IMG/VR virus record: IMGVR_UViG_3300027759_000095
Location: 1-61,872 of that record
Strand: one strand, 5' to 3'
Length of the DNA: 61,872 nt
Origin: a virus
Lineage: Duplodnaviria > Caudoviricetes
Shown here piece after piece: positions 1 to 61,872 of this stretch. Under the pieces are notes generated by a model. The model searched no databases. It had not been told where the DNA came from and was given only the letters and a program-made list of their open reading frames with translations. The position numbers and the translations under genes are program-made. Every line of letters begins with the position of its first letter. Within the stretch, counting starts at the first letter, position 1.

Positions 1-135
1 TTGGTATACCCCCTTTTGCTGGAGCGCCTTTTGGCGCTACTGGCGATACCGCCATAGTCCCAACTCTGGGTACGTGGGGATACGGCACTTGGGGTTCTGA
101 CCCTTGGGGCGGCTCTACTGGAACTGTAGTTGCCT
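1..135. repeat. Terminal direct repeat, left copy (circular overlap)
   Basis: 1-135 equals 61738-61872 except position 9 (C) versus 61746 (A). Confidence 0.95.
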
Positions 136-908
136 TAACAGGGGTAGAGGCATCTGGTTTAGTTGGCGCATTAATCTCAAGCACCGATCAAGCCGAGGAT
201 GGGGATGTTGCAACAGGTAGTGTAGGAACTGTCGGGGTCAGTGTTAGTAAAGCTATCACTGGAGTTTCTGCGGCTGGTGCGGTTGGTACAGTCTCTGATA
301 AGGGGATTAGTATTGGCATCACGGGAGTTGCTGCGGATGGTGCGGCAGGGACTCTTACTAGCAGCCGGACAGTTGACCTTACAGGCACTACTGCAAGCGG
401 TTTACTCGGCGCGTTTGCTTTAAGTAATACTAACGCCGTAACAGGTGTTTTTGCGGATGGCGCGGTTGGTACGGTTTCTGACAAAGGAATTAGTATTGGC
501 ATTACCGGGAATGCCGCAACTGGAGCGACTGGAACTGTAACTCAGAGCGTACAGGTTGCACTTTCAGGCGTTCAGGCGGCAGGAGAAGTTGGGTATTTGT
601 CTGTACCACTTAGACCGCTTACTGCGGAAGGTAATGTAGGTTCTGTTGAATTTGGGTTTGGTTTTGATCTGACCAGTACGGCAGCGCAAGCCTCTGTTGG
701 CAGCGTGAGTTTAGGCAACAGGACATTGGCCCTAACCGGCGTTTCTGCGGCTGGCTCTGTTGGAACATTAATTCCTGTGTATTGGAGCCTGATTGATAAC
801 AGCGAAACCGCAAACTGGATTGATATTAATAGCACACAAACACCCGGCTGGTCTACAATTGAAGATAGTCAGACCGCAGGATGGGTGTTGATTAACAGCG
901 CAACATAG
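3..908 (+). CDS. 3' part of join-spanning G/T/V/A-rich repetitive tail structural protein
   Basis: Frame 3 is open from 3 to TAG at 908; TGVxAxGxVG repeats; the ORF track reports only 597-908. Confidence 0.8.
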   Translation, partial: GIPPFAGAPFGATGDTAIVPTLGTWGYGTWGSDPWGGSTGTVVALTGVEASGLVGALISSTDQAEDGDVATGSVGTVGVSVSKAITGVSAAGAVGTVSDKGISIGITGVAADGAAGTLTSSRTVDLTGTTASGLLGAFALSNTNAVTGVFADGAVGTVSDKGISIGITGNAATGATGTVTQSVQVALSGVQAAGEVGYLSVPLRPLTAEGNVGSVEFGFGFDLTSTAAQASVGSVSLGNRTLALTGVSAAGSVGTLIPVYWSLIDNSETANWIDINSTQTPGWSTIEDSQTAGWVLINSAT

Positions 909-916
909 AGGTTTAA

Positions 917-1261
917 ATGGCACTTGTCTTAGCTGATCGGGTTCAAGAGACTACCGCAACGACGGGTACAGGCACTGTTACGCTTGCCGGAGCAACAACG
1001 GGCTATCAGACTTTTGCTGCCGTTGGGGATGGCAACTCCACCTACTACACCATTGCGGGAGGTACAGAGTGGGAGGTTGGCATTGGGACGTATACAGCGT
1101 CCGGCACAACGTTATCCCGAACCACCGTAATTTCTTCTAGTAATGCGGGGTCGTTAGTAAATTTCTCCGCAGGCACAAAGAATGTATTTGTAACCTACCC
1201 ATCCGCAAGAGCAGTTCCTTTTAACCGGGCGATTGTTATGTCGCTTGTTTTTGGATATTAA
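917..1261 (+). CDS. Tail fibre proximal/attachment protein
   Basis: MALVLADRVQETTATTGTG...WEVGIGTY...LSRTTV N-terminus typical of phage fibre anchors; RBS GAGG. Confidence 0.7.
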   Translation: MALVLADRVQETTATTGTGTVTLAGATTGYQTFAAVGDGNSTYYTIAGGTEWEVGIGTYTASGTTLSRTTVISSSNAGSLVNFSAGTKNVFVTYPSARAVPFNRAIVMSLVFGY

Positions 1262-1263
1262 TT

Positions 1264-1635
1264 ATGGCAAACCCCAATCTTATTAACACAAGCTCTATTT
1301 ACGGAAGTACAAACTATCTAATCCCTAGCACAACATCTGCTACGGTTTGGACTGCACTTACGCCTGCTGCTGGCACGGTCAATAAAGTTAACAACATTGT
1401 TGCGTCAAATGTAACGGCTGCCGTCGCTACAGTAACCGTTGCAATTAACAGCGCAGCGGCTGGTGCTGGTACAAACTACCGCCTAATCTATCAAGTTCCT
1501 GTTCCAGTAAACGCTTCTATCGTGATCGTGGACAAAAGCACGGCGTTCTATTTGGGTGAAGCGCAGTCTATTGTGGTGACTGTTGGAACTGCAAGCGCGA
1601 TTGAGTTAACGTCATCGTTTGAAGCAATTACTTAA
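1264..1635 (+). CDS. Tail fibre-associated structural protein
   Basis: Beta-rich 123-aa ORF translationally coupled within the fibre cluster. Confidence 0.65.
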   Translation: MANPNLINTSSIYGSTNYLIPSTTSATVWTALTPAAGTVNKVNNIVASNVTAAVATVTVAINSAAAGAGTNYRLIYQVPVPVNASIVIVDKSTAFYLGEAQSIVVTVGTASAIELTSSFEAIT

Positions 1636-2798
1636 TGTCTACGCAATACAAGGGGTCTGTTCTTTCATCGACAGAACAGCCTACATCAACTTCTAGCGCC
1701 AGTGGAATCTGGACTACTAGTGATGTAATGCAGGCGCAAAAAGCGTCTGCATGGGTTACTTCAAGTTTTCCAATTGAATTTTTGTTAATTGCTGGCGGTG
1801 GTTCTGGAGGCTATCAATATAGTGGCGGCGGCGGTGCTGGAGGTGTGGTTTCATCTACATCGTTAACTATTGCCCCTGCTACAAATTACACAGTAACAAT
1901 TGGGGCCGGTGGAACATCAGCATCATCTAATACAACTGCTGCAAATGGAAACGGCAACAATTCTGTATTTTCAGCATCAGGCTCCAGCCCCGCAATAGCT
2001 GGCGGCGGTGGGGGTATTGATCTTAGTAAAGCTGGTGCAAATGGCGGCTCTGGCGGCGGTGCTGCTTATTTAAGCGGATTTGCTGGTGGAACTGGAACAG
2101 CAGGCCAAGGTAGGAATGGTGGCGCTGGAGATTCAAACAGCAACTTTGGCGGTGGTGGTGGTGGTCAAGGCGGTGTTGGTGCAGGCGGCACAAGCTCTAC
2201 GGGTATTGGTGGCGTAGGGCTGTTAAGCACTATTACCACAGCGTTTGCTGGGACTGCGAACACAAGCACCAGCACAAGCATAAATATCACTGCCGTTTCT
2301 GCTGGTGTTATAGGTATCGGAACGCAAATAACGGGATCAGGTGTTCCTTCAGGCACTGTAGTTGTTGCTTTGGGTACAGGTACAGGCGGCACTGGTACTT
2401 ACACCATGAACAAGGCCACCACTACTACTTTAACTGGAACCGCAATCACAAGTACGGGTGTTTATTACGCTGGCGGAGGTGGTGGTTGGACTCGAAACAC
2501 AGGTACAACCGTTGGCGGTTTAGGTGGTGGAGGTGGTGGAGTAACTGGCACTAACACAAGTGCAGGCGGCGTTAACCAAGGTGGCGGTGGTGGTGGCGGT
2601 GGCGCACTTGCAGTAGGCGGCACTGGTGGCTCTGGGATATTAGTTATTGCCTACCCCAACACATACGCTAATCTTTCTTCTGTAGCCGCAGGGCTGACTT
2701 GTAACGGCAGCGCAGGCAATACCACGCCAAACACAACGTATCGCACGGGTTACAAGGTTTACAGATTCACTGCCGGTACTGGCGCTATTTCTTGGTAA
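1635..2798 (+). CDS. Glycine-rich tail fibre/adhesin protein 1
   Basis: IEFLLIAGGGSGG...GGGGAGG, YYAGGGGG and GGSGILVIAY glycine-rich-domain motifs. Confidence 0.75.
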   Translation: MSTQYKGSVLSSTEQPTSTSSASGIWTTSDVMQAQKASAWVTSSFPIEFLLIAGGGSGGYQYSGGGGAGGVVSSTSLTIAPATNYTVTIGAGGTSASSNTTAANGNGNNSVFSASGSSPAIAGGGGGIDLSKAGANGGSGGGAAYLSGFAGGTGTAGQGRNGGAGDSNSNFGGGGGGQGGVGAGGTSSTGIGGVGLLSTITTAFAGTANTSTSTSINITAVSAGVIGIGTQITGSGVPSGTVVVALGTGTGGTGTYTMNKATTTTLTGTAITSTGVYYAGGGGGWTRNTGTTVGGLGGGGGGVTGTNTSAGGVNQGGGGGGGGALAVGGTGGSGILVIAYPNTYANLSSVAAGLTCNGSAGNTTPNTTYRTGYKVYRFTAGTGAISW

Positions 2799-2804
2799 AC
2801 AAAA

Positions 2805-3788
2805 ATGGCTACTAGATACCGAGGCTCCATTCTTTCGTCCACGGCGCAACCGACATCAACGTCTAGCGCTAAAGGAGTTTGGAAAATTGCTACTGTTTTG
2901 CAAGCGTTAAAAGCAGGAACATGGCCCCTTTTAAGTTTTCCAATTGAGTATTTGGTTCTTGCTGGTGGCGGTGCTGGTACTTGCGGAAACTCAGGAAATA
3001 TTGGTAACGGTGGTGGCGGCGCAGGCGGTATATTAAACTCCACTGAAAATTTAAGTCCGGGCACAGCCTATACATTTACGGTTGGCGCAGGAGCAACAGG
3101 AACAGCGGCTGGTTATGGTAATGTTGCTTCTAACGGTTCTAATTCAGTAATTTCTGGTACGGGGATTACTACGATAACTGCATTAGGTGGTGGTAGCGCA
3201 AAAGCCTATCAGCCAACAGCAGCAGCATCAAACTCTGGCGGTTGCGGTAGTGGGGGTACATACAACAATATTTCTCCGGGAACTGGAGCTGCTGGCCCAC
3301 CAAGGCAAGGCTATGACGGCGCTGCGGGTATAAATTCTGGAAATTACACTGGTGGTGGTGGTGGTGGCACAGGCGCTAATGGTGTTGCTGGCGCTTCTGG
3401 TGGCACTGGTGGTGCAGGCTCTTCTAAAACCATAATGGGGTCAGCAATAACGTATGGCGGTGGCGGAGGTGGTGGAGTTATAAGTGGCTCCCCCGGCGCT
3501 GGAGGTACTGGTGGTGGCGGTGCTGGCGGTCTTAATGTAGCTGGTGTAGCGGGAACAGCAAACCTTGGCGGTGGCGGGGGTGGTGCTGGTTACATTAATG
3601 CAACAGGAGCTAATGGCGGCTCTGGCGTAGTTATTATTGCTTATTTAAGCTCTTACCCTAATGCATCTGCTGCAAGTGCTGGCCTAACTATTAACGGCAG
3701 CGCGGGAAACATTACCCCTGATACCGCATCTAGGGCTGGATATAAGATATACAGAATTACTGCTGGCACTGGAACTATCACTTGGTAA
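2805..3788 (+). CDS. Glycine-rich tail fibre/adhesin protein 2 (paralogue of 1635-2798)
   Basis: Shares N-terminus (GSxLSSTxQPTSTSSAxGxW) and C-terminus (AGLTxNGSAGNxTP...GYKxYRxTAGTGxIxW) with the preceding gene. Confidence 0.75.
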   Translation: MATRYRGSILSSTAQPTSTSSAKGVWKIATVLQALKAGTWPLLSFPIEYLVLAGGGAGTCGNSGNIGNGGGGAGGILNSTENLSPGTAYTFTVGAGATGTAAGYGNVASNGSNSVISGTGITTITALGGGSAKAYQPTAAASNSGGCGSGGTYNNISPGTGAAGPPRQGYDGAAGINSGNYTGGGGGGTGANGVAGASGGTGGAGSSKTIMGSAITYGGGGGGGVISGSPGAGGTGGGGAGGLNVAGVAGTANLGGGGGGAGYINATGANGGSGVVIIAYLSSYPNASAASAGLTINGSAGNITPDTASRAGYKIYRITAGTGTITW

Positions 3789-3794
3789 ACAACT

Positions 3795-4154
3795 ATGGCA
3801 CACTTTGCAGAACTTGACGAAAACAACGTGGTTACGCAAGTAATTGTGGGCGTTGACGAGCCTTTGGATGGCGAGGCCATTTACGCACAAACAACTGGTA
3901 CGGTCTGGAAGAAGACCAGCTACAACACACAAGCTGGACAACATTTGCTAGGTGGTACGCCATTTCGCAAGAATTACGCAGGGATTGGGTACAGTTACGA
4001 TCCAGACAGGGATGCGTTTATCCCACCACAGCCATACCTAAGCTGGACACTTGACGAACAGACATGCCAATGGCATCCTCCGATACAATACCCTAGTGAT
4101 GACAAAAGTTACCAGTGGGATGAGCAAACTATTTCTTGGAAAGAAGTCCTATGA
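3795..4154 (+). CDS. Tail fibre-associated conserved protein (possible chaperone)
   Basis: MAHFAELDENNVVTQVIV...WKKTSYN...FRKNYAGIGYSYD...DAFIPPQP..SW family motif, usually downstream of Gly-rich fibres. Confidence 0.7.
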   Translation: MAHFAELDENNVVTQVIVGVDEPLDGEAIYAQTTGTVWKKTSYNTQAGQHLLGGTPFRKNYAGIGYSYDPDRDAFIPPQPYLSWTLDEQTCQWHPPIQYPSDDKSYQWDEQTISWKEVL

Positions 4155-5065
4155 CAGTCAATTACACAACTAATCTTGCCCTCGGGCAACCCGTCACCGG
4201 CACTGAGTCTGGTACATGGGGCGATGATGTAAACAACAGCATTACAGCCTACCTTGACATTGCCATTGCGGGTGGTCTGTCGATTGCCATTACTACGGCT
4301 GACGTTACCTTAGCCAATACGCAGGGTACAAGTTCAGCAACCAACATCGGCTCAACCACTGCACAATACGCCATCCTCAATATTACCGGTGCTAAAACAG
4401 CCGCCCGTAATTTAAATGTACCTGCATCTAGTAGGCATTACATCATTAACAACAGCGCCGCTACAGGCGGATTCTTACTAACAGTGCGCGGCGTAACTCC
4501 AACAACCGGAATTACCTTGGTTGACGGTGAAAAAGCAATTGTTGCTTGGAATGGAACCGACTACGTAAAAGTTGTTTCAACTGCTTTATCTAATTCAACT
4601 GGAGTTGGAACAGGAGTTGTCACTGCGCTTGGTGTAAATGTAGGCACAGCAGGATCGGTTGTTGTTAATGGCGGTGCGCTGGGTACTCCATCTTCAGGAA
4701 CTTTGAGTAGCTGCACAACAGATGGCACAAACGGAGTGGGCTACATAAATGTCCCACAAAATGCGCAAACCGGCAGCTACACGCTGGTGGCGGGAGATGC
4801 AGGCAAACACATCTATCATGCTGCCGCTGCGGCGGTGGCTACTTACACAATCCCGGCTAATGCTTCTGTTGCTTACGCAATTGGCACTGCTGTGACATTC
4901 ATCAACATGTCTACCAATGCAGTTACTATTGCCATCACAACAGACACGCTTTATCTAGGCGGCACAGGTACAACCGGTAGCCGCACCTTGGCGCAATATG
5001 GTGTCGCAACTTGTGTCAAGATGACCAGCACGACTTGGGTTATCACAGGTTCTGGGCTGACATAA
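4151..5065 (+). CDS. Tail fibre protein
   Basis: GTESGTWGDDVN N-terminal motif; C-terminal PQNAQTGSYTLVAGDAGKH...SRTLAQYGVAT...W fibre-tip domain; ATG 4151 overlaps the previous stop. Confidence 0.75.
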   Translation: MTVNYTTNLALGQPVTGTESGTWGDDVNNSITAYLDIAIAGGLSIAITTADVTLANTQGTSSATNIGSTTAQYAILNITGAKTAARNLNVPASSRHYIINNSAATGGFLLTVRGVTPTTGITLVDGEKAIVAWNGTDYVKVVSTALSNSTGVGTGVVTALGVNVGTAGSVVVNGGALGTPSSGTLSSCTTDGTNGVGYINVPQNAQTGSYTLVAGDAGKHIYHAAAAAVATYTIPANASVAYAIGTAVTFINMSTNAVTIAITTDTLYLGGTGTTGSRTLAQYGVATCVKMTSTTWVITGSGLT

Positions 5066-5066
5066 C

Positions 5067-5846
5067 ATGGGCGCACCGCAACAATTACTCGTAGGCGCTG
5101 GCGGCGGCAGGCTTACCGCTACGGTAACTATTAGCGCCAGTACTCAAAACTACCTTGCAAACACGGCAAAAGTTTCTGGGTATGCCGCTGGCACTACAGA
5201 TGTTACGTTTGTAATTAATTCTGCTGTTGTAGTTGGTTCCGCTTCGACAGGCTCCTATGCGTTTACAGTTGATACCTCTTGGGCTGCTGGTGATACCGTA
5301 ACGGTAACCAACGCAGGCACAGTTATTGGTAGAGGTGGGGCTGGCGGAACTGGTTCAAATGGCCCCTCGCCGGGAGGTTCTGCTGGTAGTTCTGGTGGCC
5401 CAGCGGTATCAGTTTTAAGGACTACTACGTGGACTAATACAGGAACTTGCGGAGGCGGCGGAGGTGGTGGAGGTGGCGGCGGTTCATCAATTAGTAAACC
5501 TGATACTTATGGCGGAGGCGGAGGCGGCGGTGGTAGAGGGAATACTGGAGGAAGTGGCGGCAGTGGGGGTTCCGGCCCCGGCGTTATTACTGGTAATTCA
5601 GGCAATTCTGGAACAACTGCGGGGGGCGGAACTGGAGGTTATGGTGGAACTCCAGCGTCAACTTATTATGGCGGTACGGGTGGTGGCCTAGGTTCTGCTG
5701 GAAGTGCTGGAGCTACTACGCCTAATGGCGGTGCGGGGTCTCCGGGCGGCTCAGGAGGCGCTGCGGGCGCTTGTTTATCTGGTAAATCTTTTGTTAACGG
5801 TGGCGCGGGTATTACTGGCGGCACAACTGGTGGAGGTCAAACTTAA
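5067..5846 (+). CDS. Polyglycine receptor-binding adhesin (T-even gp38-like)
   Basis: NAGTVIGRGGAGG...GGPA...GGGGGGGGGGG pattern resembles the gp38 polyglycine sandwich; directly follows a fibre gene. Confidence 0.6.
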   Translation: MGAPQQLLVGAGGGRLTATVTISASTQNYLANTAKVSGYAAGTTDVTFVINSAVVVGSASTGSYAFTVDTSWAAGDTVTVTNAGTVIGRGGAGGTGSNGPSPGGSAGSSGGPAVSVLRTTTWTNTGTCGGGGGGGGGGGSSISKPDTYGGGGGGGGRGNTGGSGGSGGSGPGVITGNSGNSGTTAGGGTGGYGGTPASTYYGGTGGGLGSAGSAGATTPNGGAGSPGGSGGAAGACLSGKSFVNGGAGITGGTTGGGQT

Positions 5847-6145
5847 TGGACTATCGTATTATTGCTGCCGATGCAGCTATCGGACAAATTCAAGTAACGT
5901 ACAGTAACGCTGGTGAAGACATTGCTACCTATGCAATTGACGTACCTGTAGTTGATGGCGCGTTCCTAACTGGCGATGCGCTTGCAGAAGAAATTCAACG
6001 CCGCGCACCTGTATGGCTTTTGGAGCGCAAAACAGAAGTTGCTGCGGCTACTGGGTTTGACCAAATAAATGCATTAGTGCAAGCCCCGCCAACCGCTCCA
6101 ACAAGCACAAGTCAAGGGTTTGTCCTTGGTCAGATCACCGTATGA
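5846..6145 (+). CDS. Hypothetical protein (possible fibre assembly chaperone)
   Basis: Coupled ORF, 99 aa. Confidence 0.6.
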   Translation: MDYRIIAADAAIGQIQVTYSNAGEDIATYAIDVPVVDGAFLTGDALAEEIQRRAPVWLLERKTEVAAATGFDQINALVQAPPTAPTSTSQGFVLGQITV

Positions 6146-6660
6146 TAGCAACCAAATACACTGTTTTTGGATGGAATATCCATCAACAGATTCTTGCCGA
6201 TGGGGAAGAAATTAAAAGTATTTGGCGCGATGACACGCCTGTTGAGCTATCTTCTAACTGGTTTTTTTGGATCAGGGGAGCTAGAACAGTAGTCAGTTAC
6301 CCAGAAGGCTTTGATGATCCGTTCTTTATTGAACAACGCGGTCATTTTTGCAACAAGACTGTATTTACTGGTCACACATATAAGCGTGGCACTTATGTGT
6401 ACAAGGCTGTTGGCGAAACAGAACTGTGGTGTTTTGACTACCTGCTAAACAACAACAGCGCCCCGGATATGCAGTTGCTTTTTATTCCGGCTGGTCAAAA
6501 CTACGAGGCTACCGCCGGTCAGTTATTGTTTGTTGTATCTGGTGATACATCTGTAGGCGGCGCTCCACTGCCGGTGGGAGTCATATCGCAAAGCAAGACC
6601 ATCAATGCAAACACAGATACCGCGCTAATATTGTTTTCTAGGAAAAACGATGCTGTATAA
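6142..6660 (+). CDS. Hypothetical protein
   Basis: ATGA overlap, 172 aa, aromatic and beta-rich. Confidence 0.65.
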   Translation: MIATKYTVFGWNIHQQILADGEEIKSIWRDDTPVELSSNWFFWIRGARTVVSYPEGFDDPFFIEQRGHFCNKTVFTGHTYKRGTYVYKAVGETELWCFDYLLNNNSAPDMQLLFIPAGQNYEATAGQLLFVVSGDTSVGGAPLPVGVISQSKTINANTDTALILFSRKNDAV

Positions 6661-7369
6661 GCTGTTTGACTTTGTTATGCAGAAGCTAGGGCGCAAGTAC
6701 GCCTTCGTAGATGTATTTGGTAATGTAGTGATGTACCGGTACTATGTGTTCTTCATGGAGAACAAGACGGCAAAAACATGGAAAGATAAATACTTGCCTA
6801 ATATGTTTGTGCATAACTTTGTTGGCGAGGATAGCGGGCAGTGGATCGACAACGAGAACTTTCACACGCACCCTTGGAACAGCCTGAGCATAGTCATCAA
6901 AGGTGGATATACGGAAGAAGAAGACTACAACGGTGTAACCAAGCAAATCACAGCACCAGCTATTGTTCCGCGAAGCTGGAAAACGAGCCATAGGTTTGTG
7001 CAGATGACCCCAGATACTTGGACGCTGTGGTTCCACGGCATCCGCAAAAAACAGGGAAAGTGGGCGTTTGATATACGCACCCATGAAGTCGTATGTCCGG
7101 CATGCGTTAAATACAACAACGGCGTGTGCATGAACCAGACAGGGCTACAAGAATTTATTGACCCAAAACCTACTTCTTCGGATACTCAAAAGTGGCGGCA
7201 ACCTGTGTGGATGAAATGCGATAGCGACCTTAACAATATTATTGCCGCAAGGAAGCAAGTTCTTACTAAAGCCAAGATAAAAACCCCAGATACTTTTAAT
7301 GAAAGGTACGAACTTACCAAAGAAGTTTTGGCTAAACAACGCGCCAGTCAAAAAGCTGAAATAGATTAA
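6650..7369 (+). CDS. Cupin-fold (metal-binding) protein
   Basis: HTHPW..SIVIKGGYTE...SHRF...WTLWFHG cupin-like motifs, plus CPAC..C. Confidence 0.55.
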   Translation: MLYKLFDFVMQKLGRKYAFVDVFGNVVMYRYYVFFMENKTAKTWKDKYLPNMFVHNFVGEDSGQWIDNENFHTHPWNSLSIVIKGGYTEEEDYNGVTKQITAPAIVPRSWKTSHRFVQMTPDTWTLWFHGIRKKQGKWAFDIRTHEVVCPACVKYNNGVCMNQTGLQEFIDPKPTSSDTQKWRQPVWMKCDSDLNNIIAARKQVLTKAKIKTPDTFNERYELTKEVLAKQRASQKAEID

Positions 7370-7387
7370 ACAGGAAATGACCTATGT

Positions 7388-7525
7388 ATGCGCTGGCTTG
7401 TACTTATATTGGGGCTTGTAATTCCACAGGCTCCAGTCAAATATATATGTGTGAAGTGGTATTGGACGGGCGACGTATTTGAACGTAAGGTTTATTGCTT
7501 AAAGTGGGAGAAGGTGGACAAGTGA
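7388..7525 (+). CDS. Small exported/membrane protein, 45 aa (not in ORF track)
   Basis: MRWLVLILGLVIPQAPVKYICVKWYWTGDVFERKVYCLKWEKVDK; hydrophobic N-terminus, two Cys; abuts the next ATG. Confidence 0.6.
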   Translation: MRWLVLILGLVIPQAPVKYICVKWYWTGDVFERKVYCLKWEKVDK

Positions 7526-8023
7526 ATGCTCGATCCGATTTCTATCACGGTGGCGATAGCTACGGCTCAGGCCGTAGTGAATCAGATCAAGAAAGCAGTT
7601 GCGCTAGGCAAGGATGTAAAGTCTTTGTATGGTCAGTTCAGCAGCTTTTACTCGGCGGCAGATCAGGTTCACGCAGCCTCCGTCAAGGCACGAGTAGCGA
7701 GTATTCAGAAAAGCGATTCTCAAATAAATGCAGAAGCCTTGAAGATAGCGTTAGCGTCTAAGGCACTAAGAGATGATGAGCGGTACATAAAAGACTTGCT
7801 GTTTATGACCGGCAATGCGCCAGTCTGGGAAGAAATGATGGCAGAGCGAGTGCGTATGCACAAGGAACGCTCTGATATGGAAAGGGTAATGGCAGAGCAA
7901 AAGCAAAAGGACAAAGAAGCTGCGGGTGCGGCCTTGATGAACTTCTTGTTGTTTATTGCAGCCATTGCGATGATTGTGCCTATTGGGGGCTTGGCTTGGG
8001 AATTCTTGATTAAGAGGGGTTGA
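7526..8023 (+). CDS. Coiled-coil membrane protein in lysis region
   Basis: MLDPISI N-terminus, coiled coil, C-terminal TM helix. Confidence 0.65.
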   Translation: MLDPISITVAIATAQAVVNQIKKAVALGKDVKSLYGQFSSFYSAADQVHAASVKARVASIQKSDSQINAEALKIALASKALRDDERYIKDLLFMTGNAPVWEEMMAERVRMHKERSDMERVMAEQKQKDKEAAGAALMNFLLFIAAIAMIVPIGGLAWEFLIKRG

Positions 8024-8024
8024 T

Positions 8025-8276
8025 GTGAACAGCACCATTAAGACAAAACTTACGTTTGCCGTGACCCTTATGGTCAGTTTCACCCTGTGCGTGGTCATCA
8101 TTGGTATGGTGGCGGTGCTGATGGCGGGATTGTTTGACCCGCTTGTGGACAATCAAGAAATCTTTAAACTCATATCCCCCGCATTCCAAACCATTGTCGG
8201 TGGCTTTATCGGCCTGCTGGCTGGTGTAAAACTTTCTCATGACGAGGGCGATGCTCCTCACTGCAAAAAGGACTGA
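8025..8276 (+). CDS. Putative holin (2 TM)
   Basis: Two hydrophobic segments and a charged C-tail, upstream of the endolysin. Confidence 0.5.
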   Translation: MNSTIKTKLTFAVTLMVSFTLCVVIIGMVAVLMAGLFDPLVDNQEIFKLISPAFQTIVGGFIGLLAGVKLSHDEGDAPHCKKD

Positions 8277-8277
8277 T

Positions 8278-8772
8278 ATGTTTGATTTACTTGGTGGCGG
8301 TATCCTTGGCTCCCTGCTTGGGGGTGTATTCCGTTTGGCTCCTGAAGTTCTCAAATGGATGGACAAAAAGAATGAGCGGGGACATGAGCTGTTAATGTTC
8401 AGCCAACAGTGCCAGTTGGAGCAGTTGCGCGGTCAGCAAAAGCTGGCTGAGATTGGAGCGCAGCGCGAGGCAACCGTAGACGCTGGGGTTATGGATGCGT
8501 TTAACAGCGCCGTTGAACAGCAGACAGAGATGGTCAAAGCTGCTGGTGGTTGGGCTGCAAGCCTGTCTGCCTCGGTACGTCCGGTAGCAACCTACTGGAT
8601 TTTGTTCCTGTGGAGCTTTGCCCATGTTTGGTTTGCTTGGACTGCATGGGCGGCTGGTGCGCCTCCAGAGGCAGTGTTTAAACTCATCATGTCAGCCGAC
8701 TTTGCGGCGTTAGTGTCTGGCACGCTAAATTACTGGTTCCTCGATAGAACTTTGGCGAAACGTGGGCTATGA
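8278..8772 (+). CDS. Putative 3-TM holin-family membrane protein
   Basis: SASVRPVATY...YWFLDRTLAKR motif; overlaps the endolysin start. Confidence 0.55.
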   Translation: MFDLLGGGILGSLLGGVFRLAPEVLKWMDKKNERGHELLMFSQQCQLEQLRGQQKLAEIGAQREATVDAGVMDAFNSAVEQQTEMVKAAGGWAASLSASVRPVATYWILFLWSFAHVWFAWTAWAAGAPPEAVFKLIMSADFAALVSGTLNYWFLDRTLAKRGL

Positions 8773-9212
8773 AGCTAGACATCGCCGCAGCACTGTGTAA
8801 ACAGTTTGAAGGGTTTAGGGGTAAACCCTACCTCTGCCCGGCGGGTGTTGCTACGATTGGTTACGGCAGCACTTATTACGCTGACGGGCGTAAAGTAACG
8901 TTGACAGATGCGCCCATGTCTGAGCCTGATGCAACCATGTTGCTGCTGCAAGAACTTCACCACACCTACTTACCGGCTGTATTGCGTCAATGCCCGGTCT
9001 TATTGACCGACGAGAAAAAGTGCAACGCCATCGTGGACTTCGCCTACAATTTAGGCACGGGACGTTTACAGACCAGCACTCTCAAGCGCAGGATAAATGC
9101 GCAGGATTGGGAAGGTGCAAAAGAGCAGCTTATGCTCTGGACAAAAGGTGGTGGACGAGTCTTGCCGGGGTTGGTTAAGCGCAGAACTGCGGAATGTCGA
9201 TTACTGGATTAA
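8769..9212 (+). CDS. Endolysin, GH24 phage lysozyme
   Basis: FEG...YLCPAGVATIGYGST...FAYNLG...GLVKRRTAE. Confidence 0.92.
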   Translation: MKLDIAAALCKQFEGFRGKPYLCPAGVATIGYGSTYYADGRKVTLTDAPMSEPDATMLLLQELHHTYLPAVLRQCPVLLTDEKKCNAIVDFAYNLGTGRLQTSTLKRRINAQDWEGAKEQLMLWTKGGGRVLPGLVKRRTAECRLLD

Positions 9213-9215
9213 CGT

Positions 9216-11315
9216 ATGCCTTTAAAGAAACTGATGCTCAAGCCGGGGGTTAACCGGGAAAACACTCGGTATACCAACGAAGGCGGCTGGTATGAGTCCG
9301 ACAAGGTACGTTTTCGCCAAGGCACACCAGAGAAGATTGGCGGCTGGCTGCGCATCTCCCAGAATACCTTTTTAGGTGTCTGCCGCTCCCTGTGGAACTG
9401 GGTAACCATAGCTGGTCAAAACTTACTGGGTGTTGGTACAAGCTCCAAGTTCTACATTGAAAACGGCGGGGCGTATTACGATGTAACACCAATTAGAGCG
9501 TCGGATACCCTAACTAACCCCTTTACCACCAACACAGCAACAAACTCTGGTGGGTATACCACGGTAGTAGTAACAGCAACTCCGGGGTTTGCTAACGGGG
9601 ATTACGTGACGTTTTATGGCGCGTCCGCTGTGGGTGGCGTGACAGTGTCGGGTGAGTACCAACTTACCTTCATATCCTCTACGACATACTCTATTTCGGT
9701 TGCAGGAACCGCATCCTCCTCGACCACAGGCGGCGGCACGGTTTACGCTGTTTACCAAGTTACCGCTGGCTCTAGTACATATGTCCCAACTGAGGGCTGG
9801 GGCGCAGGCGCTTGGAATGCTGGAACATGGGGTAACGGTGGGCCGGTAACAATATCAGCCACGGGTTTGCGCATCTGGAACCAATTGAACTGGGGCCAGA
9901 ATCTAGTCTACGGCCCTCGTGGATTTCCTTTGTATTACTGGGATGCAACTTTTGGTCTTACCGGAACAACAGTTACTATATCCAACGCTTTTCCTTGCAT
10001 TGTTTCATGCAGTTTAGGGCTTGCAGATTTAACACCCATTACGTTTACTACTACTGGCGCATTGCCAACGGGGTTAACTCCGGGAACCACTTACTACGTA
10101 AGGTACTTATCTTCTAGTACGTTTAATTTGTCCCTTACTACAACTGGGGCGCTCATTAATACTTCTTCTGCGGGATCAGGCACACAAGCTATTTCTTCTA
10201 GGGGTGCGCTGCTATCCACTTTACCCGGTGCAGATGGATATACCCCGTTGTACCAAAACACATTTACCATTTCTGATGCCAGCCGGTTCCTTATTGTTTT
10301 TGGCACAAACGACTACGGCAGCACAACACTTGACCCCATGCTTATCCGCTGGTCGGATCAGGAGTCTTTGACCACATGGTATCCAGCAATTACCAACCAG
10401 GCAGGTAGTGTGCGCTTGTCGCACGGCTCGGAAATTATCACTACGCTACAAAGCCGCCAAGAGATTGTGGTGTGGACAGACTCGTCTTTGTATTCTTTGC
10501 AATACCTTGGCCCTCCCTATGTCTGGGGTACACAACTACTTGCAGATAACGTTTCCATCATTGGCCCTAATGCGGCGGTAATGGCTTCTGGTATTAGCTA
10601 CTGGATGGGAGTTGATAAGTTTTACAAATACGATGGACGGGTGCAAACTTTGCGTTGTGACTTGCGCCAGTACATTTACAACGACATAAACCTGACCCAA
10701 TCTGAACAAGTCTTTGGCAGCACCAATGAAGGATTTAACGAGGTCTGGTGGTTCTATTGTTCGTCAGGCAGTAATACGGTAGATAAGTACGTCATATATA
10801 ACTACCTTGAAGATAATTGGTACTACGGCTCAATGGCTCGTACCGCATGGCTGGATACTGGCCTACGCAATTTCCCTCTTGCAGCCACCTACAGCTATAA
10901 CATTGTTGAACATGAAAATGGGGTAGATGATGGAATCACAATCCCCGCTACTGCTATCAGCGCATCCATAACATCATCTCAATACGATATTGAGGATGGG
11001 CATAACTTTGCGTTTGTGTACCGCATGATTCCTGACTTGACGTTCCGTGGGTCTACGTCTGGCACAACCCCGCAGGTCACCATGTACCTACAGGGTTTAA
11101 ATAACTCAGGCTCTGGGGTTACGCAGTCAGGCAATGCCAACGTGGTGAACACAGGGGCCATCACCTCTACCGTCAACGTGGATCAATTCACTGGGCAGGT
11201 CTATATCCGGGTTCGTGGTCGCCAGATGCAGATGCAAATCACCTCCAACACCCTTGGTACACAGTGGCAACTTGGCGCTCCTAGAATAGATTTGCGTCCT
11301 GATGGACGTAGGTGA
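9216..11315 (+). CDS. Tail nozzle / DNA-stabilisation protein (P22 gp10-like)
   Basis: 699-aa beta-rich protein with IRWSDQE, YWMG..KFY.YDG, NEVWWFY and RVRGRQ motifs; precedes ejection proteins. Confidence 0.65.
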   Translation: MPLKKLMLKPGVNRENTRYTNEGGWYESDKVRFRQGTPEKIGGWLRISQNTFLGVCRSLWNWVTIAGQNLLGVGTSSKFYIENGGAYYDVTPIRASDTLTNPFTTNTATNSGGYTTVVVTATPGFANGDYVTFYGASAVGGVTVSGEYQLTFISSTTYSISVAGTASSSTTGGGTVYAVYQVTAGSSTYVPTEGWGAGAWNAGTWGNGGPVTISATGLRIWNQLNWGQNLVYGPRGFPLYYWDATFGLTGTTVTISNAFPCIVSCSLGLADLTPITFTTTGALPTGLTPGTTYYVRYLSSSTFNLSLTTTGALINTSSAGSGTQAISSRGALLSTLPGADGYTPLYQNTFTISDASRFLIVFGTNDYGSTTLDPMLIRWSDQESLTTWYPAITNQAGSVRLSHGSEIITTLQSRQEIVVWTDSSLYSLQYLGPPYVWGTQLLADNVSIIGPNAAVMASGISYWMGVDKFYKYDGRVQTLRCDLRQYIYNDINLTQSEQVFGSTNEGFNEVWWFYCSSGSNTVDKYVIYNYLEDNWYYGSMARTAWLDTGLRNFPLAATYSYNIVEHENGVDDGITIPATAISASITSSQYDIEDGHNFAFVYRMIPDLTFRGSTSGTTPQVTMYLQGLNNSGSGVTQSGNANVVNTGAITSTVNVDQFTGQVYIRVRGRQMQMQITSNTLGTQWQLGAPRIDLRPDGRR

Positions 11316-11318
11316 CCT

Positions 11319-11621
11319 ATGGCACAAAAGAACGTAGTCGCCCCAAAAATGCCTGCGGCAATAGGCGACACATACGACCCTGCGCTTATAAACCAACTAA
11401 CCAACATATTGCGGCTGTACTTTAACCAGCTAGATAACGCGGGGCCAATGGTGGCTAGTACGCAGCGCAACGGTACAGATATCGTGGCAGGGTTAAGTTT
11501 TTTCCCTACGGGAACTTCGACAACACCAAGCCTCCCAACCCAAGCAGATTTAGCCAATTTGAGGGTGGGAGATATATACTATGACACCTCGGCTAGTAAC
11601 GTTTTGAAGGTAAAAACATGA
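11319..11621 (+). CDS. Virion structural protein
   Basis: LRLYFNQLDN motif; position in the structural operon. Confidence 0.6.
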   Translation: MAQKNVVAPKMPAAIGDTYDPALINQLTNILRLYFNQLDNAGPMVASTQRNGTDIVAGLSFFPTGTSTTPSLPTQADLANLRVGDIYYDTSASNVLKVKT

Positions 11622-14600
11622 ATAACCAGGGAATTACATCTCTCTCCAGGCCCATGAGCCTGGATGAGTCCTATGGTGCAATGCAGCAAAAGATGGGTCA
11701 AGCCGATCCTCAAGCATCACAAGCTGTGAACAAGGCTTTGGACAACATTGCTCCAATGTTGAGCAAACTGGACAACAAGACACTTGATTTACTGTTACAG
11801 CTTACCCAGTACCTTAAAGCCCACAAAGCCAAATACAAAGAGTTAATGGCCAAGCTGGAGCAAAAAGGCTCAATTCCAGAAGGCGTTTTTCCTGACGAGT
11901 ACGATCCAAAATTCTTATCTGTATTTGCCTTAACCGTTGCTCATGCTCAAAAGGCGAGGGAGGGTATGGCGGCTGGCGGCATTACGGATGTAGCCCAGCA
12001 TATGAAGGACCAGGGCCGTGGTAAAGACACTATCCTGGCTCACATCAGCCCCAAAGAAGCAGAGTTATTGCGCTCTAAGGGTGGTATTGGTACGCTCAAC
12101 CCGGCCACTGGGCTACCAGAATTTGGCTTGTTTGATGACATTGCTGACGGCTTAAAGGGTGTTGGTAACTTTATCGGTGATGTACTTCGCCCGGTTGGCA
12201 ATGTTATTGGCGACATCCTGCATAGCCCATTAGGACTAGCTGCGACCGCTGCGGCGGGGATGTACTTCTTAGGCGCTCCAACAGTTGCCTCTCTTGCGTC
12301 ATCTGCGTTGCCGGGTGATGCTGCATTGGCTGCGGCGTTGCCTGGGGATGCTGTACTAGCGGCTGCTCCTGAAGTTATGCACCTAACTCCTGCCGCAATT
12401 GAAGCCGGCATGGGTACTCCGGGGTATGGCTTTAATGCTGCAGCAGCAGAGTCTGGCTTGTTTAATCCTGCCAACATTGGAGCTGGAGCAGCGTCAGACT
12501 TTCCAACCATCGGGATGAGTGCCAAGGATATTCTTAAAAAAGGTAAAGATCTTTTAGGTAAAGATTCCGAGCAGGCTAAACAATCTGATCCAAATGAGAT
12601 GGCTAAGCTTATGGCTATGCTGGAGATGATTAATAGCCAGAACCAGCCAAAAGATGTACCCATTCCGAAACTAGATTCTGACAATAGTCGGCTGCCTTAT
12701 GACATGCCGGCCAAGAAAAAAAGCGCTTATTCAAGTTACGTTCAAACAGCAGCAGATGGAGGTTTAATGATGAACCAGCGATACGACATTGGCGGATTAA
12801 CTGCCGAGAGAACACAGACGGATTACATGACAAAGATGTCTGATCCATCATACCGCCCTGGCCAAGGTGGTATTACTTATTTTTCCCCATTGGTATATAA
12901 GCCATTGACTACTAGCGGTGCTTTGCCAGGAGAAGATGCAAAGAAAACAGCAATGGACGAGTTGTTGAATCAAATCTCCAGAGGTGGAAACCGTCCTGAA
13001 TCCTCAACTAGCCCATATGGCACTGGTTTTACTGGAGCCACTACTGACATTTATGGAGATAGCGGAGTAACCACGGGTGCAGCATCTTATGCAAATAGGC
13101 TCGCCGCATATCTTGGTAACTTGGGTGACCCCGTAAATTCTGTAACTGGGTTAAAAGATACAGGATTTTTAAATCGTGTATCCAATGAGTTGGCTAGAAA
13201 TGTTGACCCCAACTATAGCCATGAAGGTAAAGTTGGCATGAGACTGGCGGAGCAAGCGGCCATCGAGCGCGCCCAAGCTAATGCATTAGCCACACAAGAT
13301 AGTGGTGGTTATTTAGACTCTGCTAGAAATGCAGGAACGATAACAACATACAGCAACCCAATTTCAGGTTACTCATTTGGTCCAGCAAGTGATAGCGGTA
13401 GCCGTGGAGGAGATGGCGGCGGTGGTGTTGCAACGGGTGGCTCTGGTGGTGACGCATCCGGCGGAGGGGATCGCGGAACTCGCGGTGGATTTGCCTATGG
13501 CGGTATCACTTCTTTAGCCACGGGTGGAGAAACGGAAGAAGAGCTTCTACGAAAACAAAGTAGAGGCATGAGTGCGGAACAACGAGAGGCTGCCGCAGAT
13601 CCTAAAGCCTGGGCCAACTTAACTCCAGCACAACAAGCCTCTTGGTATGCGGACCACCCTAACTTTGGGAAAGTTGTTCAAACTCTGCAGGACGGTTTTG
13701 GGGCATTGCCCGGTATCGGTATGCTGCAAAATAAAATGATGCCTAACTTTGTTCGAGATCAAAAGCTGATAGCGCAAGGCATTAACCCTTCTACTGGCTA
13801 CAAAATGGCCACGACTCAAGCCTTACCTGGGTCCCCAGAAATACAAGGCATTGCAGCTTTGTATAAAGACAACCCATACGTCAGGGATGCCCAGCGAGCC
13901 ATTCAAAGCATGGCTCAAAATGAGCCAAACTTAGCGCAGCCTGGATTAAGTATGCCGGCTTACATGAAGTCTTCACAAGCCGAACAAGCAGGGGGTGCAT
14001 CGGCACCTACTGAAACAAGAGATCCTCTACAAGGCTTTACCAAAACTGAGTTATCAGATGCAGCAAGACATAATAAAGAAACCGCAGAAAGACAAGCACT
14101 CCTAAAAAACTCTTACGATGTTGCACAGGCCAATCAACTTAGTGATTCGCCTAGAACTTTTTTCCCCGCAGTAAGGCTAGATTCACCATCTCCAAAAGTG
14201 ATACCGAACGTTAATTTATTATCCCCTGAGGATACGGCTAAAAATCTAGCTGAATTCGCCCCCAATTCTGTTCCCGTTTTTGGCCCCCCCGCGCCAGGGC
14301 CAGACATTGTCAATTTTAATCCTAATTACGGGAATGAAAGCGCAACTGGACTTAGGATGGCCGAACAAGCCGCAGAAGAACGTGCTAATCAAATAGTGCG
14401 AGAAATTGCCGCATTTGATGCAAGCAGAGAAGGTTCAAGAGGCTTTGGTGGGGGTTATGGTGGTGATGGCGGCGGTGGCGTTGCTACTGGCGGCTATGGT
14501 GGCGATGCATCGGGTGGTGGTGATCGTGGAACTCGTGGGGGATTTGCTCATGGTGGTATCACTGCGCTGGCTCATGGTGGGTATAACCTAGGCTCCTACT

Positions 14601-14860
14601 CTGATGGCGGAAGGCTATTGCGCGGCCCAGGAGATGGCGTTTCAGATGACATTCCTGCTATGATTGGCAACAAACAACCAGCCCGTTTAGCTAATGGCGA
14701 GTTTGTTATACCAGCAAGAATTGTTTCTGAACTAGGAAACGGCTCTACAGATGCGGGCGCCAAACGCTTGTATGAGATGATGGCCCGAGTGCAAAAAGTT
14801 CGTCGCAAAACAAAAAATGTAGCGGCGAATACAAAAGCAGCAAAATATTTGCCGGCATAA
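11618..14860 (+). CDS. Internal virion/ejection protein 1 (modular, 1080 aa)
   Basis: GRGKDTILAHISPKEA...NPATGLPEF and C-terminal GPGDGVSDDIPA...LANGEFVIPA..V..LGNGSTDAGA motifs; low-complexity repeats. Confidence 0.7.
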   Translation: MNNQGITSLSRPMSLDESYGAMQQKMGQADPQASQAVNKALDNIAPMLSKLDNKTLDLLLQLTQYLKAHKAKYKELMAKLEQKGSIPEGVFPDEYDPKFLSVFALTVAHAQKAREGMAAGGITDVAQHMKDQGRGKDTILAHISPKEAELLRSKGGIGTLNPATGLPEFGLFDDIADGLKGVGNFIGDVLRPVGNVIGDILHSPLGLAATAAAGMYFLGAPTVASLASSALPGDAALAAALPGDAVLAAAPEVMHLTPAAIEAGMGTPGYGFNAAAAESGLFNPANIGAGAASDFPTIGMSAKDILKKGKDLLGKDSEQAKQSDPNEMAKLMAMLEMINSQNQPKDVPIPKLDSDNSRLPYDMPAKKKSAYSSYVQTAADGGLMMNQRYDIGGLTAERTQTDYMTKMSDPSYRPGQGGITYFSPLVYKPLTTSGALPGEDAKKTAMDELLNQISRGGNRPESSTSPYGTGFTGATTDIYGDSGVTTGAASYANRLAAYLGNLGDPVNSVTGLKDTGFLNRVSNELARNVDPNYSHEGKVGMRLAEQAAIERAQANALATQDSGGYLDSARNAGTITTYSNPISGYSFGPASDSGSRGGDGGGGVATGGSGGDASGGGDRGTRGGFAYGGITSLATGGETEEELLRKQSRGMSAEQREAAADPKAWANLTPAQQASWYADHPNFGKVVQTLQDGFGALPGIGMLQNKMMPNFVRDQKLIAQGINPSTGYKMATTQALPGSPEIQGIAALYKDNPYVRDAQRAIQSMAQNEPNLAQPGLSMPAYMKSSQAEQAGGASAPTETRDPLQGFTKTELSDAARHNKETAERQALLKNSYDVAQANQLSDSPRTFFPAVRLDSPSPKVIPNVNLLSPEDTAKNLAEFAPNSVPVFGPPAPGPDIVNFNPNYGNESATGLRMAEQAAEERANQIVREIAAFDASREGSRGFGGGYGGDGGGGVATGGYGGDASGGGDRGTRGGFAHGGITALAHGGYNLGSYSDGGRLLRGPGDGVSDDIPAMIGNKQPARLANGEFVIPARIVSELGNGSTDAGAKRLYEMMARVQKVRRKTKNVAANTKAAKYLPA
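13405..13527 (+). repeat. Internal Gly-rich repeat, copy 1 (GGDGGGGVATGGxGGDASGGGDRGTRGGFAxGGITxLAxGG)
   Basis: Near-identical peptide recurs at about 14459-14581 with many synonymous changes. Confidence 0.85.
14459..14581 (+). repeat. Internal Gly-rich repeat, copy 2
   Basis: See copy 1. Confidence 0.85.
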
Positions 14861-14869
14861 GGAACTATT

Positions 14870-15766
14870 ATGGCTAATCCTATTACTTCACCCTCAGCGC
14901 TAGATAACAATCTAACTACCGGCGGCACTAATGCCCAAGGTCTATCAGATTGGGCTTCTCCATACATTACCAATTATTTGAGCCAGGCTCAGGCCTTATC
15001 AAATACTCCCTACCAGACCTATCAAGGTCCGCTAACTGCTGGCGCTTCTGATCTTCAGAACAAAGCATTTACCGGGATTGGTTCATTAACTTTCCCAACC
15101 AACCTTGGCCAAAGCTTTAGTTCTACTGGCGCTTATCAATTGCCTCAGTACAACGCCAGCGGAGCAACTACAGGTGGAGATACCGCCGCGCCAGGTATGG
15201 CTGCTCAGTACATGAACCCGTACTTGCAGTCTGTACTGAATCCTCAATTGGAAGAGTTGCGTAGGCAGTCTGAAATTACCCAGATGGGTAACGCCAGTAA
15301 GAGTGCTGGGGCCGGTGCGTTTGGCGGTGGCCGTCAAGCCATTATGGATTCTGAGCTTCAGCGTAACTTAATGCAAGAGCAAAACAGGACCGTTGGCGCT
15401 GGTTACTCTAATGCCTATGACAAGGCTATGGGCCAGTTCAATATAGAGCAAGGCCAAGCTAAGACTTTGGCTGACTTAATAGCTGAGCAGGGTAAGACCC
15501 AGCGCGGCATCACGGCAGAGGGCGTGGCTGCTGACCAGGCTGAGTTTGAGAAACAACGCCAATACCCATTCCAGCAAGTTCAGTTCCAGCGTGACATGAT
15601 CTCCGGCTTGCCCGTATCCTCTGTGTCCAATACACCAGGAGGCTTAACTGGCATGGGATCTCTATTGGCTTCTCTGGGAGGCGGCGCTCAAGTTGCAGCT
15701 GCGCTTGGTTACAAAGATGTTGGTTCGCTCTTAAAGAAATTGGGGCTTGATTTAGGTCCGGATTAA
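14870..15766 (+). CDS. Internal virion/ejection protein 2 (DNA transfer/pilot-like)
   Basis: QYMNPY...AGAFGGGRQ motif, Q/A-rich helical; RBS AAGGA. Confidence 0.65.
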   Translation: MANPITSPSALDNNLTTGGTNAQGLSDWASPYITNYLSQAQALSNTPYQTYQGPLTAGASDLQNKAFTGIGSLTFPTNLGQSFSSTGAYQLPQYNASGATTGGDTAAPGMAAQYMNPYLQSVLNPQLEELRRQSEITQMGNASKSAGAGAFGGGRQAIMDSELQRNLMQEQNRTVGAGYSNAYDKAMGQFNIEQGQAKTLADLIAEQGKTQRGITAEGVAADQAEFEKQRQYPFQQVQFQRDMISGLPVSSVSNTPGGLTGMGSLLASLGGGAQVAAALGYKDVGSLLKKLGLDLGPD

Positions 15767-15777
15767 AGGCATTCAAA

Positions 15778-17529
15778 ATGAATCTGATACAAATTCAAGA
15801 CGAGCTTAAAGGTCTTCCCACTCAGGTGATTATGGCCTATGCCAATGGGCAGAATCCAGAGGTCCCGCCTTACATGGCTTTGGGTGAGCTTAACCGCCGC
15901 AAAACTTCAGAGCAGCGCCGGGCAGAGCCGCCTACTCAGTCTGTTAAAGAAAAGCTGGAGTCTCAATTCCAGGCACCGCAAATGCAGCAAGGCCCGCAAG
16001 GAATGCCTCAGGGCATGCCTCAAGGTCCTCAAGGTATTGCTCAATTGCCGGCTGCACAGATGGCCCAGCAAGCCGCGCCTCCTCAAGCGCCCCCTCAAGC
16101 ACCTGGCATGGCTGGTGGCGGGTTAGCAGAATTGCCTGTGCGCGATGATATGTTCCACTATGCCCCCGGAGGTATAGTTGCATTTGCCGCTGGCAAGATG
16201 GTTCGCGGTCCGGGTGGGGAGCTTATTCCCGAGGATGACCGGGCTGGTGAAGCTGAGGCAGCCGCTCAATTGCAAGCTGCAAGACAGATTCCTGCCCAGG
16301 TCGCCCCTAAAGAAATGGCCTCTGTGCCTCCAGTTGCCGCCCCTCAATCATCACTATCCGGTCTTGCGGCTTTGAAAGATCCGGCAGCAGCCCTCATCTC
16401 TAAGGCCATAAAAGGAGAGATTGAAGAGCCTGAACTTAAAGACCCGGAAGTTATCCGCAAAGAAATTGCTGATAAGAATCCAGAGTTAGCTAAATTGGCA
16501 AACACCATTCCAGGCTCTGAGTTGGCTGCATTAGCCACCAGGCTCAAGGCGCAGAATGAGGCTAGTAAAGCTCAGTTCAAAGAAGGCCAAGGGCGTATGG
16601 GTCTTGCCGGCTTAGCCAATGCCTTGATTGCTGCCGGAGAGGCTACTCGTGGCCAAAAAGGTTCAGGCTTTGGTGAAGCAATGGGCGGGTTTGGTAAGTC
16701 GTATGGCAAGTTTACCGAGGAAGATGTTAAACGTATACAAGCTCAACAGGCCTTAGAGCGCCAGCAAGAAATTGAAGTTAGCAAGCTGGATTCTGACATT
16801 GAGGCGCTACGCCAAGCTTATGCCAAAGCGCAGATTGAAAGCCGCTATACAGATGCTGCAAATTATCAGAAAGCTCTTGCTGAACGCGTGGCGCGTAAGC
16901 AAGCTTTGCAAGTTGGTGCTGCCGAGAAGGGTCTTAATTTGCTTGGTCAAGAAGAGCAAAGGAATATGACAGGCGCGTACCAACAAGCCGAGCTTGGACT
17001 AAGACGAGAGTCAAATCAGCAAACTGCCGCCCATCAAGCAGATATTGCGAGATTGGAAGGTAGGAAGCTGGATGCATTGATTGCCAATAATGCAGACCAA
17101 GCCTCTATTGAGCGCCAAAAATTAGAAGTGCAAAGAGCCATAAAAAATTCACAGTTAGTGCTTGACAAAGAAAGGCTAGAGGCACTTATAGAATCAAGGC
17201 CTACTGCTGAGCAAAAAATTATCGCAAGAGTTGAAGCCAATCTAAATAAGCCAGGTTCTGATTTTTCAGAAGTTACAAAAAGGATTGCAAGTCTTTCTGC
17301 TGAAGAATTGGATGCGCCAATTGGAAAATATTACAGGGAAATTAGAGACAAGTATCGTGAGCAAGCTTATAAACAAGCTAAATTGATTCCAGATAAACCA
17401 ATTGCACTGCCAAGCTTTGAATCTTTTCAGCCAAAGCCAGTAGTAGAGCCGGGATTTTTAGATAGACTTGGAACCTTATTTGGAGGCGGATCTCCTGCTC
17501 CAGCACCAAAAGTAATTAAACTTGATTAA
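15778..17529 (+). CDS. Internal virion/ejection protein 3
   Basis: Long A/Q/E-rich helical protein with PQG repeats, between ejection genes. Confidence 0.65.
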   Translation: MNLIQIQDELKGLPTQVIMAYANGQNPEVPPYMALGELNRRKTSEQRRAEPPTQSVKEKLESQFQAPQMQQGPQGMPQGMPQGPQGIAQLPAAQMAQQAAPPQAPPQAPGMAGGGLAELPVRDDMFHYAPGGIVAFAAGKMVRGPGGELIPEDDRAGEAEAAAQLQAARQIPAQVAPKEMASVPPVAAPQSSLSGLAALKDPAAALISKAIKGEIEEPELKDPEVIRKEIADKNPELAKLANTIPGSELAALATRLKAQNEASKAQFKEGQGRMGLAGLANALIAAGEATRGQKGSGFGEAMGGFGKSYGKFTEEDVKRIQAQQALERQQEIEVSKLDSDIEALRQAYAKAQIESRYTDAANYQKALAERVARKQALQVGAAEKGLNLLGQEEQRNMTGAYQQAELGLRRESNQQTAAHQADIARLEGRKLDALIANNADQASIERQKLEVQRAIKNSQLVLDKERLEALIESRPTAEQKIIARVEANLNKPGSDFSEVTKRIASLSAEELDAPIGKYYREIRDKYREQAYKQAKLIPDKPIALPSFESFQPKPVVEPGFLDRLGTLFGGGSPAPAPKVIKLD

Positions 17530-17537
17530 GGCTTGCC

Positions 17538-20500
17538 ATGCCCATTTATGAGTACAAGGGTCAGCAGTACGACATTACCACTGAGGACCCGGCTGAGGCT
17601 AAAGCTAAGATCTTAGGCTTTATTGAAAAGCAGCCTCCAGCTCCAGCTCCTAGGGTGCCAGACTTTGCGGGCAACGCAGCCATGTCTCCGCAAGAGCAGG
17701 CCTATGCTTCATCCCAAAGAGCTGGGATTGCCAGTTTGCGCACGCCTAGCGCTGTACCTGAGATGACTCAGTACACCCCATCATTACCAGAGATGTTGAT
17801 GGGCTTGCTCCCAGGGGATAAGGCCAAAGCAGCCAATGAGTACGCCGCAAGAAAAGCTGCGGAAGAGCGCGGTGTATCGACAGAAGAAATCTACAAAGGT
17901 GCTGGCGGTGCACGGCCAATGTTTAACCCGGAAGGTCGTGCGCCTATATTGGCTGGAACACAAGCCGGTACGGTTATAGCCAAAGAGCTTCCAAACATAC
18001 CTCAGCAAACAGCAGTTGCAGCTTTGCAAGCGGTTAGGGCTGGTGATATTGGCGCGCCTGGACAAGAAACATTCCTTGATAAAGCCATAAATTACATGAC
18101 TCCTGAGACTCCAAAAGGAGAGCAGGATAAAAACTACGATGCGTTCCAAGGTCTTTCCAAGTCAATGGGATTTAGCCTTACCACAATGGTTAGTTCTATA
18201 GTTGGAGCGGCTGCTGGAACATCTGTAGCTGGTTTTCCAGGTGGTGTTGCCGGAGGAATGGGCGCATCAGGAACTGTGGCTTACCGATCCAGTAAAGATG
18301 ACTTTTTAAGCAGAGTTAGAGACAAGCTTAATCAAGAATCTATTAAGTTGTACAACAAACCAATTAGCAAAGCTGATTGGGAGAACGCTAAAAAAGAATT
18401 TGATTCTGCGGCTTCTTCTTATGGCGCATGGGAAGCTGTCCCAGAGGCGCTAAGCAATGCCATCATGCTCAAGGCTTTTACCGGTCCCGCACGAGCAGCG
18501 GCTGGAGCTGGCCGTCTTGAGCAGTTTATGGTTAAAAACAATATAGCGGAAAAAATTGCATCGTATGCCACAGAAAATATAACAGAAACAACGACTGGGC
18601 TTGGCCAACGTGCAGCCGAACTAAAGGCTGGATTATCTACAGAAGAGTTAAGTATTGCTGATGCGTTTAGGCAGCAATTTATACAAACGCTTTTAATGTC
18701 TGGAGGAATGCAGGTTGGCGAAAAAGCCACCCATGCAGCCTCCCGGTTCTATCAAGACAAAATTGAACCACGCATTAACCCCGGCAGCGCCTTAGGCAAA
18801 GCTATCATGGCTGACCTTAACGCTGTTGAGTTTAGCCAAAGTGCAATTAACAAAGAGGCTATTGCGCGGCTCGCTCCGCAAAAATACCAGCAGGAAAAAC
18901 TAGCTACTGAAAAGGTTGCTAAGACTGCCCGAGGTATTGCAATGCCTCCTCCGCCAGAGGAAAAACTGGTAGAGCCACCAGCTGCCAAGCCACCAGTTGA
19001 ACCGGCTGGTATTGCTGGCCTTACTGCTGCGCCTTCTGAGTCTATGGATACAGAGGCAATGCTGCGCGAGGCATTGGGACAAGCTCCCGCCGGAGTCGCA
19101 ACTTTACCACCTGTTAAAGTTGAAGAGCCTAAAGCAGCCAAAGGGCTTGCTGATCGCATTGGTTTGCCTCAAGGTCCCGCTAGAGAAAACGCCGCAAACG
19201 AAGAAATTCCTCTTGATGACAAAATTCTTTTGAGGGATATGGTTGTCAAAAGCGTGGAAAATGGCTTGGCATCAGGTAAAACACGCCAGCAAATTATCGA
19301 CCAATTAGAAGCACTTACTAAAGGCGGAATTAGTAATAGTGATATTGCCCGCATACATGACTATTTAACTGAAAGCGGAGTAAAAGAAACTCCTGCTAAG
19401 GTTGAGCCAACCGTGGCAGAAACCGGCCCATTTGTTCGTAAGCAAATGGAAGCACAAGCTCCCACTACCCCAACCCCAGTCTCTATTGAAGGAGCCCTAA
19501 GTGGCATTGAAACCCCTAAAGCCAAGCAAGCAGAAGCGCAAGAACAACAAGCGCCCGCAGCCAATGTAATTTTTAGTGAAGGCCAGCAAAAACTAAAAGA
19601 TGCGCTTGATTCAAATGGTCGAATATTTATTGATAGCACTGATGAAGCTGGTAAAAAAACATATTACGCAAAAGGGGTTGGATCTACAGATTCAAAATTT
19701 GCAGTTGAGTTGCAGTTAACCCAGGAAGAAAAAAGAGCAGCAAGGATAGCCGAAGGTGACATGGAGCTTGCTGATACACAAGAAGAGCGCAATGCTGCTA
19801 GACAAGCCCTTGAAAATGCATTGCGTCCTGCTGCTAATCGAGCCACAAAGCAACAAGAACAACAAGCGCCCGCAACACCTGCTAAAAAATTAACAACAGA
19901 GCAAGATTATTACGACACATTTCAGAAGACGGCATCACCTGAAGCAAAGGCTGCTTTTGATAATGTAGAAAAAACACTTGGAAGTGTTGTAGCGGCAGTT
20001 AATAATCTTGGCTATGAAGTTACTGATCCAAAAATAAAATTAAATTCAGAAGCAAGTAAATTAAAAGATCAATACAACGCTTTAACAGCCGATAGATCAA
20101 ATCTTTTGTCTGGGCACTTTGCCTTACAAGAAAAATTTAATAATGCTGATCAAAACAAATTTAATGCCGCCATCAAGCGTGCAAACACTTCTGCCAATAA
20201 CGCTCAGCAAGTAATACGCAAAGCTGTTCCACGTCCTCAAGAAGTTATTGAGGCAGAACAAAGAGTTACCGAAGGCGAGAAAGCTATAAGCAAAATTAAA
20301 GGCAAGCCTGGGCGCAGCCTATGGACGGCTTTGACGGGAAAGCTTGGCTCCAGTGATATAGCTGAATTGTTTGGCAAAAGCCCTCAGATTTACCAAAAGA
20401 AGCTCCAAGCTAAAAAAGATACAAGTGGCAAGTCAATTGCAGACATGGTTTCTGACGGCGATTTGGATGACTTTCTGCCGTTCCAAATGCGCTCTAACGT

Positions 20501-23500
20501 CCCCGGCTTTGACGGCCAAGATGCGGAAGAGTACATCAAGGACCAGGTCCGTGGCCAGAACTACATTCCTTACGATGCGCAGGTAGAGATTGAACAAATC
20601 TTTGGCTCCGTTGAAGAGGCTGAGAAATTAATTAACGACTACCTAACTACTGAGGAGCAGAACCTTGAACTTCAAGAAGCGGCCGACGAGCAAAGACAGG
20701 GTGAAATCAATGCTCGCAGCGTTGAGCCCGAAAGCGAGATTCCATCTACTGAACCAGATGAAGGAGAAGCGCTTACTAAACCAACCCCAGAAGGATTAAG
20801 GGCTAAAGAAAAGTATCGTATTGAGGCGGAGGCAAAAGAGGCCGCCGAGGCCAAGGCCAATAAAGAAGCTGGAGATAGGGCCAAAGCTGACAAAGAGGTT
20901 GGTGAATTTACTTTAACTGGCAGTGATCGTGCTGCTGATGTTGCGGCTGCGCGTGGGCAAAAAGATCTCCTTGCCGAAGAAGAAGCGCCAGTCAATGAAG
21001 ACGGCGTTAAGGTTGTTCCTTTCGAGGCGGACTCCGAAACCGTTGGAAAGCTTTTAAGCGAAACGCGGGAGGAGGAAGAGCCTTCCGATATTCGCCGTAA
21101 TGCATTAATGCACTCAACGGAAAAGCCAGCTAAGCCAAAGCCAACTGAAATGTTAACGCCTGAAGAAGCCAAGGCCCAAATAGATGAGTGGAAGGCGGAG
21201 GCGGCACGCCAGGGCAAGGCTAATAAAAATTACAACAAGACTATCCTTAGTTTGTTCGATGCATCTGGTGAGTGGGCTAGACCTTGGCAAGAGGCCGGCT
21301 ACGATGTCCATACCTTTGACATTCAAACAGGCGAAGACATTAATGACTTTAGTGCAGAGTACTTACTCGAAAATGGGTATGGCGATTTAAATATTTGGGG
21401 CATTCTTGCTGCTCCTCCTTGTACAGACTTTGCCTCTTCAGGCGCTCAGTTCTGGGCTAAAAAAGACGCCAAAGGTCAGACAGAGATCAGCAATGAGTTG
21501 GTAATGCAAGTGATCCGTACAGTTAATTTTCTTCAACCAAAAATTTGGGCCATGGAGAATCCTGTTGGACGTATTGCAAAGCTGAACAATCTGCCGCCAG
21601 CACACCTGACGTTTGATCCTAACTACTACGGCGATCCGTACACAAAGAAAACCCTGCTCTGGGGGAACTTTGAAAACAATCTGCCTATGGCTCCTGTCGA
21701 GCCAACTGAAGGCTCAAAGATTGTTAAGCTGAGTGGCAAAGACAAGTACGCCCGCTCGCTTACGCCTGAAGGGTTTGCCTACGCATTCTTCATGGCTAAC
21801 AACGCTGAGAGCATGACTCCGGCTGAGCGCCTTACTCGTACATATTACGGCGTTGATCCCAAGGCTTTTGAGGGCGCTACAGAGGCTGATGAAAAGGCAA
21901 TTGATGACTCTGAGTTCCAGGATAAATACTATGACGGTAACTTAGAAGAGGCTGCCACGATTGCCCGTTACATCATTAATGGCGAGCAGGAAATACAAGA
22001 AGAGCCTCCATCAGAAGATTACCAAAAGGCAGTGGATGAGTCAAACAAAGCGATTAAAGCTTTCAATAAAATACAAGAGGCTTACCGCGCTCAAGAGATT
22101 GGCGATGATGAATTCTTAGCGGGCCGCAAAGTTTACGACGCCGCCATGAAAAAGTTTGATACGGCTTATGCGGCAGAACAAGAGCCGGCAGAGCCCGCAA
22201 AAACTCCGACTACTGCGCTTGCCACCATTGATAACAAGGCAATCCTAAAAGACGCTTTAAGGATTCATGAGCTAAACATAGATTTGCAACAGATCAGCGG
22301 CGATGATGGCAAAAAAATAGAAGATTACTCCGCTAAAGAAATTTATAGCGAAGCTAAATATATTCTAGGGTTGTTCCTTGAGAGTGGAACAATGGATAAC
22401 GATGCTTATATAGGAGAGCATGGTCCAGAAGAACAGAAAGCCGCAAAAGACTCTGTTAAAAAACTGCAGGCGTTGATTAAAAAGTATGCTGATATTGAGG
22501 TGCTGGGCCCGGCAGAGAAGCCAGCTGCTCCTCAACTGACCAATGAGCCGTACACGATTGAAGGTGAGTTCACAGAAATAGGTGAAGAGAAACAGCACGC
22601 TCTGCTTTCTAACCAGACCTCCAAGCTAAGCGAAGACCAGACGAAGAGCCTTGAGGCTCAGTACGGCGCTAAGCGTGGCTCTGCTGAGTTCCTGGACAGC
22701 GTCCGCAAAGATGTCATTGCTTTTATTACAGAAGGCGCCAAGGCTGTTAACGGCAAGATACGCGCAATCATCCGCCAGCTGGCCAACGGCGTGCTGTCTG
22801 TGGCCATAGTCTTTAACCCTCAGTTTGTCAGCAAGCCATACACAATTGCAGTCCCCCAGTACGACATCAAGACCAGTGAGGTTATCAAGGACCTACCAAA
22901 AGAAGCGCAGTCGATGTCCGATGCCGCCAAGCGTGCGTATGGCGTTATCTACCCAGCCCTGGAAGCTCAGCTCAAGGCCAACGACAAGCTGTTCATCGTT
23001 GCGGACAAACGCAGCGGTAACACCTACCTTTTTAATCCTGATGGATCTCTCTTACTCCAAAGCAAGACTTTGTTTGGCAAGGCCATCGGCGACTACATGC
23101 ATGGCGATAATGAGATAGAGGCCAATAGAATTACTCCGGCTGGCGTGTTTGATCTCGGCCTGCGTGATGCCAAGCGCAGCGCTGGTGAGGCCTACACCGC
23201 TGGCGAATATGACTTTGGTAAGGTGTTTGTGCTGGACAAATCCAACATAGGAAAGAACGGCCCGTACTCCAACACCATCATGCACTCTGTGTGGACGAAT
23301 GAGACTGATGCCAAGCAACGCCTGGCTGCGCTAGAGAAGCCCGGAGCAGAAGACTCGCGCTATTCCTTTGGCTGTATTAACGTCAACAAAGAAACCTTCA
23401 AGTACCTAATCACCAACCACCTTAACCAGATGGATGGCGCCAAGATATTTATCGTTCCCGAAAACGGCGCAAATGTCATGGACTTTATCAATGGTAAGGC

Positions 23501-26500
23501 GATGAACAGCGATGACATCATCCGCCAGAAGGTTGAGCCAGTTACCAAGACAACCGTAACAGAGAAGCAAGTACCCGCTCCAAAGCCAAGTATTGAGCGC
23601 AAGCAAACTGGCCGTGAAACAGAAGTAGCCAAGCTTGAGGTCAAGACTGAGGAAGAGGCTCCAGGCAAAGAACCTAAAGAACCAAAGGAGCAGACTTTTT
23701 ATGATATTGGGGTTGACCAGACGGAAACTCCTGCATTCAAACGTTGGTTTGGCAACAGCAAGATTGTCGATGCTGATGGCAACCCTTTGGTTATGTACAG
23801 GGGAGAAAAAAAAGGCAGTACTTATTTTAAATCAGGAAAACCTGCGCGTCTTAACCAACCAATTTTTGTTACGCCAAGTTTTATTCTGGCAAATAAATTT
23901 GCAGGCGTGAAAAAAACAAACCAAAGTATATTTGGCGGAGGATTTATAACCCCTGTATATGTTAAAGCTCAAAATACATTTGACTATCAAAACAAAAAAC
24001 ACCTCAAGTTAATTTCAAATTATTTGGAATCCATTGATGAATCTGTTTTGGATGATTTGTTGGCAGAAACAAACAATGAAAAAATAAAAGACTATATTCA
24101 CGAGCTTGAGTATTCAGGCCATGACAACTGGAGTGCAATAGAAATGCCGGTAGTGTGGGATTGGCTACAAGCTAACTTTGACTCAGTTTATGTTGGAGAA
24201 GAAGGTGTTAAAAATTTAGCTGTTTTTTCACCAAACCAAATTAAATCCGCCATAGGAAACATTGGCACGTTTGATGAGAGCAACCCTGATATACGTTACA
24301 GCATTGAGGGTAAAAAATTACCTCCGGGGCGTTCTCCTGAGTTGGCGGCTGCGGCAAAAGAAGTTAAAGCTGGAAGAATGTCGGCGGCTGAGTTTGATAA
24401 ATTGGTAAATAAATACAGGCCAATTTATTTATATCAAGTCCCATTAAAGCCAGCTACGCCAGAGCAAATGGTCGAGGCTTTAAGTTCGGACAAAAAAGAA
24501 AAAATTAACCCAACCATTTCAGACGGTACTCGCGTTGGCTTGCGTCTGGATATTCCAGCTTTCAACCGCAAGGGCGTATACGTTGTTTCAATCCACGAGA
24601 AGGGCAACAAAAGTGGCCCCGGCAAAGTGATTGGCTATGACAGTGTTGCTGTAATCAACAATGTAACTTTTGGATTGGGTAGCCAAACTAAAGCTTTGGA
24701 TATTGCTACAGGAGCCTCAAAAGATGCTCTTCAAACAATGGAAGGAGAGTACGTTAAAACCGATCCATCTACGGCTTATGTGAATGCTGTGGAGGCAATG
24801 AATGATCCAGCTTGGACTCAGATTGCTGTAGACCCAACTCGCCATGCTTATTTCTATGACCGAAATACAACTCAACCAGTCATAGCTGCGGAACAAGTTA
24901 TACAAATTGGCAATATGGTTTTGGCTAAAAATGTTACTTATGGAGATAAAGCTGATTATCTTTATAACATAGGGAAAGAAGGCTACGCAGAGCAGGAGCA
25001 AAAGAAACGCTCTGATTCTTTAAAGCGTACTCTTAAGACTCTTAACCGAATGCGCAAAGATGGCCGCATAACAGACGAGCAGTTTGTTGAACGAGCTGAT
25101 GCCGCTATTGCTGCCGATGAAGATCAACGTCTTGCAGAGGAGCCGGGAGAACGTGTACGCGGCGCTGACTTTATCCGCCAAAAGCTATTAGAAGCCAAGC
25201 GCAAGAAGTTTATTTCTGAAGACGCAGCCGATATGGCTGAATGGTTCATTAATCAAAACCCCGCGCTGGTTGATGATTTGGGAATCAGCATTATTGGCAA
25301 AGGCGCTCGCGGTGCGGTTGGGCAATATAACCCATTTAGCCGCATCTTGACCCTTATCAAGGGCCTCGCCTCCGATACGACAACTGTGCATGAGATCTTG
25401 CACCACCTTGAGCGCATGATGCCGACCAAAGTGCAGCAAGCTATTCGTAGGGCTTGGTCATCTCAACTTGCCAAAGCCACCAAGAAGGCCAAGACCCCAG
25501 CCGAGAAGCTGTACTTTGCAGCTCTGAGGGATGCCCACTACGGCAGCAACCGGCATTCGATGTTAATCATTCCAGAAGGTGCTGGTGAGGTTTACTCTAA
25601 AGTGCGAAAGGCGCTTGAGTACGCATCAGAAGATGGCAGTAGCTCTAATTTCGCAGGGACCATGCTCGGGCTGGGGCTGGTTCCAACGAATCTTTACGAG
25701 TACTTCAACCCGTCTGAGTTCTGGGCCGTCAATGGCTCCGACATTGTGCGGGCTCGCTTTGAGGCCGTAAGAGGCGGTGTACTGGCTCGCCTGAAGAACT
25801 GGCTTAAAGAGTTTGCCCAAAAGATTAAGTCGTTGTTTGGCTTGAAGTCTGATGCCTCCATCATTCGTGCGTTAGATAGCCTTGCAAAGGCTGATGGTCA
25901 GTTCGTTACGCAAGAGATGCTGGGAGAGGGAGACTACCTATCAATTGAGCGCCGTAACTTCCAGGGCAATGAGGCTCCACAGCCGGCATTTGAGGCACCA
26001 ATACCATCTGCAATGGATACCTTTGCTTATAACTTCTTGGACAAGCAGCATGACATGAGGAGTGTCATTAATGAGATCCAAAAAGTTAGAGGTGAATTGG
26101 TTAAAGAGCAGATTGACCCTTACCTCAAGAATGAAAGCTTTATTAGCCGTAAAGCTGCGCGTGAAGAAAATTTTGTTGATAACTCAATAATGCCAATTGT
26201 TCAGGAGATGTACAAGAACAAGGTAAGCATTCTTGAAGTAGAAGAGTACATGCATAACCGCCATGCGGAAGAGCGCAATATCCAGGTGGCAAAAATTAAC
26301 CCATCTTTACCTGATGGTGGATCTGGCATTACTACAGCAAATGCACTTAAGTATTTGTCTGAACTTCCAGAAAACAAACTAAAGATCTACAACAAAATTG
26401 CCAAGATGTTTGATGGCGTTGTTGATGAGACTCAACAGATTCTGGTTGAGTCTGGGGCTGAAACTCAGAAGACTATTAATGATTGGAACAACACATACGA

Positions 26501-28751
26501 GTATTACGCGCCGTTGCAGCGCGAGGATTTAGACTTTGTTAATCATGGTGTTGGTAACGGTGGTGGCCTTGGGTCCAGGGGTTCATTCTCCAAGCGCGCT
26601 TTTGGATCAACCAAAAATGTTGCAAACATTTTGCAGAACATTGTGTTGCAGCATAAGCGTGCCATTGACAGGGCTGAGCGTATCCGTGTTGGCAAGTCCT
26701 TAATGGGCCTGGTGCTAACAAATCCAAATCCAAACTTCTGGATACCTGTTAACCCCAATGCAATAAAAAGCATTAAGAAGTTTAAGGAAGAGGTGCAGTC
26801 TCTTGGTATCTCTGCGGACCAAGCAGAGAACATGCTGCAAGAGCCAAAGGCTCCATCTATTGATAAAGAGACTGGGCTTGTTAAGTATGCCGTCAACCCG
26901 GCTATGCGTAGCATGGATAACGTTTTCCCTGTTCGGATTAATGGCCAAGACTGGTTCATCATTTTTAACCCAAGTGATGAGCGCGCAATGCGTATGGTTA
27001 AGTCATTGAGGAACTTGGATGTTGAAAAGCTAGGCATCTTCATGGGCACGGCTGGCATGATTACTCGCTGGATCTCAGCTATTAACACCCAGTACAACCC
27101 AATTTTCGGAGCATTTAACTTTGGCCGTGACGTTGGCACCGGGTTGCTCCAGTTGTCAACAACAGAGCTTGCTGGCCAGCAAAGTAAGGTAATGAAGAGC
27201 GTCATGCCTGCATTGGCTGCAATCTTTAAAGAGCAGCGCGGCTGGAGCGGGTCAAAAAATGTTCTTGATAAAGACGAATTAACACCACAAGAATGGCGTG
27301 ATCTTTACCAGCGTTATAGATTAGCCGGAGGAAAGATTGGCATCAGCGCAAACTTTACTCAACAAAAAACCAGACTTGAAAAGCTGGAAAAGGGCTGGGG
27401 AATTAAAGGTTTGCTTAGCGTTAGAGCAACCACTGATGAAATTAGCCTGATTGACAAAAAACTTGCAGAAATGGATCGCGGCAAAATAATGGCCGGCGCC
27501 CATTACTTGTTTGACTACCTGTCTGACTACAACGAAGCAATGGAAAACGCTGTACGTCTAGCTACATTTAAAGTTGCCGTCCTTGACAACAACATGAGTG
27601 ATGACAAAGGCGTAAGCTTAGCCAAAAATGTCACCGTCAACTTTGATAAAAAGGGCGCAGTGGTTCCCAAACTTCAGGCTTGGTACTCCTTTATCAACCC
27701 CAGCATCCAAGGCGCAGTGGTTGTTAAAAATGTTTTGACTGGGCCAAAGGGCAAGATAATTATTGCTGGAGGCATTGGGCTTGGAGTTATGCAAGCTCTA
27801 TTACTGTTTGCGGCTGGCTTTGATGACGATGACCCGCCAGAGTTTGTTAAGTCAAAGGCGTTTGTTGTTCCAACCGGGGATGGTAAGTACTTTATTGTGT
27901 ACCCTCCCTATCCTCCAGGATTTAGCATGTTGCCAGGAATTGGCCGCATGTTGACAGAGGCGTTCTTGATCAAGTCAAAGGCAATGAAGAGCAACGAATC
28001 TGCCTCTGATAAAATTTTTGACATTCTTCCAATGATGCTTGACTCTGTAAATCCAATGGGTATTGGCGCTACTTGGCAACAGCTGGTGCCAACTCCATTG
28101 GACCCGATTGCAAACGTTATTGTGAATAAAAATGCGTTTGGCCGTCCAATTGCAAAAACGGATCGCCCGGGCGAGGAGACTCCAGGGTATGAAAGATCAA
28201 GAGATAGCGCAAGCTCTATCAGTAAAGGCATTGCGTACTTCCTTAACTGGTCCTCTTCCCCTGCTGGAACAACGTATACCAAGGGAAAAATTAGCCCAAC
28301 CGCAGACCAGTTGGATTATTTTGCCGAGCAATATTTTGGCGGCGTGTTCCGCGAAATGGTTAAGGCTGGGGAGTCTATTGGGGCCAAAGTTAAAGGTGAA
28401 GAGCAGCCAATGTATCGCGTCCCATTGGCTGGCAAGTTCTTTGGTGAGACAAAAACTCCAGCCGCCACCTCTTCTAGGTTCTATAACAACATAGAAATTA
28501 TGAACACACATGAGCATGAAATTAAAAAACGTCAAGAAAATCGCGAACCTACATCTGAGTATTTAAAAGACAATCCGGAGGCTAAGCTTTGGAAGGAGGC
28601 TAATGCCGCCCAAAAAACCATTGGCAACATTAACAAAGAAAAGAAGGCTGCAACTGCACGGGGTGCGTCTAAAGAAACAATTGATGCTATCAATGAAAGA
28701 AAAGTTAGGGCTATGAAAGCGTTTAACGACAAAGTCAGAGCAGCCCAATAA
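17538..28751 (+). CDS. Giant polyvalent ejection protein (C5 DNA MTase-like, L,D-transpeptidase-like, ADP-ribosyltransferase-like, HExxH peptidase, LPD38-like domains)
   Basis: 3737-aa ORF; ILSLFD.SG.W/AAPPCT/MENP; IMHSVW...SFGCINV; FKRWFG.SKIVD..G.PLVMYRG...F.PNQIKSA.GN.GTFD; VHEILHH..SEFWA. Confidence 0.8.
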   Translation: MPIYEYKGQQYDITTEDPAEAKAKILGFIEKQPPAPAPRVPDFAGNAAMSPQEQAYASSQRAGIASLRTPSAVPEMTQYTPSLPEMLMGLLPGDKAKAANEYAARKAAEERGVSTEEIYKGAGGARPMFNPEGRAPILAGTQAGTVIAKELPNIPQQTAVAALQAVRAGDIGAPGQETFLDKAINYMTPETPKGEQDKNYDAFQGLSKSMGFSLTTMVSSIVGAAAGTSVAGFPGGVAGGMGASGTVAYRSSKDDFLSRVRDKLNQESIKLYNKPISKADWENAKKEFDSAASSYGAWEAVPEALSNAIMLKAFTGPARAAAGAGRLEQFMVKNNIAEKIASYATENITETTTGLGQRAAELKAGLSTEELSIADAFRQQFIQTLLMSGGMQVGEKATHAASRFYQDKIEPRINPGSALGKAIMADLNAVEFSQSAINKEAIARLAPQKYQQEKLATEKVAKTARGIAMPPPPEEKLVEPPAAKPPVEPAGIAGLTAAPSESMDTEAMLREALGQAPAGVATLPPVKVEEPKAAKGLADRIGLPQGPARENAANEEIPLDDKILLRDMVVKSVENGLASGKTRQQIIDQLEALTKGGISNSDIARIHDYLTESGVKETPAKVEPTVAETGPFVRKQMEAQAPTTPTPVSIEGALSGIETPKAKQAEAQEQQAPAANVIFSEGQQKLKDALDSNGRIFIDSTDEAGKKTYYAKGVGSTDSKFAVELQLTQEEKRAARIAEGDMELADTQEERNAARQALENALRPAANRATKQQEQQAPATPAKKLTTEQDYYDTFQKTASPEAKAAFDNVEKTLGSVVAAVNNLGYEVTDPKIKLNSEASKLKDQYNALTADRSNLLSGHFALQEKFNNADQNKFNAAIKRANTSANNAQQVIRKAVPRPQEVIEAEQRVTEGEKAISKIKGKPGRSLWTALTGKLGSSDIAELFGKSPQIYQKKLQAKKDTSGKSIADMVSDGDLDDFLPFQMRSNVPGFDGQDAEEYIKDQVRGQNYIPYDAQVEIEQIFGSVEEAEKLINDYLTTEEQNLELQEAADEQRQGEINARSVEPESEIPSTEPDEGEALTKPTPEGLRAKEKYRIEAEAKEAAEAKANKEAGDRAKADKEVGEFTLTGSDRAADVAAARGQKDLLAEEEAPVNEDGVKVVPFEADSETVGKLLSETREEEEPSDIRRNALMHSTEKPAKPKPTEMLTPEEAKAQIDEWKAEAARQGKANKNYNKTILSLFDASGEWARPWQEAGYDVHTFDIQTGEDINDFSAEYLLENGYGDLNIWGILAAPPCTDFASSGAQFWAKKDAKGQTEISNELVMQVIRTVNFLQPKIWAMENPVGRIAKLNNLPPAHLTFDPNYYGDPYTKKTLLWGNFENNLPMAPVEPTEGSKIVKLSGKDKYARSLTPEGFAYAFFMANNAESMTPAERLTRTYYGVDPKAFEGATEADEKAIDDSEFQDKYYDGNLEEAATIARYIINGEQEIQEEPPSEDYQKAVDESNKAIKAFNKIQEAYRAQEIGDDEFLAGRKVYDAAMKKFDTAYAAEQEPAEPAKTPTTALATIDNKAILKDALRIHELNIDLQQISGDDGKKIEDYSAKEIYSEAKYILGLFLESGTMDNDAYIGEHGPEEQKAAKDSVKKLQALIKKYADIEVLGPAEKPAAPQLTNEPYTIEGEFTEIGEEKQHALLSNQTSKLSEDQTKSLEAQYGAKRGSAEFLDSVRKDVIAFITEGAKAVNGKIRAIIRQLANGVLSVAIVFNPQFVSKPYTIAVPQYDIKTSEVIKDLPKEAQSMSDAAKRAYGVIYPALEAQLKANDKLFIVADKRSGNTYLFNPDGSLLLQSKTLFGKAIGDYMHGDNEIEANRITPAGVFDLGLRDAKRSAGEAYTAGEYDFGKVFVLDKSNIGKNGPYSNTIMHSVWTNETDAKQRLAALEKPGAEDSRYSFGCINVNKETFKYLITNHLNQMDGAKIFIVPENGANVMDFINGKAMNSDDIIRQKVEPVTKTTVTEKQVPAPKPSIERKQTGRETEVAKLEVKTEEEAPGKEPKEPKEQTFYDIGVDQTETPAFKRWFGNSKIVDADGNPLVMYRGEKKGSTYFKSGKPARLNQPIFVTPSFILANKFAGVKKTNQSIFGGGFITPVYVKAQNTFDYQNKKHLKLISNYLESIDESVLDDLLAETNNEKIKDYIHELEYSGHDNWSAIEMPVVWDWLQANFDSVYVGEEGVKNLAVFSPNQIKSAIGNIGTFDESNPDIRYSIEGKKLPPGRSPELAAAAKEVKAGRMSAAEFDKLVNKYRPIYLYQVPLKPATPEQMVEALSSDKKEKINPTISDGTRVGLRLDIPAFNRKGVYVVSIHEKGNKSGPGKVIGYDSVAVINNVTFGLGSQTKALDIATGASKDALQTMEGEYVKTDPSTAYVNAVEAMNDPAWTQIAVDPTRHAYFYDRNTTQPVIAAEQVIQIGNMVLAKNVTYGDKADYLYNIGKEGYAEQEQKKRSDSLKRTLKTLNRMRKDGRITDEQFVERADAAIAADEDQRLAEEPGERVRGADFIRQKLLEAKRKKFISEDAADMAEWFINQNPALVDDLGISIIGKGARGAVGQYNPFSRILTLIKGLASDTTTVHEILHHLERMMPTKVQQAIRRAWSSQLAKATKKAKTPAEKLYFAALRDAHYGSNRHSMLIIPEGAGEVYSKVRKALEYASEDGSSSNFAGTMLGLGLVPTNLYEYFNPSEFWAVNGSDIVRARFEAVRGGVLARLKNWLKEFAQKIKSLFGLKSDASIIRALDSLAKADGQFVTQEMLGEGDYLSIERRNFQGNEAPQPAFEAPIPSAMDTFAYNFLDKQHDMRSVINEIQKVRGELVKEQIDPYLKNESFISRKAAREENFVDNSIMPIVQEMYKNKVSILEVEEYMHNRHAEERNIQVAKINPSLPDGGSGITTANALKYLSELPENKLKIYNKIAKMFDGVVDETQQILVESGAETQKTINDWNNTYEYYAPLQREDLDFVNHGVGNGGGLGSRGSFSKRAFGSTKNVANILQNIVLQHKRAIDRAERIRVGKSLMGLVLTNPNPNFWIPVNPNAIKSIKKFKEEVQSLGISADQAENMLQEPKAPSIDKETGLVKYAVNPAMRSMDNVFPVRINGQDWFIIFNPSDERAMRMVKSLRNLDVEKLGIFMGTAGMITRWISAINTQYNPIFGAFNFGRDVGTGLLQLSTTELAGQQSKVMKSVMPALAAIFKEQRGWSGSKNVLDKDELTPQEWRDLYQRYRLAGGKIGISANFTQQKTRLEKLEKGWGIKGLLSVRATTDEISLIDKKLAEMDRGKIMAGAHYLFDYLSDYNEAMENAVRLATFKVAVLDNNMSDDKGVSLAKNVTVNFDKKGAVVPKLQAWYSFINPSIQGAVVVKNVLTGPKGKIIIAGGIGLGVMQALLLFAAGFDDDDPPEFVKSKAFVVPTGDGKYFIVYPPYPPGFSMLPGIGRMLTEAFLIKSKAMKSNESASDKIFDILPMMLDSVNPMGIGATWQQLVPTPLDPIANVIVNKNAFGRPIAKTDRPGEETPGYERSRDSASSISKGIAYFLNWSSSPAGTTYTKGKISPTADQLDYFAEQYFGGVFREMVKAGESIGAKVKGEEQPMYRVPLAGKFFGETKTPAATSSRFYNNIEIMNTHEHEIKKRQENREPTSEYLKDNPEAKLWKEANAAQKTIGNINKEKKAATARGASKETIDAINERKVRAMKAFNDKVRAAQ
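19100..19121. repeat. Dispersed palindrome site 1 (AACTTTACCACCTGTTAAAGTT)
   Basis: Inside giant ORF; 19099-19122 is the exact reverse complement of 47850-47873. Confidence 0.85.
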
Positions 28752-29022
28752 TCTCGCGTTCAAACATGAGGCCGATAGTCTTGCGGTGTGCTTCCTCCCA
28801 CATCTCAATTCTTTCGGCCTTGCTCATGCGTGTCCCCTGGTCCAGGTCAGCATGGCACTTATAACAAAGTGATGCAATCCTGTAGTCGTGCGCCTTTAGA
28901 CCTCGGCCTTTGCCGTCCCGTAGTTGATTACTATGAGCCGCCACTACCGTACCATCTTGCGTACCACAGTGTTGGCAGGGCAACTCACGCGCAGCGTCTA
29001 ACAATTTACGATTCCTATACAC
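28735..29022 (-). CDS. DUF1364/YbcO-like zinc-binding putative nuclease
   Basis: ARELPCQHCG...VVAAHSN...GLKAHD...LCYKCHADLD; likely GTG start at 29022. Confidence 0.7.
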   Translation of the reverse strand: MYRNRKLLDAARELPCQHCGTQDGTVVAAHSNQLRDGKGRGLKAHDYRIASLCYKCHADLDQGTRMSKAERIEMWEEAHRKTIGLMFEREIIGLL

Positions 29023-29024
29023 TT

Positions 29025-29819
29025 TTAATCGCCACAAAAGCAAGAAATTGCTTCTTCATTAGGGTCAAACATATCGTATTGTTTATTGGTGTAAGTCAAC
29101 ATATCTGCATAACTTGGGTGCGCTTGATTAAAACTTGCACCTATTTTTTTTTCCATGTTTACCCACCATATTGCGCGTTCTGGTTTGTCTTGAATTAAAC
29201 CTAATAAGTGATTTGTTTTTTTTAAAAAACACAAATCGCAATTACTTAACAATGAGTTTCCATTAACAGTTATGGTGTCTAAGTCAAACGATTGATCACT
29301 CCAAAAAGACAAAACGTCTTTCACCGTTACTCGCGCCGTGGCCAAAGGAGTCTCTTTGATGTCTATATTGCCTTTCATCTTGGCAACCCTCTGAGGCTCG
29401 TCAGCGCGTATGCCAACAAATGTAACAATGTCCTCATATCCTAATGACTTAAGATGTTTTTTCATTGGGTTTATCTTAAGCTCAGAAGTGCAAAACCTAG
29501 CAAAGGTGTTGGGTAAATAATTCTTTTTTTCTATCAAGGCTTGGAAGGGTTCACCATTCCTACTGGCCGTTGCGTAATCAACAACAGCATACCCATTTGC
29601 CCTGTACTCCAGCCATGCAATAGGCACACCCCACTGCTCAGAGCAATCCTGCACGAACCTTAAAGTTACCTCGTCCTCTTTGCCCGTGTTAGCAAAGCAA
29701 ACGATAGCCTCTGTTGGTAGTCCGCCATTGCTTTGCAATACGCGCCAAAGCATATAGGCAGACGTTCTGCCGCCACTAAAAGAAATACAAGTTGGCTCGG
29801 TTATTAAAAATGGGTCCAT
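29025..29819 (-). CDS. Phosphoadenosine phosphosulfate reductase-family protein
   Basis: PP-loop ISFSGGRTS, FANTGKE, RFCT.ELK, GIRADE, NCDLCFLK, C-terminal CFC. Confidence 0.85.
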   Translation of the reverse strand: MDPFLITEPTCISFSGGRTSAYMLWRVLQSNGGLPTEAIVCFANTGKEDEVTLRFVQDCSEQWGVPIAWLEYRANGYAVVDYATASRNGEPFQALIEKKNYLPNTFARFCTSELKINPMKKHLKSLGYEDIVTFVGIRADEPQRVAKMKGNIDIKETPLATARVTVKDVLSFWSDQSFDLDTITVNGNSLLSNCDLCFLKKTNHLLGLIQDKPERAIWWVNMEKKIGASFNQAHPSYADMLTYTNKQYDMFDPNEEAISCFCGD

Positions 29820-29834
29820 TTAAATTTCCCCGGT

Positions 29835-30029
29835 TTACGATTCCTGTACATGTTTTCGGCGCTTCTTGATGGCCGCAATACCCTCTTCCGGCTTACGTGC
29901 TTCCATGAAGTAGTCAGCCATTTCAAAGGCGGTAGGGACAATTAACTCCCCCTCCCTATTTCTAATGATCAAGCCGGTCATGGCAAACATGGCCGCCAAG
30001 TCGCGTAGGTTTTCTTCATGCTCAGTCAT
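29835..30029 (-). CDS. Hypothetical protein
   Basis: LRDLAAMFAM...AFEMADYFMEAR conserved small phage motif; coupled. Confidence 0.65.
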   Translation of the reverse strand: MTEHEENLRDLAAMFAMTGLIIRNREGELIVPTAFEMADYFMEARKPEEGIAAIKKRRKHVQES

Positions 30030-30244
30030 TAGTGGATCTCCATGTTCTGGCGGTTCTCTCTTGCTATACGCAGTGTTTGTATAACAGCGTTAACGGCCTG
30101 ATGTTCATTGTCCATCTTGAGTTGGACCATCATCTCGCACATCACAGAGCAAAGAGCCATAACGGCGTTCATTGGCTCCTTACATTCTGTGTTGGCTATG
30201 GCCGCATAGATGGCGTTCTGCATGTTTTCGAATTCATCCATCAC
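30029..30244 (-). CDS. Hypothetical protein
   Basis: Coupled ORF in the leftward operon. Confidence 0.6.
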   Translation of the reverse strand: MMDEFENMQNAIYAAIANTECKEPMNAVMALCSVMCEMMVQLKMDNEHQAVNAVIQTLRIARENRQNMEIH

Positions 30245-30513
30245 ATCTCCAAGGCTTCAATTTTTTGGGACAAGAGGTCGCTCAAGTATTTGCCTTTGAC
30301 GGCGATATGCTCGATCTCTTTGACATCATCAACCTGCCGCACGCAATCCTTCAAGGCTTTGTTGTAGCCAGCTTTGTAGGCATCATTGCCATCAAGGATC
30401 ATGCAGATGGCATCACGCACCATCGCTGATGCTTTGCGCTGCGCTGCCAAGACCTTGATCTTGTCGTGATATTCCACTGGTAGGTATACGCTATAGGGAA
30501 TTAGTTTCTTCAT
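30241..30513 (-). CDS. Putative ribbon-helix-helix DNA-binding protein
   Basis: PYSVYLP.EYHDKIK.LA...S.MVRDAI fits the RHH beta-alpha-alpha pattern. Confidence 0.5.
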   Translation of the reverse strand: MKKLIPYSVYLPVEYHDKIKVLAAQRKASAMVRDAICMILDGNDAYKAGYNKALKDCVRQVDDVKEIEHIAVKGKYLSDLLSQKIEALEM

Positions 30514-30956
30514 TGTGTTAAGCCTTTATGATTATGCAGAGCGCTGGCCGCTGTATCAAGTGTTTTAAAATATCCAATGTGTATTTTTTTTATTTGAACA
30601 GCCCAACAATTAGTTTGTTTGTACCAACGAATATGTTTAATACCAGATTTATTGTTTCTATACATGCCCATATTTTGTGCATTCTCCTGCAATGAAACGC
30701 TGCGCAAATTTTCAATCTTATTATTGGCTCTATTTCTGTCAATATGATCAATCGTGTCTGGCTGAGCCCCATAGTGCATGATGTAAATCAAACGATGGGC
30801 TTTGTACTTTTTACCATTGATCGTAATCAAAATATAACCATCCTTATCAGGAGATCCGGCGCAAGTACCTGCGGGTAGCTTTTTATTCGGCTTATCCTTC
30901 CAGTACAAACATCCGTCGCGATATGTAAACAGGTTGTCCAATATTTCCTTGTTCAT
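30510..30956 (-). CDS. HNH homing endonuclease (HNH-AP2 type)
   Basis: AHRLIY...IDHIDRNRANNKIENLR..N; C-terminal SG.K.I.W...W...IGYF. Confidence 0.88.
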   Translation of the reverse strand: MNKEILDNLFTYRDGCLYWKDKPNKKLPAGTCAGSPDKDGYILITINGKKYKAHRLIYIMHYGAQPDTIDHIDRNRANNKIENLRSVSLQENAQNMGMYRNNKSGIKHIRWYKQTNCWAVQIKKIHIGYFKTLDTAASALHNHKGLTQ

Positions 30957-31375
30957 GTTTTCCTCCATGCCTCAAAGCTTGCTTTAAGACGGTTAAATAA
31001 ATCGCGGGCCTCTTCGTCTGTCTTTAGTTCCTTGCGGGACTCTATGCCCAGATAGAAGATTAGCCAAGATGCGCAGGCCTTTTCGTTCTTCTCCATCAGC
31101 CACTCCTTCTTGTGCAGCCACTCCCAGAAATCAGGATCTCGGCAGAGTATTCCAGCCATCTTAACGGCATGGTCGCCTGGAAACTCATGTTCACGGACCA
31201 TGGGCTGCTCATCGTCGCCCAGCCGCACCATCACAACAACATAACGCGAGCCAACAAAGTCACGCATTAAGTCGTCGGGAAGGTCATCAGGATGGACGGC
31301 CATCGTTAAAACGTAGCCGTCCTTTGACTGCTTGAGTCCAGTCTTTATGCCTTCAAACTGGATTGGTTCGCTCAA
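30953..31375 (-). CDS. Hypothetical conserved phage protein
   Basis: AGILCRDPDFWEWL...LGIESRKEL motif; coupled. Confidence 0.7.
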   Translation of the reverse strand: MSEPIQFEGIKTGLKQSKDGYVLTMAVHPDDLPDDLMRDFVGSRYVVVMVRLGDDEQPMVREHEFPGDHAVKMAGILCRDPDFWEWLHKKEWLMEKNEKACASWLIFYLGIESRKELKTDEEARDLFNRLKASFEAWRKT

Positions 31376-31568
31376 GCTTCATCTCCAAGTACTTGATCAC
31401 GCCAACAGACATGGTCAGCTGCTCTTCAATTTTTTCAAGCTGGTCTTCAAGCTTGCAAAGCTTTTCGTCAAGCTTTATTTCATTGTCAATTGCTAGTTGC
31501 AAAGCACTGTTCAAATTGACGCAAACTTTTTTCCACTCTTTAACTGTGGTTGGTGTCTTCTTAGTCAT
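31353..31568 (-). CDS. Hypothetical coiled-coil protein
   Basis: Coupled ORF. Confidence 0.6.
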   Translation of the reverse strand: MTKKTPTTVKEWKKVCVNLNSALQLAIDNEIKLDEKLCKLEDQLEKIEEQLTMSVGVIKYLEMKLERTNPV

Positions 31569-31821
31569 CCCATGGGTCCTTTTCTTGAGTTACAGCAGGC
31601 TTAACGTAGGTATTCACCTTCATTGAAACCATTCGATTGTTGTTCTTGTCGCGCTTTACCCAGCCGTCCAGCTTGATCGTTACCGTATCTTCACCCTTGG
31701 CTGATTCAATCATCTGCATGAGGTAGGCTTTGTCAAACTTCATGTTGCCGTTCATGTCCGGCGCTTTCTCGTTTCGCTTGTTTAGGGAGGTAAACAGCGC
31801 TCCTGTGTTGGAGTATTCCAT
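31561..31821 (-). CDS. Putative small single-stranded DNA-binding protein
   Basis: NTGALF..K...APDMNG...W.K...SM pattern with acidic tail DPWDD, next to an ERF gene. Confidence 0.5.
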   Translation of the reverse strand: MEYSNTGALFTSLNKRNEKAPDMNGNMKFDKAYLMQMIESAKGEDTVTIKLDGWVKRDKNNNRMVSMKVNTYVKPAVTQEKDPWDD

Positions 31822-32513
31822 TAAAATTTTCCTTTCGCTTCTTTAAACAAATCCATGATTTCAGCATGGATCTCGGGTGACGTTGCTTTCGCGTGGTCGT
31901 AATGCTGGCGGTTGACCTTGTACATTTCCTTAACCTTGTCTTCGCTGTCTGCGTAAGTCAGCTTTAACTTGGTTGCATCAATTAGCAGCTGGTTCCACTG
32001 ATCAGAGTCTTCGGCATTAATCACAATCGTCCATGCCTGGTTAGGCTCTACCCACTCAGGCGGTAGCTTGTCGCCTTTAACGTACTTCTTCGGCTCCGCT
32101 TTTGGCTCCGCCTTTGGCTCGGCTTTTACCTTAGGCTCCTCTGCTCTGGCAGAAGAATCAATGGCATCATGCTCCACAATCTCCATAGCCGTCATCCATA
32201 GGTAGCGGCGTTGGTAGGTTTCAACCGCGCCTAGGTTTTGGATGGGGTGTGCGCCCTTTAGTTCAGCTCCAGCCATAGGGCTAGAGATCACAATCACCGT
32301 GCCGTCGTCGGTGTCGGTGATGGATAGGGTTGCGTAGGTTTGCTCGTAAGAGACAACGCCACACAAGCCCAGCTCGTAAAAGATAAGTTGAATATCAGGC
32401 AAGAAGTCGCCCAGTTCAAAATACTTGTAGCCGGCAAACTTGTTCAGTCCCGTCTTTTGTAACTTCGTGTTGTACAGGCGTATCCGCGCCTGCATTAATT
32501 TCTTATGTACCAT
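31821..32513 (-). CDS. erf: ERF-family single-strand annealing recombinase
   Basis: K.G.NKFAGYKYFEL.D...QNLGAVETYQRRYL...D.ID; AEPK x3 linker. Confidence 0.85.
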   Translation of the reverse strand: MVHKKLMQARIRLYNTKLQKTGLNKFAGYKYFELGDFLPDIQLIFYELGLCGVVSYEQTYATLSITDTDDGTVIVISSPMAGAELKGAHPIQNLGAVETYQRRYLWMTAMEIVEHDAIDSSARAEEPKVKAEPKAEPKAEPKKYVKGDKLPPEWVEPNQAWTIVINAEDSDQWNQLLIDATKLKLTYADSEDKVKEMYKVNRQHYDHAKATSPEIHAEIMDLFKEAKGKF

Positions 32514-32522
32514 GCTTTTCCT

Positions 32523-32690
32523 TTAAAAAAACCCAAACCAAACGCCGGTTCCGTGAATCCATGCGATTGGGAAAACGATAGCGCCAGCAATGAGGAATCC
32601 CCATTTACCTGCGCTCAAACAAACAACGATGTGCGTCAGCCAAGACGCGATGATCCAGCCAAATAAGGCTGCTAACAATGGCTCTTCCAT
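32523..32690 (-). CDS. Small membrane protein, 55 aa (not in ORF track)
   Basis: MEEPLLAALFGWIIASWLTHIVVCLSAGKWGFLIAGAIVFPIAWIHGTGVWFGFF; RBS AGGAG; fills the gap exactly. Confidence 0.75.
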   Translation of the reverse strand: MEEPLLAALFGWIIASWLTHIVVCLSAGKWGFLIAGAIVFPIAWIHGTGVWFGFF

Positions 32691-32692
32691 GC

Positions 32693-33571
32693 TTACTCCT
32701 TGGTTTTTAAATAATCCTGGTACTGATTGCAGTACCTACTAACAGAGCAAAAGTTAGCGCAGCGCGTCCGTTCTCCCAGCCGCACTTCTATCTCGTACTC
32801 TTTCCCGTACTCCGCCACCTTGGCTAGAGCTTCTTCATTGGTGTCACAGACATTGCGTGCCTTGACTCCACCAATCTTTTTAACCGCGTAGGTTGTTTGC
32901 TTTTCCCACATCTCATCAGAGGTGCAGTGGGGTAACTCGTCACCCGTCTCAAGATCAAACAGGGCGTTAGAGTGTGTCTCAATGCGCTCCTCAATGAATG
33001 CTTGCTGGCGCTCGTATGGCCACAACTGGATAGGGATAACCTTCACAGGCGCGTCAGGGTAGCCTTGCTTGATGGAGGCATCCCTGCGGCTCCAGTCGCG
33101 GATGATGGCCACGATCTCCAACTTGCTCACGTCGACGTTCTTAACCTTTCGGACAAGCCAAGCGTAGATGTTTAGCTGTAGCTCCCAGTCGATCTTCTCG
33201 TTCATCACCGACCATGCGCCTACAGTCTTGTAGTCATTGACAGTGATGGTGCCGTCCTGATTGACAATCTGTAGGTCAATAGCGCCGGTAATGGACCAGC
33301 CGTCAACGCTGGTATGTAGGCGTTCCTCGACTAGGTGATGGTCATCCTTGCCGTGTTCCAGTACGCCGTGAATGGCCGTTCCAAAGATGGACCAGACCAT
33401 CTCGCTAACGTCCTGCTCTATCTGATCGGCGTGCAGCTTGCGCAGCTGGACAATCCTGGGGGAAGAGATCAACTCGGTGGCCGAGATGTTGGACTTTCCC
33501 TTCGAGTAAGACGGGCGCTTTAAGACGTTCACAAACGTCTGCGGTAGGTTGTACCTGTTAGTGATGATCAT
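32693..33571 (-). CDS. PD-(D/E)XK (Cas4/RecB-like) exonuclease
   Basis: GTAIH..LE, ITGAIDL...DYKT, QLNIY, C-terminal RC..FC.V..C cluster. Confidence 0.85.
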   Translation of the reverse strand: MIITNRYNLPQTFVNVLKRPSYSKGKSNISATELISSPRIVQLRKLHADQIEQDVSEMVWSIFGTAIHGVLEHGKDDHHLVEERLHTSVDGWSITGAIDLQIVNQDGTITVNDYKTVGAWSVMNEKIDWELQLNIYAWLVRKVKNVDVSKLEIVAIIRDWSRRDASIKQGYPDAPVKVIPIQLWPYERQQAFIEERIETHSNALFDLETGDELPHCTSDEMWEKQTTYAVKKIGGVKARNVCDTNEEALAKVAEYGKEYEIEVRLGERTRCANFCSVSRYCNQYQDYLKTKE

Positions 33572-34097
33572 TGTGTTTGCTTTCTAGGTAAAAAATAAAA
33601 TCTATTAAAGACCAGCCGCTTACCATTATTTTCATTTTTATTTCTTTAGTCTTCCATGATGGCCTGCCCTCTACTACAAAAGTAGACAGGCTCCCATCCT
33701 TAACATGGCGCTCCAATTCTGAACGTGTCATTGACAACATGTTCTTTACATGGTCCAGTGTGTAGACAGCCGTGTATTGAACATATCTATGAATGCACTG
33801 CTGTATTTGCTGCTCCTTCTTCTCTTCTTTTTTTTCGTCCTTTATCTCTTGCTCAATTTCGCGTGCCGTCTTTTTGTTCGCTATGTTGAACTTTGGGTCT
33901 TCTGTTTTTATAGCCTTCTTCTCAGCAGCGATTGCTTCCTCTCTGGTAGGAAAGTGTTCAATGGTTACCCTGGAAACCTTGTTGAACCACTGTGAATGAT
34001 CCTTATGCTGGCTTAGCCTTTTGAACGTACTTAGGGAAATGCCAACGTAAAGAAGCGCGTTCTCATTGTCGAAATGTCTATAAAGCTCAGTGTTCAT
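33558..34097 (-). CDS. GIY-YIG nuclease-domain protein
   Basis: LYRHFD...LLYVGIS....R..QH...E..AI..E.P.FN; possible C-terminal HTH. Confidence 0.8.
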   Translation of the reverse strand: MNTELYRHFDNENALLYVGISLSTFKRLSQHKDHSQWFNKVSRVTIEHFPTREEAIAAEKKAIKTEDPKFNIANKKTAREIEQEIKDEKKEEKKEQQIQQCIHRYVQYTAVYTLDHVKNMLSMTRSELERHVKDGSLSTFVVEGRPSWKTKEIKMKIMVSGWSLIDFIFYLESKHNDHH

Positions 34098-34125
34098 CTA
34101 GTAAAATACCTGTTGTGGGCAACAC

Positions 34126-34155
34126 ATTGTACCCATAGTATATCATGTCTTGCAA
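34126..34155 (-). promoter_or_regulatory. Leftward sigma70-like promoter
   Basis: TTGCAA-N18-TACAAT on the minus strand upstream of 34097. Confidence 0.6.
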
Positions 34156-34174
34156 CCCCTTTCTAAAAATATTT

Positions 34175-34489
34175 ATGGCGGTCACAACTACGCAGCGCAG
34201 CCTCAAGTACATGAGGGACAACGGCTTCTATGCCGAGGTAGTAGAGCGGTACAACTCTTTTACCAAGCGCAAGAATGACTTCGCCGGCTTCATTGACATC
34301 CTGTGCCTGGGCCAGGGCGCGGTAATCGGCGTGCAGACCACCAGCTGGGGCCACACATCAGACCGGCTAAAGAAGATCCTAGAGCATGAGAACCTAGATA
34401 TCGTGAGAGATGCTGGCATCAAGATAGAGGTCCACGGCTGGCAGAAAAAGGGCAACCGTTGGCAAGTAAAAATTATTCATGTAGAATAG
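34175..34489 (+). CDS. PD-(D/E)XK nuclease / Holliday junction resolvase-like protein
   Basis: MRDNGF.AEVVE...D.AGFIDILCL...GVQTT...EVHGW.K. Confidence 0.6.
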   Translation: MAVTTTQRSLKYMRDNGFYAEVVERYNSFTKRKNDFAGFIDILCLGQGAVIGVQTTSWGHTSDRLKKILEHENLDIVRDAGIKIEVHGWQKKGNRWQVKIIHVE

Positions 34490-34522
34490 CGTTGCTTTCT
34501 CCTTGGTCCTAAAAAGACCCTT

Positions 34523-34549
34523 ACCCCCTGGGCGACTGGGGGGTTTTTT
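34523..34549 (+). terminator. Rho-independent terminator
   Basis: ACCCCCTGG-GCGA-CTGGGGGGT stem-loop followed by a T run. Confidence 0.75.
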
Positions 34550-34571
34550 AACTTTACCAGCTGTTAAAGTT
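34550..34571. repeat. Dispersed palindrome site 2 (AACTTTACCAGCTGTTAAAGTT)
   Basis: Intergenic, 25 nt upstream of the -35 of the ncRNA promoter. Confidence 0.85.
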
Positions 34572-34595
34572 GGAGAAAATATTTTTTAGTACTTA

Positions 34596-34624
34596 TTGCC
34601 GAAAAGCAAAAAGTGCTGTACAGT
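34596..34624 (+). promoter_or_regulatory. sigma70-like promoter for the ncRNA region
   Basis: TTGCCG-N17-TACAGT. Confidence 0.6.
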
Positions 34625-34630
34625 TAGAAC

Positions 34631-34724
34631 TGTTGTAGTCGTTCACAACATGTTTAAAGCCGTTACTCATGCATTGGCCTCCATCTCGGAGGGAACGACC
34701 CAGTGCAGTAGTAACGGCTTTTTT
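34631..34724 (+). ncRNA. c4/CI-like antisense RNA with upstream target hairpin
   Basis: Hairpin TGTTGT-AGTCGTTC-ACAACA; stem AAAGCCGTTACT/AGTAACGGCTTT enclosing TGCATTGG/CCAGTGCA and CCTCC/GGAGG; unpaired GAACGAC (34693-99) is complementary to the upstream loop GTCGTTC. Confidence 0.65.
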
Positions 34725-34729
34725 CGTTT

Positions 34730-35047
34730 ACGACTGCCACCGGACTCCATCCGTTAGCAAGTGGTTGTATCGCCAGCGTGGAAGTAAAGACAAAAAACTC
34801 GGTGTGACCCGCACCTCCGAAGTAGCGAGAGCCAAAAGGAATAAACAAGGTTGTCAGTAATGACACATACCCTAGACCGCTGGGAGATGATCGACAAGCC
34901 GGTGAGAACTGGCTTTATCGGGATTCCAGGGGAGGGCGGCTTGGCCGGCCGATAGACTGCATAAAAACCAGTCAAAGCACCTTGATAAAGAGTCGTTAGC
35001 CATCCTAGTTTCCCTGCAGGGGGAGGGAGGGTCAACGGGTAAGAGGG
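34730..35047 (+). ncRNA. Candidate large structured non-coding RNA with G-rich tail
   Basis: Nested helices ACGACT/AGTCGT, CCAGCG/CGCTGG and TATCGGG/CTTGATA; two GNRA-capped hairpins; no credible ORF. Confidence 0.5.
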
Positions 35048-35069
35048 CTTAGCACTGACAACACAACAG

Positions 35070-35099
35070 TTGACATGCTAGGAATTCATGTGGTATGAT
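35070..35099 (+). promoter_or_regulatory. Strong sigma70 promoter
   Basis: TTGACA-N18-TATGAT with extended -10 TG. Confidence 0.75.
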
Positions 35100-35105
35100 A
35101 TTTAC

Positions 35106-35181
35106 GAGGGGAAAGCGGATGCTATGGTTTAAAACAATTGAGTCTTGAACCCATGCGGCCCATAGTGCAGCGAGTACCTTC
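35106..35181 (+). ncRNA. Candidate structured 5' leader RNA
   Basis: GAGGG/CCTTC closing stem, GAA/AGTA loop-E-like internal loop, CTATGG/CCATAG stem; starts at the predicted TSS. Confidence 0.4.
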
Positions 35182-35205
35182 ACCTTTTAACTTAGGAGAA
35201 AGCAA

Positions 35206-35685
35206 ATGAGTTGGAATATTTTTAAGAGAGTAGCTCTACTAGAGCAGCAGGTAAAAGACCTAACTGACTTTAACAGTGATCACAGCCGATGGATTGCTCG
35301 GCTGGAGGAGAAAGCACAAAAGCTGGAAAACGCAAACCAGGTTTTAGTGAATTCAAATCAAGCCTTGATTCGCAAGCAGGAGAATCTTGCCGAAAGAGTG
35401 AAAGATATTGAGCATGAGATTTATACGCAATCACGCCAGCCCAGCAGCGATGATGGAGGACGGATTGTCCGGCTAGAAGAAAAAGTAAAGCAATTAGAGA
35501 ACAAGCTTTTTATTCAAGCGGTGGAACACAATGCATTCTCTGAGGTAGACAAGGCAAGGGAGGCTAAGCGCCAGTACCAGCGCGAGTGGTACGCACAAAA
35601 CAAAATCAAAAAAGCTGCGCAAGAGAAGAAGAATGCATACGCAAGAGCCTACTATGCCCGCAAGAAAGGACAAACCAATGCGTAA
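35206..35685 (+). CDS. Coiled-coil hypothetical protein
   Basis: RBS AGGAG; internal RI.RLEEK repeat; basic YQREWY/YARAYY tail. Confidence 0.7.
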   Translation: MSWNIFKRVALLEQQVKDLTDFNSDHSRWIARLEEKAQKLENANQVLVNSNQALIRKQENLAERVKDIEHEIYTQSRQPSSDDGGRIVRLEEKVKQLENKLFIQAVEHNAFSEVDKAREAKRQYQREWYAQNKIKKAAQEKKNAYARAYYARKKGQTNA

Positions 35686-35878
35686 AGTAACCCTTATGGA
35701 GATGCTCAAAGAGCCATTCAAAAAGCCTAGCCCCTTGGAAGTGATAGCGGCAGAGTTAGCTGATGCCCACCTATCCAAGCTGGAGGCCGAGACTGCGTGT
35801 GAGTATGCACAGAGCATCGTGGACTACAACATTAACCGAATCAAGCGCTTGAACGAGCGCGTGGAGGAGTACAAGTGA
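35678..35878 (+). CDS. Hypothetical protein
   Basis: ELADAHLSKLEAETACEYA...YN..RI.RL conserved small phage protein; RBS AAGGA. Confidence 0.7.
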   Translation: MRKVTLMEMLKEPFKKPSPLEVIAAELADAHLSKLEAETACEYAQSIVDYNINRIKRLNERVEEYK

Positions 35879-36174
35879 CCCAAGAAGAACTATACGCAGC
35901 TATGGGCCGAGCCATCGACAGAGAAATAGTTGGTGGAAGCGTGGACAAAAGCGAGACAAACAAAAGCCGTAAGTTAATACTGCAATCGTTTAACCATTAC
36001 ATACCTGATTTTCAGACCTACAGTGGGCATGTGGATAGTCGGGCAGTGCTGGTGTACTTCAAAGACGGTGAGGAAATTGCGCGGTACGAAAACGGTAAGC
36101 ATACATACACGTCAAGGTTCAAAGAACTGTGCCACGAATTAGTAGACGAAATGCTTGAAGGAAAAATGAAATGA
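35875..36174 (+). CDS. Hypothetical protein
   Basis: GTGA overlap, RBS GGAG. Confidence 0.6.
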   Translation: MTQEELYAAMGRAIDREIVGGSVDKSETNKSRKLILQSFNHYIPDFQTYSGHVDSRAVLVYFKDGEEIARYENGKHTYTSRFKELCHELVDEMLEGKMK

Positions 36175-36395
36175 AAGACCAATTATTGGACGGCGAGTAT
36201 TTAATTACCAAAGACTACACAGACTGGATGGTCAAGACCGGCGGTTATGCAAGGGACATGACCATGCGTGATTACTTTGCGGGGCAGGCGCTACGAGGGT
36301 TTGTAGCAGACAAATTAGTACAACCAAGTTATGAGCAAGTGGCGGAAGCCTGTTACGGGTTAGCAGATGCCATGCTCAAGGAGCGTGCCAAATGA
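36171..36395 (+). CDS. Hypothetical protein (MT.RDYFA..A...Y..ADAML family)
   Basis: Widespread small phage motif. Confidence 0.75.
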   Translation: MKDQLLDGEYLITKDYTDWMVKTGGYARDMTMRDYFAGQALRGFVADKLVQPSYEQVAEACYGLADAMLKERAK

Positions 36396-36610
36396 AATAC
36401 TGCGTAAAAACTAGAGGCGGGGAAATCCTCCCCGTGTGGCACGGCAACACATTCAAGGAACCACACAACCAATTTGGTGAGGTGTACCACTTAGTCCTGA
36501 CTACCAAGGACAAAGAGGCGGGTCACTTGAAGTACAAGTTTGTTGGCCCAAACGACGAATACACAATGCTGTGTGATGAGCAAGGCAACCAAGTGGAGGT
36601 GGAGCAATGA
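36392..36610 (+). CDS. Hypothetical protein
   Basis: ATGA-coupled. Confidence 0.6.
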   Translation: MKYCVKTRGGEILPVWHGNTFKEPHNQFGEVYHLVLTTKDKEAGHLKYKFVGPNDEYTMLCDEQGNQVEVEQ

Positions 36611-36786
36611 CATTCCAAGAACAAATCAAAGCACTGCCCGAAGCAGAGCGGATTAAATTCTTTCGCGCAATCATGGCTGTGGTTGACGCAGGCTACGCAG
36701 CGGGTGTGCCGCCCAAGGAGTGGGCAAATTTGTACGCCGATGTGTACAGGGGAGTAAATGACCTAATTGAGGAGAGCAACAAATGA
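36607..36786 (+). CDS. Hypothetical protein, 59 aa (not in ORF track)
   Basis: MTFQEQIKALPEAERIKFF...; ATGA-coupled on both sides. Confidence 0.65.
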   Translation: MTFQEQIKALPEAERIKFFRAIMAVVDAGYAAGVPPKEWANLYADVYRGVNDLIEESNK

Positions 36787-36941
36787 AAGAGCAAGACAAG
36801 GCATACATGGAGCGCGACCTTGATTCGCGCTATGACCCCGACCCCGTTGAGGAAGTGTTTGCATCCGTGAAGCTGCTGATCGCTATGGTTGCCATAGCCG
36901 GTGTAATCGGTATGATCTTTGCAGCATGGTGGCACAAATGA
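36783..36941 (+). CDS. Small membrane protein, 52 aa (not in ORF track)
   Basis: MKEQDKAY...LLIAMVAIAGVIGMIFAAWWHK; coupled. Confidence 0.65.
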   Translation: MKEQDKAYMERDLDSRYDPDPVEEVFASVKLLIAMVAIAGVIGMIFAAWWHK

Positions 36942-37213
36942 ACGTCATGGAACTAGCAAAGCAAGCGGGGTTTAAACGATATCAAGAGCAAGCGCCGGGT
37001 ATTGATGGCGTGGTTGCTAACTGGATAGACCTTGAAGCCTTTGCCGCACTGGTAGCAGCACAGGAGCGCGAGGCCATTATGAAGTCAATAGAAGAACTGC
37101 GCCCAGTAGAGAACAACCCTCTACTGCAAAATAAACCCGCTGCTTTTTGGATTCAAAACTTTAAGCAGATTGTTTACGCAAGGGGAACACAAAAGGAGAA
37201 AAATAATGTTTAA
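36938..37213 (+). CDS. Hypothetical protein
   Basis: ELAKQAG...LEAFAALVAAQEREA..ARG family. Confidence 0.7.
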   Translation: MNVMELAKQAGFKRYQEQAPGIDGVVANWIDLEAFAALVAAQEREAIMKSIEELRPVENNPLLQNKPAAFWIQNFKQIVYARGTQKEKNNV

Positions 37214-37397
37214 ATTTTGTTGGCATAAATGGGATAAGTGGAGCCACGCTATTGAAGACTTCAACGGTTCACTTCATCAAGTGTGTGAGTGCAAAAAATG
37301 CAGTGCAATAAAGCGAAGAAAAGTTGTAAGCATCATGGTGGCCCAACTGGGTGCAGGTCAAGTAAACGATGCCATTCGAGCAAGGGGAACAACATGA
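37206..37397 (+). CDS. Small Cys/His protein
   Basis: CWHKW...CECKKC; RBS AGGAG. Confidence 0.6.
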   Translation: MFKFCWHKWDKWSHAIEDFNGSLHQVCECKKCSAIKRRKVVSIMVAQLGAGQVNDAIRARGTT

Positions 37398-37777
37398 CAG
37401 GATACAAATCAAAACGCGCTGCGGCGCGGGACAAGCTGAATGATGAAAACGACACACAGGTGTACAAAGACCACGGAGATGCACTAACAATTGCGTATCA
37501 ATCGGGGTACTACGATGGAAAAAAAGCAGCACAGCCAGCGCAGGAGCCTGTGGCGTGGGCTGTTTACGACAAGCGTGGGGGAAGCAAATCATTGCATTGG
37601 CCCGAACAACATTCATCCGATGGGGATGCAAATATGTTTGATGCGGTTCCTCTTGTGCCACAGCGCCCGTTGGTAGACCTAACGGATGCTGATTGGAAAG
37701 AAATTGAAGATATGCCCGACGTGTTTGACCAAGGTGTTGCGTGGTGCTTAGCTAGGCTAAAGGGGAAGAACACATGA
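37394..37777 (+). CDS. Hypothetical mosaic protein
   Basis: MTGYKSKRAAARDKL...AQPAQEPVAW...QRPLVDLTD...LKGKNT. Confidence 0.7.
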   Translation: MTGYKSKRAAARDKLNDENDTQVYKDHGDALTIAYQSGYYDGKKAAQPAQEPVAWAVYDKRGGSKSLHWPEQHSSDGDANMFDAVPLVPQRPLVDLTDADWKEIEDMPDVFDQGVAWCLARLKGKNT

Positions 37778-38334
37778 CCCCGGAACAAGAAAAGATTTAC
37801 GAAGATGGATTCATTGCAGGAATGCAAAAGCAGGCACAGTCCAGCGTTGACAAGGCGGTTAACGCAATGGCACAGCGCCCTGATTTTGGGCCACAACCGG
37901 ACATGGATGAAATATTAGTACACAAAATAAGCGAAGAGGTACTTGAATGCACTGTTGAGGATTTTCTTGAGCATGGCACATTAAGTTTTTTTATGCCTTT
38001 CCAATATAGTACTTGGGAAAGTGCATCCGATGGGTTGGGGGGCAAACCTGTAAATGACCCGTTAACCATCTATATGTCGATTGACGTATATGGAGACGAT
38101 GACCGCATAACTTTTCACACAACACTGCGTAAACTTTTAGAAGATGTTTATGAAGGGTTTGAAGGTTTTACTGACCCCATGCAGCACTACTTGGATTCAG
38201 ATGATGTTGGTTTGCTAACCCGTATCAGAGATGCGCTGCTTGCAGAGGTTGCCCATATTGATGGCTGGCTGCAAACAGCCAAATCAAAGGAGAAAAATGC
38301 AGAAGCCAAACTCAAGGAGAAGTTCAATGGATGA
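37774..38334 (+). CDS. Hypothetical protein
   Basis: ATGA-coupled, 186 aa. Confidence 0.7.
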   Translation: MTPEQEKIYEDGFIAGMQKQAQSSVDKAVNAMAQRPDFGPQPDMDEILVHKISEEVLECTVEDFLEHGTLSFFMPFQYSTWESASDGLGGKPVNDPLTIYMSIDVYGDDDRITFHTTLRKLLEDVYEGFEGFTDPMQHYLDSDDVGLLTRIRDALLAEVAHIDGWLQTAKSKEKNAEAKLKEKFNG

Positions 38335-38494
38335 ACATAAAATTTATTTAGGTGATGGCGTATACGCCAGCTTTGACGGCTATCAAATATGGCTTGCCGT
38401 AAATCACCATAAAAACAAAGTAGTGGCATTGGAGCCGCAAGTTTTAAAAAAACTTTGCGAATACGCAAAGATGTTGAAGGAAAAGAACACATGA
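38327..38494 (+). CDS. Hypothetical protein
   Basis: YLGDGVYASFDGYQIWL...ALEP motif; RBS AGGAG. Confidence 0.7.
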   Translation: MDEHKIYLGDGVYASFDGYQIWLAVNHHKNKVVALEPQVLKKLCEYAKMLKEKNT

Positions 38495-38730
38495 ACAAAC
38501 CGTGTGCTATGTGTCCATGTAAACCAACGATACCAAAATTGCATCGCGCTCTTGCCATGCAATTCATAGATACAGTAAAGGCATCAGGCGGGTTCCCCTG
38601 CCATGATAAGCACCCCAAGGCCCACTTGCTAACTGAGGAAGCCCTTGGTAGTGATGGTAAGTACCACACCCTTGACTGCGCTGGATACGCAGTATGGGGA
38701 TTAACAAAGGAGAAAAATGCACAAGAGTAA
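38491..38730 (+). CDS. Small Cys-rich protein
   Basis: KPCAMCP...FPCH...CAG motif. Confidence 0.65.
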   Translation: MNKPCAMCPCKPTIPKLHRALAMQFIDTVKASGGFPCHDKHPKAHLLTEEALGSDGKYHTLDCAGYAVWGLTKEKNAQE

Positions 38731-38944
38731 TCACCACAGCATAAGGATGCTGCTGCAACAGTACCATGATGGGCTAACCGTGTCTGAAATAACTGAACGC
38801 CTTGAGAAAGATCGTGCCTCTATTAACAACGCGCTAAAGTGTATGCCTGATTCTTATATAGACCGCTGGACAGAGCGCAGAAAACAATGGGCGGCTGTCT
38901 GGTGTGTTATCGTTCCGCCTCAAAATTGCCCTAAACCAAATTAG
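38717..38944 (+). CDS. Winged-helix-like hypothetical protein
   Basis: DGLTVSEI...MPDSYIDRW...AVWC...PP.NCPKP. Confidence 0.65.
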   Translation: MHKSNHHSIRMLLQQYHDGLTVSEITERLEKDRASINNALKCMPDSYIDRWTERRKQWAAVWCVIVPPQNCPKPN

Positions 38945-38955
38945 AAAGGAGATAA

Positions 38956-39123
38956 ATGGACATGCCAGACTTCGCAGCTTGGTCCAATGAAAACCTAGCA
39001 AAGTTTGCATCTGATTCTTACAAGAGGATGCAAGCACAACAAGAGGTCATCATGCAACTGCAAGGTGACTTCAAAGACGCAATGGTGCAACTGCGCCAAC
39101 TACTAAAGGAAAGAAATGACTGA
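38956..39123 (+). CDS. Hypothetical protein, 55 aa (not in ORF track)
   Basis: MDMPDFAAWSNENLAKFA...; RBS AAGGAG. Confidence 0.7.
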   Translation: MDMPDFAAWSNENLAKFASDSYKRMQAQQEVIMQLQGDFKDAMVQLRQLLKERND

Positions 39124-39919
39124 AAAAATCTTGTTGAGCAAAATCCGCCTTGATGGTGGAACACAACCCAGAAAAGAGCTAGACGAAACCCTGGTCCAGC
39201 ACTACACCGAAGAGATACTTGAGGGCCAGGAATTTCCGCCAATCGACCTACACTTCGACGGCAAGCACTACTGGCTCTCTGATGGCTTCCATCGCTGGCA
39301 CGCACACAAACGTGCAGCACACAAAGACATTTCCGCCAACGTCACTCAAGGCACCAAGCGCGATGCTTTCATTGCCTCACTCAAAGCAAACTCACAACAC
39401 GGTAAACCCCGTTCCCCTGAAGAGCGCCGTTATGTCGTGCAACTGGCCCTTGAAGACATTGAGTTAGGTGAACTATCCGACACCCAAGTGGCCCAAATCT
39501 GCCAAGTAAGCAACATGACTGTAGGCCGTGTACGCAAGGCGCTGGGCCTCAAGAAAGAAACTACTGTTGGTAAAGATGGTAAGCGCCGAGACACCGCAAA
39601 CATTGGCCGCAAAGCACTTCCTGCCGCTTATCCTGAGTTTGAAGAAGAAGACAAGCTCACGGAGATGGCCACAGAAATCAACGCGGTATCTGAAGAGAAC
39701 ACAAAGCTCAAAGATATGCTGGCTGTGCGGTCCTTGCCTGTTTCGGAAGAGGCCCGAGCTGAGGTTCAGGAAACCATTGAGTCGTTGCGTGAGCAAGTGA
39801 GAGAGTTAGAGGCTAAACTCAAATCCATGACGCAAAGCAGGGATGAGTTTATGTCTAAGAATGCCGAGATGCTCAAGCAGATAAACTATTGGAAGCGCAG
39901 AGCCGAAAAGGCCGCATAA
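39116..39919 (+). CDS. ParB/Srx-domain protein with HTH and C-terminal coiled coil
   Basis: TQPR, FPPI, LSDGFHRW (ParB box), N..HG.P, HTH SDTQVAQICQVSNMTVGRVR. Confidence 0.8.
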   Translation: MTEKILLSKIRLDGGTQPRKELDETLVQHYTEEILEGQEFPPIDLHFDGKHYWLSDGFHRWHAHKRAAHKDISANVTQGTKRDAFIASLKANSQHGKPRSPEERRYVVQLALEDIELGELSDTQVAQICQVSNMTVGRVRKALGLKKETTVGKDGKRRDTANIGRKALPAAYPEFEEEDKLTEMATEINAVSEENTKLKDMLAVRSLPVSEEARAEVQETIESLREQVRELEAKLKSMTQSRDEFMSKNAEMLKQINYWKRRAEKAA

Positions 39920-39954
39920 CACCGAAGCTGGGCGGTTTCCCAGTAGGAGAAAGC

Positions 39955-41418
39955 ATGATTGAATTAAGACCACATCAAGCGGATGTAGTGGAGAAGCTCG
40001 AACAGGGTTTTGCCCAGCACCGCTGCCAACTGTTGTACGCACCAACAGGTTTTGGCAAAACAGAAGTAGCCATGCACATCATGGCTCAAGAGGCCAAGAA
40101 GGGCATCAAGGTTGCGATGGTGCTAGATAGGATTGTGTTGGTCAACCAAACCAGCACGCGCCTATCTAAATACGGCATCAACCACGGCGTGATGCAGCAA
40201 GATCATTGGCGGTATCGTCCCCATGAAAGAATCCAGGTGTGCAGCGCGCAGACGCTGGAACGCAGGGATGACTTTCCCAAAGTTGGCCTTTTGATAATTG
40301 ATGAGTGTCATATCCAACGCCATAAAATCATAGAGTACATAAAAGAAAACCCTGAAATGCGGGTTATCGGCCTGACCGCAACCCCATTCACTAACGGCCT
40401 AGGCTCTACCTACACCCATGTAGTCGGAGCAAAGCCTACGGGGGAGTTGATAGATGAGAAGTGGTTAGTCCCTCTAAAGATCTTTATAGCCAAAGAGATT
40501 GACATGACCGGCGTTAAGAAGGTGGCCGGCGAGTGGTCACAGGATGAGACAACCAAACGCGGTATGAAGATTACCGGCGATATAGTTGATGAGTGGATTA
40601 ACAAGACCAACCAACTGTTCGGTGGTCCTAAAAAGACTGTGGTGTTTGCCTCCGGCGTGGAGCATGGAAGGGATCTTGTAAGGCAGTTCAACGAGCGCGG
40701 TTACAACTTCGTTTCCATCTCCTACAAGGAGGATGATGACTTTAAAAGGGACACAATAGAGGATTTCAGCGCCCCTGACACGAAAATTCATGGACTAATT
40801 GCCACAGACATCCTAACTAGAGGTTTTGACGTACCTGATGTGCTTATCGGAGTGTCTGCTAGGCCGTTTTCCAAGTCTTTTTCCTCCCATGTGCAGCAAA
40901 TGGGCCGAATCATGCGACCCTGCGATGGAAAAACGCATGGCATATGGCTGGACCATTCGGGAAACTACCTACGCTTCAGGAAAGAATGGGATGAATTGTT
41001 TGAGGAAGGCGTAACAGAGTTAAACGATGGCGCCGAGTCAGCCAAGAAAGAGCCTACCGAGAAGAAGAAAAGTGAGTCAAAGTGCGGCGGCTGCGGTGCG
41101 CTTTGGATATGGCCGGACAGGGTTTGCGGGGAATGTGGCTGGACGCGCCCTATGAAAGAGGTGCTAAACGTCCCAGGGCAGATGGTGGAGTTGGATACAA
41201 ACCAAAAAACGTTTGTGGCCGAGAACCAAAGGTTTTACTCCGAGATTCTGTATTACAGTCGGATGCGCGGATACAAAGATGGCTGGGCTGCACACAAGTA
41301 CAAAGAAAAATATGGGGCTTTCCCTCGCGGCCTTGGAATGGAGGTAAAGTCACCCAGCTTTAAGACCCTCCAATGGATTAAGAGCCGCAACATTGCGTGG
41401 GCAAAGGCTAGAGCATGA
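39955..41418 (+). CDS. SF2 DNA helicase with Zn ribbon
   Basis: APTGFGKT, IIDECH, GLTATP, GFDVPD, QQMGRIMR, CGGC..CGEC; RBS AGGAG. Confidence 0.9.
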   Translation: MIELRPHQADVVEKLEQGFAQHRCQLLYAPTGFGKTEVAMHIMAQEAKKGIKVAMVLDRIVLVNQTSTRLSKYGINHGVMQQDHWRYRPHERIQVCSAQTLERRDDFPKVGLLIIDECHIQRHKIIEYIKENPEMRVIGLTATPFTNGLGSTYTHVVGAKPTGELIDEKWLVPLKIFIAKEIDMTGVKKVAGEWSQDETTKRGMKITGDIVDEWINKTNQLFGGPKKTVVFASGVEHGRDLVRQFNERGYNFVSISYKEDDDFKRDTIEDFSAPDTKIHGLIATDILTRGFDVPDVLIGVSARPFSKSFSSHVQQMGRIMRPCDGKTHGIWLDHSGNYLRFRKEWDELFEEGVTELNDGAESAKKEPTEKKKSESKCGGCGALWIWPDRVCGECGWTRPMKEVLNVPGQMVELDTNQKTFVAENQRFYSEILYYSRMRGYKDGWAAHKYKEKYGAFPRGLGMEVKSPSFKTLQWIKSRNIAWAKARA

Positions 41419-42200
41419 CGTTTGAAGACTTTGCAAGGCTACATGGCCTCATGCTCGACCATGTAATTGAGGGCCGGTGGGTAAGAGTGCCAACAGAGGA
41501 CCACCCCCGAAAGAAGAATGGCGCGTACATCTTTGATGGGAAAAGTGGCCTCATACAGAACCATGCGGTCCACGAATCCCCAATCAGGTATATGTCCAGC
41601 GAACCATTCGTGCCGGACCCAAACGCTGCGGCCAAGCGCCAAAAGCAGCGCGAGGACAGGGCAAGGCAACAGGCCGAGGCGGCCAAGAAAGCGGCATTCA
41701 TCTTTAACAATGTTAAAGTTGAGCAGCACCCGTACCTAGTTCGCAAAGGGTTTACCGAGCCATCCAAGGTATGGAAGGGGCTTTTAACTGTGCCGATGCG
41801 GGTGGCCGGTAACTTAGTTGGCCTCCAGCTAATACATATAGACGGAACAAAGCGGTTTTTGTCAGGGCAGCAGACCAAAGGGGCGAGCCTAGTCATAGAC
41901 AACAAGGGGCCGGACGTTCTAGTTGAGGGACTGGCCACGGGCTTGTCGGTCCGCCGAGCGTTAAAACTGGCGCGGCTGCGGTACAGAATCCACGTTTGCT
42001 TTTCGGCTGGGAATATGCTGGAAATAGCCAAGAGCCTGGACAACCCTATTGTGGTGGCCGACAACGACCTAATGGGCGTAGGGACTGCTAAAAAAATCGC
42101 CTCTCGCTATTGGTTAGGAGAGGCGGGGGAAGACTTCAACGATTTCGAGCAGAGGGTAGGCGCCCAGGCGGCTGCCGAGTCCCTCCGTCCGTTCTTTTAG
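41415..42200 (+). CDS. Toprim-domain DNA primase-like protein
   Basis: HPYLVRKG, VEGLATGLS, CFSAGN, VADND, EDFND. Confidence 0.85.
   Translation: MTFEDFARLHGLMLDHVIEGRWVRVPTEDHPRKKNGAYIFDGKSGLIQNHAVHESPIRYMSSEPFVPDPNAAAKRQKQREDRARQQAEAAKKAAFIFNNVKVEQHPYLVRKGFTEPSKVWKGLLTVPMRVAGNLVGLQLIHIDGTKRFLSGQQTKGASLVIDNKGPDVLVEGLATGLSVRRALKLARLRYRIHVCFSAGNMLEIAKSLDNPIVVADNDLMGVGTAKKIASRYWLGEAGEDFNDFEQRVGAQAAAESLRPFF
41700..41720. repeat. Dispersed palindrome site 3 (ATCTTTAACAATGTTAAAGTT, 1-bp spacer)
   Basis: Inside primase ORF. Confidence 0.7.
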
Positions 42201-42382
42201 ATTCCCTCCAGTTCAGAGTCTGCGGCAAAGGTGGCGGCAATAGCGCCTTCGTCCTCTGCCCCATTTTTGTATATGCGTACATCAATGCCGTTATCGGTGC
42301 TAAAGATACGCACCGAAAAGCCTCTGACGGCAAGCCATACCGCGCCGTCTACCAGTTCGTAATCACCATCTTCAAGTTTCAT
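42197..42382 (-). CDS. Hypothetical early protein
   Basis: MKLEDGDYEL..GAVW..V.GFSVRI; coupled. Confidence 0.65.
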   Translation of the reverse strand: MKLEDGDYELVDGAVWLAVRGFSVRIFSTDNGIDVRIYKNGAEDEGAIAATFAADSELEGI

Positions 42383-42573
42383 GCTGCTGCTCCTTGTGGG
42401 TAGTTGTCGGTAAATTGGAATGTCCATTGTTTGAGCAATGCCTCGTCTGTGTACGCATAGAACCCGCCTTTTGCAAAGAAGCGAACAGAATCTTCAAAAT
42501 CCCCATTTATGTCAAACAGGTACTCCAGTTCGTGCTTTGTCAATTCGTAGACCATCTCTTCTCTAGTTTTCAT
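42379..42573 (-). CDS. Hypothetical early protein
   Basis: Coupled ORF. Confidence 0.65.
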   Translation of the reverse strand: MKTREEMVYELTKHELEYLFDINGDFEDSVRFFAKGGFYAYTDEALLKQWTFQFTDNYPQGAAA

Positions 42574-42743
42574 TTCAATGTTCCAATCATGTAAGGGGTT
42601 TGCCCATTTATGTCCGGCGTTATCAGGAATGGCAGATCAAAGTCTGACATTTCTTCCATAAATTGCCTAGCGGCGGTGCGTGATGTAAAGGCGCGGATAA
42701 ACCGGCCGGCAAGATAGACCTTGTATAACCAGCGTTTTCTCAT
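42570..42743 (-). CDS. Hypothetical early protein
   Basis: MRKRWLYKVYL...; RBS GGAGG. Confidence 0.6.
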   Translation of the reverse strand: MRKRWLYKVYLAGRFIRAFTSRTAARQFMEEMSDFDLPFLITPDINGQTPYMIGTLK

Positions 42744-42910
42744 GGCATTACCTCCAGCTTTAGCGCCTGGGTGCCGGTGTCGTAGCCCAGATGGTAGGAC
42801 CATATCTCCAGCGGCGTCATAAAGTCGTTTTGCTCGTGCTGGTCGCTGCGTGCGTGGAAGTATCCAACCGCGAATGCTTGCATTTGGTTATAGGTGAAAG
42901 TGACTTTCAT
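42740..42910 (-). CDS. Hypothetical early protein, 56 aa (not in ORF track)
   Basis: MKVTFTYNQMQAFAVGYF...; ATGA-coupled on both sides. Confidence 0.6.
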   Translation of the reverse strand: MKVTFTYNQMQAFAVGYFHARSDQHEQNDFMTPLEIWSYHLGYDTGTQALKLEVMP

Positions 42911-43041
42911 TTTTTTTCTTTCATAACGTAAGCGGGATTGCCTGTCTCGCGCATATAGAACATGGCCTCATCGTTGGCCTCTTTTTGCGTTTTGAATTCC
43001 CCTAGTAGGGTGTGGTTGTGGTTGTAGATTCGGTAAATCAT
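42907..43041 (-). CDS. Hypothetical early protein, 44 aa (not in ORF track)
   Basis: MIYRIYNHNHTLLGEFKT...TGNPAYV; coupled. Confidence 0.6.
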   Translation of the reverse strand: MIYRIYNHNHTLLGEFKTQKEANDEAMFYMRETGNPAYVMKEKK

Positions 43042-43244
43042 GCTCGCACCACCTCAAACCATGCGTCCAGCACCCCAGCGTCCTGCAACGCCACTTCAAT
43101 GTTAAAGACAAAATCGCTCAGCATCTTGGGCATATCCATGCCGTTAGCTTGGTATGACTCTCGCAAGTCGTTTACCAAGTACAGGGCGGTTTGCGAATCG
43201 CCATTAAAAGACAATGCCTTTTCACTTGCTTGTATAAGTATCAT
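43038..43244 (-). CDS. Hypothetical early protein
   Basis: RBS AGGAG. Confidence 0.65.
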   Translation of the reverse strand: MILIQASEKALSFNGDSQTALYLVNDLRESYQANGMDMPKMLSDFVFNIEVALQDAGVLDAWFEVVRA

Positions 43245-43253
43245 TTTTTTCTC

Positions 43254-43613
43254 CTACCAGTTAGCGTATTTTTTGAATGCGCGGGTGTACTCTGCGCGGC
43301 TTTTAAATGGGCCTTTTAGTAGGCAATGGTGCAGGAATTTCCTGTCCATAAAGTACCCCTGGGCTAATTCATTCCCTGAGTTTCCTAATTGGGCGTAGGA
43401 CTCATCGGCGTAATGGTCTTTTAAAACCATCTTCACTTTATCCCATGCGTCCATTAGATCGACACCATTGACGCGCCCATACCCATCGTATGAGCCCTCA
43501 ATTTTCCTGCCACTAGGTAGCAGGGCCACAACCATGTTTAATCGTGGCAAATCTAATGCCTCGACCACAATCGGCATATGCGTTTTGGCGCAAGTTTTAG
43601 AAAAATAGCCCAT
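43254..43613 (-). CDS. Hypothetical early protein
   Basis: MGYFSKTC...G.YDGYGRV...QGYF motif. Confidence 0.7.
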   Translation of the reverse strand: MGYFSKTCAKTHMPIVVEALDLPRLNMVVALLPSGRKIEGSYDGYGRVNGVDLMDAWDKVKMVLKDHYADESYAQLGNSGNELAQGYFMDRKFLHHCLLKGPFKSRAEYTRAFKKYANW

Positions 43614-43615
43614 TT

Positions 43616-43828
43616 TTATCTCCTTGTGAATGGATCGTGCGCGGATAGATAATTTTCGAATTGCTCCAGGACGCTGGCCTTGTCGCCTTTAAATCCGAAT
43701 TCCTGCTTTATGATTGCATAGCAAGTTCGCCCTTTGCTTACCTTTAGCCCGCGCAGCTCCAGCCGGAGCCCGGAGCGCAGCGTCAATAGCCGGTAGAGCG
43801 ATATTTGGTTTGGTTCTGTGATTACCAT
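43616..43828 (-). CDS. Hypothetical early protein
   Basis: LRLE.RGLK.S.GRT.YAIIK.EFG.KG motif. Confidence 0.7.
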   Translation of the reverse strand: MVITEPNQISLYRLLTLRSGLRLELRGLKVSKGRTCYAIIKQEFGFKGDKASVLEQFENYLSAHDPFTRR

Positions 43829-44001
43829 TCGTCCCCCTCAATCGGCTCGTCAACGTCCGATTCGTTGTAATGGGTGAGTATTTCGGGCCGGTAAAGGGCC
43901 ATAACGGCGTCGTAGCAGCGGTCGCAGACCCTGGCCAGGGGAATGCCCCGGCCGTCATGCTCCCACCAACTATCGGCCAATGCGTGATCGCATCGTTTCA
44001 T
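43822..44001 (-). CDS. Small Zn-finger-like protein, 59 aa (not in ORF track)
   Basis: C...SWWEHDGRGIPLARVCDRC...YRPEIL; RBS AGGAG. Confidence 0.7.
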   Translation of the reverse strand: MKRCDHALADSWWEHDGRGIPLARVCDRCYDAVMALYRPEILTHYNESDVDEPIEGDEW

Positions 44002-44023
44002 AACTATAACTCCTGTTAATGTT
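44002..44023. repeat. Dispersed palindrome site 4, degenerate (AACTATAACTCCTGTTAATGTT)
   Basis: Overlaps the RBS of 43822-44001. Confidence 0.55.
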
Positions 44024-44066
44024 GGGCAAAATGGCCCCCAAAGCCCCGCGCGCGAGGCTTTAAGTG

Positions 44067-44252
44067 TTATTTGTCTAGCAATTGGCGGGCGGTGTATACG
44101 GCGTCTACAAGCTCTTCAGCCATAGCGTCATCGGGTAGGTGCTGGGTGTTCATTCCAGCCCAATATGCCAAGCGGTCTAGCGCCTCGCGTAACTCTTCCA
44201 TTGCGATCAGCTGGAAGCGCAGTTCGTTAAGTAACTCGGTGGATGTTTTCAT
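44067..44252 (-). CDS. Hypothetical early protein
   Basis: Helical 61-aa ORF in the operon. Confidence 0.6.
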   Translation of the reverse strand: MKTSTELLNELRFQLIAMEELREALDRLAYWAGMNTQHLPDDAMAEELVDAVYTARQLLDK

Positions 44253-44254
44253 TT

Positions 44255-44446
44255 TTAGCCTTTTGCGTGAAGTTGGAATTCTTTCCGGCCTCGCTGGATA
44301 AGTGCGCGGGCCTGGGTGCGGTCTTCGGGTTGTTCGGCGGCGATTAGGGCTTGCAGCTCTTTCGCTCTTTTGATTCGATTGGCGGGCACCGATAGGCGCT
44401 CATATTTATAGCCCGCGTCGATGTAGTGCGCCTCGGGCTGGTTCAT
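44255..44446 (-). CDS. Hypothetical early protein (paralogue of 44443-44634)
   Basis: EA.Y..AG.K...E..EDR..A.AL.Q.G..E. Confidence 0.65.
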   Translation of the reverse strand: MNQPEAHYIDAGYKYERLSVPANRIKRAKELQALIAAEQPEDRTQARALIQRGRKEFQLHAKG

Positions 44447-44634
44447 ACCCTGCGGGCCTCTGAATATCCGGCCTGATAGAGGGCTGCGGCCTTTGCGCGG
44501 TCTTCGGATCGCTCTAAGTTGCGCATACCCTGGTAATAGCGGGCCCAATGCTGCGCGCGTGCCTCGTCGCGGTCGTTGCGGGCTTCGGCGCCTTTGCGTC
44601 CGGCCTCGGTGTAGTTTGCTTCGGTGTTTAACAT
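44443..44634 (-). CDS. Hypothetical early protein
   Basis: Same motif as its neighbour. Confidence 0.65.
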   Translation of the reverse strand: MLNTEANYTEAGRKGAEARNDRDEARAQHWARYYQGMRNLERSEDRAKAAALYQAGYSEARRV

Positions 44635-44636
44635 GG

Positions 44637-45326
44637 TTAACCTTTCAAAATAGGGATCACGCGGCGGGCCAATTGGTCCGTGCGCTTTGCTTTGGTGCCG
44701 TGGGCTCTGAATCCAACGATAAAATCACGATCAGGGCGCGCGCACCATGCGTCAAAATTTCCGCAGTTTTCGCACGTTGACTCGTCTCGGGTTTGCGCTT
44801 CGCATACGACAATGCGGCGTCCCTTGGGCGTGTATGAGAGCTTAGGCGTGTCGCTGGGGACGATACAAACCACGGGCAAACCCTGGCCGCTTAGCGCGTC
44901 AGCGTGTCCGGCATCATCGGCGCTTAGGTTTACAGTAAACCCCCAGGCGGTAGCATGGCGGGCCCAATTGATAGCCTGGGCGCTTTGCTTATGGGTATAG
45001 GTGAAACCCTTTCGGCCAATGTTCGCGGCAACTATTTGCCCCAGCTCGTAGGCGTCGACGTCTTCCCCCAATCCTGGAAGGTCCCCAGCGACATTATGGC
45101 GCCATAGCGTACGCGGCGGTAGGCTGCGAATATGTCCGGCCAATTGGTCGATTGGGACGCCTCGCTTGGGCACTTTGTCCCATTGCATACGGGTGAAAAA
45201 ATCCTCGCCATAACAATCGTCCCCGTAGTGGGCGCAGCTGGCCGGGCAGCTGGATCGCGGGCTATACGTTTGAGGGATAGGGCCGGTTTTGCGATTGCCG
45301 GATGCGCGGATAAATGTATATTGCAT
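44637..45326 (-). CDS. Cys-rich GP88-like (putative Fe-S) protein
   Basis: S.NRKTG...CP.SC.....CY...RHNVAGD...YTH...C.....TC.NC...C...GF.AHG. Confidence 0.6.
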   Translation of the reverse strand: MQYTFIRASGNRKTGPIPQTYSPRSSCPASCAHYGDDCYGEDFFTRMQWDKVPKRGVPIDQLAGHIRSLPPRTLWRHNVAGDLPGLGEDVDAYELGQIVAANIGRKGFTYTHKQSAQAINWARHATAWGFTVNLSADDAGHADALSGQGLPVVCIVPSDTPKLSYTPKGRRIVVCEAQTRDESTCENCGNFDAWCARPDRDFIVGFRAHGTKAKRTDQLARRVIPILKG

Positions 45327-45328
45327 GG

Positions 45329-45502
45329 TCAATCCTTCGGGTTTTGTTGTTCAAGTCGGATGGCGCGCTCAATATTTCGCTGGTTGTATCCATCGGCGAG
45401 CTTGTCTATCAGCATTGCGGCGTCTATAGCCTCGGGCGTGGGCTCTGCCGGTGGTGCGTATAGGCGCAAAATGGCCTGGAATAATGGGTGTAATTCGTTC
45501 AT
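45329..45502 (-). CDS. Hypothetical early protein, 57 aa (not in ORF track)
   Basis: MNELHPLFQAILRLYAP...; coupled. Confidence 0.55.
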   Translation of the reverse strand: MNELHPLFQAILRLYAPPAEPTPEAIDAAMLIDKLADGYNQRNIERAIRLEQQNPKD

Positions 45503-45750
45503 TGGTAGCCCTTAAAAGTGCGGATAATTGAATCGTTGTTAGTGTGCAGCTCAATAATTTCGAATTCTTCCCCGGCTGCGCGCTTAGCCTGGGACCATGC
45601 GCTGGCGTCACAGTCTTCCTCTAAATAGGCGAAGTGGCCGTTGCGGTAACTGTAGGGCGAGATATGGCCGTCGATATTAAGGCGGCGCAGCTCAGCGATT
45701 GAAACCTCGATCCACCCGTGGCCAGGGTCCTGAAAATATTTATATTGCAT
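45499..45750 (-). CDS. Hypothetical conserved phage protein
   Basis: DPGHGW..V...IS.YSY....YLEEDCDA motif. Confidence 0.75.
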   Translation of the reverse strand: MQYKYFQDPGHGWIEVSIAELRRLNIDGHISPYSYRNGHFAYLEEDCDASAWSQAKRAAGEEFEIIELHTNNDSIIRTFKGYQ

Positions 45751-45857
45751 GGTTTAGGCTCCAAAAAGATAAAAAACAACGGTCCAAATAAGGGCCGCGA
45801 CTATCCCTCCGATATAGTCCGGCGTCCGGCTGCGGGGCAATTGGTAATGTTCGCGGC

Positions 45858-46130
45858 TCATATCGTGCAGCATCCGCAACAGGGGGCATCCTCGCACCGG
45901 CCGGCTTTGTTGCGGTAGTACTGACGGCCGCTTCCAAAGTCGATAACGTGGCTGACATAGTCCGGCCGGATGTAGTCGCCGGTTTCGTTGTGGCGTCCCT
46001 CGAAGCCCTCGAAGCTTAAAAGGCTAGCGGTTTTCGTGGCCGTGTCGTATACGATCATCTGGCCTCGGGCGATACGCTGGCCGGTCCGGCTGCACGTACC
46101 TGCGAATTTCGCGGGCATTGTTTTAAGCAT
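45858..46130 (-). CDS. Cys-rich hypothetical protein
   Basis: AKF.G.CS.TG..I..G; C-terminal GRCEDAPCCGCC. Confidence 0.7.
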   Translation of the reverse strand: MLKTMPAKFAGTCSRTGQRIARGQMIVYDTATKTASLLSFEGFEGRHNETGDYIRPDYVSHVIDFGSGRQYYRNKAGRCEDAPCCGCCTI

Positions 46131-46524
46131 GGGTTAGGCCTTTCAGAGTTTGCAATTGGTGGCCGATACCCTGGCCGCGTAGGGGGAAATAAACATTCTT
46201 AAAGCCCTCCAGGGCCTGGGCGTAGTGCTTACCGGCTAGAACGACAATGGTGCGGCCATAGTGCGGAAGTAACTTGTAGGCGGCGTGCTGGGCCCATATC
46301 CGGCGCTCTAATCGGCTCATGGCGGACAATGCGCGGTTATAGGGCGCTAGGGTTTGATCCGGCTCTATAACGTGATGCTGGGCCGATAAGATTAGAACGT
46401 CAGCATTGACGCGCGCGGCGGCTGCCATCGCTAGGCGGAAAGCTTGCCCGGTGTATAACTGGGCGGCCGGGGCTGCATGATCGAGCTTTGCGGCGCTACA
46501 GGCGACAAGGTAAAGGGGTTTCAT
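46123..46524 (-). CDS. DUF6884/YaaA-like protein
   Basis: VACSAAK...A.QLYTG..F...ILSA.H....PYN...LAG..Y...GIG.QL. Confidence 0.6.
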   Translation of the reverse strand: MKPLYLVACSAAKLDHAAPAAQLYTGQAFRLAMAAAARVNADVLILSAQHHVIEPDQTLAPYNRALSAMSRLERRIWAQHAAYKLLPHYGRTIVVLAGKHYAQALEGFKNVYFPLRGQGIGHQLQTLKGLTHA

Positions 46525-46570
46525 TGTGAGAGCTCCTAAGTAAGCGGGTTAATAAAACAGTCGAGTCGTT

Positions 46571-46599
46571 ATGCTCTCATGTCTGATATATCATGTCAA
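46571..46599 (-). promoter_or_regulatory. Leftward (early) sigma70 promoter
   Basis: TTGACA-N17-GAGCAT with extended TG on the minus strand. Confidence 0.5.
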
Positions 46600-46711
46600 G
46601 GGGTTTTTATACACAATCAATTTACAGAATTGACTTCTACGGGCGGTCACAAAATAGCCTGGGCGGTCCAATCTATAGGCGTGCTAGTACAAAGCATTAC
46701 CGCGCGGTTTA

Positions 46712-46740
46712 TTGCATGGGCGCATAGGTTGTGATACAGT
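46712..46740 (+). promoter_or_regulatory. Rightward promoter upstream of terminase small subunit
   Basis: TTGCAT-N17-TACAGT with extended TG. Confidence 0.55.
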
Positions 46741-46795
46741 CGGCGCGTTCTTCATTCATACCGCATGGTTTAAATAAATACTGATCAGTCACAAT

Positions 46796-47569
46796 ATGGC
46801 CAAACAGTCTACACAAAAGCTAACGCGGGCGCAGATCCGTGAAGGGTTGGATACTATCCCGATAGATGCATTGCTAGGTGCTGGCCAGGGTAAGACACCA
46901 GCATTAACCCCTAAGATGCGTAAGTTCGCAGAGTCGGTAGCGATGGGAACCAGTAAGGCCAAAGCCTATAGGGATGTATACAACGCCAACCCAGCACCAA
47001 GTACGATAGTAACTGCCCCGTACAAGCTCGCAGCCGATGCTAGGGTAAAACGCGAGATAGAAGCCTATAAGCTTGCAATAGAGGCAGAGAAACACCGAAC
47101 CCCAGCTCAATTGAAGGCTTTGCTAGTGCAGCAGCTGGTCCAACACTCACTAGACGACGACTTTCCCCCGGCGTCCAGGGTGCAATGTCTCAAGCTGCTG
47201 GGCTCACTCTTTGAGGTTGGCGCGTTCGTGGAGCGCAAAGAGATAACGACAGTTAACCGCAGCGAAGATATCCGCACGCGGCTGCTGTCCAGGCTTCAGA
47301 CGATAGCGGTCGACGCCACCGAAGTGCAGGCCGACGATGCCCTAGACTTACTGGCTGAGATACGCACAGGGAAAACCTCGAAGGAACTGGAGCCGGTAGC
47401 GGTCGACGATGGCCATCCGGCCGGACCCACCACCGGGGCGGCCCCCGATGCAGGCCAGCCGCGCAGGGGAGAGCCTATACATACTATTCCACTCAAACGA
47501 TCCCAAGAAGAACAGGGCCACCCCTCAACATTACCAGAATCAGAGATAGTAGAAGATTTTGACAAGTAG
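46796..47569 (+). CDS. terS: Terminase small subunit (putative)
   Basis: LTPKMRKFA..V..G....AYR..Y HTH; R...LKLLG....V.AF.ER.E; upstream of terL. Confidence 0.65.
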   Translation: MAKQSTQKLTRAQIREGLDTIPIDALLGAGQGKTPALTPKMRKFAESVAMGTSKAKAYRDVYNANPAPSTIVTAPYKLAADARVKREIEAYKLAIEAEKHRTPAQLKALLVQQLVQHSLDDDFPPASRVQCLKLLGSLFEVGAFVERKEITTVNRSEDIRTRLLSRLQTIAVDATEVQADDALDLLAEIRTGKTSKELEPVAVDDGHPAGPTTGAAPDAGQPRRGEPIHTIPLKRSQEEQGHPSTLPESEIVEDFDK

Positions 47570-47619
47570 CCCCCTTGTGTTTTGGTACAAAAAGGGTGGG
47601 GGGTATATATTTTTTAAGG

Positions 47620-47640
47620 AACTATAACAATGTTAAAGTT
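47620..47640. repeat. Dispersed palindrome site 5 (AACTATAACAATGTTAAAGTT)
   Basis: Overlaps the start codon of 47630. Confidence 0.7.
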
Positions 47641-47884
47641 TGATGGGTTTGACTATGCTCTTATGGGGCAATCTGATATGTGGGTTCCTAATGGGGGCGG
47701 GGCTGCTTTGGTTACTAAGGCTATCTATGATGGCGAGAGGATGGTAAAGACTCTAATGAAGCAGATGACCGAAGAAGAGGCGCGGGAGTTTATTTCGTTT
47801 GCTATAGAGGGCAAGTACCTAGGCATAGAGACGCCCGTCATCTATTGGCCAACTTTAACAGGTGGTAAAGTTGTTATATCCTAA
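47630..47884 (+). CDS. Hypothetical conserved phage protein
   Basis: DGFD.A..G...YD...M..EEA.EF..F...G.YLG..TP motif. Confidence 0.75.
   Translation: MLKFDGFDYALMGQSDMWVPNGGGAALVTKAIYDGERMVKTLMKQMTEEEAREFISFAIEGKYLGIETPVIYWPTLTGGKVVIS
47851..47872. repeat. Dispersed palindrome site 6 (AACTTTAACAGGTGGTAAAGTT)
   Basis: Reverse complement of site 1. Confidence 0.85.
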
Positions 47885-47918
47885 AGAGCCATATACGGTA
47901 AAGAAGAAGGAGTACTTT

Positions 47919-48140
47919 ATGACGGAGAAGCAGCGGACGGTTTTTCTTGTGATAGATGAGTACTGGAAGAACTTTGGGTATGGGCCGTCTATAGATGACA
48001 TCATGTACCAGACGGGGGATAAGGGGCGCGGGAATGTTCATAGGGTGGTTAAGAAGTTGTGTGATCTTGGGATATGTAAGCGGGTGAGTAAGAGCGCCCG
48101 TAGTGTTCGGCCTAGCTATTTGTCAATGCGCAACATATGA
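47919..48140 (+). CDS. LexA N-terminal-like winged-helix DNA-binding protein (no peptidase domain)
   Basis: MTEKQ..VF..I..Y....GYGPSIDDI...G...VHR....L...G.......RS. Confidence 0.75.
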   Translation: MTEKQRTVFLVIDEYWKNFGYGPSIDDIMYQTGDKGRGNVHRVVKKLCDLGICKRVSKSARSVRPSYLSMRNI

Positions 48141-49636
48141 ATATTGACGCTATCAGCGAAGCTATAGGTCGCCTGCCTATTAATGAGCAGGAGGCTTTCT
48201 TTGATGAGCTGGATGAGTACCGGGCTTCTTTGGCTAGGGAAGAGGCGCAGGCTAACTTTCTCAAGTTTGTCCATACGATGTGGCCAGGGTTTATTGACGG
48301 GCGGCACCATAAGGTAATGGCCAGGAAGTTTGAGGACATCGCGTCGGGGAAGATTAAGCGCCTGATCGTGAACATGCCACCCCGCCATACGAAGTCTGAG
48401 TTCGCCAGCTACCTACTTCCGGCTTGGTTTTTGGGGAAATACCCTGATAAGAAAGTGATCCAGACATCTAATACGGCTGACCTTGCCGTTGGTTTTGGAC
48501 GTAAGGTCAGGAACCTGGTGGGTAGTGAGCAGTACGCCAAGATCTTTCCCAATGTTAATCTTAGGCAGGACAGTAAAGCCGCAGGTAGATGGTCTACTAA
48601 TAAGGATGGGGAGTATTTCGCTATCGGGGTAGGGGGGACGGTGACCGGTAAGGGCGCGGACCTACTTATTATTGATGACCCACATTCAGAGCAAGAGGCA
48701 GCTTTAGCGGCGGGTGATGCGTCGGTCTTTGATAAGGTCTACGAGTGGTACACGTCTGGACCTAGGCAGCGTCTTCAGCCGGGCGGGTCCATTGTGGTCG
48801 TTATGACCCGTTGGGCCAAACGAGATTTGACAGGCCGAATCCTCCAGTCTTCTATAGAGAAGGACGGGAACGACGAGTGGGAGGTAATCGACTTCCCCGC
48901 GATACTGCCCAGCGACAAACCTTTATGGCCTGAATTCTGGAGCCTAGAGGAACTAGAAGCCCTGCGCTCAGAACTACCAGTCTCAAAATGGAACGCCCAG
49001 TATCAACAGAGCCCAACCTCAGAGCAGGGGGCGATTGTTAAGAGGGAGTGGTGGAAGGAATGGAAAGGCGATGATCCACCCAAGTGTGAGTTTGTTATCC
49101 AAAGCTGGGATACCGCCTTCTTAAAGACAGAGCGGGCGGACTATTCCGCATGTACTACCTGGGGGGTGTTCTATATTAATGAGAACCCTAACGACGCTAA
49201 TATCATTTTGCTGGATTCTTTTAAGCGACGGATGGAGTTTCCGGAACTAAAGGAGAAGGCCTTCAATCACTACAAACAGTGGGAGCCGGATGCTTTTATT
49301 GTTGAGGCCAAGGCTTCGGGTGCGCCGCTAATCTTTGAGTTACGGGCTATGGGCATACCGGTACAAGAGTTTACGCCTAGCAGGGGTAATGATAAGATGG
49401 TGAGGATTAACTCTGTATCTGATCTGTTCGCAAGTGGAAAGGTTTGGGCTCCACCTACCAGATGGGCTGATGAGCTAATAGAAGAGATGGCCTCTTTCCC
49501 CAATGCGGAAAATGATGACTTGGTTGACTCCGCTACCCAGGCATTAATCAGGTTTAGAAAAGGCGGCTTTATTCGCTTGCAGACGGATGAGCAAGACGAA
49601 GTTCGTGCGTTTAGGCGCAAGGTATCTTATTACTAA
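48137..49636 (+). CDS. terL: Terminase large subunit
   Basis: MPPRHTKS Walker A, LLIIDDP Walker B, VMTRW, SWDTA and DDLVDS nuclease motifs. Confidence 0.95.
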   Translation: MNIDAISEAIGRLPINEQEAFFDELDEYRASLAREEAQANFLKFVHTMWPGFIDGRHHKVMARKFEDIASGKIKRLIVNMPPRHTKSEFASYLLPAWFLGKYPDKKVIQTSNTADLAVGFGRKVRNLVGSEQYAKIFPNVNLRQDSKAAGRWSTNKDGEYFAIGVGGTVTGKGADLLIIDDPHSEQEAALAAGDASVFDKVYEWYTSGPRQRLQPGGSIVVVMTRWAKRDLTGRILQSSIEKDGNDEWEVIDFPAILPSDKPLWPEFWSLEELEALRSELPVSKWNAQYQQSPTSEQGAIVKREWWKEWKGDDPPKCEFVIQSWDTAFLKTERADYSACTTWGVFYINENPNDANIILLDSFKRRMEFPELKEKAFNHYKQWEPDAFIVEAKASGAPLIFELRAMGIPVQEFTPSRGNDKMVRINSVSDLFASGKVWAPPTRWADELIEEMASFPNAENDDLVDSATQALIRFRKGGFIRLQTDEQDEVRAFRRKVSYY

Positions 49637-49644
49637 GGATTAAT

Positions 49645-52053
49645 ATGTCCATTGAAAAATCACTATACGCCGCTCCTATGGGCATTGAGTCATTGGCTGA
49701 GCCAGATATTGAGATTGAGATTGAAGACCCGGAGTCAGTAAGTATTAAGGCCGGGGATATTGAGATTGAAATAGGGAGCGTTGAAGATGACTTTGAGGCT
49801 AACCTTGTTGAGCATCTTCCTGATGATGTTGTTACTGAGCTTGTCAGTGACCTACTTAGTGATTTTGACGACGACATTAACTCTCGTAAAGACTGGATGC
49901 AGACTTACGTCGATGGTCTTGAACTTCTGGGAATGAAGATTGAGGAGCGGGCTGATCCTTGGATTGGTGCTTGCGGTGTATACCATCCTCTTCTCTCCGA
50001 GGCCGTAGTTAAATTCCAGGCCGAAGTAATGATGAGTACCTTCCCGGCTGCCGGCCCGGTGAAGACGCAGATTATTGGCAAGGAAACTCAAGAAAAGAAG
50101 CAAGCCGCTACTCGCGTGGCTGCTGACATGAACTATGAGCTGACGGATGTAATGACCGAGTTCCGGCCTGAGCATGAGCGCATGTTGTGGGGCTTGGGAT
50201 TGGCTGGTAATGCGTTCAAGAAGGTGTACTTTGACCCTAACTTAGACCGCCAGACCTCTATTTTTGTTACAGCTGAAGACCTTGTGGTCCCTTACGGCGC
50301 ATCAGACCTGCAAACGGCTGAGCGTATTACCCATGTTATGCGCAAAACCGAAAATGAGTTGCGCAAACTACAGGTTGCCGGCTTCTATGCTGATATAGAT
50401 CTGGGTGAGCCAGACAATATCTTGGATGAAGTAGAGAAAAAGATTGCCGAGAAGATGGGATTTCGCGCCCAGACGGATGATCGCTACAAAATCCTTGAGA
50501 TGAACGTAAATTTGGACCTTGAAGGGTACGAAGATACAGACAAACATGGGGAAGAGACAGGAATTGCCCTGCCTTATATCGTTACGATTGAAAAAGGCAG
50601 CAATAAATGCCTAGCCATCCGCCGCAATTGGGAAAAACACGATAAGTTAAAGACTAAGCGCCAGCATTTTGTCCATTACGGCTATGTCCCTGGCTTTGGC
50701 TTCTACTGTTTTGGCCTTATTCACCTAGTCGGTGCGTTTGCCAAGTCTGGAACTTCTATTCTGCGCCAGTTGGTGGATGCTGGAACCCTGGCCAACCTAC
50801 CAGGAGGCTTCAAAACACGCGGACTTCGTGTTAAGGGAGACGATACACCTATCGGACCAGCCGAGTGGAGGGATGTTGACGTACCCAGCGGGACCATTTC
50901 AGAGAACATCATGGCTCTTCCTTACAAGGAACCAAGCCAAGTACTGGCCATGCTCCTTGACAAGATCGTGGAGGAGGGGCGCAAGTTTGCTTCTGCTGCT
51001 GATATACAAGTTGCAGACATGTCGGCCAACTCTCCCGTTGGTACTACCCTGGCCATCCTTGAGCGCACACTAAAAGTAATGACTGCCGTCCAGGCGCGTA
51101 TTCATTACTCGTTCAAACAAGAGCTGGGACTGCTGCGCGACATCATTCGCGACTACACGCCAGATGAGTACAGCTACGAGCCTGAAGAAGGATCTCCTAA
51201 AGCCAAGAAGTCTGACTATGACCTAGTGGCTGTTATCCCTGTCTCCGATCCTAACGCCGCAACGATGGCGCAAAAGATTGTGCAGTACCAGGCGGTTATT
51301 CAACTGGCTCAGATGGCCCCGCAGATCTATGACTTACCACAGCTGCACCGCCAGATGCTAGATGTGCTGGGGATTAAGAATCCAGAGAAGCTAGTACCTC
51401 TACCTGATGATGAGAATCCTGTGGACCCAATTAGCGAGAACATGAACGCTTTGAATGGTAAGCCGCTAAAGGCATTTATCACTCAGGACCAGCAAGCTCA
51501 TATTGCAGCGCACCAAATGTTCATGCAAGATCCATTGATTATGAAGACCATTGGGCAAAACCCACAGGCCAACATGATCATGGCGGCATTGCAATCACAT
51601 ATTGCAGATCACCTTGGCTTCCACTATCGCACAATGATTGAGAAGCAAATGGGTGTACCAATGCCGCCGCCTAATGAGCATCTGCCAGAGGATATTGAGG
51701 TTGAACTTTCACGGCTGGTTGCCCAGGCAAGCGCACAAGTCCTGCAGGCTAACACTGCACAAGCCCAGCAAGCCCAAGCCCAGCAAATGGCTCAAGACCC
51801 GCTTATCCAAATGCAACAACAAGAGCTGCAAATTAAGGGCGCTGAGCAACAGCGCAAACAGCAGAAGGATCAAGTTGATGCCCAGCTAAAAACTAGCCAG
51901 CAACAGATTGAACGTGAGCGTATCCAAAGCCAAAAAGAAACGGATATGACCAGGATTCAAACGGACTTTGTGAAATCACAAAAGGAACTGGATGCCCATA
52001 ATGAAATTGAGCGCCAGCGCATATTAAGCAACCTTGTTGGACGTAAACAATGA
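49645..52053 (+). CDS. Portal protein
   Basis: 802 aa directly after terL; HPLLSEAVVKFQ, FKKVYFD and Q-rich C-terminal barrel. Confidence 0.85.
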   Translation: MSIEKSLYAAPMGIESLAEPDIEIEIEDPESVSIKAGDIEIEIGSVEDDFEANLVEHLPDDVVTELVSDLLSDFDDDINSRKDWMQTYVDGLELLGMKIEERADPWIGACGVYHPLLSEAVVKFQAEVMMSTFPAAGPVKTQIIGKETQEKKQAATRVAADMNYELTDVMTEFRPEHERMLWGLGLAGNAFKKVYFDPNLDRQTSIFVTAEDLVVPYGASDLQTAERITHVMRKTENELRKLQVAGFYADIDLGEPDNILDEVEKKIAEKMGFRAQTDDRYKILEMNVNLDLEGYEDTDKHGEETGIALPYIVTIEKGSNKCLAIRRNWEKHDKLKTKRQHFVHYGYVPGFGFYCFGLIHLVGAFAKSGTSILRQLVDAGTLANLPGGFKTRGLRVKGDDTPIGPAEWRDVDVPSGTISENIMALPYKEPSQVLAMLLDKIVEEGRKFASAADIQVADMSANSPVGTTLAILERTLKVMTAVQARIHYSFKQELGLLRDIIRDYTPDEYSYEPEEGSPKAKKSDYDLVAVIPVSDPNAATMAQKIVQYQAVIQLAQMAPQIYDLPQLHRQMLDVLGIKNPEKLVPLPDDENPVDPISENMNALNGKPLKAFITQDQQAHIAAHQMFMQDPLIMKTIGQNPQANMIMAALQSHIADHLGFHYRTMIEKQMGVPMPPPNEHLPEDIEVELSRLVAQASAQVLQANTAQAQQAQAQQMAQDPLIQMQQQELQIKGAEQQRKQQKDQVDAQLKTSQQQIERERIQSQKETDMTRIQTDFVKSQKELDAHNEIERQRILSNLVGRKQ

Positions 52054-52250
52054 TTAATAACTACCTAGAACATCTATCAAAGAAGATAGATGACAAAGTA
52101 TCCCAACTCCAAATAGCTCTAGCGGATGGCAACGCTGGGGATTATGCGGAGTACAAGAAGATGTGCGGCGAGGTTAAAGGTCTGCTTACCGCACGTTTAT
52201 TTATCTCAGACCTACAGGAAAGATTGAAAACCCATGATGACGATGAGTGA
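52050..52250 (+). CDS. Hypothetical protein
   Basis: DYAEYK..CGE.KGL motif; coupled. Confidence 0.7.
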   Translation: MINNYLEHLSKKIDDKVSQLQIALADGNAGDYAEYKKMCGEVKGLLTARLFISDLQERLKTHDDDE

Positions 52251-52650
52251 AGTAGATTTAATTAAAGCCGTGGACTTGTCTCAGATAATGAACAAGGGCG
52301 CGGAACAAAAAGCCAAGCAGCTACCAAAGCCGTCTGGCTACCGCATTTTGTGCGCAATTCCAGAAGTGGAAAAAGAATACGAAAGTGAGTTTGGATTGCT
52401 TAAATCCGATGAAGCCATTCGTAACGAAGAGCTTTTAACAACGGTATTGTTCGTTGTGGACCTAGGACCTGATTGCTACAAAGATGCAACGCGGTTTCCA
52501 ACTGGCCCATACTGCAAAGCAGGCGACTTTATCTTGGTTAGGCCACATGCAGGAACCCGGCTAATCATCCACGGCAAAGAGTTTCGTGTAATTAACGATG
52601 ACTCCGTTGAGGGTGTAGTTGAAGATCCACGCGGTATCCGCCGCAAATAA
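52234..52650 (+). CDS. GroES-like co-chaperonin
   Basis: P.GYRIL...G.D.Y...GDFIL....AGT...I.GKEFR.INDD.V.GVV. Confidence 0.8.
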   Translation: MMTMSEVDLIKAVDLSQIMNKGAEQKAKQLPKPSGYRILCAIPEVEKEYESEFGLLKSDEAIRNEELLTTVLFVVDLGPDCYKDATRFPTGPYCKAGDFILVRPHAGTRLIIHGKEFRVINDDSVEGVVEDPRGIRRK

Positions 52651-52659
52651 GGAGCAGAT

Positions 52660-53577
52660 ATGTCTGATTTTAAATTTCCTGATGAGCAGGATGATATAAA
52701 AGAAAATGAAATTGACGATGAAATAATCGTTGAGGTAGAGGATAAGACTCCTCCAGAAGATCGTAATAAAGCACCTTTGCCTGAAAAGATTAAGGAAGAA
52801 CTTTATAACGATGAGCTGGAGGATTACTCCACTAAGGTAAAGAAGAAACTTCTTCAAATGAAAAAACTTGCGCATGACGAGCGCAGGGAAAAAGAAACTG
52901 CTTTGCGTGAGCAAAATGAAACCGTTGAGTTTGCTAAAAGATTAATGGATGAGAACAAAAGGCTCAAGTCCAACCTGTCTAATAGCGAAAAAAATGTTCT
53001 TTATTCTGTTACCAAAACCGTGGAAATGGAATTGGAGCAGGCCAAAAAAGCTTATCGGGAGGCCTATGATTCTGGCGATACTGATAAGGTAATGGAGGCA
53101 CAGGAACGTCTTACTGAGGCAACACTAAAGATTGATAAAGTAAGAAATTTCCGCCCGCCGGCTGAAGAAACCCAAGAAAGTGTGGTACAAACGCCTCAAC
53201 CCCGTGTCCAACGGCCCCAGGCAGATCCGTCTGCTGTAGCCTGGCAACAGGAAAATCCTTGGTTTGGGGAAGATGAAGAGATGACCAGCTTGGCTTTGGG
53301 TCTTCACGAGAAGATGCAGCGCGAAGGGGTTAGAATTTCATCGCAGGAGTATTACTCCCGTTTAGATAATACAATCCGCAAGCGTTTCCCAGAGAAATTT
53401 GAGGACGCAGAGGAACAAGAATCTCGGCCTAGCCGAAAAAGCTCGGTGGTTGCACCGGCTACACGGACAACATCCGCAAAACGAGTTAGGTTAACCACTG
53501 GTGAACTTAACTTGGCAAAGAAGTTTAACTTAACACCGGAGCAATTTGCTGCGGAAAAAATCAAATTGGAGGCCTAA
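52660..53577 (+). CDS. Capsid scaffolding protein (putative)
   Basis: Acidic coiled coil with W...NPWFG and C-terminal LT..E...AKK..LT.EQFA; upstream of capsid genes. Confidence 0.65.
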   Translation: MSDFKFPDEQDDIKENEIDDEIIVEVEDKTPPEDRNKAPLPEKIKEELYNDELEDYSTKVKKKLLQMKKLAHDERREKETALREQNETVEFAKRLMDENKRLKSNLSNSEKNVLYSVTKTVEMELEQAKKAYREAYDSGDTDKVMEAQERLTEATLKIDKVRNFRPPAEETQESVVQTPQPRVQRPQADPSAVAWQQENPWFGEDEEMTSLALGLHEKMQREGVRISSQEYYSRLDNTIRKRFPEKFEDAEEQESRPSRKSSVVAPATRTTSAKRVRLTTGELNLAKKFNLTPEQFAAEKIKLEA

Positions 53578-53578
53578 C

Positions 53579-54028
53579 ATGGCTGAAAACAGAAAACCGC
53601 GTGAGCTTGAGGAACGACTATTAACTGAGCGCCCAAAGCAGTGGGCACCGGCAGAGTTACTTCCTGAACCAGACAAGCAACCTGGCTACAAATATCGGTG
53701 GGTGCGTGTTTCAACTTTGAATCAAGCAGATCCTCGCAATATCTCGGCCAAACTCCGTGAGCATTGGGAGCCTGTTCCAGTTGAAGAACAACCCAGATTC
53801 AGACTGTTAGCTGATCCATCGAGTCGATTTAAAGACAACATTGAGATTGGCGGGTTATTGCTTTGCAAGACTCCTGAGGAACTTGTTGACCAACGTAATA
53901 CTTACTTTGCACGACAAAATGTTGCTCAAATGGAGGCTGTAGACAATACTCTTATGCGGCAAAGCGACGCGCGGATGCCTCTCTTTAGGGAGAGTAAATC
54001 TTCAAGTAGCTTTGGAAAAGGTATTTAA
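53579..54028 (+). CDS. Conserved head-region protein
   Basis: PGYKYRWVR...LRE.WEPV...GGLLLCK motif; RBS GGAGG. Confidence 0.7.
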   Translation: MAENRKPRELEERLLTERPKQWAPAELLPEPDKQPGYKYRWVRVSTLNQADPRNISAKLREHWEPVPVEEQPRFRLLADPSSRFKDNIEIGGLLLCKTPEELVDQRNTYFARQNVAQMEAVDNTLMRQSDARMPLFRESKSSSSFGKGI

Positions 54029-54044
54029 TTTTTAGGAGTCCTTT

Positions 54045-54869
54045 ATGGCTTATCCGGTTATTAGCGCCCCTTACGGGCTAAAGCCGATCAACCTGATCGG
54101 CGGTCAGGTATTTGCGGGTTCTACTCGCGAGTATCCGATCACTAACGGTTACAGCACAAACATTTTCTACGGTGATTACGTAGGTTTGTCTCGTGGTGAA
54201 ATCGTCCGTCTGTCTGTGTCTACTGGCACAGCAGGCAACCAAACTGGCATCTTTTTAGGATGTTCGTTTACCAACCCCGTCACAAAACAAAAGCAATTTC
54301 AGCAATACTGGCCCGCATCAACTGCGGCTGGCGATGCAGTGGCTATTGTTGCTGACGATCCTGACCAAGTGTTCAAGGGCGTTGTTTGCTCTGCTACTAC
54401 CGCTGTTGCTTCTGGCGCTCGCGCTATGATCGGCCAAAACCTGGCCATGATTAACAACACAGGCAGCACCGCAACCGGCAACTCCAAGAATGCTATCTTG
54501 GCTCCAAGCGATACGCCCGCCACCACTTCGTCCTTGCCCGTCCGCGTGCTTGGCTTGGTGCCTGACACGGCTGTTAGTTTGGGAACTGTGACCTATACCA
54601 GCATCTCCACCGCTACAGTTACTTGCTCGGCTCTGCCGTTTGCATTGCCTGTGGGTACTGACGTTGGTTCGCTGGATTCAAACGGTCAATACGTTTCTTC
54701 CGGTTCGTTTGTTGACACCGCTGCTGCTGCCGGTGCTACATCGTTTATCTTGAATCAAGCTCCTGTTGCTACATTGAACACAACCATTGTGTTGATGCAG
54801 TACCCTGAGATCCTGGTTAAGATTAACTTTGGTCAGCATCAGTATTACGCTGGCACCAGCATTGCCTAA
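54045..54869 (+). CDS. Minor capsid/decoration protein
   Basis: APYGLKP...IFYGD.V...G.F.GC...DDPD; immediately upstream of the MCP. Confidence 0.6.
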   Translation: MAYPVISAPYGLKPINLIGGQVFAGSTREYPITNGYSTNIFYGDYVGLSRGEIVRLSVSTGTAGNQTGIFLGCSFTNPVTKQKQFQQYWPASTAAGDAVAIVADDPDQVFKGVVCSATTAVASGARAMIGQNLAMINNTGSTATGNSKNAILAPSDTPATTSSLPVRVLGLVPDTAVSLGTVTYTSISTATVTCSALPFALPVGTDVGSLDSNGQYVSSGSFVDTAAAAGATSFILNQAPVATLNTTIVLMQYPEILVKINFGQHQYYAGTSIA

Positions 54870-54882
54870 GGAGTAACTCAAA

Positions 54883-55791
54883 ATGGCTATTTCACGCGCA
54901 CAACTACTTAAAGAGTTGCTCCCTGGGCTTAACGCCTTGTTTGGTCTGCAGTATAAAACCTACGATCAAGAACACACTGAAATCTACGAAACCGAGACTT
55001 CTGAGCGTTCTTTTGAAGAGGAAACAAAACTGTCTGGCTTTTCTGCTGCACCTGTTAAGAACGAGGGCTCTGCCATCGCTTATGACAATGCTCAAGAAGC
55101 TTGGACCGCTCGCTACAACCACGAAACCATCGCTTTGGGCTTCTCCCTGACGGAAGAGGCAATCGAAGACAATCTGTATGACAGCTTGTCCGCTCGTTAC
55201 ACCAAAGGTCTGGCTCGTGCTATGGCATACACCAAGCAGGTTAAAGCTGCTGCTGTATTGAATAACGGCTTCTCGTCTGCCTATCCAGGCGGCGATGGCG
55301 TATCGTTGTTCAACAGCGCTCACCCGCTGGTGTCTGGCGCTACCAACAGTAACGTTCCCGCTACTTCGGCTGACTTGAATGAAACTTCGTTGGAAAACGC
55401 AGTTATTCAAATCTCCCTGTGGACGGACGAGCGTGGTCTGTTGATCGCTGCCAAGCCAAAGAAGCTGATTGTTCCGCCTTCTCTGCAATTCGTTGCCACC
55501 CGTCTGTTGGAAACCGAACTCCGTGTCGGCACCACTGACAATGATGTCAACGCTTTGAAGAACAACGGTTCTATCCCTGGCGGCTACACGATCAACCACT
55601 TCTTGACCGACACGAACGGCTGGTATTTGACCACCGACGTTCCTAACGGCATGAAGCACTTTGTTCGTACTCCTCTGTCCACTGGTATGGACGGCGACTT
55701 TGATACCGGCAACGTCCGTTACAAAGCTCGTGAGCGTTACAGCTTCGGCTGGTCTGATCCTCTGGGCATGTACGCTTCTGCTGGAGCCTAA
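54883..55791 (+). CDS. Major capsid protein (Mu gpT-like family)
   Basis: MAISRAQLLKELLPGLNALFG...EEAIEDNLY...GDFDTGNVRYKARERYSFGWSDP. Confidence 0.9.
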   Translation: MAISRAQLLKELLPGLNALFGLQYKTYDQEHTEIYETETSERSFEEETKLSGFSAAPVKNEGSAIAYDNAQEAWTARYNHETIALGFSLTEEAIEDNLYDSLSARYTKGLARAMAYTKQVKAAAVLNNGFSSAYPGGDGVSLFNSAHPLVSGATNSNVPATSADLNETSLENAVIQISLWTDERGLLIAAKPKKLIVPPSLQFVATRLLETELRVGTTDNDVNALKNNGSIPGGYTINHFLTDTNGWYLTTDVPNGMKHFVRTPLSTGMDGDFDTGNVRYKARERYSFGWSDPLGMYASAGA

Positions 55792-55828
55792 TCGGATTCA
55801 GTAAGGTAGAGGTGACTGGCCTGCCACT

Positions 55829-55852
55829 AGGGCTCCTTCGGGAGCCCTTTTT
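55829..55852 (+). terminator. Rho-independent terminator after MCP
   Basis: AGGGCTCC-TTCG-GGAGCCCT followed by TTTT. Confidence 0.9.
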
Positions 55853-55894
55853 ATTTGCACAATCTATTTAAAACTGTGATATATTGCAGCTACT

Positions 55895-55967
55895 CCGGGC
55901 TTTCCGGTGCATCAAACTGTCCCGGCAGACGACATACCGATTGATGCACTTCACTTGTATGTAAGGA
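55895..55967 (+). ncRNA. Candidate double-pseudoknot cis-regulatory leader
   Basis: GTGCATCAA/TTGATGCAC stem, CCGGG/CCCGG and ACATAC/GTATGT cross-pairings, adjacent to SD AAGGA. Confidence 0.5.
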
Positions 55968-55973
55968 ATTATC

Positions 55974-56477
55974 ATGGGATTCGCAACTCATCTCGGCCCT
56001 TGGCTGCTCGGCACTGTTAAAAACACCACCGGCACAACTGCTGGAACCATTCGCAACATGGGCGCTACTATCGTTGCCCAGACCTACACAGCCCCCACTT
56101 CTGTCATTCTGGCAAGCCCTGCGGCGCAACTGATGTTCGCGCTTCCTGCGGGCGCTAAGATTGTTCGTTTTGGCTTAGAGGTCAATGTTGCCCTGACTGG
56201 CGCAACTAACTGCGGCGTTACCATTGGTAGCAGCGGCACTGCCAACTTGTACATGGCTACGGTCAACACCGGCACTTCGGCAGTTCAGACTTCTCCAGCT
56301 ACCATCGCAGCGGCTACTTCAGGTGTTTATGACAGCATTGGCACAACTGATGTGCTTGTTTACGGTACGTTTACTGCGGCTACTGCTGACGCTACTGCTG
56401 GTACGATTACTGTCACTGTTGAGTACATCGTTCGTGACTCTGACGGTTCAGCTAACCCAACCGCTACACAGCAGTAA
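55974..56477 (+). CDS. Virion structural (decoration-like) protein
   Basis: T/A/G-rich beta protein with LPAGAKI and G.ITVTVEY motifs. Confidence 0.7.
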   Translation: MGFATHLGPWLLGTVKNTTGTTAGTIRNMGATIVAQTYTAPTSVILASPAAQLMFALPAGAKIVRFGLEVNVALTGATNCGVTIGSSGTANLYMATVNTGTSAVQTSPATIAAATSGVYDSIGTTDVLVYGTFTAATADATAGTITVTVEYIVRDSDGSANPTATQQ

Positions 56478-56520
56478 TTAATCTTGGGGGCTTTGGCCCC
56501 CTTATAACAGGAGATTAATT

Positions 56521-56799
56521 ATGCAACAGACAGACGTACTAGCGGTTCACAAAGAAACTACAGGCACAGTAGTGTCGGGACGTAATAGAGTTAAGGGTTT
56601 GATTGTTACGCCCGGTGGTACTGCGGGAGACATTATTCTTAGAGATGGGGGTGCTTCTGGCACGACTCGTCTTCAATTTAATTTGTCTACCAACCAATCT
56701 GCATTTTCTTTTACAGTGCCGGGTGAGGGAGTGTTGTATCTAACTGATATACATGTAACTTTACCAACAGCTTCAAAAATTACGGTGTTCTATGGCTAA
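56521..56799 (+). CDS. Small virion structural protein
   Basis: PGEGVL...ITVFYG motif; RBS AGGAG. Confidence 0.7.
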   Translation: MQQTDVLAVHKETTGTVVSGRNRVKGLIVTPGGTAGDIILRDGGASGTTRLQFNLSTNQSAFSFTVPGEGVLYLTDIHVTLPTASKITVFYG

Positions 56800-57046
56800 G
56801 AAAACCCCATCCCTTGCAGTAGGCCGTGGCGAGAAGCTACCGGTCTCCAAGGGGGCGGGCTTGACTGCCAAGGGTCGCGCTAAATATAACGCAGCAACAG
56901 GCAGTAATCTAAAAGCTCCCCAGCCCCAAGGCGGCAAGCGCAAGAATTCATTTTGTGCGCGGATGTCTGGTATGCCGGGGCCAATGAAAGATGAAAAAGG
57001 TAAGCCTACCCGCAAGGCGGCTTCCTTAGCTAGATGGAAATGCTGA
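56792..57046 (+). CDS. Small basic protein
   Basis: GLTAKGRA.YN..TGSNLK.P...SFCARM...SL.RWKC. Confidence 0.75.
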   Translation: MAKKTPSLAVGRGEKLPVSKGAGLTAKGRAKYNAATGSNLKAPQPQGGKRKNSFCARMSGMPGPMKDEKGKPTRKAASLARWKC

Positions 57047-57047
57047 T

Positions 57048-57227
57048 ATGACCGACCAACATGAAACAGTTAAACACGTAGTCGATGCTCTGTCAGTGAT
57101 TACTGTAATAGGCACGCTAGTTGATATGCTACCCTCAATCGCAGCAATATTTACCATTATCTGGACAGGCATTCGCATCTGGGAAACTGATACCGTACAA
57201 CGGTGGTGGAAAAAAGATGCCGAGTAG
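57048..57227 (+). CDS. Small membrane protein, 59 aa (not in ORF track)
   Basis: MTDQHETVKHVVDALSVITVIGTLVDMLPSIAAIFTIIWTGIRIWETDTVQRWWKKDAE. Confidence 0.75.
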   Translation: MTDQHETVKHVVDALSVITVIGTLVDMLPSIAAIFTIIWTGIRIWETDTVQRWWKKDAE

Positions 57228-57612
57228 CAGCGCCAAACAACACAAATTCATGGAAGCGGTGGCTCACTCGCCATCGTTTGCCAAGAAGGTAGGAGTTCCA
57301 CAGTCCGTGGGCAAAGATTTTTCAACTGCGGACAAGGGCCGCAAATTCTCTAAAGGTGGTGATACTATGGCTTCCAAAATGAACGCTGGTTTTATGGCAA
57401 TGATGGCTAAAAAGAAGGGCGCACAAGAAGGCTCTAAAGCTGATATGGCCTCTGACAAAAAGCAAATGATGGGTATGAAAAAAGGCGGCGGCGTTAAGAA
57501 GATGGCCGGCGGTGGTCTAGCTGCTGGTCATAAAAGCGCCGATGGTATTGCTTCTAAAGGCAAGACCAAAGGTAAAATGATTAAAATGAACATGGGCGGA
57601 AAAGCCTGCTAA
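57217..57612 (+). CDS. K/G/M-rich basic protein
   Basis: MPSSSAKQHKFM.AVAH.P.FAKKVGVPQSVG.DF; likely start is ATG 57217. Confidence 0.7.
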   Translation: MPSSSAKQHKFMEAVAHSPSFAKKVGVPQSVGKDFSTADKGRKFSKGGDTMASKMNAGFMAMMAKKKGAQEGSKADMASDKKQMMGMKKGGGVKKMAGGGLAAGHKSADGIASKGKTKGKMIKMNMGGKAC

Positions 57613-57619
57613 GGAGTAA

Positions 57620-57856
57620 ATGATGGCACGCCCCAGCAAACAAGAAATTGAAAATATGCGTAGAGATGCGGCAGCAGCTAAAGCAGAAAAGCCGTATATG
57701 GAATCTTTAACTTCAACAGAAGAAGCTCCTCCATCTGCGGGTGCGGGTCGTGGTTTTGTAAATCCACCCGTAAAGAAAATGGCCAAAGGTGGATCTGCTT
57801 CTTCGCGTGCCGATGGTATTGCCAAAAAAGGCAAAACCCGTGGCAAGATTTGCTAG
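57620..57856 (+). CDS. Small basic protein
   Basis: MAKGGSASSRADGIAKKGKTRG; RBS AAGGAG. Confidence 0.7.
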   Translation: MMARPSKQEIENMRRDAAAAKAEKPYMESLTSTEEAPPSAGAGRGFVNPPVKKMAKGGSASSRADGIAKKGKTRGKIC

Positions 57857-57865
57857 GAGCTTAGC

Positions 57866-58114
57866 ATGATGGCCAGCCGAGGGATGGGTGATATATCCCC
57901 ATCCAAAATGCCTAAGGGTGTGCGAAAAGCCCGCCGAGATAACACTGACTTTACAGAATATGCTAAAGGTGGTGAAGTCTGGGATAAAGCACGCCCCAAA
58001 AAGTTAGGCCCATCTAAGCCACTAAGCTCAAGTAAAAAAGCCAAGGCTAAAGCTTCCGCCAAAGCTGCTGGTCGCCCATATCCAAACTTAATTGACAATA
58101 TGAAGGCCGCGTAA
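57866..58114 (+). CDS. Small basic protein
   Basis: SRGMGDI, YAKGG, AGRPYPNLIDNM. Confidence 0.7.
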   Translation: MMASRGMGDISPSKMPKGVRKARRDNTDFTEYAKGGEVWDKARPKKLGPSKPLSSSKKAKAKASAKAAGRPYPNLIDNMKAA

Positions 58115-59046
58115 TGTCTACTACCGGTACCACAGCCTTTAATCTAGAGTTTACGGAACTTGCTGAAGAGGCTTGGGAGCGGGCTGGGCGCGAGATGCGT
58201 TCTGGCTATGATTTGCGTACAGCGCGTAGATCACTTAACTTGATGACCATTGAGTGGGCTAATCGCGGCCTAAACATGTGGACAATTGAGACTGGCACCA
58301 TTACCCTAACGCAAGGCCTTAACACCTACGCTTTGCCCACTGATACGATTGATCTACTGGATCATGTGATTCGGACGCAGCCAAACGTAGCGTCAACCCA
58401 GGCCGACTTGAGCATCACCAGGATTAGCGTATCAACGTATGCAACTATCCCGAACAAGCTGACTCAAGGCCGGCCAATTCAAGTATGGATTCAGCGTTTG
58501 TCTGGTGAAGTTGGCCCTACCTCTGCCACTTTAAATGGCGCTATTACAGCTACGACTGATTCCATTACCCTAAGTACCGTTGTTGGCCTGGCTGGATCTG
58601 GTTACATCCGCGTGGATAGTGAAGATATCTATTACACCTACATATCTGGAAATACCCTGGGCGGTGTTTTCCGTGGCCAAAACAACACAACCGCAGCTGC
58701 TCACACAACTTTAACAGCTGTTAAAGTTCCCCAGCTACCTGCTGTTACAGTTTGGCCAACACCTGATGGCTCACAGACTTACCAATTTGTCTACTACAGA
58801 CTACGCCGCGTTCAAGATGCTGGCAAAGGTGTAGAAACAGCAGATATGAATTTTAGGTTTTTGCCCGCTGTTACAGCTGGATTGGCTTACTATATTGCCA
58901 TGAAAGTACCCGAGTTAATGGGCCGGCTAGAAATGCTTAAAGCTGTTTATGAAGAACAGTACAAGCTTGCTGCTGGTGAAGACCATGAAAAAGCCACATT
59001 GCGTTTAGTGCCACGTATGTCATATATTGGTGGAGGTGGCATGTAA
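58114..59046 (+). CDS. Head-tail adaptor-like protein
   Basis: EEAWERAG...GYDLRTARRSLNLM..EWANRG.N.W; inserted beta domain; RFLPA..AGLAYY. Confidence 0.6.
   Translation: MSTTGTTAFNLEFTELAEEAWERAGREMRSGYDLRTARRSLNLMTIEWANRGLNMWTIETGTITLTQGLNTYALPTDTIDLLDHVIRTQPNVASTQADLSITRISVSTYATIPNKLTQGRPIQVWIQRLSGEVGPTSATLNGAITATTDSITLSTVVGLAGSGYIRVDSEDIYYTYISGNTLGGVFRGQNNTTAAAHTTLTAVKVPQLPAVTVWPTPDGSQTYQFVYYRLRRVQDAGKGVETADMNFRFLPAVTAGLAYYIAMKVPELMGRLEMLKAVYEEQYKLAAGEDHEKATLRLVPRMSYIGGGGM
58707..58728. repeat. Dispersed palindrome site 7, perfect (AACTTTAACAGCTGTTAAAGTT)
   Basis: Perfect 22-bp palindrome inside the CDS. Confidence 0.9.
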
Positions 59047-59450
59047 TGACTTCACCATACGCATCTGGCAAATATTCAATTGCCCAATGTGATCGGTGTG
59101 GCCAGCGTTATAAATTAAAGCAATTGAAAATTGAAGTCATTAAGACTAAACTCTATCAATTGAAAGTTTGTGAGGAATGTTGGGACCCTGATCAACCGCA
59201 GTTACAGTTGGGGATGTATCCGGTTAATGATCCCCAGGCTGTATACCAACCTCGCCCGGACACAACTTATGTTGCGGCTGGATTGAATGGATTACAGTTA
59301 ACAAATGGGGCTCAAGGAACACCAACTGGAGGATCTAGGGATATCCAGTGGGGTTGGTTCCCAGTAGGTGGGGCAAGTGGGTTTGATGCAGTTTTAACGC
59401 CTAATTACTTGGTTGGAACTACAAGTGTTGGCACAGTAACGATTTCATAG
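59046..59450 (+). CDS. Zn-ribbon conserved protein
   Basis: CDRCG...VCEECWDPDQPQL..PRPD. Confidence 0.7.
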   Translation: MTSPYASGKYSIAQCDRCGQRYKLKQLKIEVIKTKLYQLKVCEECWDPDQPQLQLGMYPVNDPQAVYQPRPDTTYVAAGLNGLQLTNGAQGTPTGGSRDIQWGWFPVGGASGFDAVLTPNYLVGTTSVGTVTIS

Positions 59451-59456
59451 GAGTTT

Positions 59457-59648
59457 ATGATGGCTAAAGAAAAAATGGATATGGCGCAAGACAAGGCCAT
59501 GATCAAGAAGGCGTTCAAACAGCATGATGCTCAAGAACATAAAGGCGGGAAAGGCACTACTCTTAAGTTAAAAAAGGGTGGTCCTACTAGCATGGACCGT
59601 AAAAAATACGGTAAAAACATGTCCCGCGCTATGAATCAAAAGGGGTAA
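59457..59648 (+). CDS. Small basic protein
   Basis: LKKGG motif; RBS AGGAG. Confidence 0.7.
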   Translation: MMAKEKMDMAQDKAMIKKAFKQHDAQEHKGGKGTTLKLKKGGPTSMDRKKYGKNMSRAMNQKG

Positions 59649-59651
59649 TTT

Positions 59652-59906
59652 ATGGCTTATTCCATGAAAAAGGGCGGCAAAGAAGTTGGCCCAGCTAGTG
59701 TTTACGCAAAGCCCCACACCATGTCTGGAGCGCCTGCTGAATTTACCAGCGTTACTCCTCCTAACATGAGTAATCCTGATACGCTTGACATGACGTTGAA
59801 TGGATTTAGCAATAAGCGTCCATCTTCTGCTAAAACTGATGGTATCAAAATTCGTGGCACTGGCTGCGCTACCAAGGGCGTGATGGCACGGGGTCCAATG
59901 GCATGA
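59652..59906 (+). CDS. Small basic protein
   Basis: MKKGG...GIKIRGTGCATKG..ARGPMA. Confidence 0.7.
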   Translation: MAYSMKKGGKEVGPASVYAKPHTMSGAPAEFTSVTPPNMSNPDTLDMTLNGFSNKRPSSAKTDGIKIRGTGCATKGVMARGPMA

Positions 59907-60601
59907 ACTACTCTGAGCTTTCGGCGGCGATACAAACGTATACGGAAAATAACTTTCCGACGATTACCCTTGCGGACTCGTCTACTGTATCTTCGACGGC
60001 TCAGATTAACCGCTTCATTGAGCAGGCGGAACAGCGAATCTATAACTCGGTGCAGTTTCCCTCGTTGCGTAAGAACGTGACCGGGACAATCACATCAAGC
60101 AATAAGTACCTGTCTTGCCCAGAGGACTTCTTGGCCCCATACTCATTAGCCATATATCCATATGGTGGAGGAGACTTCACATTCTTACTAAACAAAGATG
60201 TGAATTTTATGCGTGAGGCGTACCCTGGTCCAACAAGTACAGGAACGCCAAAATACTACGCATTGTTTGGGCCTACTGTTTCTAGCGGAACTATATCCAA
60301 TGAGTTGAGTTTTATCCTCGGCCCAACCCCGGATGCAACATATTCCGCAGAGCTTCATTACTATTACTACCCAGAATCCATTACCACCGCCGGCACTACA
60401 TGGCTTGGTGATAACTTTGATACAGCCTTACTGTATGGGTGTTTGGTAGAGGCCTATACCTTTATGAAGGGTGAGACGGATTTAGTTGCACTCTACAAGC
60501 AAAAATATGTTGAAGCAATTGCATTGGCCAAACGCCTGGGCGATGGAATGGAGCGCCAGGATGCATATCGCAGCGGTCAACTTAGGGTTGAGGTTAGCTA
60601 A
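59903..60601 (+). CDS. Tail adaptor / tubular protein A-like
   Basis: MNYSEL..AI...FI.QAEQRI...G.PKYYA...GPTPD..Y...LLYG.L.EAY.FMK. Confidence 0.7.
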   Translation: MNYSELSAAIQTYTENNFPTITLADSSTVSSTAQINRFIEQAEQRIYNSVQFPSLRKNVTGTITSSNKYLSCPEDFLAPYSLAIYPYGGGDFTFLLNKDVNFMREAYPGPTSTGTPKYYALFGPTVSSGTISNELSFILGPTPDATYSAELHYYYYPESITTAGTTWLGDNFDTALLYGCLVEAYTFMKGETDLVALYKQKYVEAIALAKRLGDGMERQDAYRSGQLRVEVS

Positions 60602-61017
60602 TGACTATTCTTCAAACCCAGACCACCAGCTTTAAAAAAGAGTTGTACCAGGCTGTCCACAATCTATCCACGGATACGATCTACATAGCCCTGTACACAG
60701 GTAATGCAAACTTAAACGAAGACACAACCGTTTACAGCGTAACCAATGAGGTTTCTGGTGCAGGCTACACGGCAGGCGGTAAAGCCTTGACTGGGGTTCA
60801 GATCAGTTCATCTGGCTATGTGGCCTATGTGAACTGGAGCAACGTGTCTTGGACAGCGGCTTTGACCGCCCGGTGCGCTTTGATTTACAACGTCACGCAG
60901 GGTAACAAGTCGATTGCAGTGTTGGACTTTGGGTCTGACAAAACATCGACCACCACGTTTACAATCACTATGCCAGCAAACACTTCAACTACTGCGCTTA
61001 TCAGGAGTTCAAATTGA
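60601..61017 (+). CDS. Tail structural protein
   Basis: TSFK.EL...H...ALY...NEVSG.GYTAGG...LDFGSDK. Confidence 0.7.
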   Translation: MTILQTQTTSFKKELYQAVHNLSTDTIYIALYTGNANLNEDTTVYSVTNEVSGAGYTAGGKALTGVQISSSGYVAYVNWSNVSWTAALTARCALIYNVTQGNKSIAVLDFGSDKTSTTTFTITMPANTSTTALIRSSN

Positions 61018-61205
61018 TCGTTACTACTACCAAAGGCGACATGGATGATTCCCTGCTTGAGAAGCGGGAAGGTACAGTCGATAACGAAAACGAGCTAACC
61101 ACATGGGTTGAGTACTGGCTGGATGAAGAGTTGGTTCACCGATCAGTGCATGTTACGTTGAAAAAAGTGCCTACCTTTGCCGGTGGCGATACCGCATCTT
61201 TTTAA
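61014..61205 (+). CDS. Hypothetical conserved protein
   Basis: TTKGDMD.SLLEK.EG...WVEYW..ELVHRSVHV.LK. Confidence 0.65.
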   Translation: MIVTTTKGDMDDSLLEKREGTVDNENELTTWVEYWLDEELVHRSVHVTLKKVPTFAGGDTASF

Positions 61206-61214
61206 GGAAATATT

Positions 61215-61706
61215 ATGGCTAATACTCAATCAATGGCTACTTCGTTCCTTAGTGAACTGATGCTAGGCCAACACCAACTTGGCGCTTCTACTATTGTTTC
61301 CCGTGGCAGCTTGACCACTCCTACTACGGACACCTTGAAAGCGGCATTGTTCCTCGCTTCGGCTACGATTAACGCTGCTACTACGGCGTATTCAACTACC
61401 GGTGAAGTTTCTGGTGCGGGCTATACGGCTGGCGGTATAACGGTCACGAATGCTACGGCTCCGACATCTACAAACTCGTCTGCAACGGCTGGCGTGGGTT
61501 ACTGGACTCCCTCTGCATCTTTTGTATACACATCGGTTACATTGGCTACGGCGTTTGATTGCGTGTTGTTGTATAACTCAACGCAGAGTAATAAGGCAAT
61601 CAGTGTCCACACGTTTGGTTCGCAGACAATCACTGCTGGAACATTTACGTTGACCATGCCGTCCAACACCACTACGACTGCTTTGTTGCGTTTGGCAACA
61701 ACCTAA
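61215..61706 (+). CDS. Tail structural protein (paralogue of 60601-61017)
   Basis: TSF..EL...H...EVSGAGYTAGG...YN.TQ.NK.I.V..FG...FT.TMP.NT.TTAL.R. Confidence 0.7.
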   Translation: MANTQSMATSFLSELMLGQHQLGASTIVSRGSLTTPTTDTLKAALFLASATINAATTAYSTTGEVSGAGYTAGGITVTNATAPTSTNSSATAGVGYWTPSASFVYTSVTLATAFDCVLLYNSTQSNKAISVHTFGSQTITAGTFTLTMPSNTTTTALLRLATT

Positions 61707-61733
61707 TAGCGGGGCGGCGTAAAGCCGTAGGCC

Positions 61734-61872
61734 ATGTTTGGTATAACCCCTTTTGCTGGAGCGCCTTTTGGCGCTACTGGCGATACCGCCATAGTCCCAA
61801 CTCTGGGTACGTGGGGATACGGCACTTGGGGTTCTGACCCTTGGGGCGGCTCTACTGGAACTGTAGTTGCCT
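61734..61872 (+). CDS. 5' part of join-spanning virion/tail structural protein (MFGITPFAGAPFG...)
   Basis: ATG at 61734; the frame stays open to the window end and continues through the repeat to the stop at 908 (about 303 aa). Confidence 0.8.
   Translation, partial: MFGITPFAGAPFGATGDTAIVPTLGTWGYGTWGSDPWGGSTGTVVA
61738..61872. repeat. Terminal direct repeat, right copy (circular overlap)
   Basis: Matches 1-135 with one mismatch. Confidence 0.95.

Follow-up and report, generated by a model that had tools for sequence, protein, structure and literature searches.

Dispersed palindromes in an uncultured freshwater phage genome as probable binding sites of an orphan ParB-like protein

An uncultured freshwater phage record, a complete genome of 61.9 kb (IMG/VR record IMGVR_UViG_3300027759_000095; the whole 61,872-nucleotide stretch that was analysed is called the window here), carries a family of short palindromes which recur far apart and partly within genes, raising the question of what reads them. 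The original prediction was that they are parS-like sites of a phage ParB protein working without ParA, with a LexA-like winged helix-turn-helix (wHTH) protein as an alternative binder.

We found all seven predicted copies of the consensus AACTTTAMCA-N1-2-TGKTAAAGTT at their predicted coordinates, with approximately none arising in dinucleotide shuffles. Four copies with a 2-nt spacer (19100, 34550, 47851 and 58707) matched the consensus exactly, and 0 of 100 dinucleotide shuffles contained any such match. The copy at 44002 matched with 3 mismatches, a tolerance at which there were 5 matches in total against 0.01 expected, while those at 41700 and 47620 had a spacer of 1 nt and one mismatch apiece (2 matches against 0.01 expected). 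The 10-nt half-site occurred 11 times, against 0.45 expected and a shuffle maximum of 3. The copy at 58707 is a perfect 10+10 palindrome and 19099–19122 is the exact reverse complement of 47850–47873, both as predicted. In a position-weight scan the seven sites scored 26–35 bits; the next candidate, a possible weak eighth copy in the giant gene (ATCTTTACCAGCGTTATAGAT, 27301–27321), scored 20.3.

Four of the copies lie within open reading frames, as had been claimed, and the other three are intergenic. The giant polyvalent-protein gene (17538–28751) contains the exact match AACTTTACCACCTGTTAAAGTT (19100–19121) at offset 1562, with orthologous sites in the giant gene of G006, G008, G010, G012 and G014. 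In the primase gene, ATCTTTAACAATGTTAAAGTT (41700–41720; 1-nt spacer) lies at offset 285, the same offset as in G011 and G013; it encodes I-F-N-N-V-K-V in the window, as against I-C-N-S-V-T-V at the primase site of L034. The adaptor-family gene (58114–59046) holds the perfect palindrome AACTTTAACAGCTGTTAAAGTT (58707–58728) at offset 593, a site conserved in L007, L011, L015 and G006 and found at offset 446 instead in G008 and G013. The fourth, AACTTTAACAGGTGGTAAAGTT (47851–47872), is at the 3' end of ORF 47630 (47630–47884) and 47 nt before the wHTH start; at the equivalent locus relatives carry 1–3 tandem copies with a 27 bp period. The ATG of the same ORF is at the centre of AACTATAACAATGTTAAAGTT (47620–47640; 1-nt spacer), a site that comes after the putative small terminase gene and a conserved hairpin with its T-run. 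A terminator-like hairpin (34523–34544) with its T-run immediately precedes the intergenic site AACTTTACCAGCTGTTAAAGTT (34550–34571), where the + strand early block begins. The degenerate copy AACTATAACTCCTGTTAATGTT (44002–44023; 3 mismatches) is intergenic in a − strand block and kept in relatives; on the − strand it has AGGAG within it and an ATG immediately after it. The densest cluster of sites is just upstream of the wHTH gene.

A codon-preserving shuffle, which had been named beforehand as a control, gave a mean of 0.58 intragenic matches of at least 20 bits against the 5 observed (300 runs, maximum 3, 0 runs reaching 4). The intragenic copies share one common reading frame because they contain stop codons in the other two, as read directly from the sequence. 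Among relatives the core TAACA-N-TGTTA is invariant and is found at orthologous places in 10 of the 11 genomes of the window's clade, the remaining one (G009) having no site by strict criteria. The outer arms are lineage-specific, and intragenic copies alter amino acids to match the variant of their lineage. From these comparisons we conclude that the sites exist, are conserved and are under selection at the DNA level.

The proposed reader is an orphan ParB-like protein of 267 aa encoded on the + strand (39116–39919), with an N-terminal ParB/Srx fold, an HTH, a disordered linker and two long C-terminal helices. Its predicted identity was confirmed by a match to PHROG 1033 (E 5e−16); phmmer matched it to M. 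xanthus ParB (E 5e−5), and Pfam ParB_N scored 18.5 bits, under the cut-off of 26.3. The best Foldseek matches of its AF2 model (pLDDT 79) were M. xanthus and B. subtilis ParB, Noc, Caulobacter ParB and KorB (E 3e−9 to 6e−6; ParB and Noc structures 7bnk, 6sdk, 7ng0 and 7bm8), with a probability of 1.00 for the top match at E 3e−9. The modelled HTH comprises helices 122–129 and 133–143, with N133 and M134 starting the recognition helix, and superposes on the DNA-binding domains of ParB, Noc and KorB. The C-terminal helices span 177–205 and 211–266 in the model, and coiled-coil-type profile matches were weak. Box II reads G57-F-H-R60-W-H-A, so that in alignment GxxR is kept and the Glu and two Arg of GERRxRA are replaced; DGFHR is invariant throughout the window's clade and a sister clade. 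The ParA-binding motif LG(R/K)GL was not found in the N-terminus (MTEKILLSKIRLDGG); this motif and the Box II motifs are used as defined in PMC12704722. The predicted absence of ParA also held: AAA_31 had no hits at E ≤ 1, and the sole CbiA hit was a P-loop match of 13 bits within the helicase. A search of the phage genome found no integrase or resolvase.

The parB-like gene is followed on the + strand by genes for an SF2 helicase (39955–41418; ResIII, Helicase_C and four invariant Cys) and a Toprim primase (41415–42200), the latter containing the 41700 site. The helicase ORF is open from a TTG at 39889, and the ORFs of relatives begin at the ATG equivalent to 39955. This ParB–helicase–primase operon, with parB first, is a conserved unit that the phage shares with prophages in several bacterial phyla. 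The ParB–helicase neighbourhood was found at 33 of the 65 bacterial-genome loci with sufficient downstream DNA and at all 9 with a full-length ParB match.

The same operon is present in the sister clade (MW202545.1 and relatives), where ParB is 33% identical and the helicase and primase are homologous; the window contains no homologue of the MW202545 2OG oxygenase. Sister-clade genomes carry 3–8 perfect dispersed palindromes each, of the form 8-N1-8, against 0–0.1 in shuffles. A tandem palindrome pair lies beside the large terminase gene, and 63 of the 69 parB genes have a palindrome in their linker-coding part (1–3 such copies). It had been proposed that the sites of a ParB reader should co-vary with the HTH recognition helix across relatives, and this was borne out in the sister clade. 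At three bases from the dyad, A accompanied Pro and G accompanied Ser or Thr as helix residue 2 in 59/59 unambiguous rows; at six bases from it, C accompanied Gln and G accompanied Lys as helix residue 1 in 51/51 rows. On a tree built without the scored columns each trait changes 12 times, and the independent pairs on supported branches were concordant in 8 of 8 cases (sign test P = 0.0078). It should be noted that linkage co-inheritance could mimic covariation, since the scored palindrome is ~100 nt from the HTH codons. Sites 0.9–9.7 kb from parB agreed with the helix residues at 9 of 9 loci, these distal sites alone comprising only 3 changes (P = 0.5). As shown by this comparison of sequences, ParB helix residues and palindrome bases change together in the sister clade.

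In the window's own clade we tallied half-site position 5, which is six bases from the dyad, against ParB helix residue 1. Asn was found with T 61, C 6, A 4 and G 1; Lys with G 25, A 9, T 2 and C 2; His with G 4; Ser with T 22; and Ala with C 7, T 3, A 2 and G 2. The sister-clade geometry, in which Lys or His goes with G at this distance, fits these counts, with L038, L043 and L044 departing from the rule. The association carries no statistical weight in this clade because it comprises ~3 changes and one supported independent pair. The stand-alone ParB–parS-like system of the original prediction is partly supported: the comparative test favours the pairing of palindrome and ParB, but the window's clade alone lacks the power to decide it. 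G008 and G009 have the same wHTH; ParB helix residue 1 is K in G008, which alone of the two has G-bearing sites, and A in G009. We infer that the residue-to-base pairing of the sister clade extends to this phage.

Out-of-sample prophages of other phyla also carried sites near their parB genes, with a perfect palindrome ≤ 330 nt after the HTH codons at 14 of 48 loci, against 1.5 expected from the loci's own palindrome density. An HP helix pairs with GTTGTAAC and GTGGAATC, QS with TGCTAGTC and QP with TACTAATC, and L295, which has an H-M helix, has CTTTAAAC-G-GTTTAAAG, near the CTTTAACA of the window, where the helix is N-M. Most other clades have the site within parB; the window's clade has none in or beside that gene, the nearest being 1.8 kb off in the primase gene. 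With these comparisons in hand, we consider that the ParA-less ParB-like protein encoded by the phage itself probably binds the palindromes as its specific sites.

The palindromes might instead be operators of the wHTH protein, which would regulate its own gene and act at the other sites. The gene for this LexA-N-domain-like protein of 73 aa (47919–48140, + strand) has the small terminase gene on one side and the large terminase gene on the other; the protein scores 26.4 bits with Pfam LexA_DNA_bind (cut-off 23.7) and shows 84–100% identity in the 80 loci kept. In all relatives examined (25 loci shown) 1–4 tandem sites immediately precede the gene. The recognition helix of the protein hardly varies, like the core TAACA-N-TGTTA, and its wing residues vary between sub-clades with differing outer arms. 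The core AACA-NN-TGTT also looks like the Gram-positive LexA box, which is GAAC-N4-GTTC. We nevertheless regard this reading as unlikely. The protein ends at 73 residues without a C-terminal S24 domain (TIGR00498 28 bits against a cut-off of 111), and so lacks the LexA dimerisation domain. At 12 loci with a wHTH identical to that of the window the sites differ at positions 4 and 5, and G013, which has the most divergent ParB helix (HT..I..R), has an altered core (TGGAACA) and an unchanged wHTH recognition helix. The alternative put forward in the original prediction is also weakened by the sister clade, in which the same palindrome architecture occurs with a LexA_DNA_bind gene in 0 of 5 genomes (E ≤ 1; 25.9 bits in the positive control G006). 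The repeats might also be recombination or cassette-boundary sequences, or pac signals for the small terminase: ORF 47630 lies between two copies and is absent or ~14 codons long in relatives which keep both, the cluster adjoins terminase genes in both clades, and the adaptor-gene site occupies two alternative positions. That explanation is very unlikely, as it leaves the covariation with ParB helix residues unexplained, the majority of copies stand alone within conserved genes and have no cassette next to them, and 7–8 pac sites spread round the genome would be expected to be harmful.

Less probable again is that the repeats are promoter or terminator units for the host RNA polymerase or an unknown phage factor. 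GC-rich hairpins with T-runs precede the three intergenic sites and gene starts follow them, the arm contains TTAACA, which is similar to a −35 box, and the sites at 47620 and 47851 are overlapped by weak sigma-70-like matches. Such promoter-like matches were no commoner than in shuffles, however, and four sites are deep within genes at conserved positions, tandem repetition every 27 bp is unlike promoters, and Pfam and PHROG scans found no phage RNA polymerase or sigma factor. The least probable of the readings weighed here is that the repeats form RNA or single-stranded DNA hairpins (for processing, stability or translation control) or cruciforms. The variable spacer length, the start codon at 47620 and the Shine-Dalgarno sequence at 44002, each of which would fall in the loop, and the symmetry of certain arm changes (e.g. 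ACTGTAACA...TGTTACAGT) would suit it. The predicted hairpins are weak, at −2.2 to −7.5 kcal/mol with Z-scores of +0.1 to −5.2, and that at 44002 is no better than shuffles. Pair 8:15 is mismatched in 3 of the 4 exact copies and position 5 is never complementary in G008 (6/6 sites). Sites within one genome moreover agree in sequence beyond structure, and their sequence varies with a protein residue.

If the ParB-like protein is the binder, one HTH of a dimer would sit on each palindrome arm, with N133 (helix residue 1) reading the base pair six positions from the dyad and M134 (helix residue 2) that three positions from it. We propose that the protein accepts a spacer of either 1 or 2 nt because a flexible linker joins its HTH to the predicted C-terminal coiled coil. 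The protein would then mark the phage genome from seven sites. Its conserved N-terminal GxxR fold is predicted to bind a nucleotide and presumably drives the protein to self-associate or to close as a clamp, in the way of ParB, Noc, KorB and BisD; by this analogy the protein may be switched by a nucleotide, the identity of which in ParB folds is not reliably predicted by sequence analysis or AlphaFold3 (PMC12704722). A role in replication was considered because of the ParB–helicase–primase operon and the sites within parB in most other clades. Given ParB as the binder, we tentatively place first a role in recruiting or positioning the co-encoded helicase and primase, the palindromes being origin-like loading sites. 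Control of transcription at operon boundaries, in the manner of KorB or BisD, would be a somewhat weaker possibility, and it seems doubtful that the protein condenses, organises or partitions phage DNA.

Orphan ParB-fold proteins are common on phages and other mobile elements (PMC12704722), and that paper names no DNA sites for them in the available text, its main text not containing the string 'palindrom'. Full-text searches found no paper which describes the pairing of this protein with these palindromes. Here, from sequence alone, an orphan ParB family gains a putative cognate site, a candidate residue-to-base code (Pro/A and Ser/G; Gln/C and Lys/G) and a conserved partner operon of helicase and primase. 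If the protein loads the helicase, the nucleotide switch of ParB would have been put to a new use, and should it regulate transcription, control of the KorB/BisD type would extend to lytic phages. A bolder generalisation, which we think unlikely though worth stating, is that a widespread family of orphan ParB-fold proteins with DGFHR[YWF]HA, in phages and prophages, are nucleotide-switch replication initiators that recognise origins or load helicases and head a helicase–primase operon, usually with sites in their own linker DNA and a re-programmable two-residue code; on this view the sites of the present phage would have moved out of the gene and dispersed.

The best structural matches of the protein come from chromosomal ParB–parS and Noc–NBS systems. 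Their palindromes are often intragenic, and parS can lie inside parB. The phage protein differs from them in that GERRxRA is not kept and LG(R/K)GL is absent, and its sites differ from parS and NBS in being of unrelated sequence with a spacer of 1 or 2 nt; we know of no ParB-type sites in which the spacer alternates between these lengths. SopB of prophage N15 is likewise a phage-borne ParB-family protein with several scattered inverted repeats, which form its dispersed centromere, but N15 has SopA and is a plasmid prophage, whereas our analysis gave no sign of a plasmid state for the present phage. On plasmid RK2 there are 12 dispersed 13-bp OB palindromes. Their reader KorB, chains of which were among our Foldseek matches at E 6e−6, resembles the phage protein as an HTH protein of the ParB fold with short dispersed palindromes on a replicon of ~60 kb, some at promoters and others distant, and with action beyond partition (PMC11790492, PMC13768133, PMC13584720). 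KorB is unlike it in being a proven CTPase on a plasmid, with the ParA partner IncC and the clamp-locking KorA and TrbA (same sources), whereas the phage has no ParA, a GFHR Box II, no integrase and a parB gene tied to helicase and primase. Noc, named as an orphan ParB in PMC12704722, is also similar in having many dispersed sites. BisD of ICEclc (PMC12409273) and the ParB activators of phage thymine dioxygenases (PMC13229309) are likewise ParB-fold proteins of mobile elements that lack ParA and have roles other than segregation; a cognate dispersed site family is not described for either in the available text of these papers. Serratia phage Eta also has a ParB-family protein and no integrase, and its lone ParB was proposed to work with host factors, its sites not being defined in the available text (PMC7556043). 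The sister clade resembles lambda O, in that its first replication gene carries 1–3 tandem palindromes in the linker-coding part and is followed by the helicase gene. Lambda O and similar initiators have their origin (ori-lambda) inside their own gene. The phage protein has a ParB fold rather than an O-type one, however, the parB gene of the window (39116–39919) is without a site, and its 7–8 sites are spread round the genome, which would be unexpected for a single origin of the lambda type.

The record is that of a complete, single virus of 61,872 bp, and all seven members of its palindrome family were recovered where the original prediction had placed them. Exact copies of AACTTTAMCA-N1-2-TGKTAAAGTT were found at 19100, 34550, 47851 and 58707, and none of 100 dinucleotide shuffles contained any; the copies at 41700 and 47620 have a 1-nt spacer and one mismatch apiece, and that at 44002 was recovered at three mismatches. 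The 58707 copy is a perfect palindrome, and 19099–19122 is the reverse complement of 47850–47873. Half-sites numbered 11 against 0.45 expected, and in a weight-matrix scan the seven copies scored 26–35 bits, with the next-best match (27301) reaching only 20 bits. A codon-preserving shuffle, the control proposed with the original prediction, averaged 0.58 intragenic matches over 300 trials and never exceeded 3, compared with the 5 observed. It should be noted that the intragenic copies have a common reading frame because stop codons occupy the other two.

We found no DNA near-identical to the window in the phage collection, no tblastn match there to the 73-aa LexA-N-domain-like wHTH protein, and just four ParB matches, all distant. 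Relatives were plentiful in IMG/VR, with 29 ParB loci and 175 wHTH loci, 80 of which were kept. Under strict criteria, palindromes were present in 10 of 11 genomes (the window and its ten larger relatives, G006 to G015) at 2–6 copies each, against 0–0.2 in shuffles. The core TAACA-N1-2-TGTTA is constant in this clade and the outer arms are lineage-specific: AACTT in the window, AACAT/AACTT in G006, ACTG in G007, G011 and G013, TACTC in G015, and TAAT or ATAT in G012 and G014. Orthologous site positions include the giant gene, the primase gene (offset 285), an adaptor-family gene, the head of the early block and the spacer between the small terminase and wHTH genes, which holds up to 4 copies, some at a 27 bp period. 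Within the adaptor-family gene (58114–59046 in the window, 6951–7880 in G008 and 35399–36328 in G013) the offset of the site is either 593 or 446, depending on the lineage, which looks like site turnover inside one gene; the more distant phage MW202545 has one site inside a paralogous adaptor-family gene. The amino acids encoded at intragenic copies shift to match the palindrome variant of the lineage, so the DNA sequence itself is under selection. The site family is real and conserved, and that all sites of a genome change together points to a phage-encoded reader.

In one sub-clade, represented by G006 (sites 5378, 16856, 16883, 20784 and 49571) and loci L049–L060, each site has one AACATT and one AACTTT arm. 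This asymmetry was considered as a marker of transcription direction and rejected, since intergenic and intragenic copies show opposite polarity relative to the gene strand.

The structural and packaging genes of the window (including large terminase, portal, capsid and an SU10-type adaptor) run from 46796 to its end and then through 1–28751. The 3,737-aa product of 17538–28751, originally described as a giant ejection protein, matches LPD38 (E 2e−25), ART-PolyVal (E 1e−14) and, weakly, a C5 DNA-methylase, and is instead a polyvalent protein; a virion RNA polymerase using N4-type hairpin promoters was also considered and dropped, as polyvalent domains were found and a polymerase domain was not. 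A minus-strand block (29025–34097) contains a PAPS-reductase-like gene (29025–29819), a free-standing HNH endonuclease gene (30510–30968), an Erf and PD-(D/E)XK exonuclease recombination pair (31821–33571) and a free-standing GIY-YIG endonuclease gene (33558–34097). Three plus-strand genes close the early block, encoding the ParB-like protein (39116–39919), an SF2 helicase (39955–41418) and a Toprim primase (41415–42200), and the wHTH gene (47919–48140) lies between the putative small and large terminase genes. The PAPS-reductase-like gene, a DUF7227 gene (44637–45332) and a DUF6884 gene (46123–46524) may have a role in DNA modification. Searches of the window found no ParA, in agreement with the original prediction, and no integrase or resolvase; domain and family scans found no DNA polymerase gene.

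The ParB-like protein matches the fold of ParB, Noc and KorB across the N-domain and HTH. Its Box II, GFHR, retains the GxxR but not the Glu and two Arg of GERRxRA, and the LG(R/K)GL motif is absent from the protein. The DGFHR sequence is invariant throughout the window's clade and a sister clade comprising MW202545.1 and its relatives. Excerpts from PMC12704722 define the motif as GxxR, include CTP, ATP and GTP binders in the fold and state that the bound nucleotide is not predictable from sequence; excerpts from PMC13229309 describe phage ParBs which activate thymine dioxygenases and are without an obvious DNA-binding domain, and an excerpt from PMC7556043 cites a proposal of a lone ParB used by phage Eta. 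Our full-text literature search returned no description of an orphan ParB-palindrome pairing.

Comparing these genomes, we consider with moderate confidence that the most likely reader of the palindromes is the orphan ParB-like protein, and direct tests of the ParB-site pairing would be cheap. The wHTH protein is a possible reader, with the densest site cluster lying upstream of its gene. Presence or absence cannot separate the two within the window's clade because all 10 of the larger relatives retrieved have the ParB-like gene, and their contigs also supplied wHTH loci. The wHTH recognition helix is almost unchanging across the clade, and at 12 loci with a wHTH protein identical to that of the window the sites differ at positions 4 and 5. 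The ParB HTH reads V-S-x1-x2-T-V-G-R-V-R-K-A-L-G-L, where x1 and x2 (N133 and M134 in the window) open the helix 133–143 in the AF2 model, and half-site position 5, six bases from the dyad, varies with x1: counts were T 61, C 6, A 4 and G 1 for N; T 6 for G; G 25, A 9, T 2 and C 2 for K; G 4 for H; T 22 for S; and C 7, T 3, A 2 and G 2 for A. Pairing K or H with G fits 20 of 23 rows, yet this association is without statistical power because it involves only about three changes on the tree. In G013 the core is altered (TGGAACA) and the ParB helix diverges furthest, the wHTH helix being unchanged, and G008 and G009 have the same wHTH protein but K versus A at x1, with G-bearing sites in G008 alone; both comparisons speak for ParB. 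As RNA or DNA hairpins the palindromes are weak, with energies of −2.2 to −7.5 kcal/mol, one being no better than shuffles, and for promoter or terminator units the scans gave matches not above shuffles.

The sister clade appears to decide which protein reads the sites. MW202545.1 (GenBank) is a complete circular phage genome of 57 kb which has in common with the window the ParB-like gene (33% identical), helicase, primase, capsid, portal and terminase. No LexA_DNA_bind match was found at E ≤ 1 in MW202545.1 or four further clade genomes (two complete), while a G006 control scored 25.9 bits; despite this, MW202545.1 has eight perfect TACTAGTC-N-GACTAGTA copies, which counts against the wHTH protein. 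Two of these copies lie 27 bp apart within the linker-coding part of parB, a tandem pair lies directly 3' of the large terminase gene, one is at the stop codon that ends the last early gene, with a terminator and then the strong promoter TTGCAA-17-TAGAAT beyond it, and others are in structural genes. Its relatives have 3–5 copies of their own variant (0–0.1 in shuffles), and each whole genome is uniform for its variant.

Among 69 sister-clade parB genes, 63 had a palindrome at an offset of about 480–520. Three bases from the dyad, 59/59 unambiguous rows had A where x2 is Pro and G where x2 is Ser or Thr; six bases from it, 51/51 rows had C where x1 is Gln and G where x1 is Lys. The Lys-G rule is common to both clades. 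On a tree made without the HTH and linker columns, x2 and its base changed 12 times each, and among the independent pairs whose branches were supported 8/8 were concordant (P = 0.0078; 12 pairs over all branches), with just 2–3 independent pairs for x1. The predicted covariation of palindromes with the recognition helix is supported for x2 in the sister clade, although linkage could mimic it, with about 100 nt between the scored palindrome and the HTH codons. At distal sites, 0.9–9.7 kb from parB, agreement was 9/9 loci, with three changes only.

Scanning bacterial genomes with the ParB alignment gave 80 loci in several phyla, with Glaciimonas, Janthinobacterium and Massilia isolates among the cultivable prophage hosts. 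A perfect 8-N1-8 palindrome lay within 330 nt after the HTH in 14 of the 48 loci with a recognisable HTH, compared with 1.5 expected from the palindrome density of those same loci. HP helices were found with GTTGTAAC or GTGGAATC, QS with TGCTAGTC and QP with TACTAATC, and one H-M helix with CTTTAAAC-G-GTTTAAAG, near the CTTTAACA of the window, which has an N-M helix. An exception to the Ser/G rule is one H-S helix paired with C at that base position.

For the function of the ParB-like protein, replication, regulation and organisation each have some support. A replication role would be favoured by the position of parB at the head of a conserved ParB-helicase(-primase) operon, found in 9/9 loci with a full-length ParB match and in 33 of the 65 bacterial-genome loci whose downstream DNA was long enough, and by sites inside parB's own linker region in most clades; lambda O and ori are a comparable case, with sites within the gene's own linker region. 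The seven or eight sites around the genome, at gaps of 0.2–22 kb, would suit organisation. Regulation would be favoured by three window sites located between a terminator-like hairpin and an adjoining gene start, and by one sister-clade site 35–110 bp upstream of a strong promoter, with KorB (PMC11790492, PMC13768133 and PMC13584720) and BisD (PMC12409273) as precedents.

A second palindrome, TCTAAC-N5-GTTAGA, lies between the −35 and −10 of the MW202545.1 promoter (near 57300–57457) and likewise downstream of the distal site in loci L174 and L175, and is probably the operator of another regulator. The parB operon of MW202545.1 also includes a 2OG-Fe(II) oxygenase gene (4986–5627) with no homologue in the window. 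A link to a DNA-modification module was rejected, as neither this gene nor the PAPS-reductase-like gene is common to both clades; the DUF7227 and DUF6884 genes are likewise not common to the window and MW202545.

The wHTH protein is 84–100% identical over the 80 kept loci, against just 53–78% for the adjacent small terminase, which is unusually strong conservation for a small phage protein. ORF 47630–47884 (PHROG 13182) behaves as a cassette flanked by two palindrome copies: in the relative L047 (864–932) it is down to about 14 codons with both copies retained, and an RNA-library contig of a 90–95% relative joins 47650 to 47816, the intervening stretch missing. At 47570–47619, 3' of the putative small terminase gene, a C-run/G-run hairpin is followed by TATATATTTTTT in the window and nearly all relatives, and similar terminator-like GC hairpins (34523–34549 and 44040–44061) lie ahead of the 34550 and 44002 sites.

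Follow-up and report, generated by a model that had tools for sequence, protein, structure and literature searches.

The window, by which we mean the whole 61,872-nt stretch analyzed here, comes from a virus of the Caudoviricetes (IMG/VR record IMGVR_UViG_3300027759_000095) whose terminase is closest to those of the Pelagibacter phages HTVC027P and HTVC023P and of phage DSL-LC04 (54-57% identity). It contains a 716-nt gap (34490-35205) that runs from the stop codon of a 114-aa ORF (34489) to the ATG at 35206 and holds no conserved ORF, in agreement with an initial annotation that had noted about 700 nt without a credible ORF. The genes next to the RNA described below, which lies in this gap, encode the 114-aa protein, for which no family is assigned, a GIY-YIG endonuclease and a 159-aa protein of coiled-coil type. 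Within the gap, a promoter-like site (promoter P1) is followed by a pseudoknotted small RNA of ~95 nt with a T-run, a large RNA and a strong early promoter (promoter P2). The features of the locus are as follows:

31821-32513, minus strand: ERF gene of the leftward recombination operon (Pfam E 3.2e-08)
32693-33571, minus strand: PD-(D/E)XK nuclease gene of the same operon (Pfam E 6.4e-09)
33558-34097, minus strand: GIY-YIG endonuclease gene, heading that operon (Pfam E 1.6e-07)
34523-34550, plus strand: intrinsic terminator of the 114-aa gene (34145-34489), a 9-bp stem with 6 G-C pairs and a T-run
34596-34624, plus strand: putative promoter P1, two hexamers 17 nt apart
34632-34724, plus strand: upstream small-RNA module (folding z-score -6.62, matched by 0 of 200 shuffles)
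34730-35055, plus strand: large structured RNA (pair counts in alignments A1 and A2; 343 bits with covariance model R1)
35019-35047, plus strand: G-rich 3' tail of the large RNA, runs of at least 3 G with 1-5 variable bases between them
35070-35099, plus strand: sigma-70-type promoter P2 of the rightward early genes (11/12 hexamer matches, TG extension)
35115-35171, plus strand: hairpin ahead of the first early gene, in its 5' leader and outside the RNA, with conserved flanks and a variable complementary middle
35206-35685, plus strand: first early gene, 159 aa, coiled-coil-like, without a family (ORF list, Pfam)

The terminator of the 114-aa gene is conserved in relatives. Promoter P1 scores 8/12, which is under the cut-off of our scanner; relatives have better hexamers at the same position, and a transcript from it would start near 34631. 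The small-RNA module that follows consists of a short hairpin (34632-36/34645-49), whose loop (34638-44) pairs with a 3'-side bulge (34693-99), and a long hairpin (34656-34721) that carries this bulge and ends in a T-run (34719-24). Across 18 sequences, its 12 pairs were 97.7% paired, and five of the seven loop-bulge pairs changed on both sides. The stem and the run of six T of the 34656-34724 hairpin are both conserved, and it may act as a terminator; it escapes the scanner, which meets a large structured insert in place of a simple loop. By pattern search, a hairpin end of this type lies upstream of 39 of 61 members of the large-RNA family, and for 29 of the 37 listed the distance is 2-18 nt. 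On the other side, promoter P2 sits 15-20 nt after the large RNA and is conserved there in the main group. The leader hairpin beyond it gave a weak, sub-threshold match to the Rfam freshwater-2 model (21 bits versus a gathering score of 49.9). We found the 159-aa first early gene in just two other viral contigs, and other lineages with the RNA have other first early genes, so that no downstream gene is fixed. The rightward operon itself runs from 35206 round to about 28750.

Evidence that 34730-35055 encodes a structured RNA came from covariation among homologs, a check that we ran on two alignments. In alignment A1 (33 distinct sequences), 94.3% of cells were paired and 27 of 57 pairs changed on both sides, compared with 3-6 such pairs in six slid controls; none of 500 shuffles reached the covariation score. 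In the model-fitted alignment A2 (59 distinct sequences), 95.0% of cells were paired and 40 of 53 pairs changed on both sides, compared with 10-14 in slid controls. In both, compensatory pairs exceed those of the controls. Single-sequence folding energy gave z -1.95 (8 of 200 shuffles as good) in one test and z -1.47 (7 of 100) for 34730-35055; it is weak evidence by itself, and the case for the RNA rests on covariation. As to strand, a U-G pair in helix P3 is present in 59 of 59 sequences and one in helix P10 in 25, and these G-U pairs would read A-C on the opposite strand, which assigns the RNA to the plus strand. The minus strand folded no better than shuffles (z -0.61), and a minus-strand RNA was ruled out on these two grounds; the initial annotation's preference for a plus-strand RNA over a DNA structure is borne out by the same G-U pairs. 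That annotation had placed the RNA at 34730-34997: the start holds, and the end moves ~55 nt in the 3' direction, with conservation extending to about 35055. We conclude that 34730-35055 is a genuine phage-borne structured non-coding RNA of ~320 nt whose family is absent from Rfam 15, the one RNA catalog scanned, and we put the probability that this RNA exists at about 0.95.

We also considered a protein-coding reading of the gap. Its longest ORFs are of 93 aa (34754-35035, minus strand, TTG start), 67, 63 and 53 aa, and none of the four has a Pfam family. Equivalents of the minus-strand ORF are open in 8 of 61 homologs and those of the plus-strand ORF in 2 of 61. The three codon phases hold similar shares of variable columns (65/108, 73/107 and 69/108), without three-base periodicity, so the codon-like conservation that would have spoken for a protein was not seen. 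With the ORFs broken in 53/61 and 59/61 homologs, a coding reading of 34730-35055 was dropped. It is likewise extremely improbable that there is no RNA here at all and that the sequence is a small protein gene or a DNA-level site (origin, packaging or recombination): a 93-aa minus-strand ORF does exist and G-rich DNA could fold on itself, but the compensatory changes preserve pairing through G-U pairs that work on the plus strand only, and the ORF disruption and missing periodicity weigh against a gene.

The alignments and pair counts define the following helices, all on the plus strand:

34730-35/34991-96: P0, basal helix, read by eye
34741-44/34750-53: P1 helix, with compensatory change
34747-49/34779-81: 5' pseudoknot
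34762-65/34772-75: P2 helix, covarying
34801-06/34810-15: P3, a covarying, almost invariant hairpin
34816-18/34838-40: P4
34823-26/34831-34: P4a, with a GNRA loop
34846-51/34979-84: P5, long-range, 5/6 pairs changing on both sides
34853-56/34861-64: P6, 4/4 pairs changing on both sides
34870-72/34930-32: P7o, which never varies in A1
34880-83/34926-29: P7
34896-903/34908-15: P8, 7/8 pairs changing on both sides
34937-40/34948-51: P9
34955-59/34969-73: P10, 5/5 pairs changing on both sides
about 35010-14/35019-23: P11, read by eye

The basal helix closes a multi-branched core, which is followed by a variable C-rich/G-rich hairpin and then by a tail of G triplets. The core contains a small 5' pseudoknot domain, the P3 hairpin and a short helix around a GNRA hairpin with AGUAG flanks; in the topology backed by covariation, P5 closes a five-way junction and gives rise to four arms. 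Junction and loop nucleotides are conserved between groups that share only ~40-60% of other positions. All eight complementary stretches listed in the initial annotation are present in the sequence, and six of the helices that it drew from them stand in the comparative analysis. CGGA/TCCG (the P1 helix) and GGTGTG/CGCACC (P3) are backed by compensatory change, as are the TGTCA..TGACA (P6), AAGCCGGT..ACTGGCTT (P8) and GACTG/CAGTC (P10) hairpins at the counts given above. The basal ACGACT/AGTCGT helix (P0) is plausible, by inspection in place of a formal pair count: the main group shows no variation in its ACG/CGT core, and by eye a distant group has another complementary pair at the same two places. 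Two helices fail, CCAGCG/CGCTGG because its 5' arm is claimed by the covarying P2 helix (34772-75) and a pseudoknot arm (34779-81), and TATCGGG/CTTGATA because CTTG belongs to the 3' strand of P5. The GNRA loops, which the annotation had also pointed out, are real and lie in P8, P6 and P4a. Within P3, one pair is U-A in 43 and C-G in 16 distinct sequences; at the first pair, 51 have G-C and 8 have C-G. RNAalifold had paired the P3 region over a long range with the G-rich tail. As regards the P3 stem we rejected this, since the local hairpin shows covariation when sequences from a different search pattern are included. A shorter contact between the P3 loop and the tail (ACCC with GGGU), which never varies in the alignments, is possible.

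The tail itself keeps its G runs while the loops between them vary. At least four runs of three or more G occur in the last 75 nt of 60 of the 61 members (the exception, L178, has G doublets), with short and variable loops, as expected in sequence of an RNA G-quadruplex. With the G4 term of ViennaRNA on, a G-quadruplex appeared in the minimum-energy fold of 44/61 full RNAs and 53/61 isolated tails. The seven-base G-rich word of the tail has a second copy at 34929-34936. Part of the first G run also pairs with the upstream C-rich strand (U-A, A-U or G-U by lineage, as read by eye), and duplex and quadruplex may therefore compete. If the quadruplex does form, the tail would provide a natural and conserved example of an RNA G-quadruplex from a bacterial virus.

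We next compared the RNA with known families. The Rfam 15 scan comprised 4227 models, including GOLLD, ROOL, OLE, raiA, HEARO, RNase P, tmRNA and 6S as well as group I and II introns, riboswitches and ribozymes. At gathering scores it returned no match in the whole window, and at E values up to 10 it gave six weak matches in 34450-35250, none of them inside 34731-35126 and the best of them the freshwater-2 match in the neighboring leader. In 14 related loci, Rfam found only three tRNAs; in five further related loci, it found nothing at E values up to 0.1. ARAGORN predicted no tRNA or tmRNA gene in the window, and in 29 related loci it placed none at the site of the RNA. None of the Rfam intron models matched, and the RNA interrupts no gene: it sits between a terminator and a promoter, and the upstream 114-aa ORF ends at its own stop. 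Its five-way junction, closed by P5, does not resemble the known core of a group I or II intron. Genes that might partner a guide, retron or DRT RNA (TnpB/IscB, IS110 recombinase, reverse transcriptase) were not found among the 24 ORFs scanned. With the 716-nt gap or either of two distant members as query, blastn gave no match in 50,697 phage records, and a text search of the main articles in the literature found no description of this RNA, although a supplementary motif list might contain one. The initial annotation had recognized no tRNA, tmRNA, RNase P or intron and had proposed a new class of phage non-coding RNA. The Rfam and ARAGORN negatives bear out the former, and a covarying, plus-strand, non-coding RNA without an Rfam, tRNA, tmRNA or blastn match supports the latter.

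Members of the family are found in at least 86 IMG/VR contigs besides the window (R1, distinct contig names), and for annotation the RNA accounts for the 716-nt blank left by gene callers in these viral contigs. Among the matches listed, R1 recovered it at 73/99 and 14/97 viral loci, and it was present at 55/119 metagenome loci (46/100 by R1 in one set). Applied to 10 candidate loci that one search pattern had drawn from 185,579 prokaryote species genomes, R1 detected none (0/10); it also detected none in the isolated phages nearest by terminase (DSL-LC04, 023Pt_psg01, HTVC027P and MinM2; 0/4), a result of little weight. The result is a new and well-supported RNA family, with 61 unique sequences and 40 covarying pairs, from abundant freshwater phages.

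The RNA heads the early operon, co-oriented with the early genes, in every lineage seen, but its presence varies among relatives. It occurs in 15 of 25 loci that share the 114-aa neighbor. Three loci (L011, L014 and L020) have a different non-coding stretch of ~370 nt in its place, with an HNH gene in L011 and L020, and three others (L025, L027 and L028) keep just the 5' domain, fused to other bodies. A complete relative, G001 (61,031 bp, with direct terminal repeats), has no copy of the RNA anywhere, although its helicase is 84% and its left-hand neighbor 97% identical to those of the window. Conversely, the RNA is also found in phages whose early region differs greatly (Cro-like gene, ERF, SSB). 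In L075 and L046, the locus is closely preceded by tRNA genes. In a mini-family of ~250 nt (L278, L342 and L349), the same P3/AGUAG core sits between two co-oriented genes. At the level of genome comparison, these data show an accessory, dispensable and swappable module. The island in which it lies is hypervariable, contains several uncatalogued RNA modules and occupies the beginning of the early operon, a location of the sort that phages use for counter-defense genes. The hypervariability may, however, reflect just the general mosaicism of phage early regions.

What might such an RNA do? From its structure, conservation, strand, genomic setting and dispensability, all of which are backed by data, we infer transcription, read-through, trans action and a target as follows. 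Host RNA polymerase would start at promoter P1 early in infection, and some of the transcripts would pass the T-run to yield the large RNA. There is no promoter between the T-run and the RNA, so its expression would depend on read-through or processing. The large RNA could then be a trans-acting accessory factor: the conserved core and the repeated G-rich words may bind or hold a host or defense protein, or mimic the substrate of one. It would belong to a set of several interchangeable RNA cargoes, including tRNAs, housed in a fast-evolving RNA island. Our best guess for the mechanism, which we hold tentatively, is an accessory RNA that is made early and acts in trans by binding a host or defense factor. 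An anti-defense role would be a guess by analogy: phage tRNAs are reported to overcome retrons and other defense systems (PMC11555353), and work on tRNA-Tyr cleavage reports that a GIY-YIG homing endonuclease amplifies anti-defense loci (PMC13096335).

The RNA is co-oriented directly upstream of the early genes with no terminator after it, an arrangement that fits a cis-acting leader of the rightward operon equally well. Here the promoter P1 transcript would continue into the early genes, and the folded RNA would modify polymerase (processive antitermination) or direct processing or translation. The position of the RNA at the early-operon head in every lineage, in the orientation of all downstream genes, suits this reading, as does that of the mini-family between two co-oriented genes, and a terminator-like T-run directly before the RNA implies that read-through must be regulated. 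The put RNAs of phage HK022 set a precedent: they are cis-acting antiterminators of ~70 nt with two stem-loops, located directly after the promoter and before the terminators. Like them, the present RNA is phage-encoded, folded and placed at an early-operon start, and would need no phage protein. Unlike them, it is ~320 nt long, shows no similarity, and lies after a terminator-like hairpin and before another promoter, whereas put-type RNAs precede the terminators that they override. Moreover, in the main group the strong promoter P2 stands between the RNA and the genes, so that most early transcripts would need no RNA, and the RNA is missing, or a different module stands in its place, in close relatives that share the downstream replication genes. 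We consider a cis-acting leader or antiterminator the main rival reading, possible but rather unlikely. A ribozyme or self-processing RNA, in which the near-invariant core (P3, the AGUAG junction and the distal GGG word) would be catalytic, for instance in self-excision, seems improbable. Conservation of junction and loop nucleotides across otherwise divergent groups, the GNRA loops and pseudoknots typical of large ribozymes, and the same core in a second architecture are what one would expect of it, and an RNA without its own promoter or terminator must obtain its ends by cleavage; host RNases could produce those ends, however, and the RNA has neither an Rfam ribozyme match nor a recognizable conserved cleavage-site signature.

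The initial annotation had favored a replication primer or origin-activating RNA, and its premise holds within the scope covered: the genome has helicase and primase genes, no polymerase or initiator was found among the 24 ORFs scanned, and the RNA lies in the intergenic region at the divergent strand switch, as described. Its G-rich tail, with G runs kept and loops varying, could form an RNA-DNA hybrid or hybrid quadruplex that becomes a primer. In ColE1 RNA II and mitochondrial CSB II, a hybrid of a G-rich transcript is processed into a replication primer, and here too a G-rich stretch of a folded transcript could stabilize such a structure. Unlike in those systems, however, the RNA is dispensable in a complete close relative and has no origin features alongside. 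Because G001 keeps the helicase without any copy of the RNA, an essential primer is argued against; the RNA also accompanies unrelated early and replication modules, no iteron-like or tandem repeats or AT-rich repeat cluster lie beside it, GC skew, proposed as a check for an origin, simply tracks gene orientation, and an ornate covarying core of 260 nt far exceeds what a primer needs. We therefore regard this proposal as unsupported and very unlikely. We think it highly improbable that the RNA is a mobile or selfish element (intron-like, or an endonuclease-associated cassette) whose presence reflects homing. Presence, absence and replacement at one site in near-identical backgrounds would be its signature, and endonuclease genes are close by, with the GIY-YIG gene 630 nt to the left of the RNA in the window and the HNH gene beside the alternative module; these genes are inconsistently linked, though, and the far group has none nearby. 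In addition, an RNA that interrupts no gene has no exons, and there is neither a group I or II match nor an adjacent reverse transcriptase or transposase.

Among other RNAs, ROOL and GOLLD are described as large, multi-pseudoknotted, phage-borne, often near tRNA genes and without a known function or protein partner, with example sizes of 659 nt and >800 nt (10.1101/2024.12.08.627333). The present RNA is likewise ornate, pseudoknotted and phage-borne, and has tRNA genes upstream in L075 and L046. It differs in having no match in Rfam even at E values up to 10, in being, at ~320 nt, half the size or less of the examples given there, and in standing at the early-operon head behind a small-RNA module, with a G-triplet tail. 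Large, intricately folded RNAs that lack a known role are rare, and the few examples, ROOL, GOLLD and OLE, are reported to form unexpected RNA-only assemblies (10.1101/2024.12.08.627333). The pRNA of phi29 is a structured RNA from an early phage promoter that functions as RNA; the RNA described here shows no similarity to it and comes from a different type of phage, relatives of which have the same packaging genes without the RNA. The c4 RNAs of P1 and P7 and the CI RNA of P4 are short structured immunity RNAs with a loop complementary to a site further along the transcript. The small-RNA module, and only that module, is similar in being a short structured early-region RNA with loop complementarity, but it has no Rfam C4 match and its complementary site lies within its own hairpin.

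A broader reading, which we consider unlikely but of interest, is a modular superfamily of phage RNAs with a shared pseudoknotted core, each serving as a protein-free effector that captures a host machine. The core would be the P3 hairpin, with its ACCC loop contacting a distal GGGU, together with the AGUAG junction. It would occur in at least two architectures (the ~320-nt family and the ~250-nt L278 type), with interchangeable 5' domains and bodies. In the large form it would end in repeats of a four-base G-rich unit, which change in step at two separate sites (GGGA, GGGU or GGCA by lineage), and the effector would bear a conserved RNA G-quadruplex or another repeat-recognition surface. If this were true, such RNAs would target polymerase, ribosome or an immune nuclease early, and the island would be an RNA-based counter-defense arsenal.

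Four RNA libraries, each from a different study, gave contigs over parts of the region, with DNA carry-over possible. One library (X18) yielded a single 204-nt contig on 34736-34937 with bare flanks, another (X16) an 831-nt contig over 34700-35188, and in the remaining two (X15 and X17) coverage falls mainly on the small-RNA module; one contig spans the promoter. As these data are assembled contigs, in which uncovered parts carry no meaning, and as the contig ends match conserved-sequence borders and may be assembly-graph breaks, we took no 5' or 3' end from them. Sequencing runs with parts of the stretch are mostly labeled freshwater or aquatic metagenomes.

The window leaves 716 nt without a credible gene between the end of a 114-aa ORF (34489) and the ATG at 35206, bearing out the initial annotation's claim of a stretch lacking a credible ORF, and within it we place a large RNA at 34730-35055 on the + strand. 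Single-sequence folding of this RNA is only slightly better than dinucleotide shuffles: the coordinates first proposed, 34730-34997, give a z of -1.95, with 8 of 200 shuffles as good, while 34730-35055 gives -1.47 (7 of 100 shuffles as good) and the reverse strand -0.61. Taken alone, this comes close to the shuffle-like folding energy that had been named as grounds for abandoning the RNA. What decides the matter is the comparative evidence. We found 25 related viral loci through the 114-aa neighbor, and blastn and MAFFT showed ~34741-35055 to be conserved, with obvious compensatory changes; three IMG/VR pattern scans, filtered with nhmmer, yielded a main group of at least 51 unique sequences and a distant group of at least 10.

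An independent column-pair scan together with RNAalifold gave a 13-helix structure. Alignment A1, with 33 distinct rows, shows pairing in 94.3% of cells and both-side changes in 27 of 57 pairs, compared with 3-6 such pairs and 29-45% pairing when the 3' partners are slid by 1-3 columns, and 0 of 500 shuffles attained the observed covariation score. In a second alignment, of 61 unique sequences laid out by R1 (the covariance model of the large RNA), 95.0% of cells pair and both-side changes occur in 40 of 53 pairs (10-14 in slid controls); being fitted to the model, this alignment leans towards it. Covariation among homologues, whose absence had been set beforehand as refuting the RNA, is thus present in both alignments, and the frequent G-U pairs assign it to the + strand, as had been claimed.

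Five of the helices originally drawn (P1, P3, P6, P8 and P10) are supported by covariation. The basal helix is plausible: the main group shows no variation in its ACG/CGT core, and by eye the distant group carries another complementary pair at the same two places. Two helices were wrong. In CCAGCG/CGCTGG, the 5' arm is instead taken up by P2 and by a pseudoknot of three pairs, each of which covaries; TATCGGG/CTTGATA is incompatible with P5, a long-range helix with covariation at 5 of its 6 pairs. The 3' end had also been set too short, as the conserved RNA continues for ~55 nt, which hold a variable C-rich/G-rich hairpin and a G-triplet tail. The 5' domain occurs in three forms within the family, and 16 of the 51 main-group sequences have a plain hairpin in place of the middle domain (P7-P8).

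In 60 of 61 members, the last 75 nt contain four or more runs of at least three G; the runs are fixed and the bases between them vary. The tail's G-rich word recurs at 34929-36 and changes in step with the tail, reading (by eye) GGGAGGG in most lineages, GGGUGGG in L075, L077 and the distant group, and GGCAGGC in L178. With the ViennaRNA quadruplex term on, the minimum-energy fold contains a three-layer G-quadruplex for 44 of the 61 full RNAs and, when the tails are folded in isolation, for 53 of 61. Two observations count against a simple quadruplex: the first tail G run also pairs with an upstream C-rich strand, one pair being U-A, A-U or G-U by lineage (by eye), and the L178 tail has G-doublets only. 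The tail may be a quadruplex, a duplex, or a switch between both.

The large RNA forms part of a composite locus.

Features of the locus, in window coordinates
34523-50: terminator of the 114-aa gene
34596-34624: promoter-like site P1, weak in the window and better in relatives
34632-34724: small structured module with a loop-bulge pseudoknot and a terminal T-run
34730-35055 (+): large RNA, starting 6-11 nt after the small module
35070-99: strong promoter P2 (11/12 matches), starting 15-20 bases after the large RNA
35115-35171: covarying leader hairpin of the 159-aa gene, which is the first early gene

No promoter was found between the small module and the large RNA. The small module folds far below shuffles (z -6.62), lacks an Rfam match and finishes on six T in the manner of an intrinsic terminator. 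Its first hairpin has a loop (34638-44) that is the exact complement of a bulge (34693-99) in the long second hairpin, and across 18 sequences each of these seven pairs is 93-100% paired and five change on both sides. A pattern search detected it upstream of 39 of 61 family members, the 22 misses including lineages with a T-run hairpin of other sequence (by eye). In the 37 cases listed, it lies 2-18 nt from the large RNA in 29, 87-113 nt in 6, where another folded module sits between, and 207 nt in 2. Because it also occurs where the large RNA is missing, the small module may be the RNA island's constant "driver", or it may be a terminator that is regulated. In the distant group the modules follow the same order; a Cro-like gene precedes them, and ERF and SSB genes lie to the left. 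In relatives, the 35115-35171 hairpin has conserved flanks and a middle that is variable yet complementary; the Rfam freshwater-2 motif has a match overlapping this hairpin, but below threshold (21 bits against 49.9).

The first two viral scans and a species-genome scan together supplied 99 loci, 73 of which R1 matched; all 73 were viral, and none of the 10 species-genome loci, found with one search pattern, matched. A third viral scan listed 97 loci, and R1 matched 14 of them. Counted by contig name, these two R1 sets place the large RNA in at least 86 IMG/VR contigs besides the window. A metagenome scan returned at least 119 loci, with R1 matching 46 among the first 100 and nhmmer 55 among the 119 listed, the rest being mostly chance matches in G+C-rich coding DNA; many of the metagenome contigs are probably sources of IMG/VR contigs, which makes the metagenome and IMG/VR sets interdependent. 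Among isolated phages, the four nearest (DSL-LC04, 023Pt_psg01, HTVC027P and MinM2) carry no copy, an empty result that shows little.

Rfam 15 and ARAGORN found nothing for the large RNA in the window or related loci. The RNA interrupts no gene, its neighbors include no guide-RNA, retron or intron partner gene, and every known-family membership tested failed. Its description as unrecognized, and as neither tRNA, tmRNA nor intron, therefore holds. Searches of the main text of papers turned up no description of it. The family is new to every catalogue tested, and the covarying + strand fold agrees with the proposal of a new phage ncRNA class. The kind of RNA has precedents: ROOL and GOLLD are likewise reported to be orphan, ornate, phage-borne and near tRNA genes (10.1101/2024.12.08.627333), hence it is not categorically new. 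Its novelty lies in the modular architecture, a pseudoknotted small driver module, G-rich words that co-vary and a possible conserved quadruplex.

The large RNA is present in 15 of the 25 loci that share the 114-aa neighbor. L011, L014 and L020 retain the small module and have another ~370-nt non-coding stretch with an HNH gene; in L011 (4720-5110) and L020 (5060-5450) this stretch, empty by ARAGORN and Rfam, contains a T-arm-like word followed by the HNH endonuclease ORF. L011 comes from a complete record that has direct terminal repeats and the window's helicase at 84% identity, but R1 matches nowhere in it. L025 (4655-5010), L027 (5000-5370) and L028 (4820-5090) have just the 5' pseudoknot domain (19-20 bits with R1) on unrelated 250-330-nt bodies, that of L028 likewise finishing in a G-rich stretch. 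L024, L026 and L030 have no R1 match, and L029 stops too early to score. A further ~110-nt module, in which outer and inner stems enclose two variable hairpins, occurs singly or in at least three tandem copies; tandem copies lie in L020 (4400-4900) and L024 (4330-4930), and in L033, L051 and L067 it separates the small module from the large RNA. Against Rfam, none of these replacement and extra modules gives a match at E up to 0.1. In L075 and L046, the locus is immediately preceded by tRNA genes. The metagenome contigs L278, L342 and L349 carry a shorter, different RNA (~250 nt) between two co-oriented genes, sharing with the large RNA only the P3 hairpin, the AGUAG junction and the distal ACGGG word; this could be the same core in a second architecture. 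We count the dispensability of this accessory, modular RNA, along with its covarying + strand fold and its setting, as demonstrated.

We tentatively propose, with a probability of roughly 40%, that the large RNA is an accessory, early, trans-acting RNA binding a host or defense factor. Host polymerase would start at promoter P1, some transcripts would pass the small module's T-run, and the large RNA would accumulate and act in trans. This reading is favored because the RNA is swapped, lost or replaced in near-identical phages, because its island is common to tRNA genes and other uncharacterized RNA modules, because no constant gene lies downstream, and because the early genes' own strong promoter separates them from it. 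Phage tRNAs are reported to defeat defense systems (PMC11555353), and a GIY-YIG endonuclease to amplify anti-defense loci (PMC13096335); both cases bear on the large RNA as analogy, not evidence. RNA-library contigs (four libraries, four studies) cover parts of the locus, only a hint of expression because they are assemblies with possible DNA carry-over and ends that fall at conservation borders.

The main rival, which we consider doubtful, is a cis-acting leader or antiterminator of the ~55-kb rightward operon; the missing terminator after the large RNA, its fixed position and the intergenic placement of the L278, L342 and L349 mini-family speak for such a leader, but promoter P2 intervenes and the RNA is dispensable. 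That the RNA is a ribozyme seems unlikely, and the replication primer suggested by the initial annotation considerably more so. A selfish mobile cassette is marginally less probable than the primer, and a DNA site or a protein gene is highly improbable; no coding signal was found in the large RNA.

At 61,872 bp, the window constitutes a complete virus record; its large terminase is closest to those of Pelagibacter phages HTVC027P/HTVC023P, lake phage DSL-LC04 and phage 023Pt_psg01 (54-57% aa identity). Leftward genes run from ~34100 to 29000 (GIY-YIG endonuclease, PD-(D/E)XK nuclease, ERF recombinase and others), and rightward genes from 35206 (ParB-like, helicase, primase, terminase, portal and capsid, then structural genes at the record start). 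A phosphoadenosine-phosphosulfate reductase-like gene lies in the leftward operon at 29025-29819 (-) (PHROG 424, E 9e-50). The 114-aa protein (34145-34489), kept left of the RNA island, is without Pfam or PHROG family and has, by eye, a putative PD-(D/E)XK-like nuclease motif. A 3737-aa ORF (17538-28751) with LPD38, ADP-ribosyltransferase and C-5 methylase domains looks to encode a giant polyvalent protein, probably injected along with the DNA, and not an RNA polymerase, so transcription should depend on the host enzyme. Positions 42200-46800 have a G+C of 0.54-0.55, compared with ~0.48; long ORFs are scarce there on both strands, and the stretch includes a direct repeat of 27 nt at 44309 and 44488.
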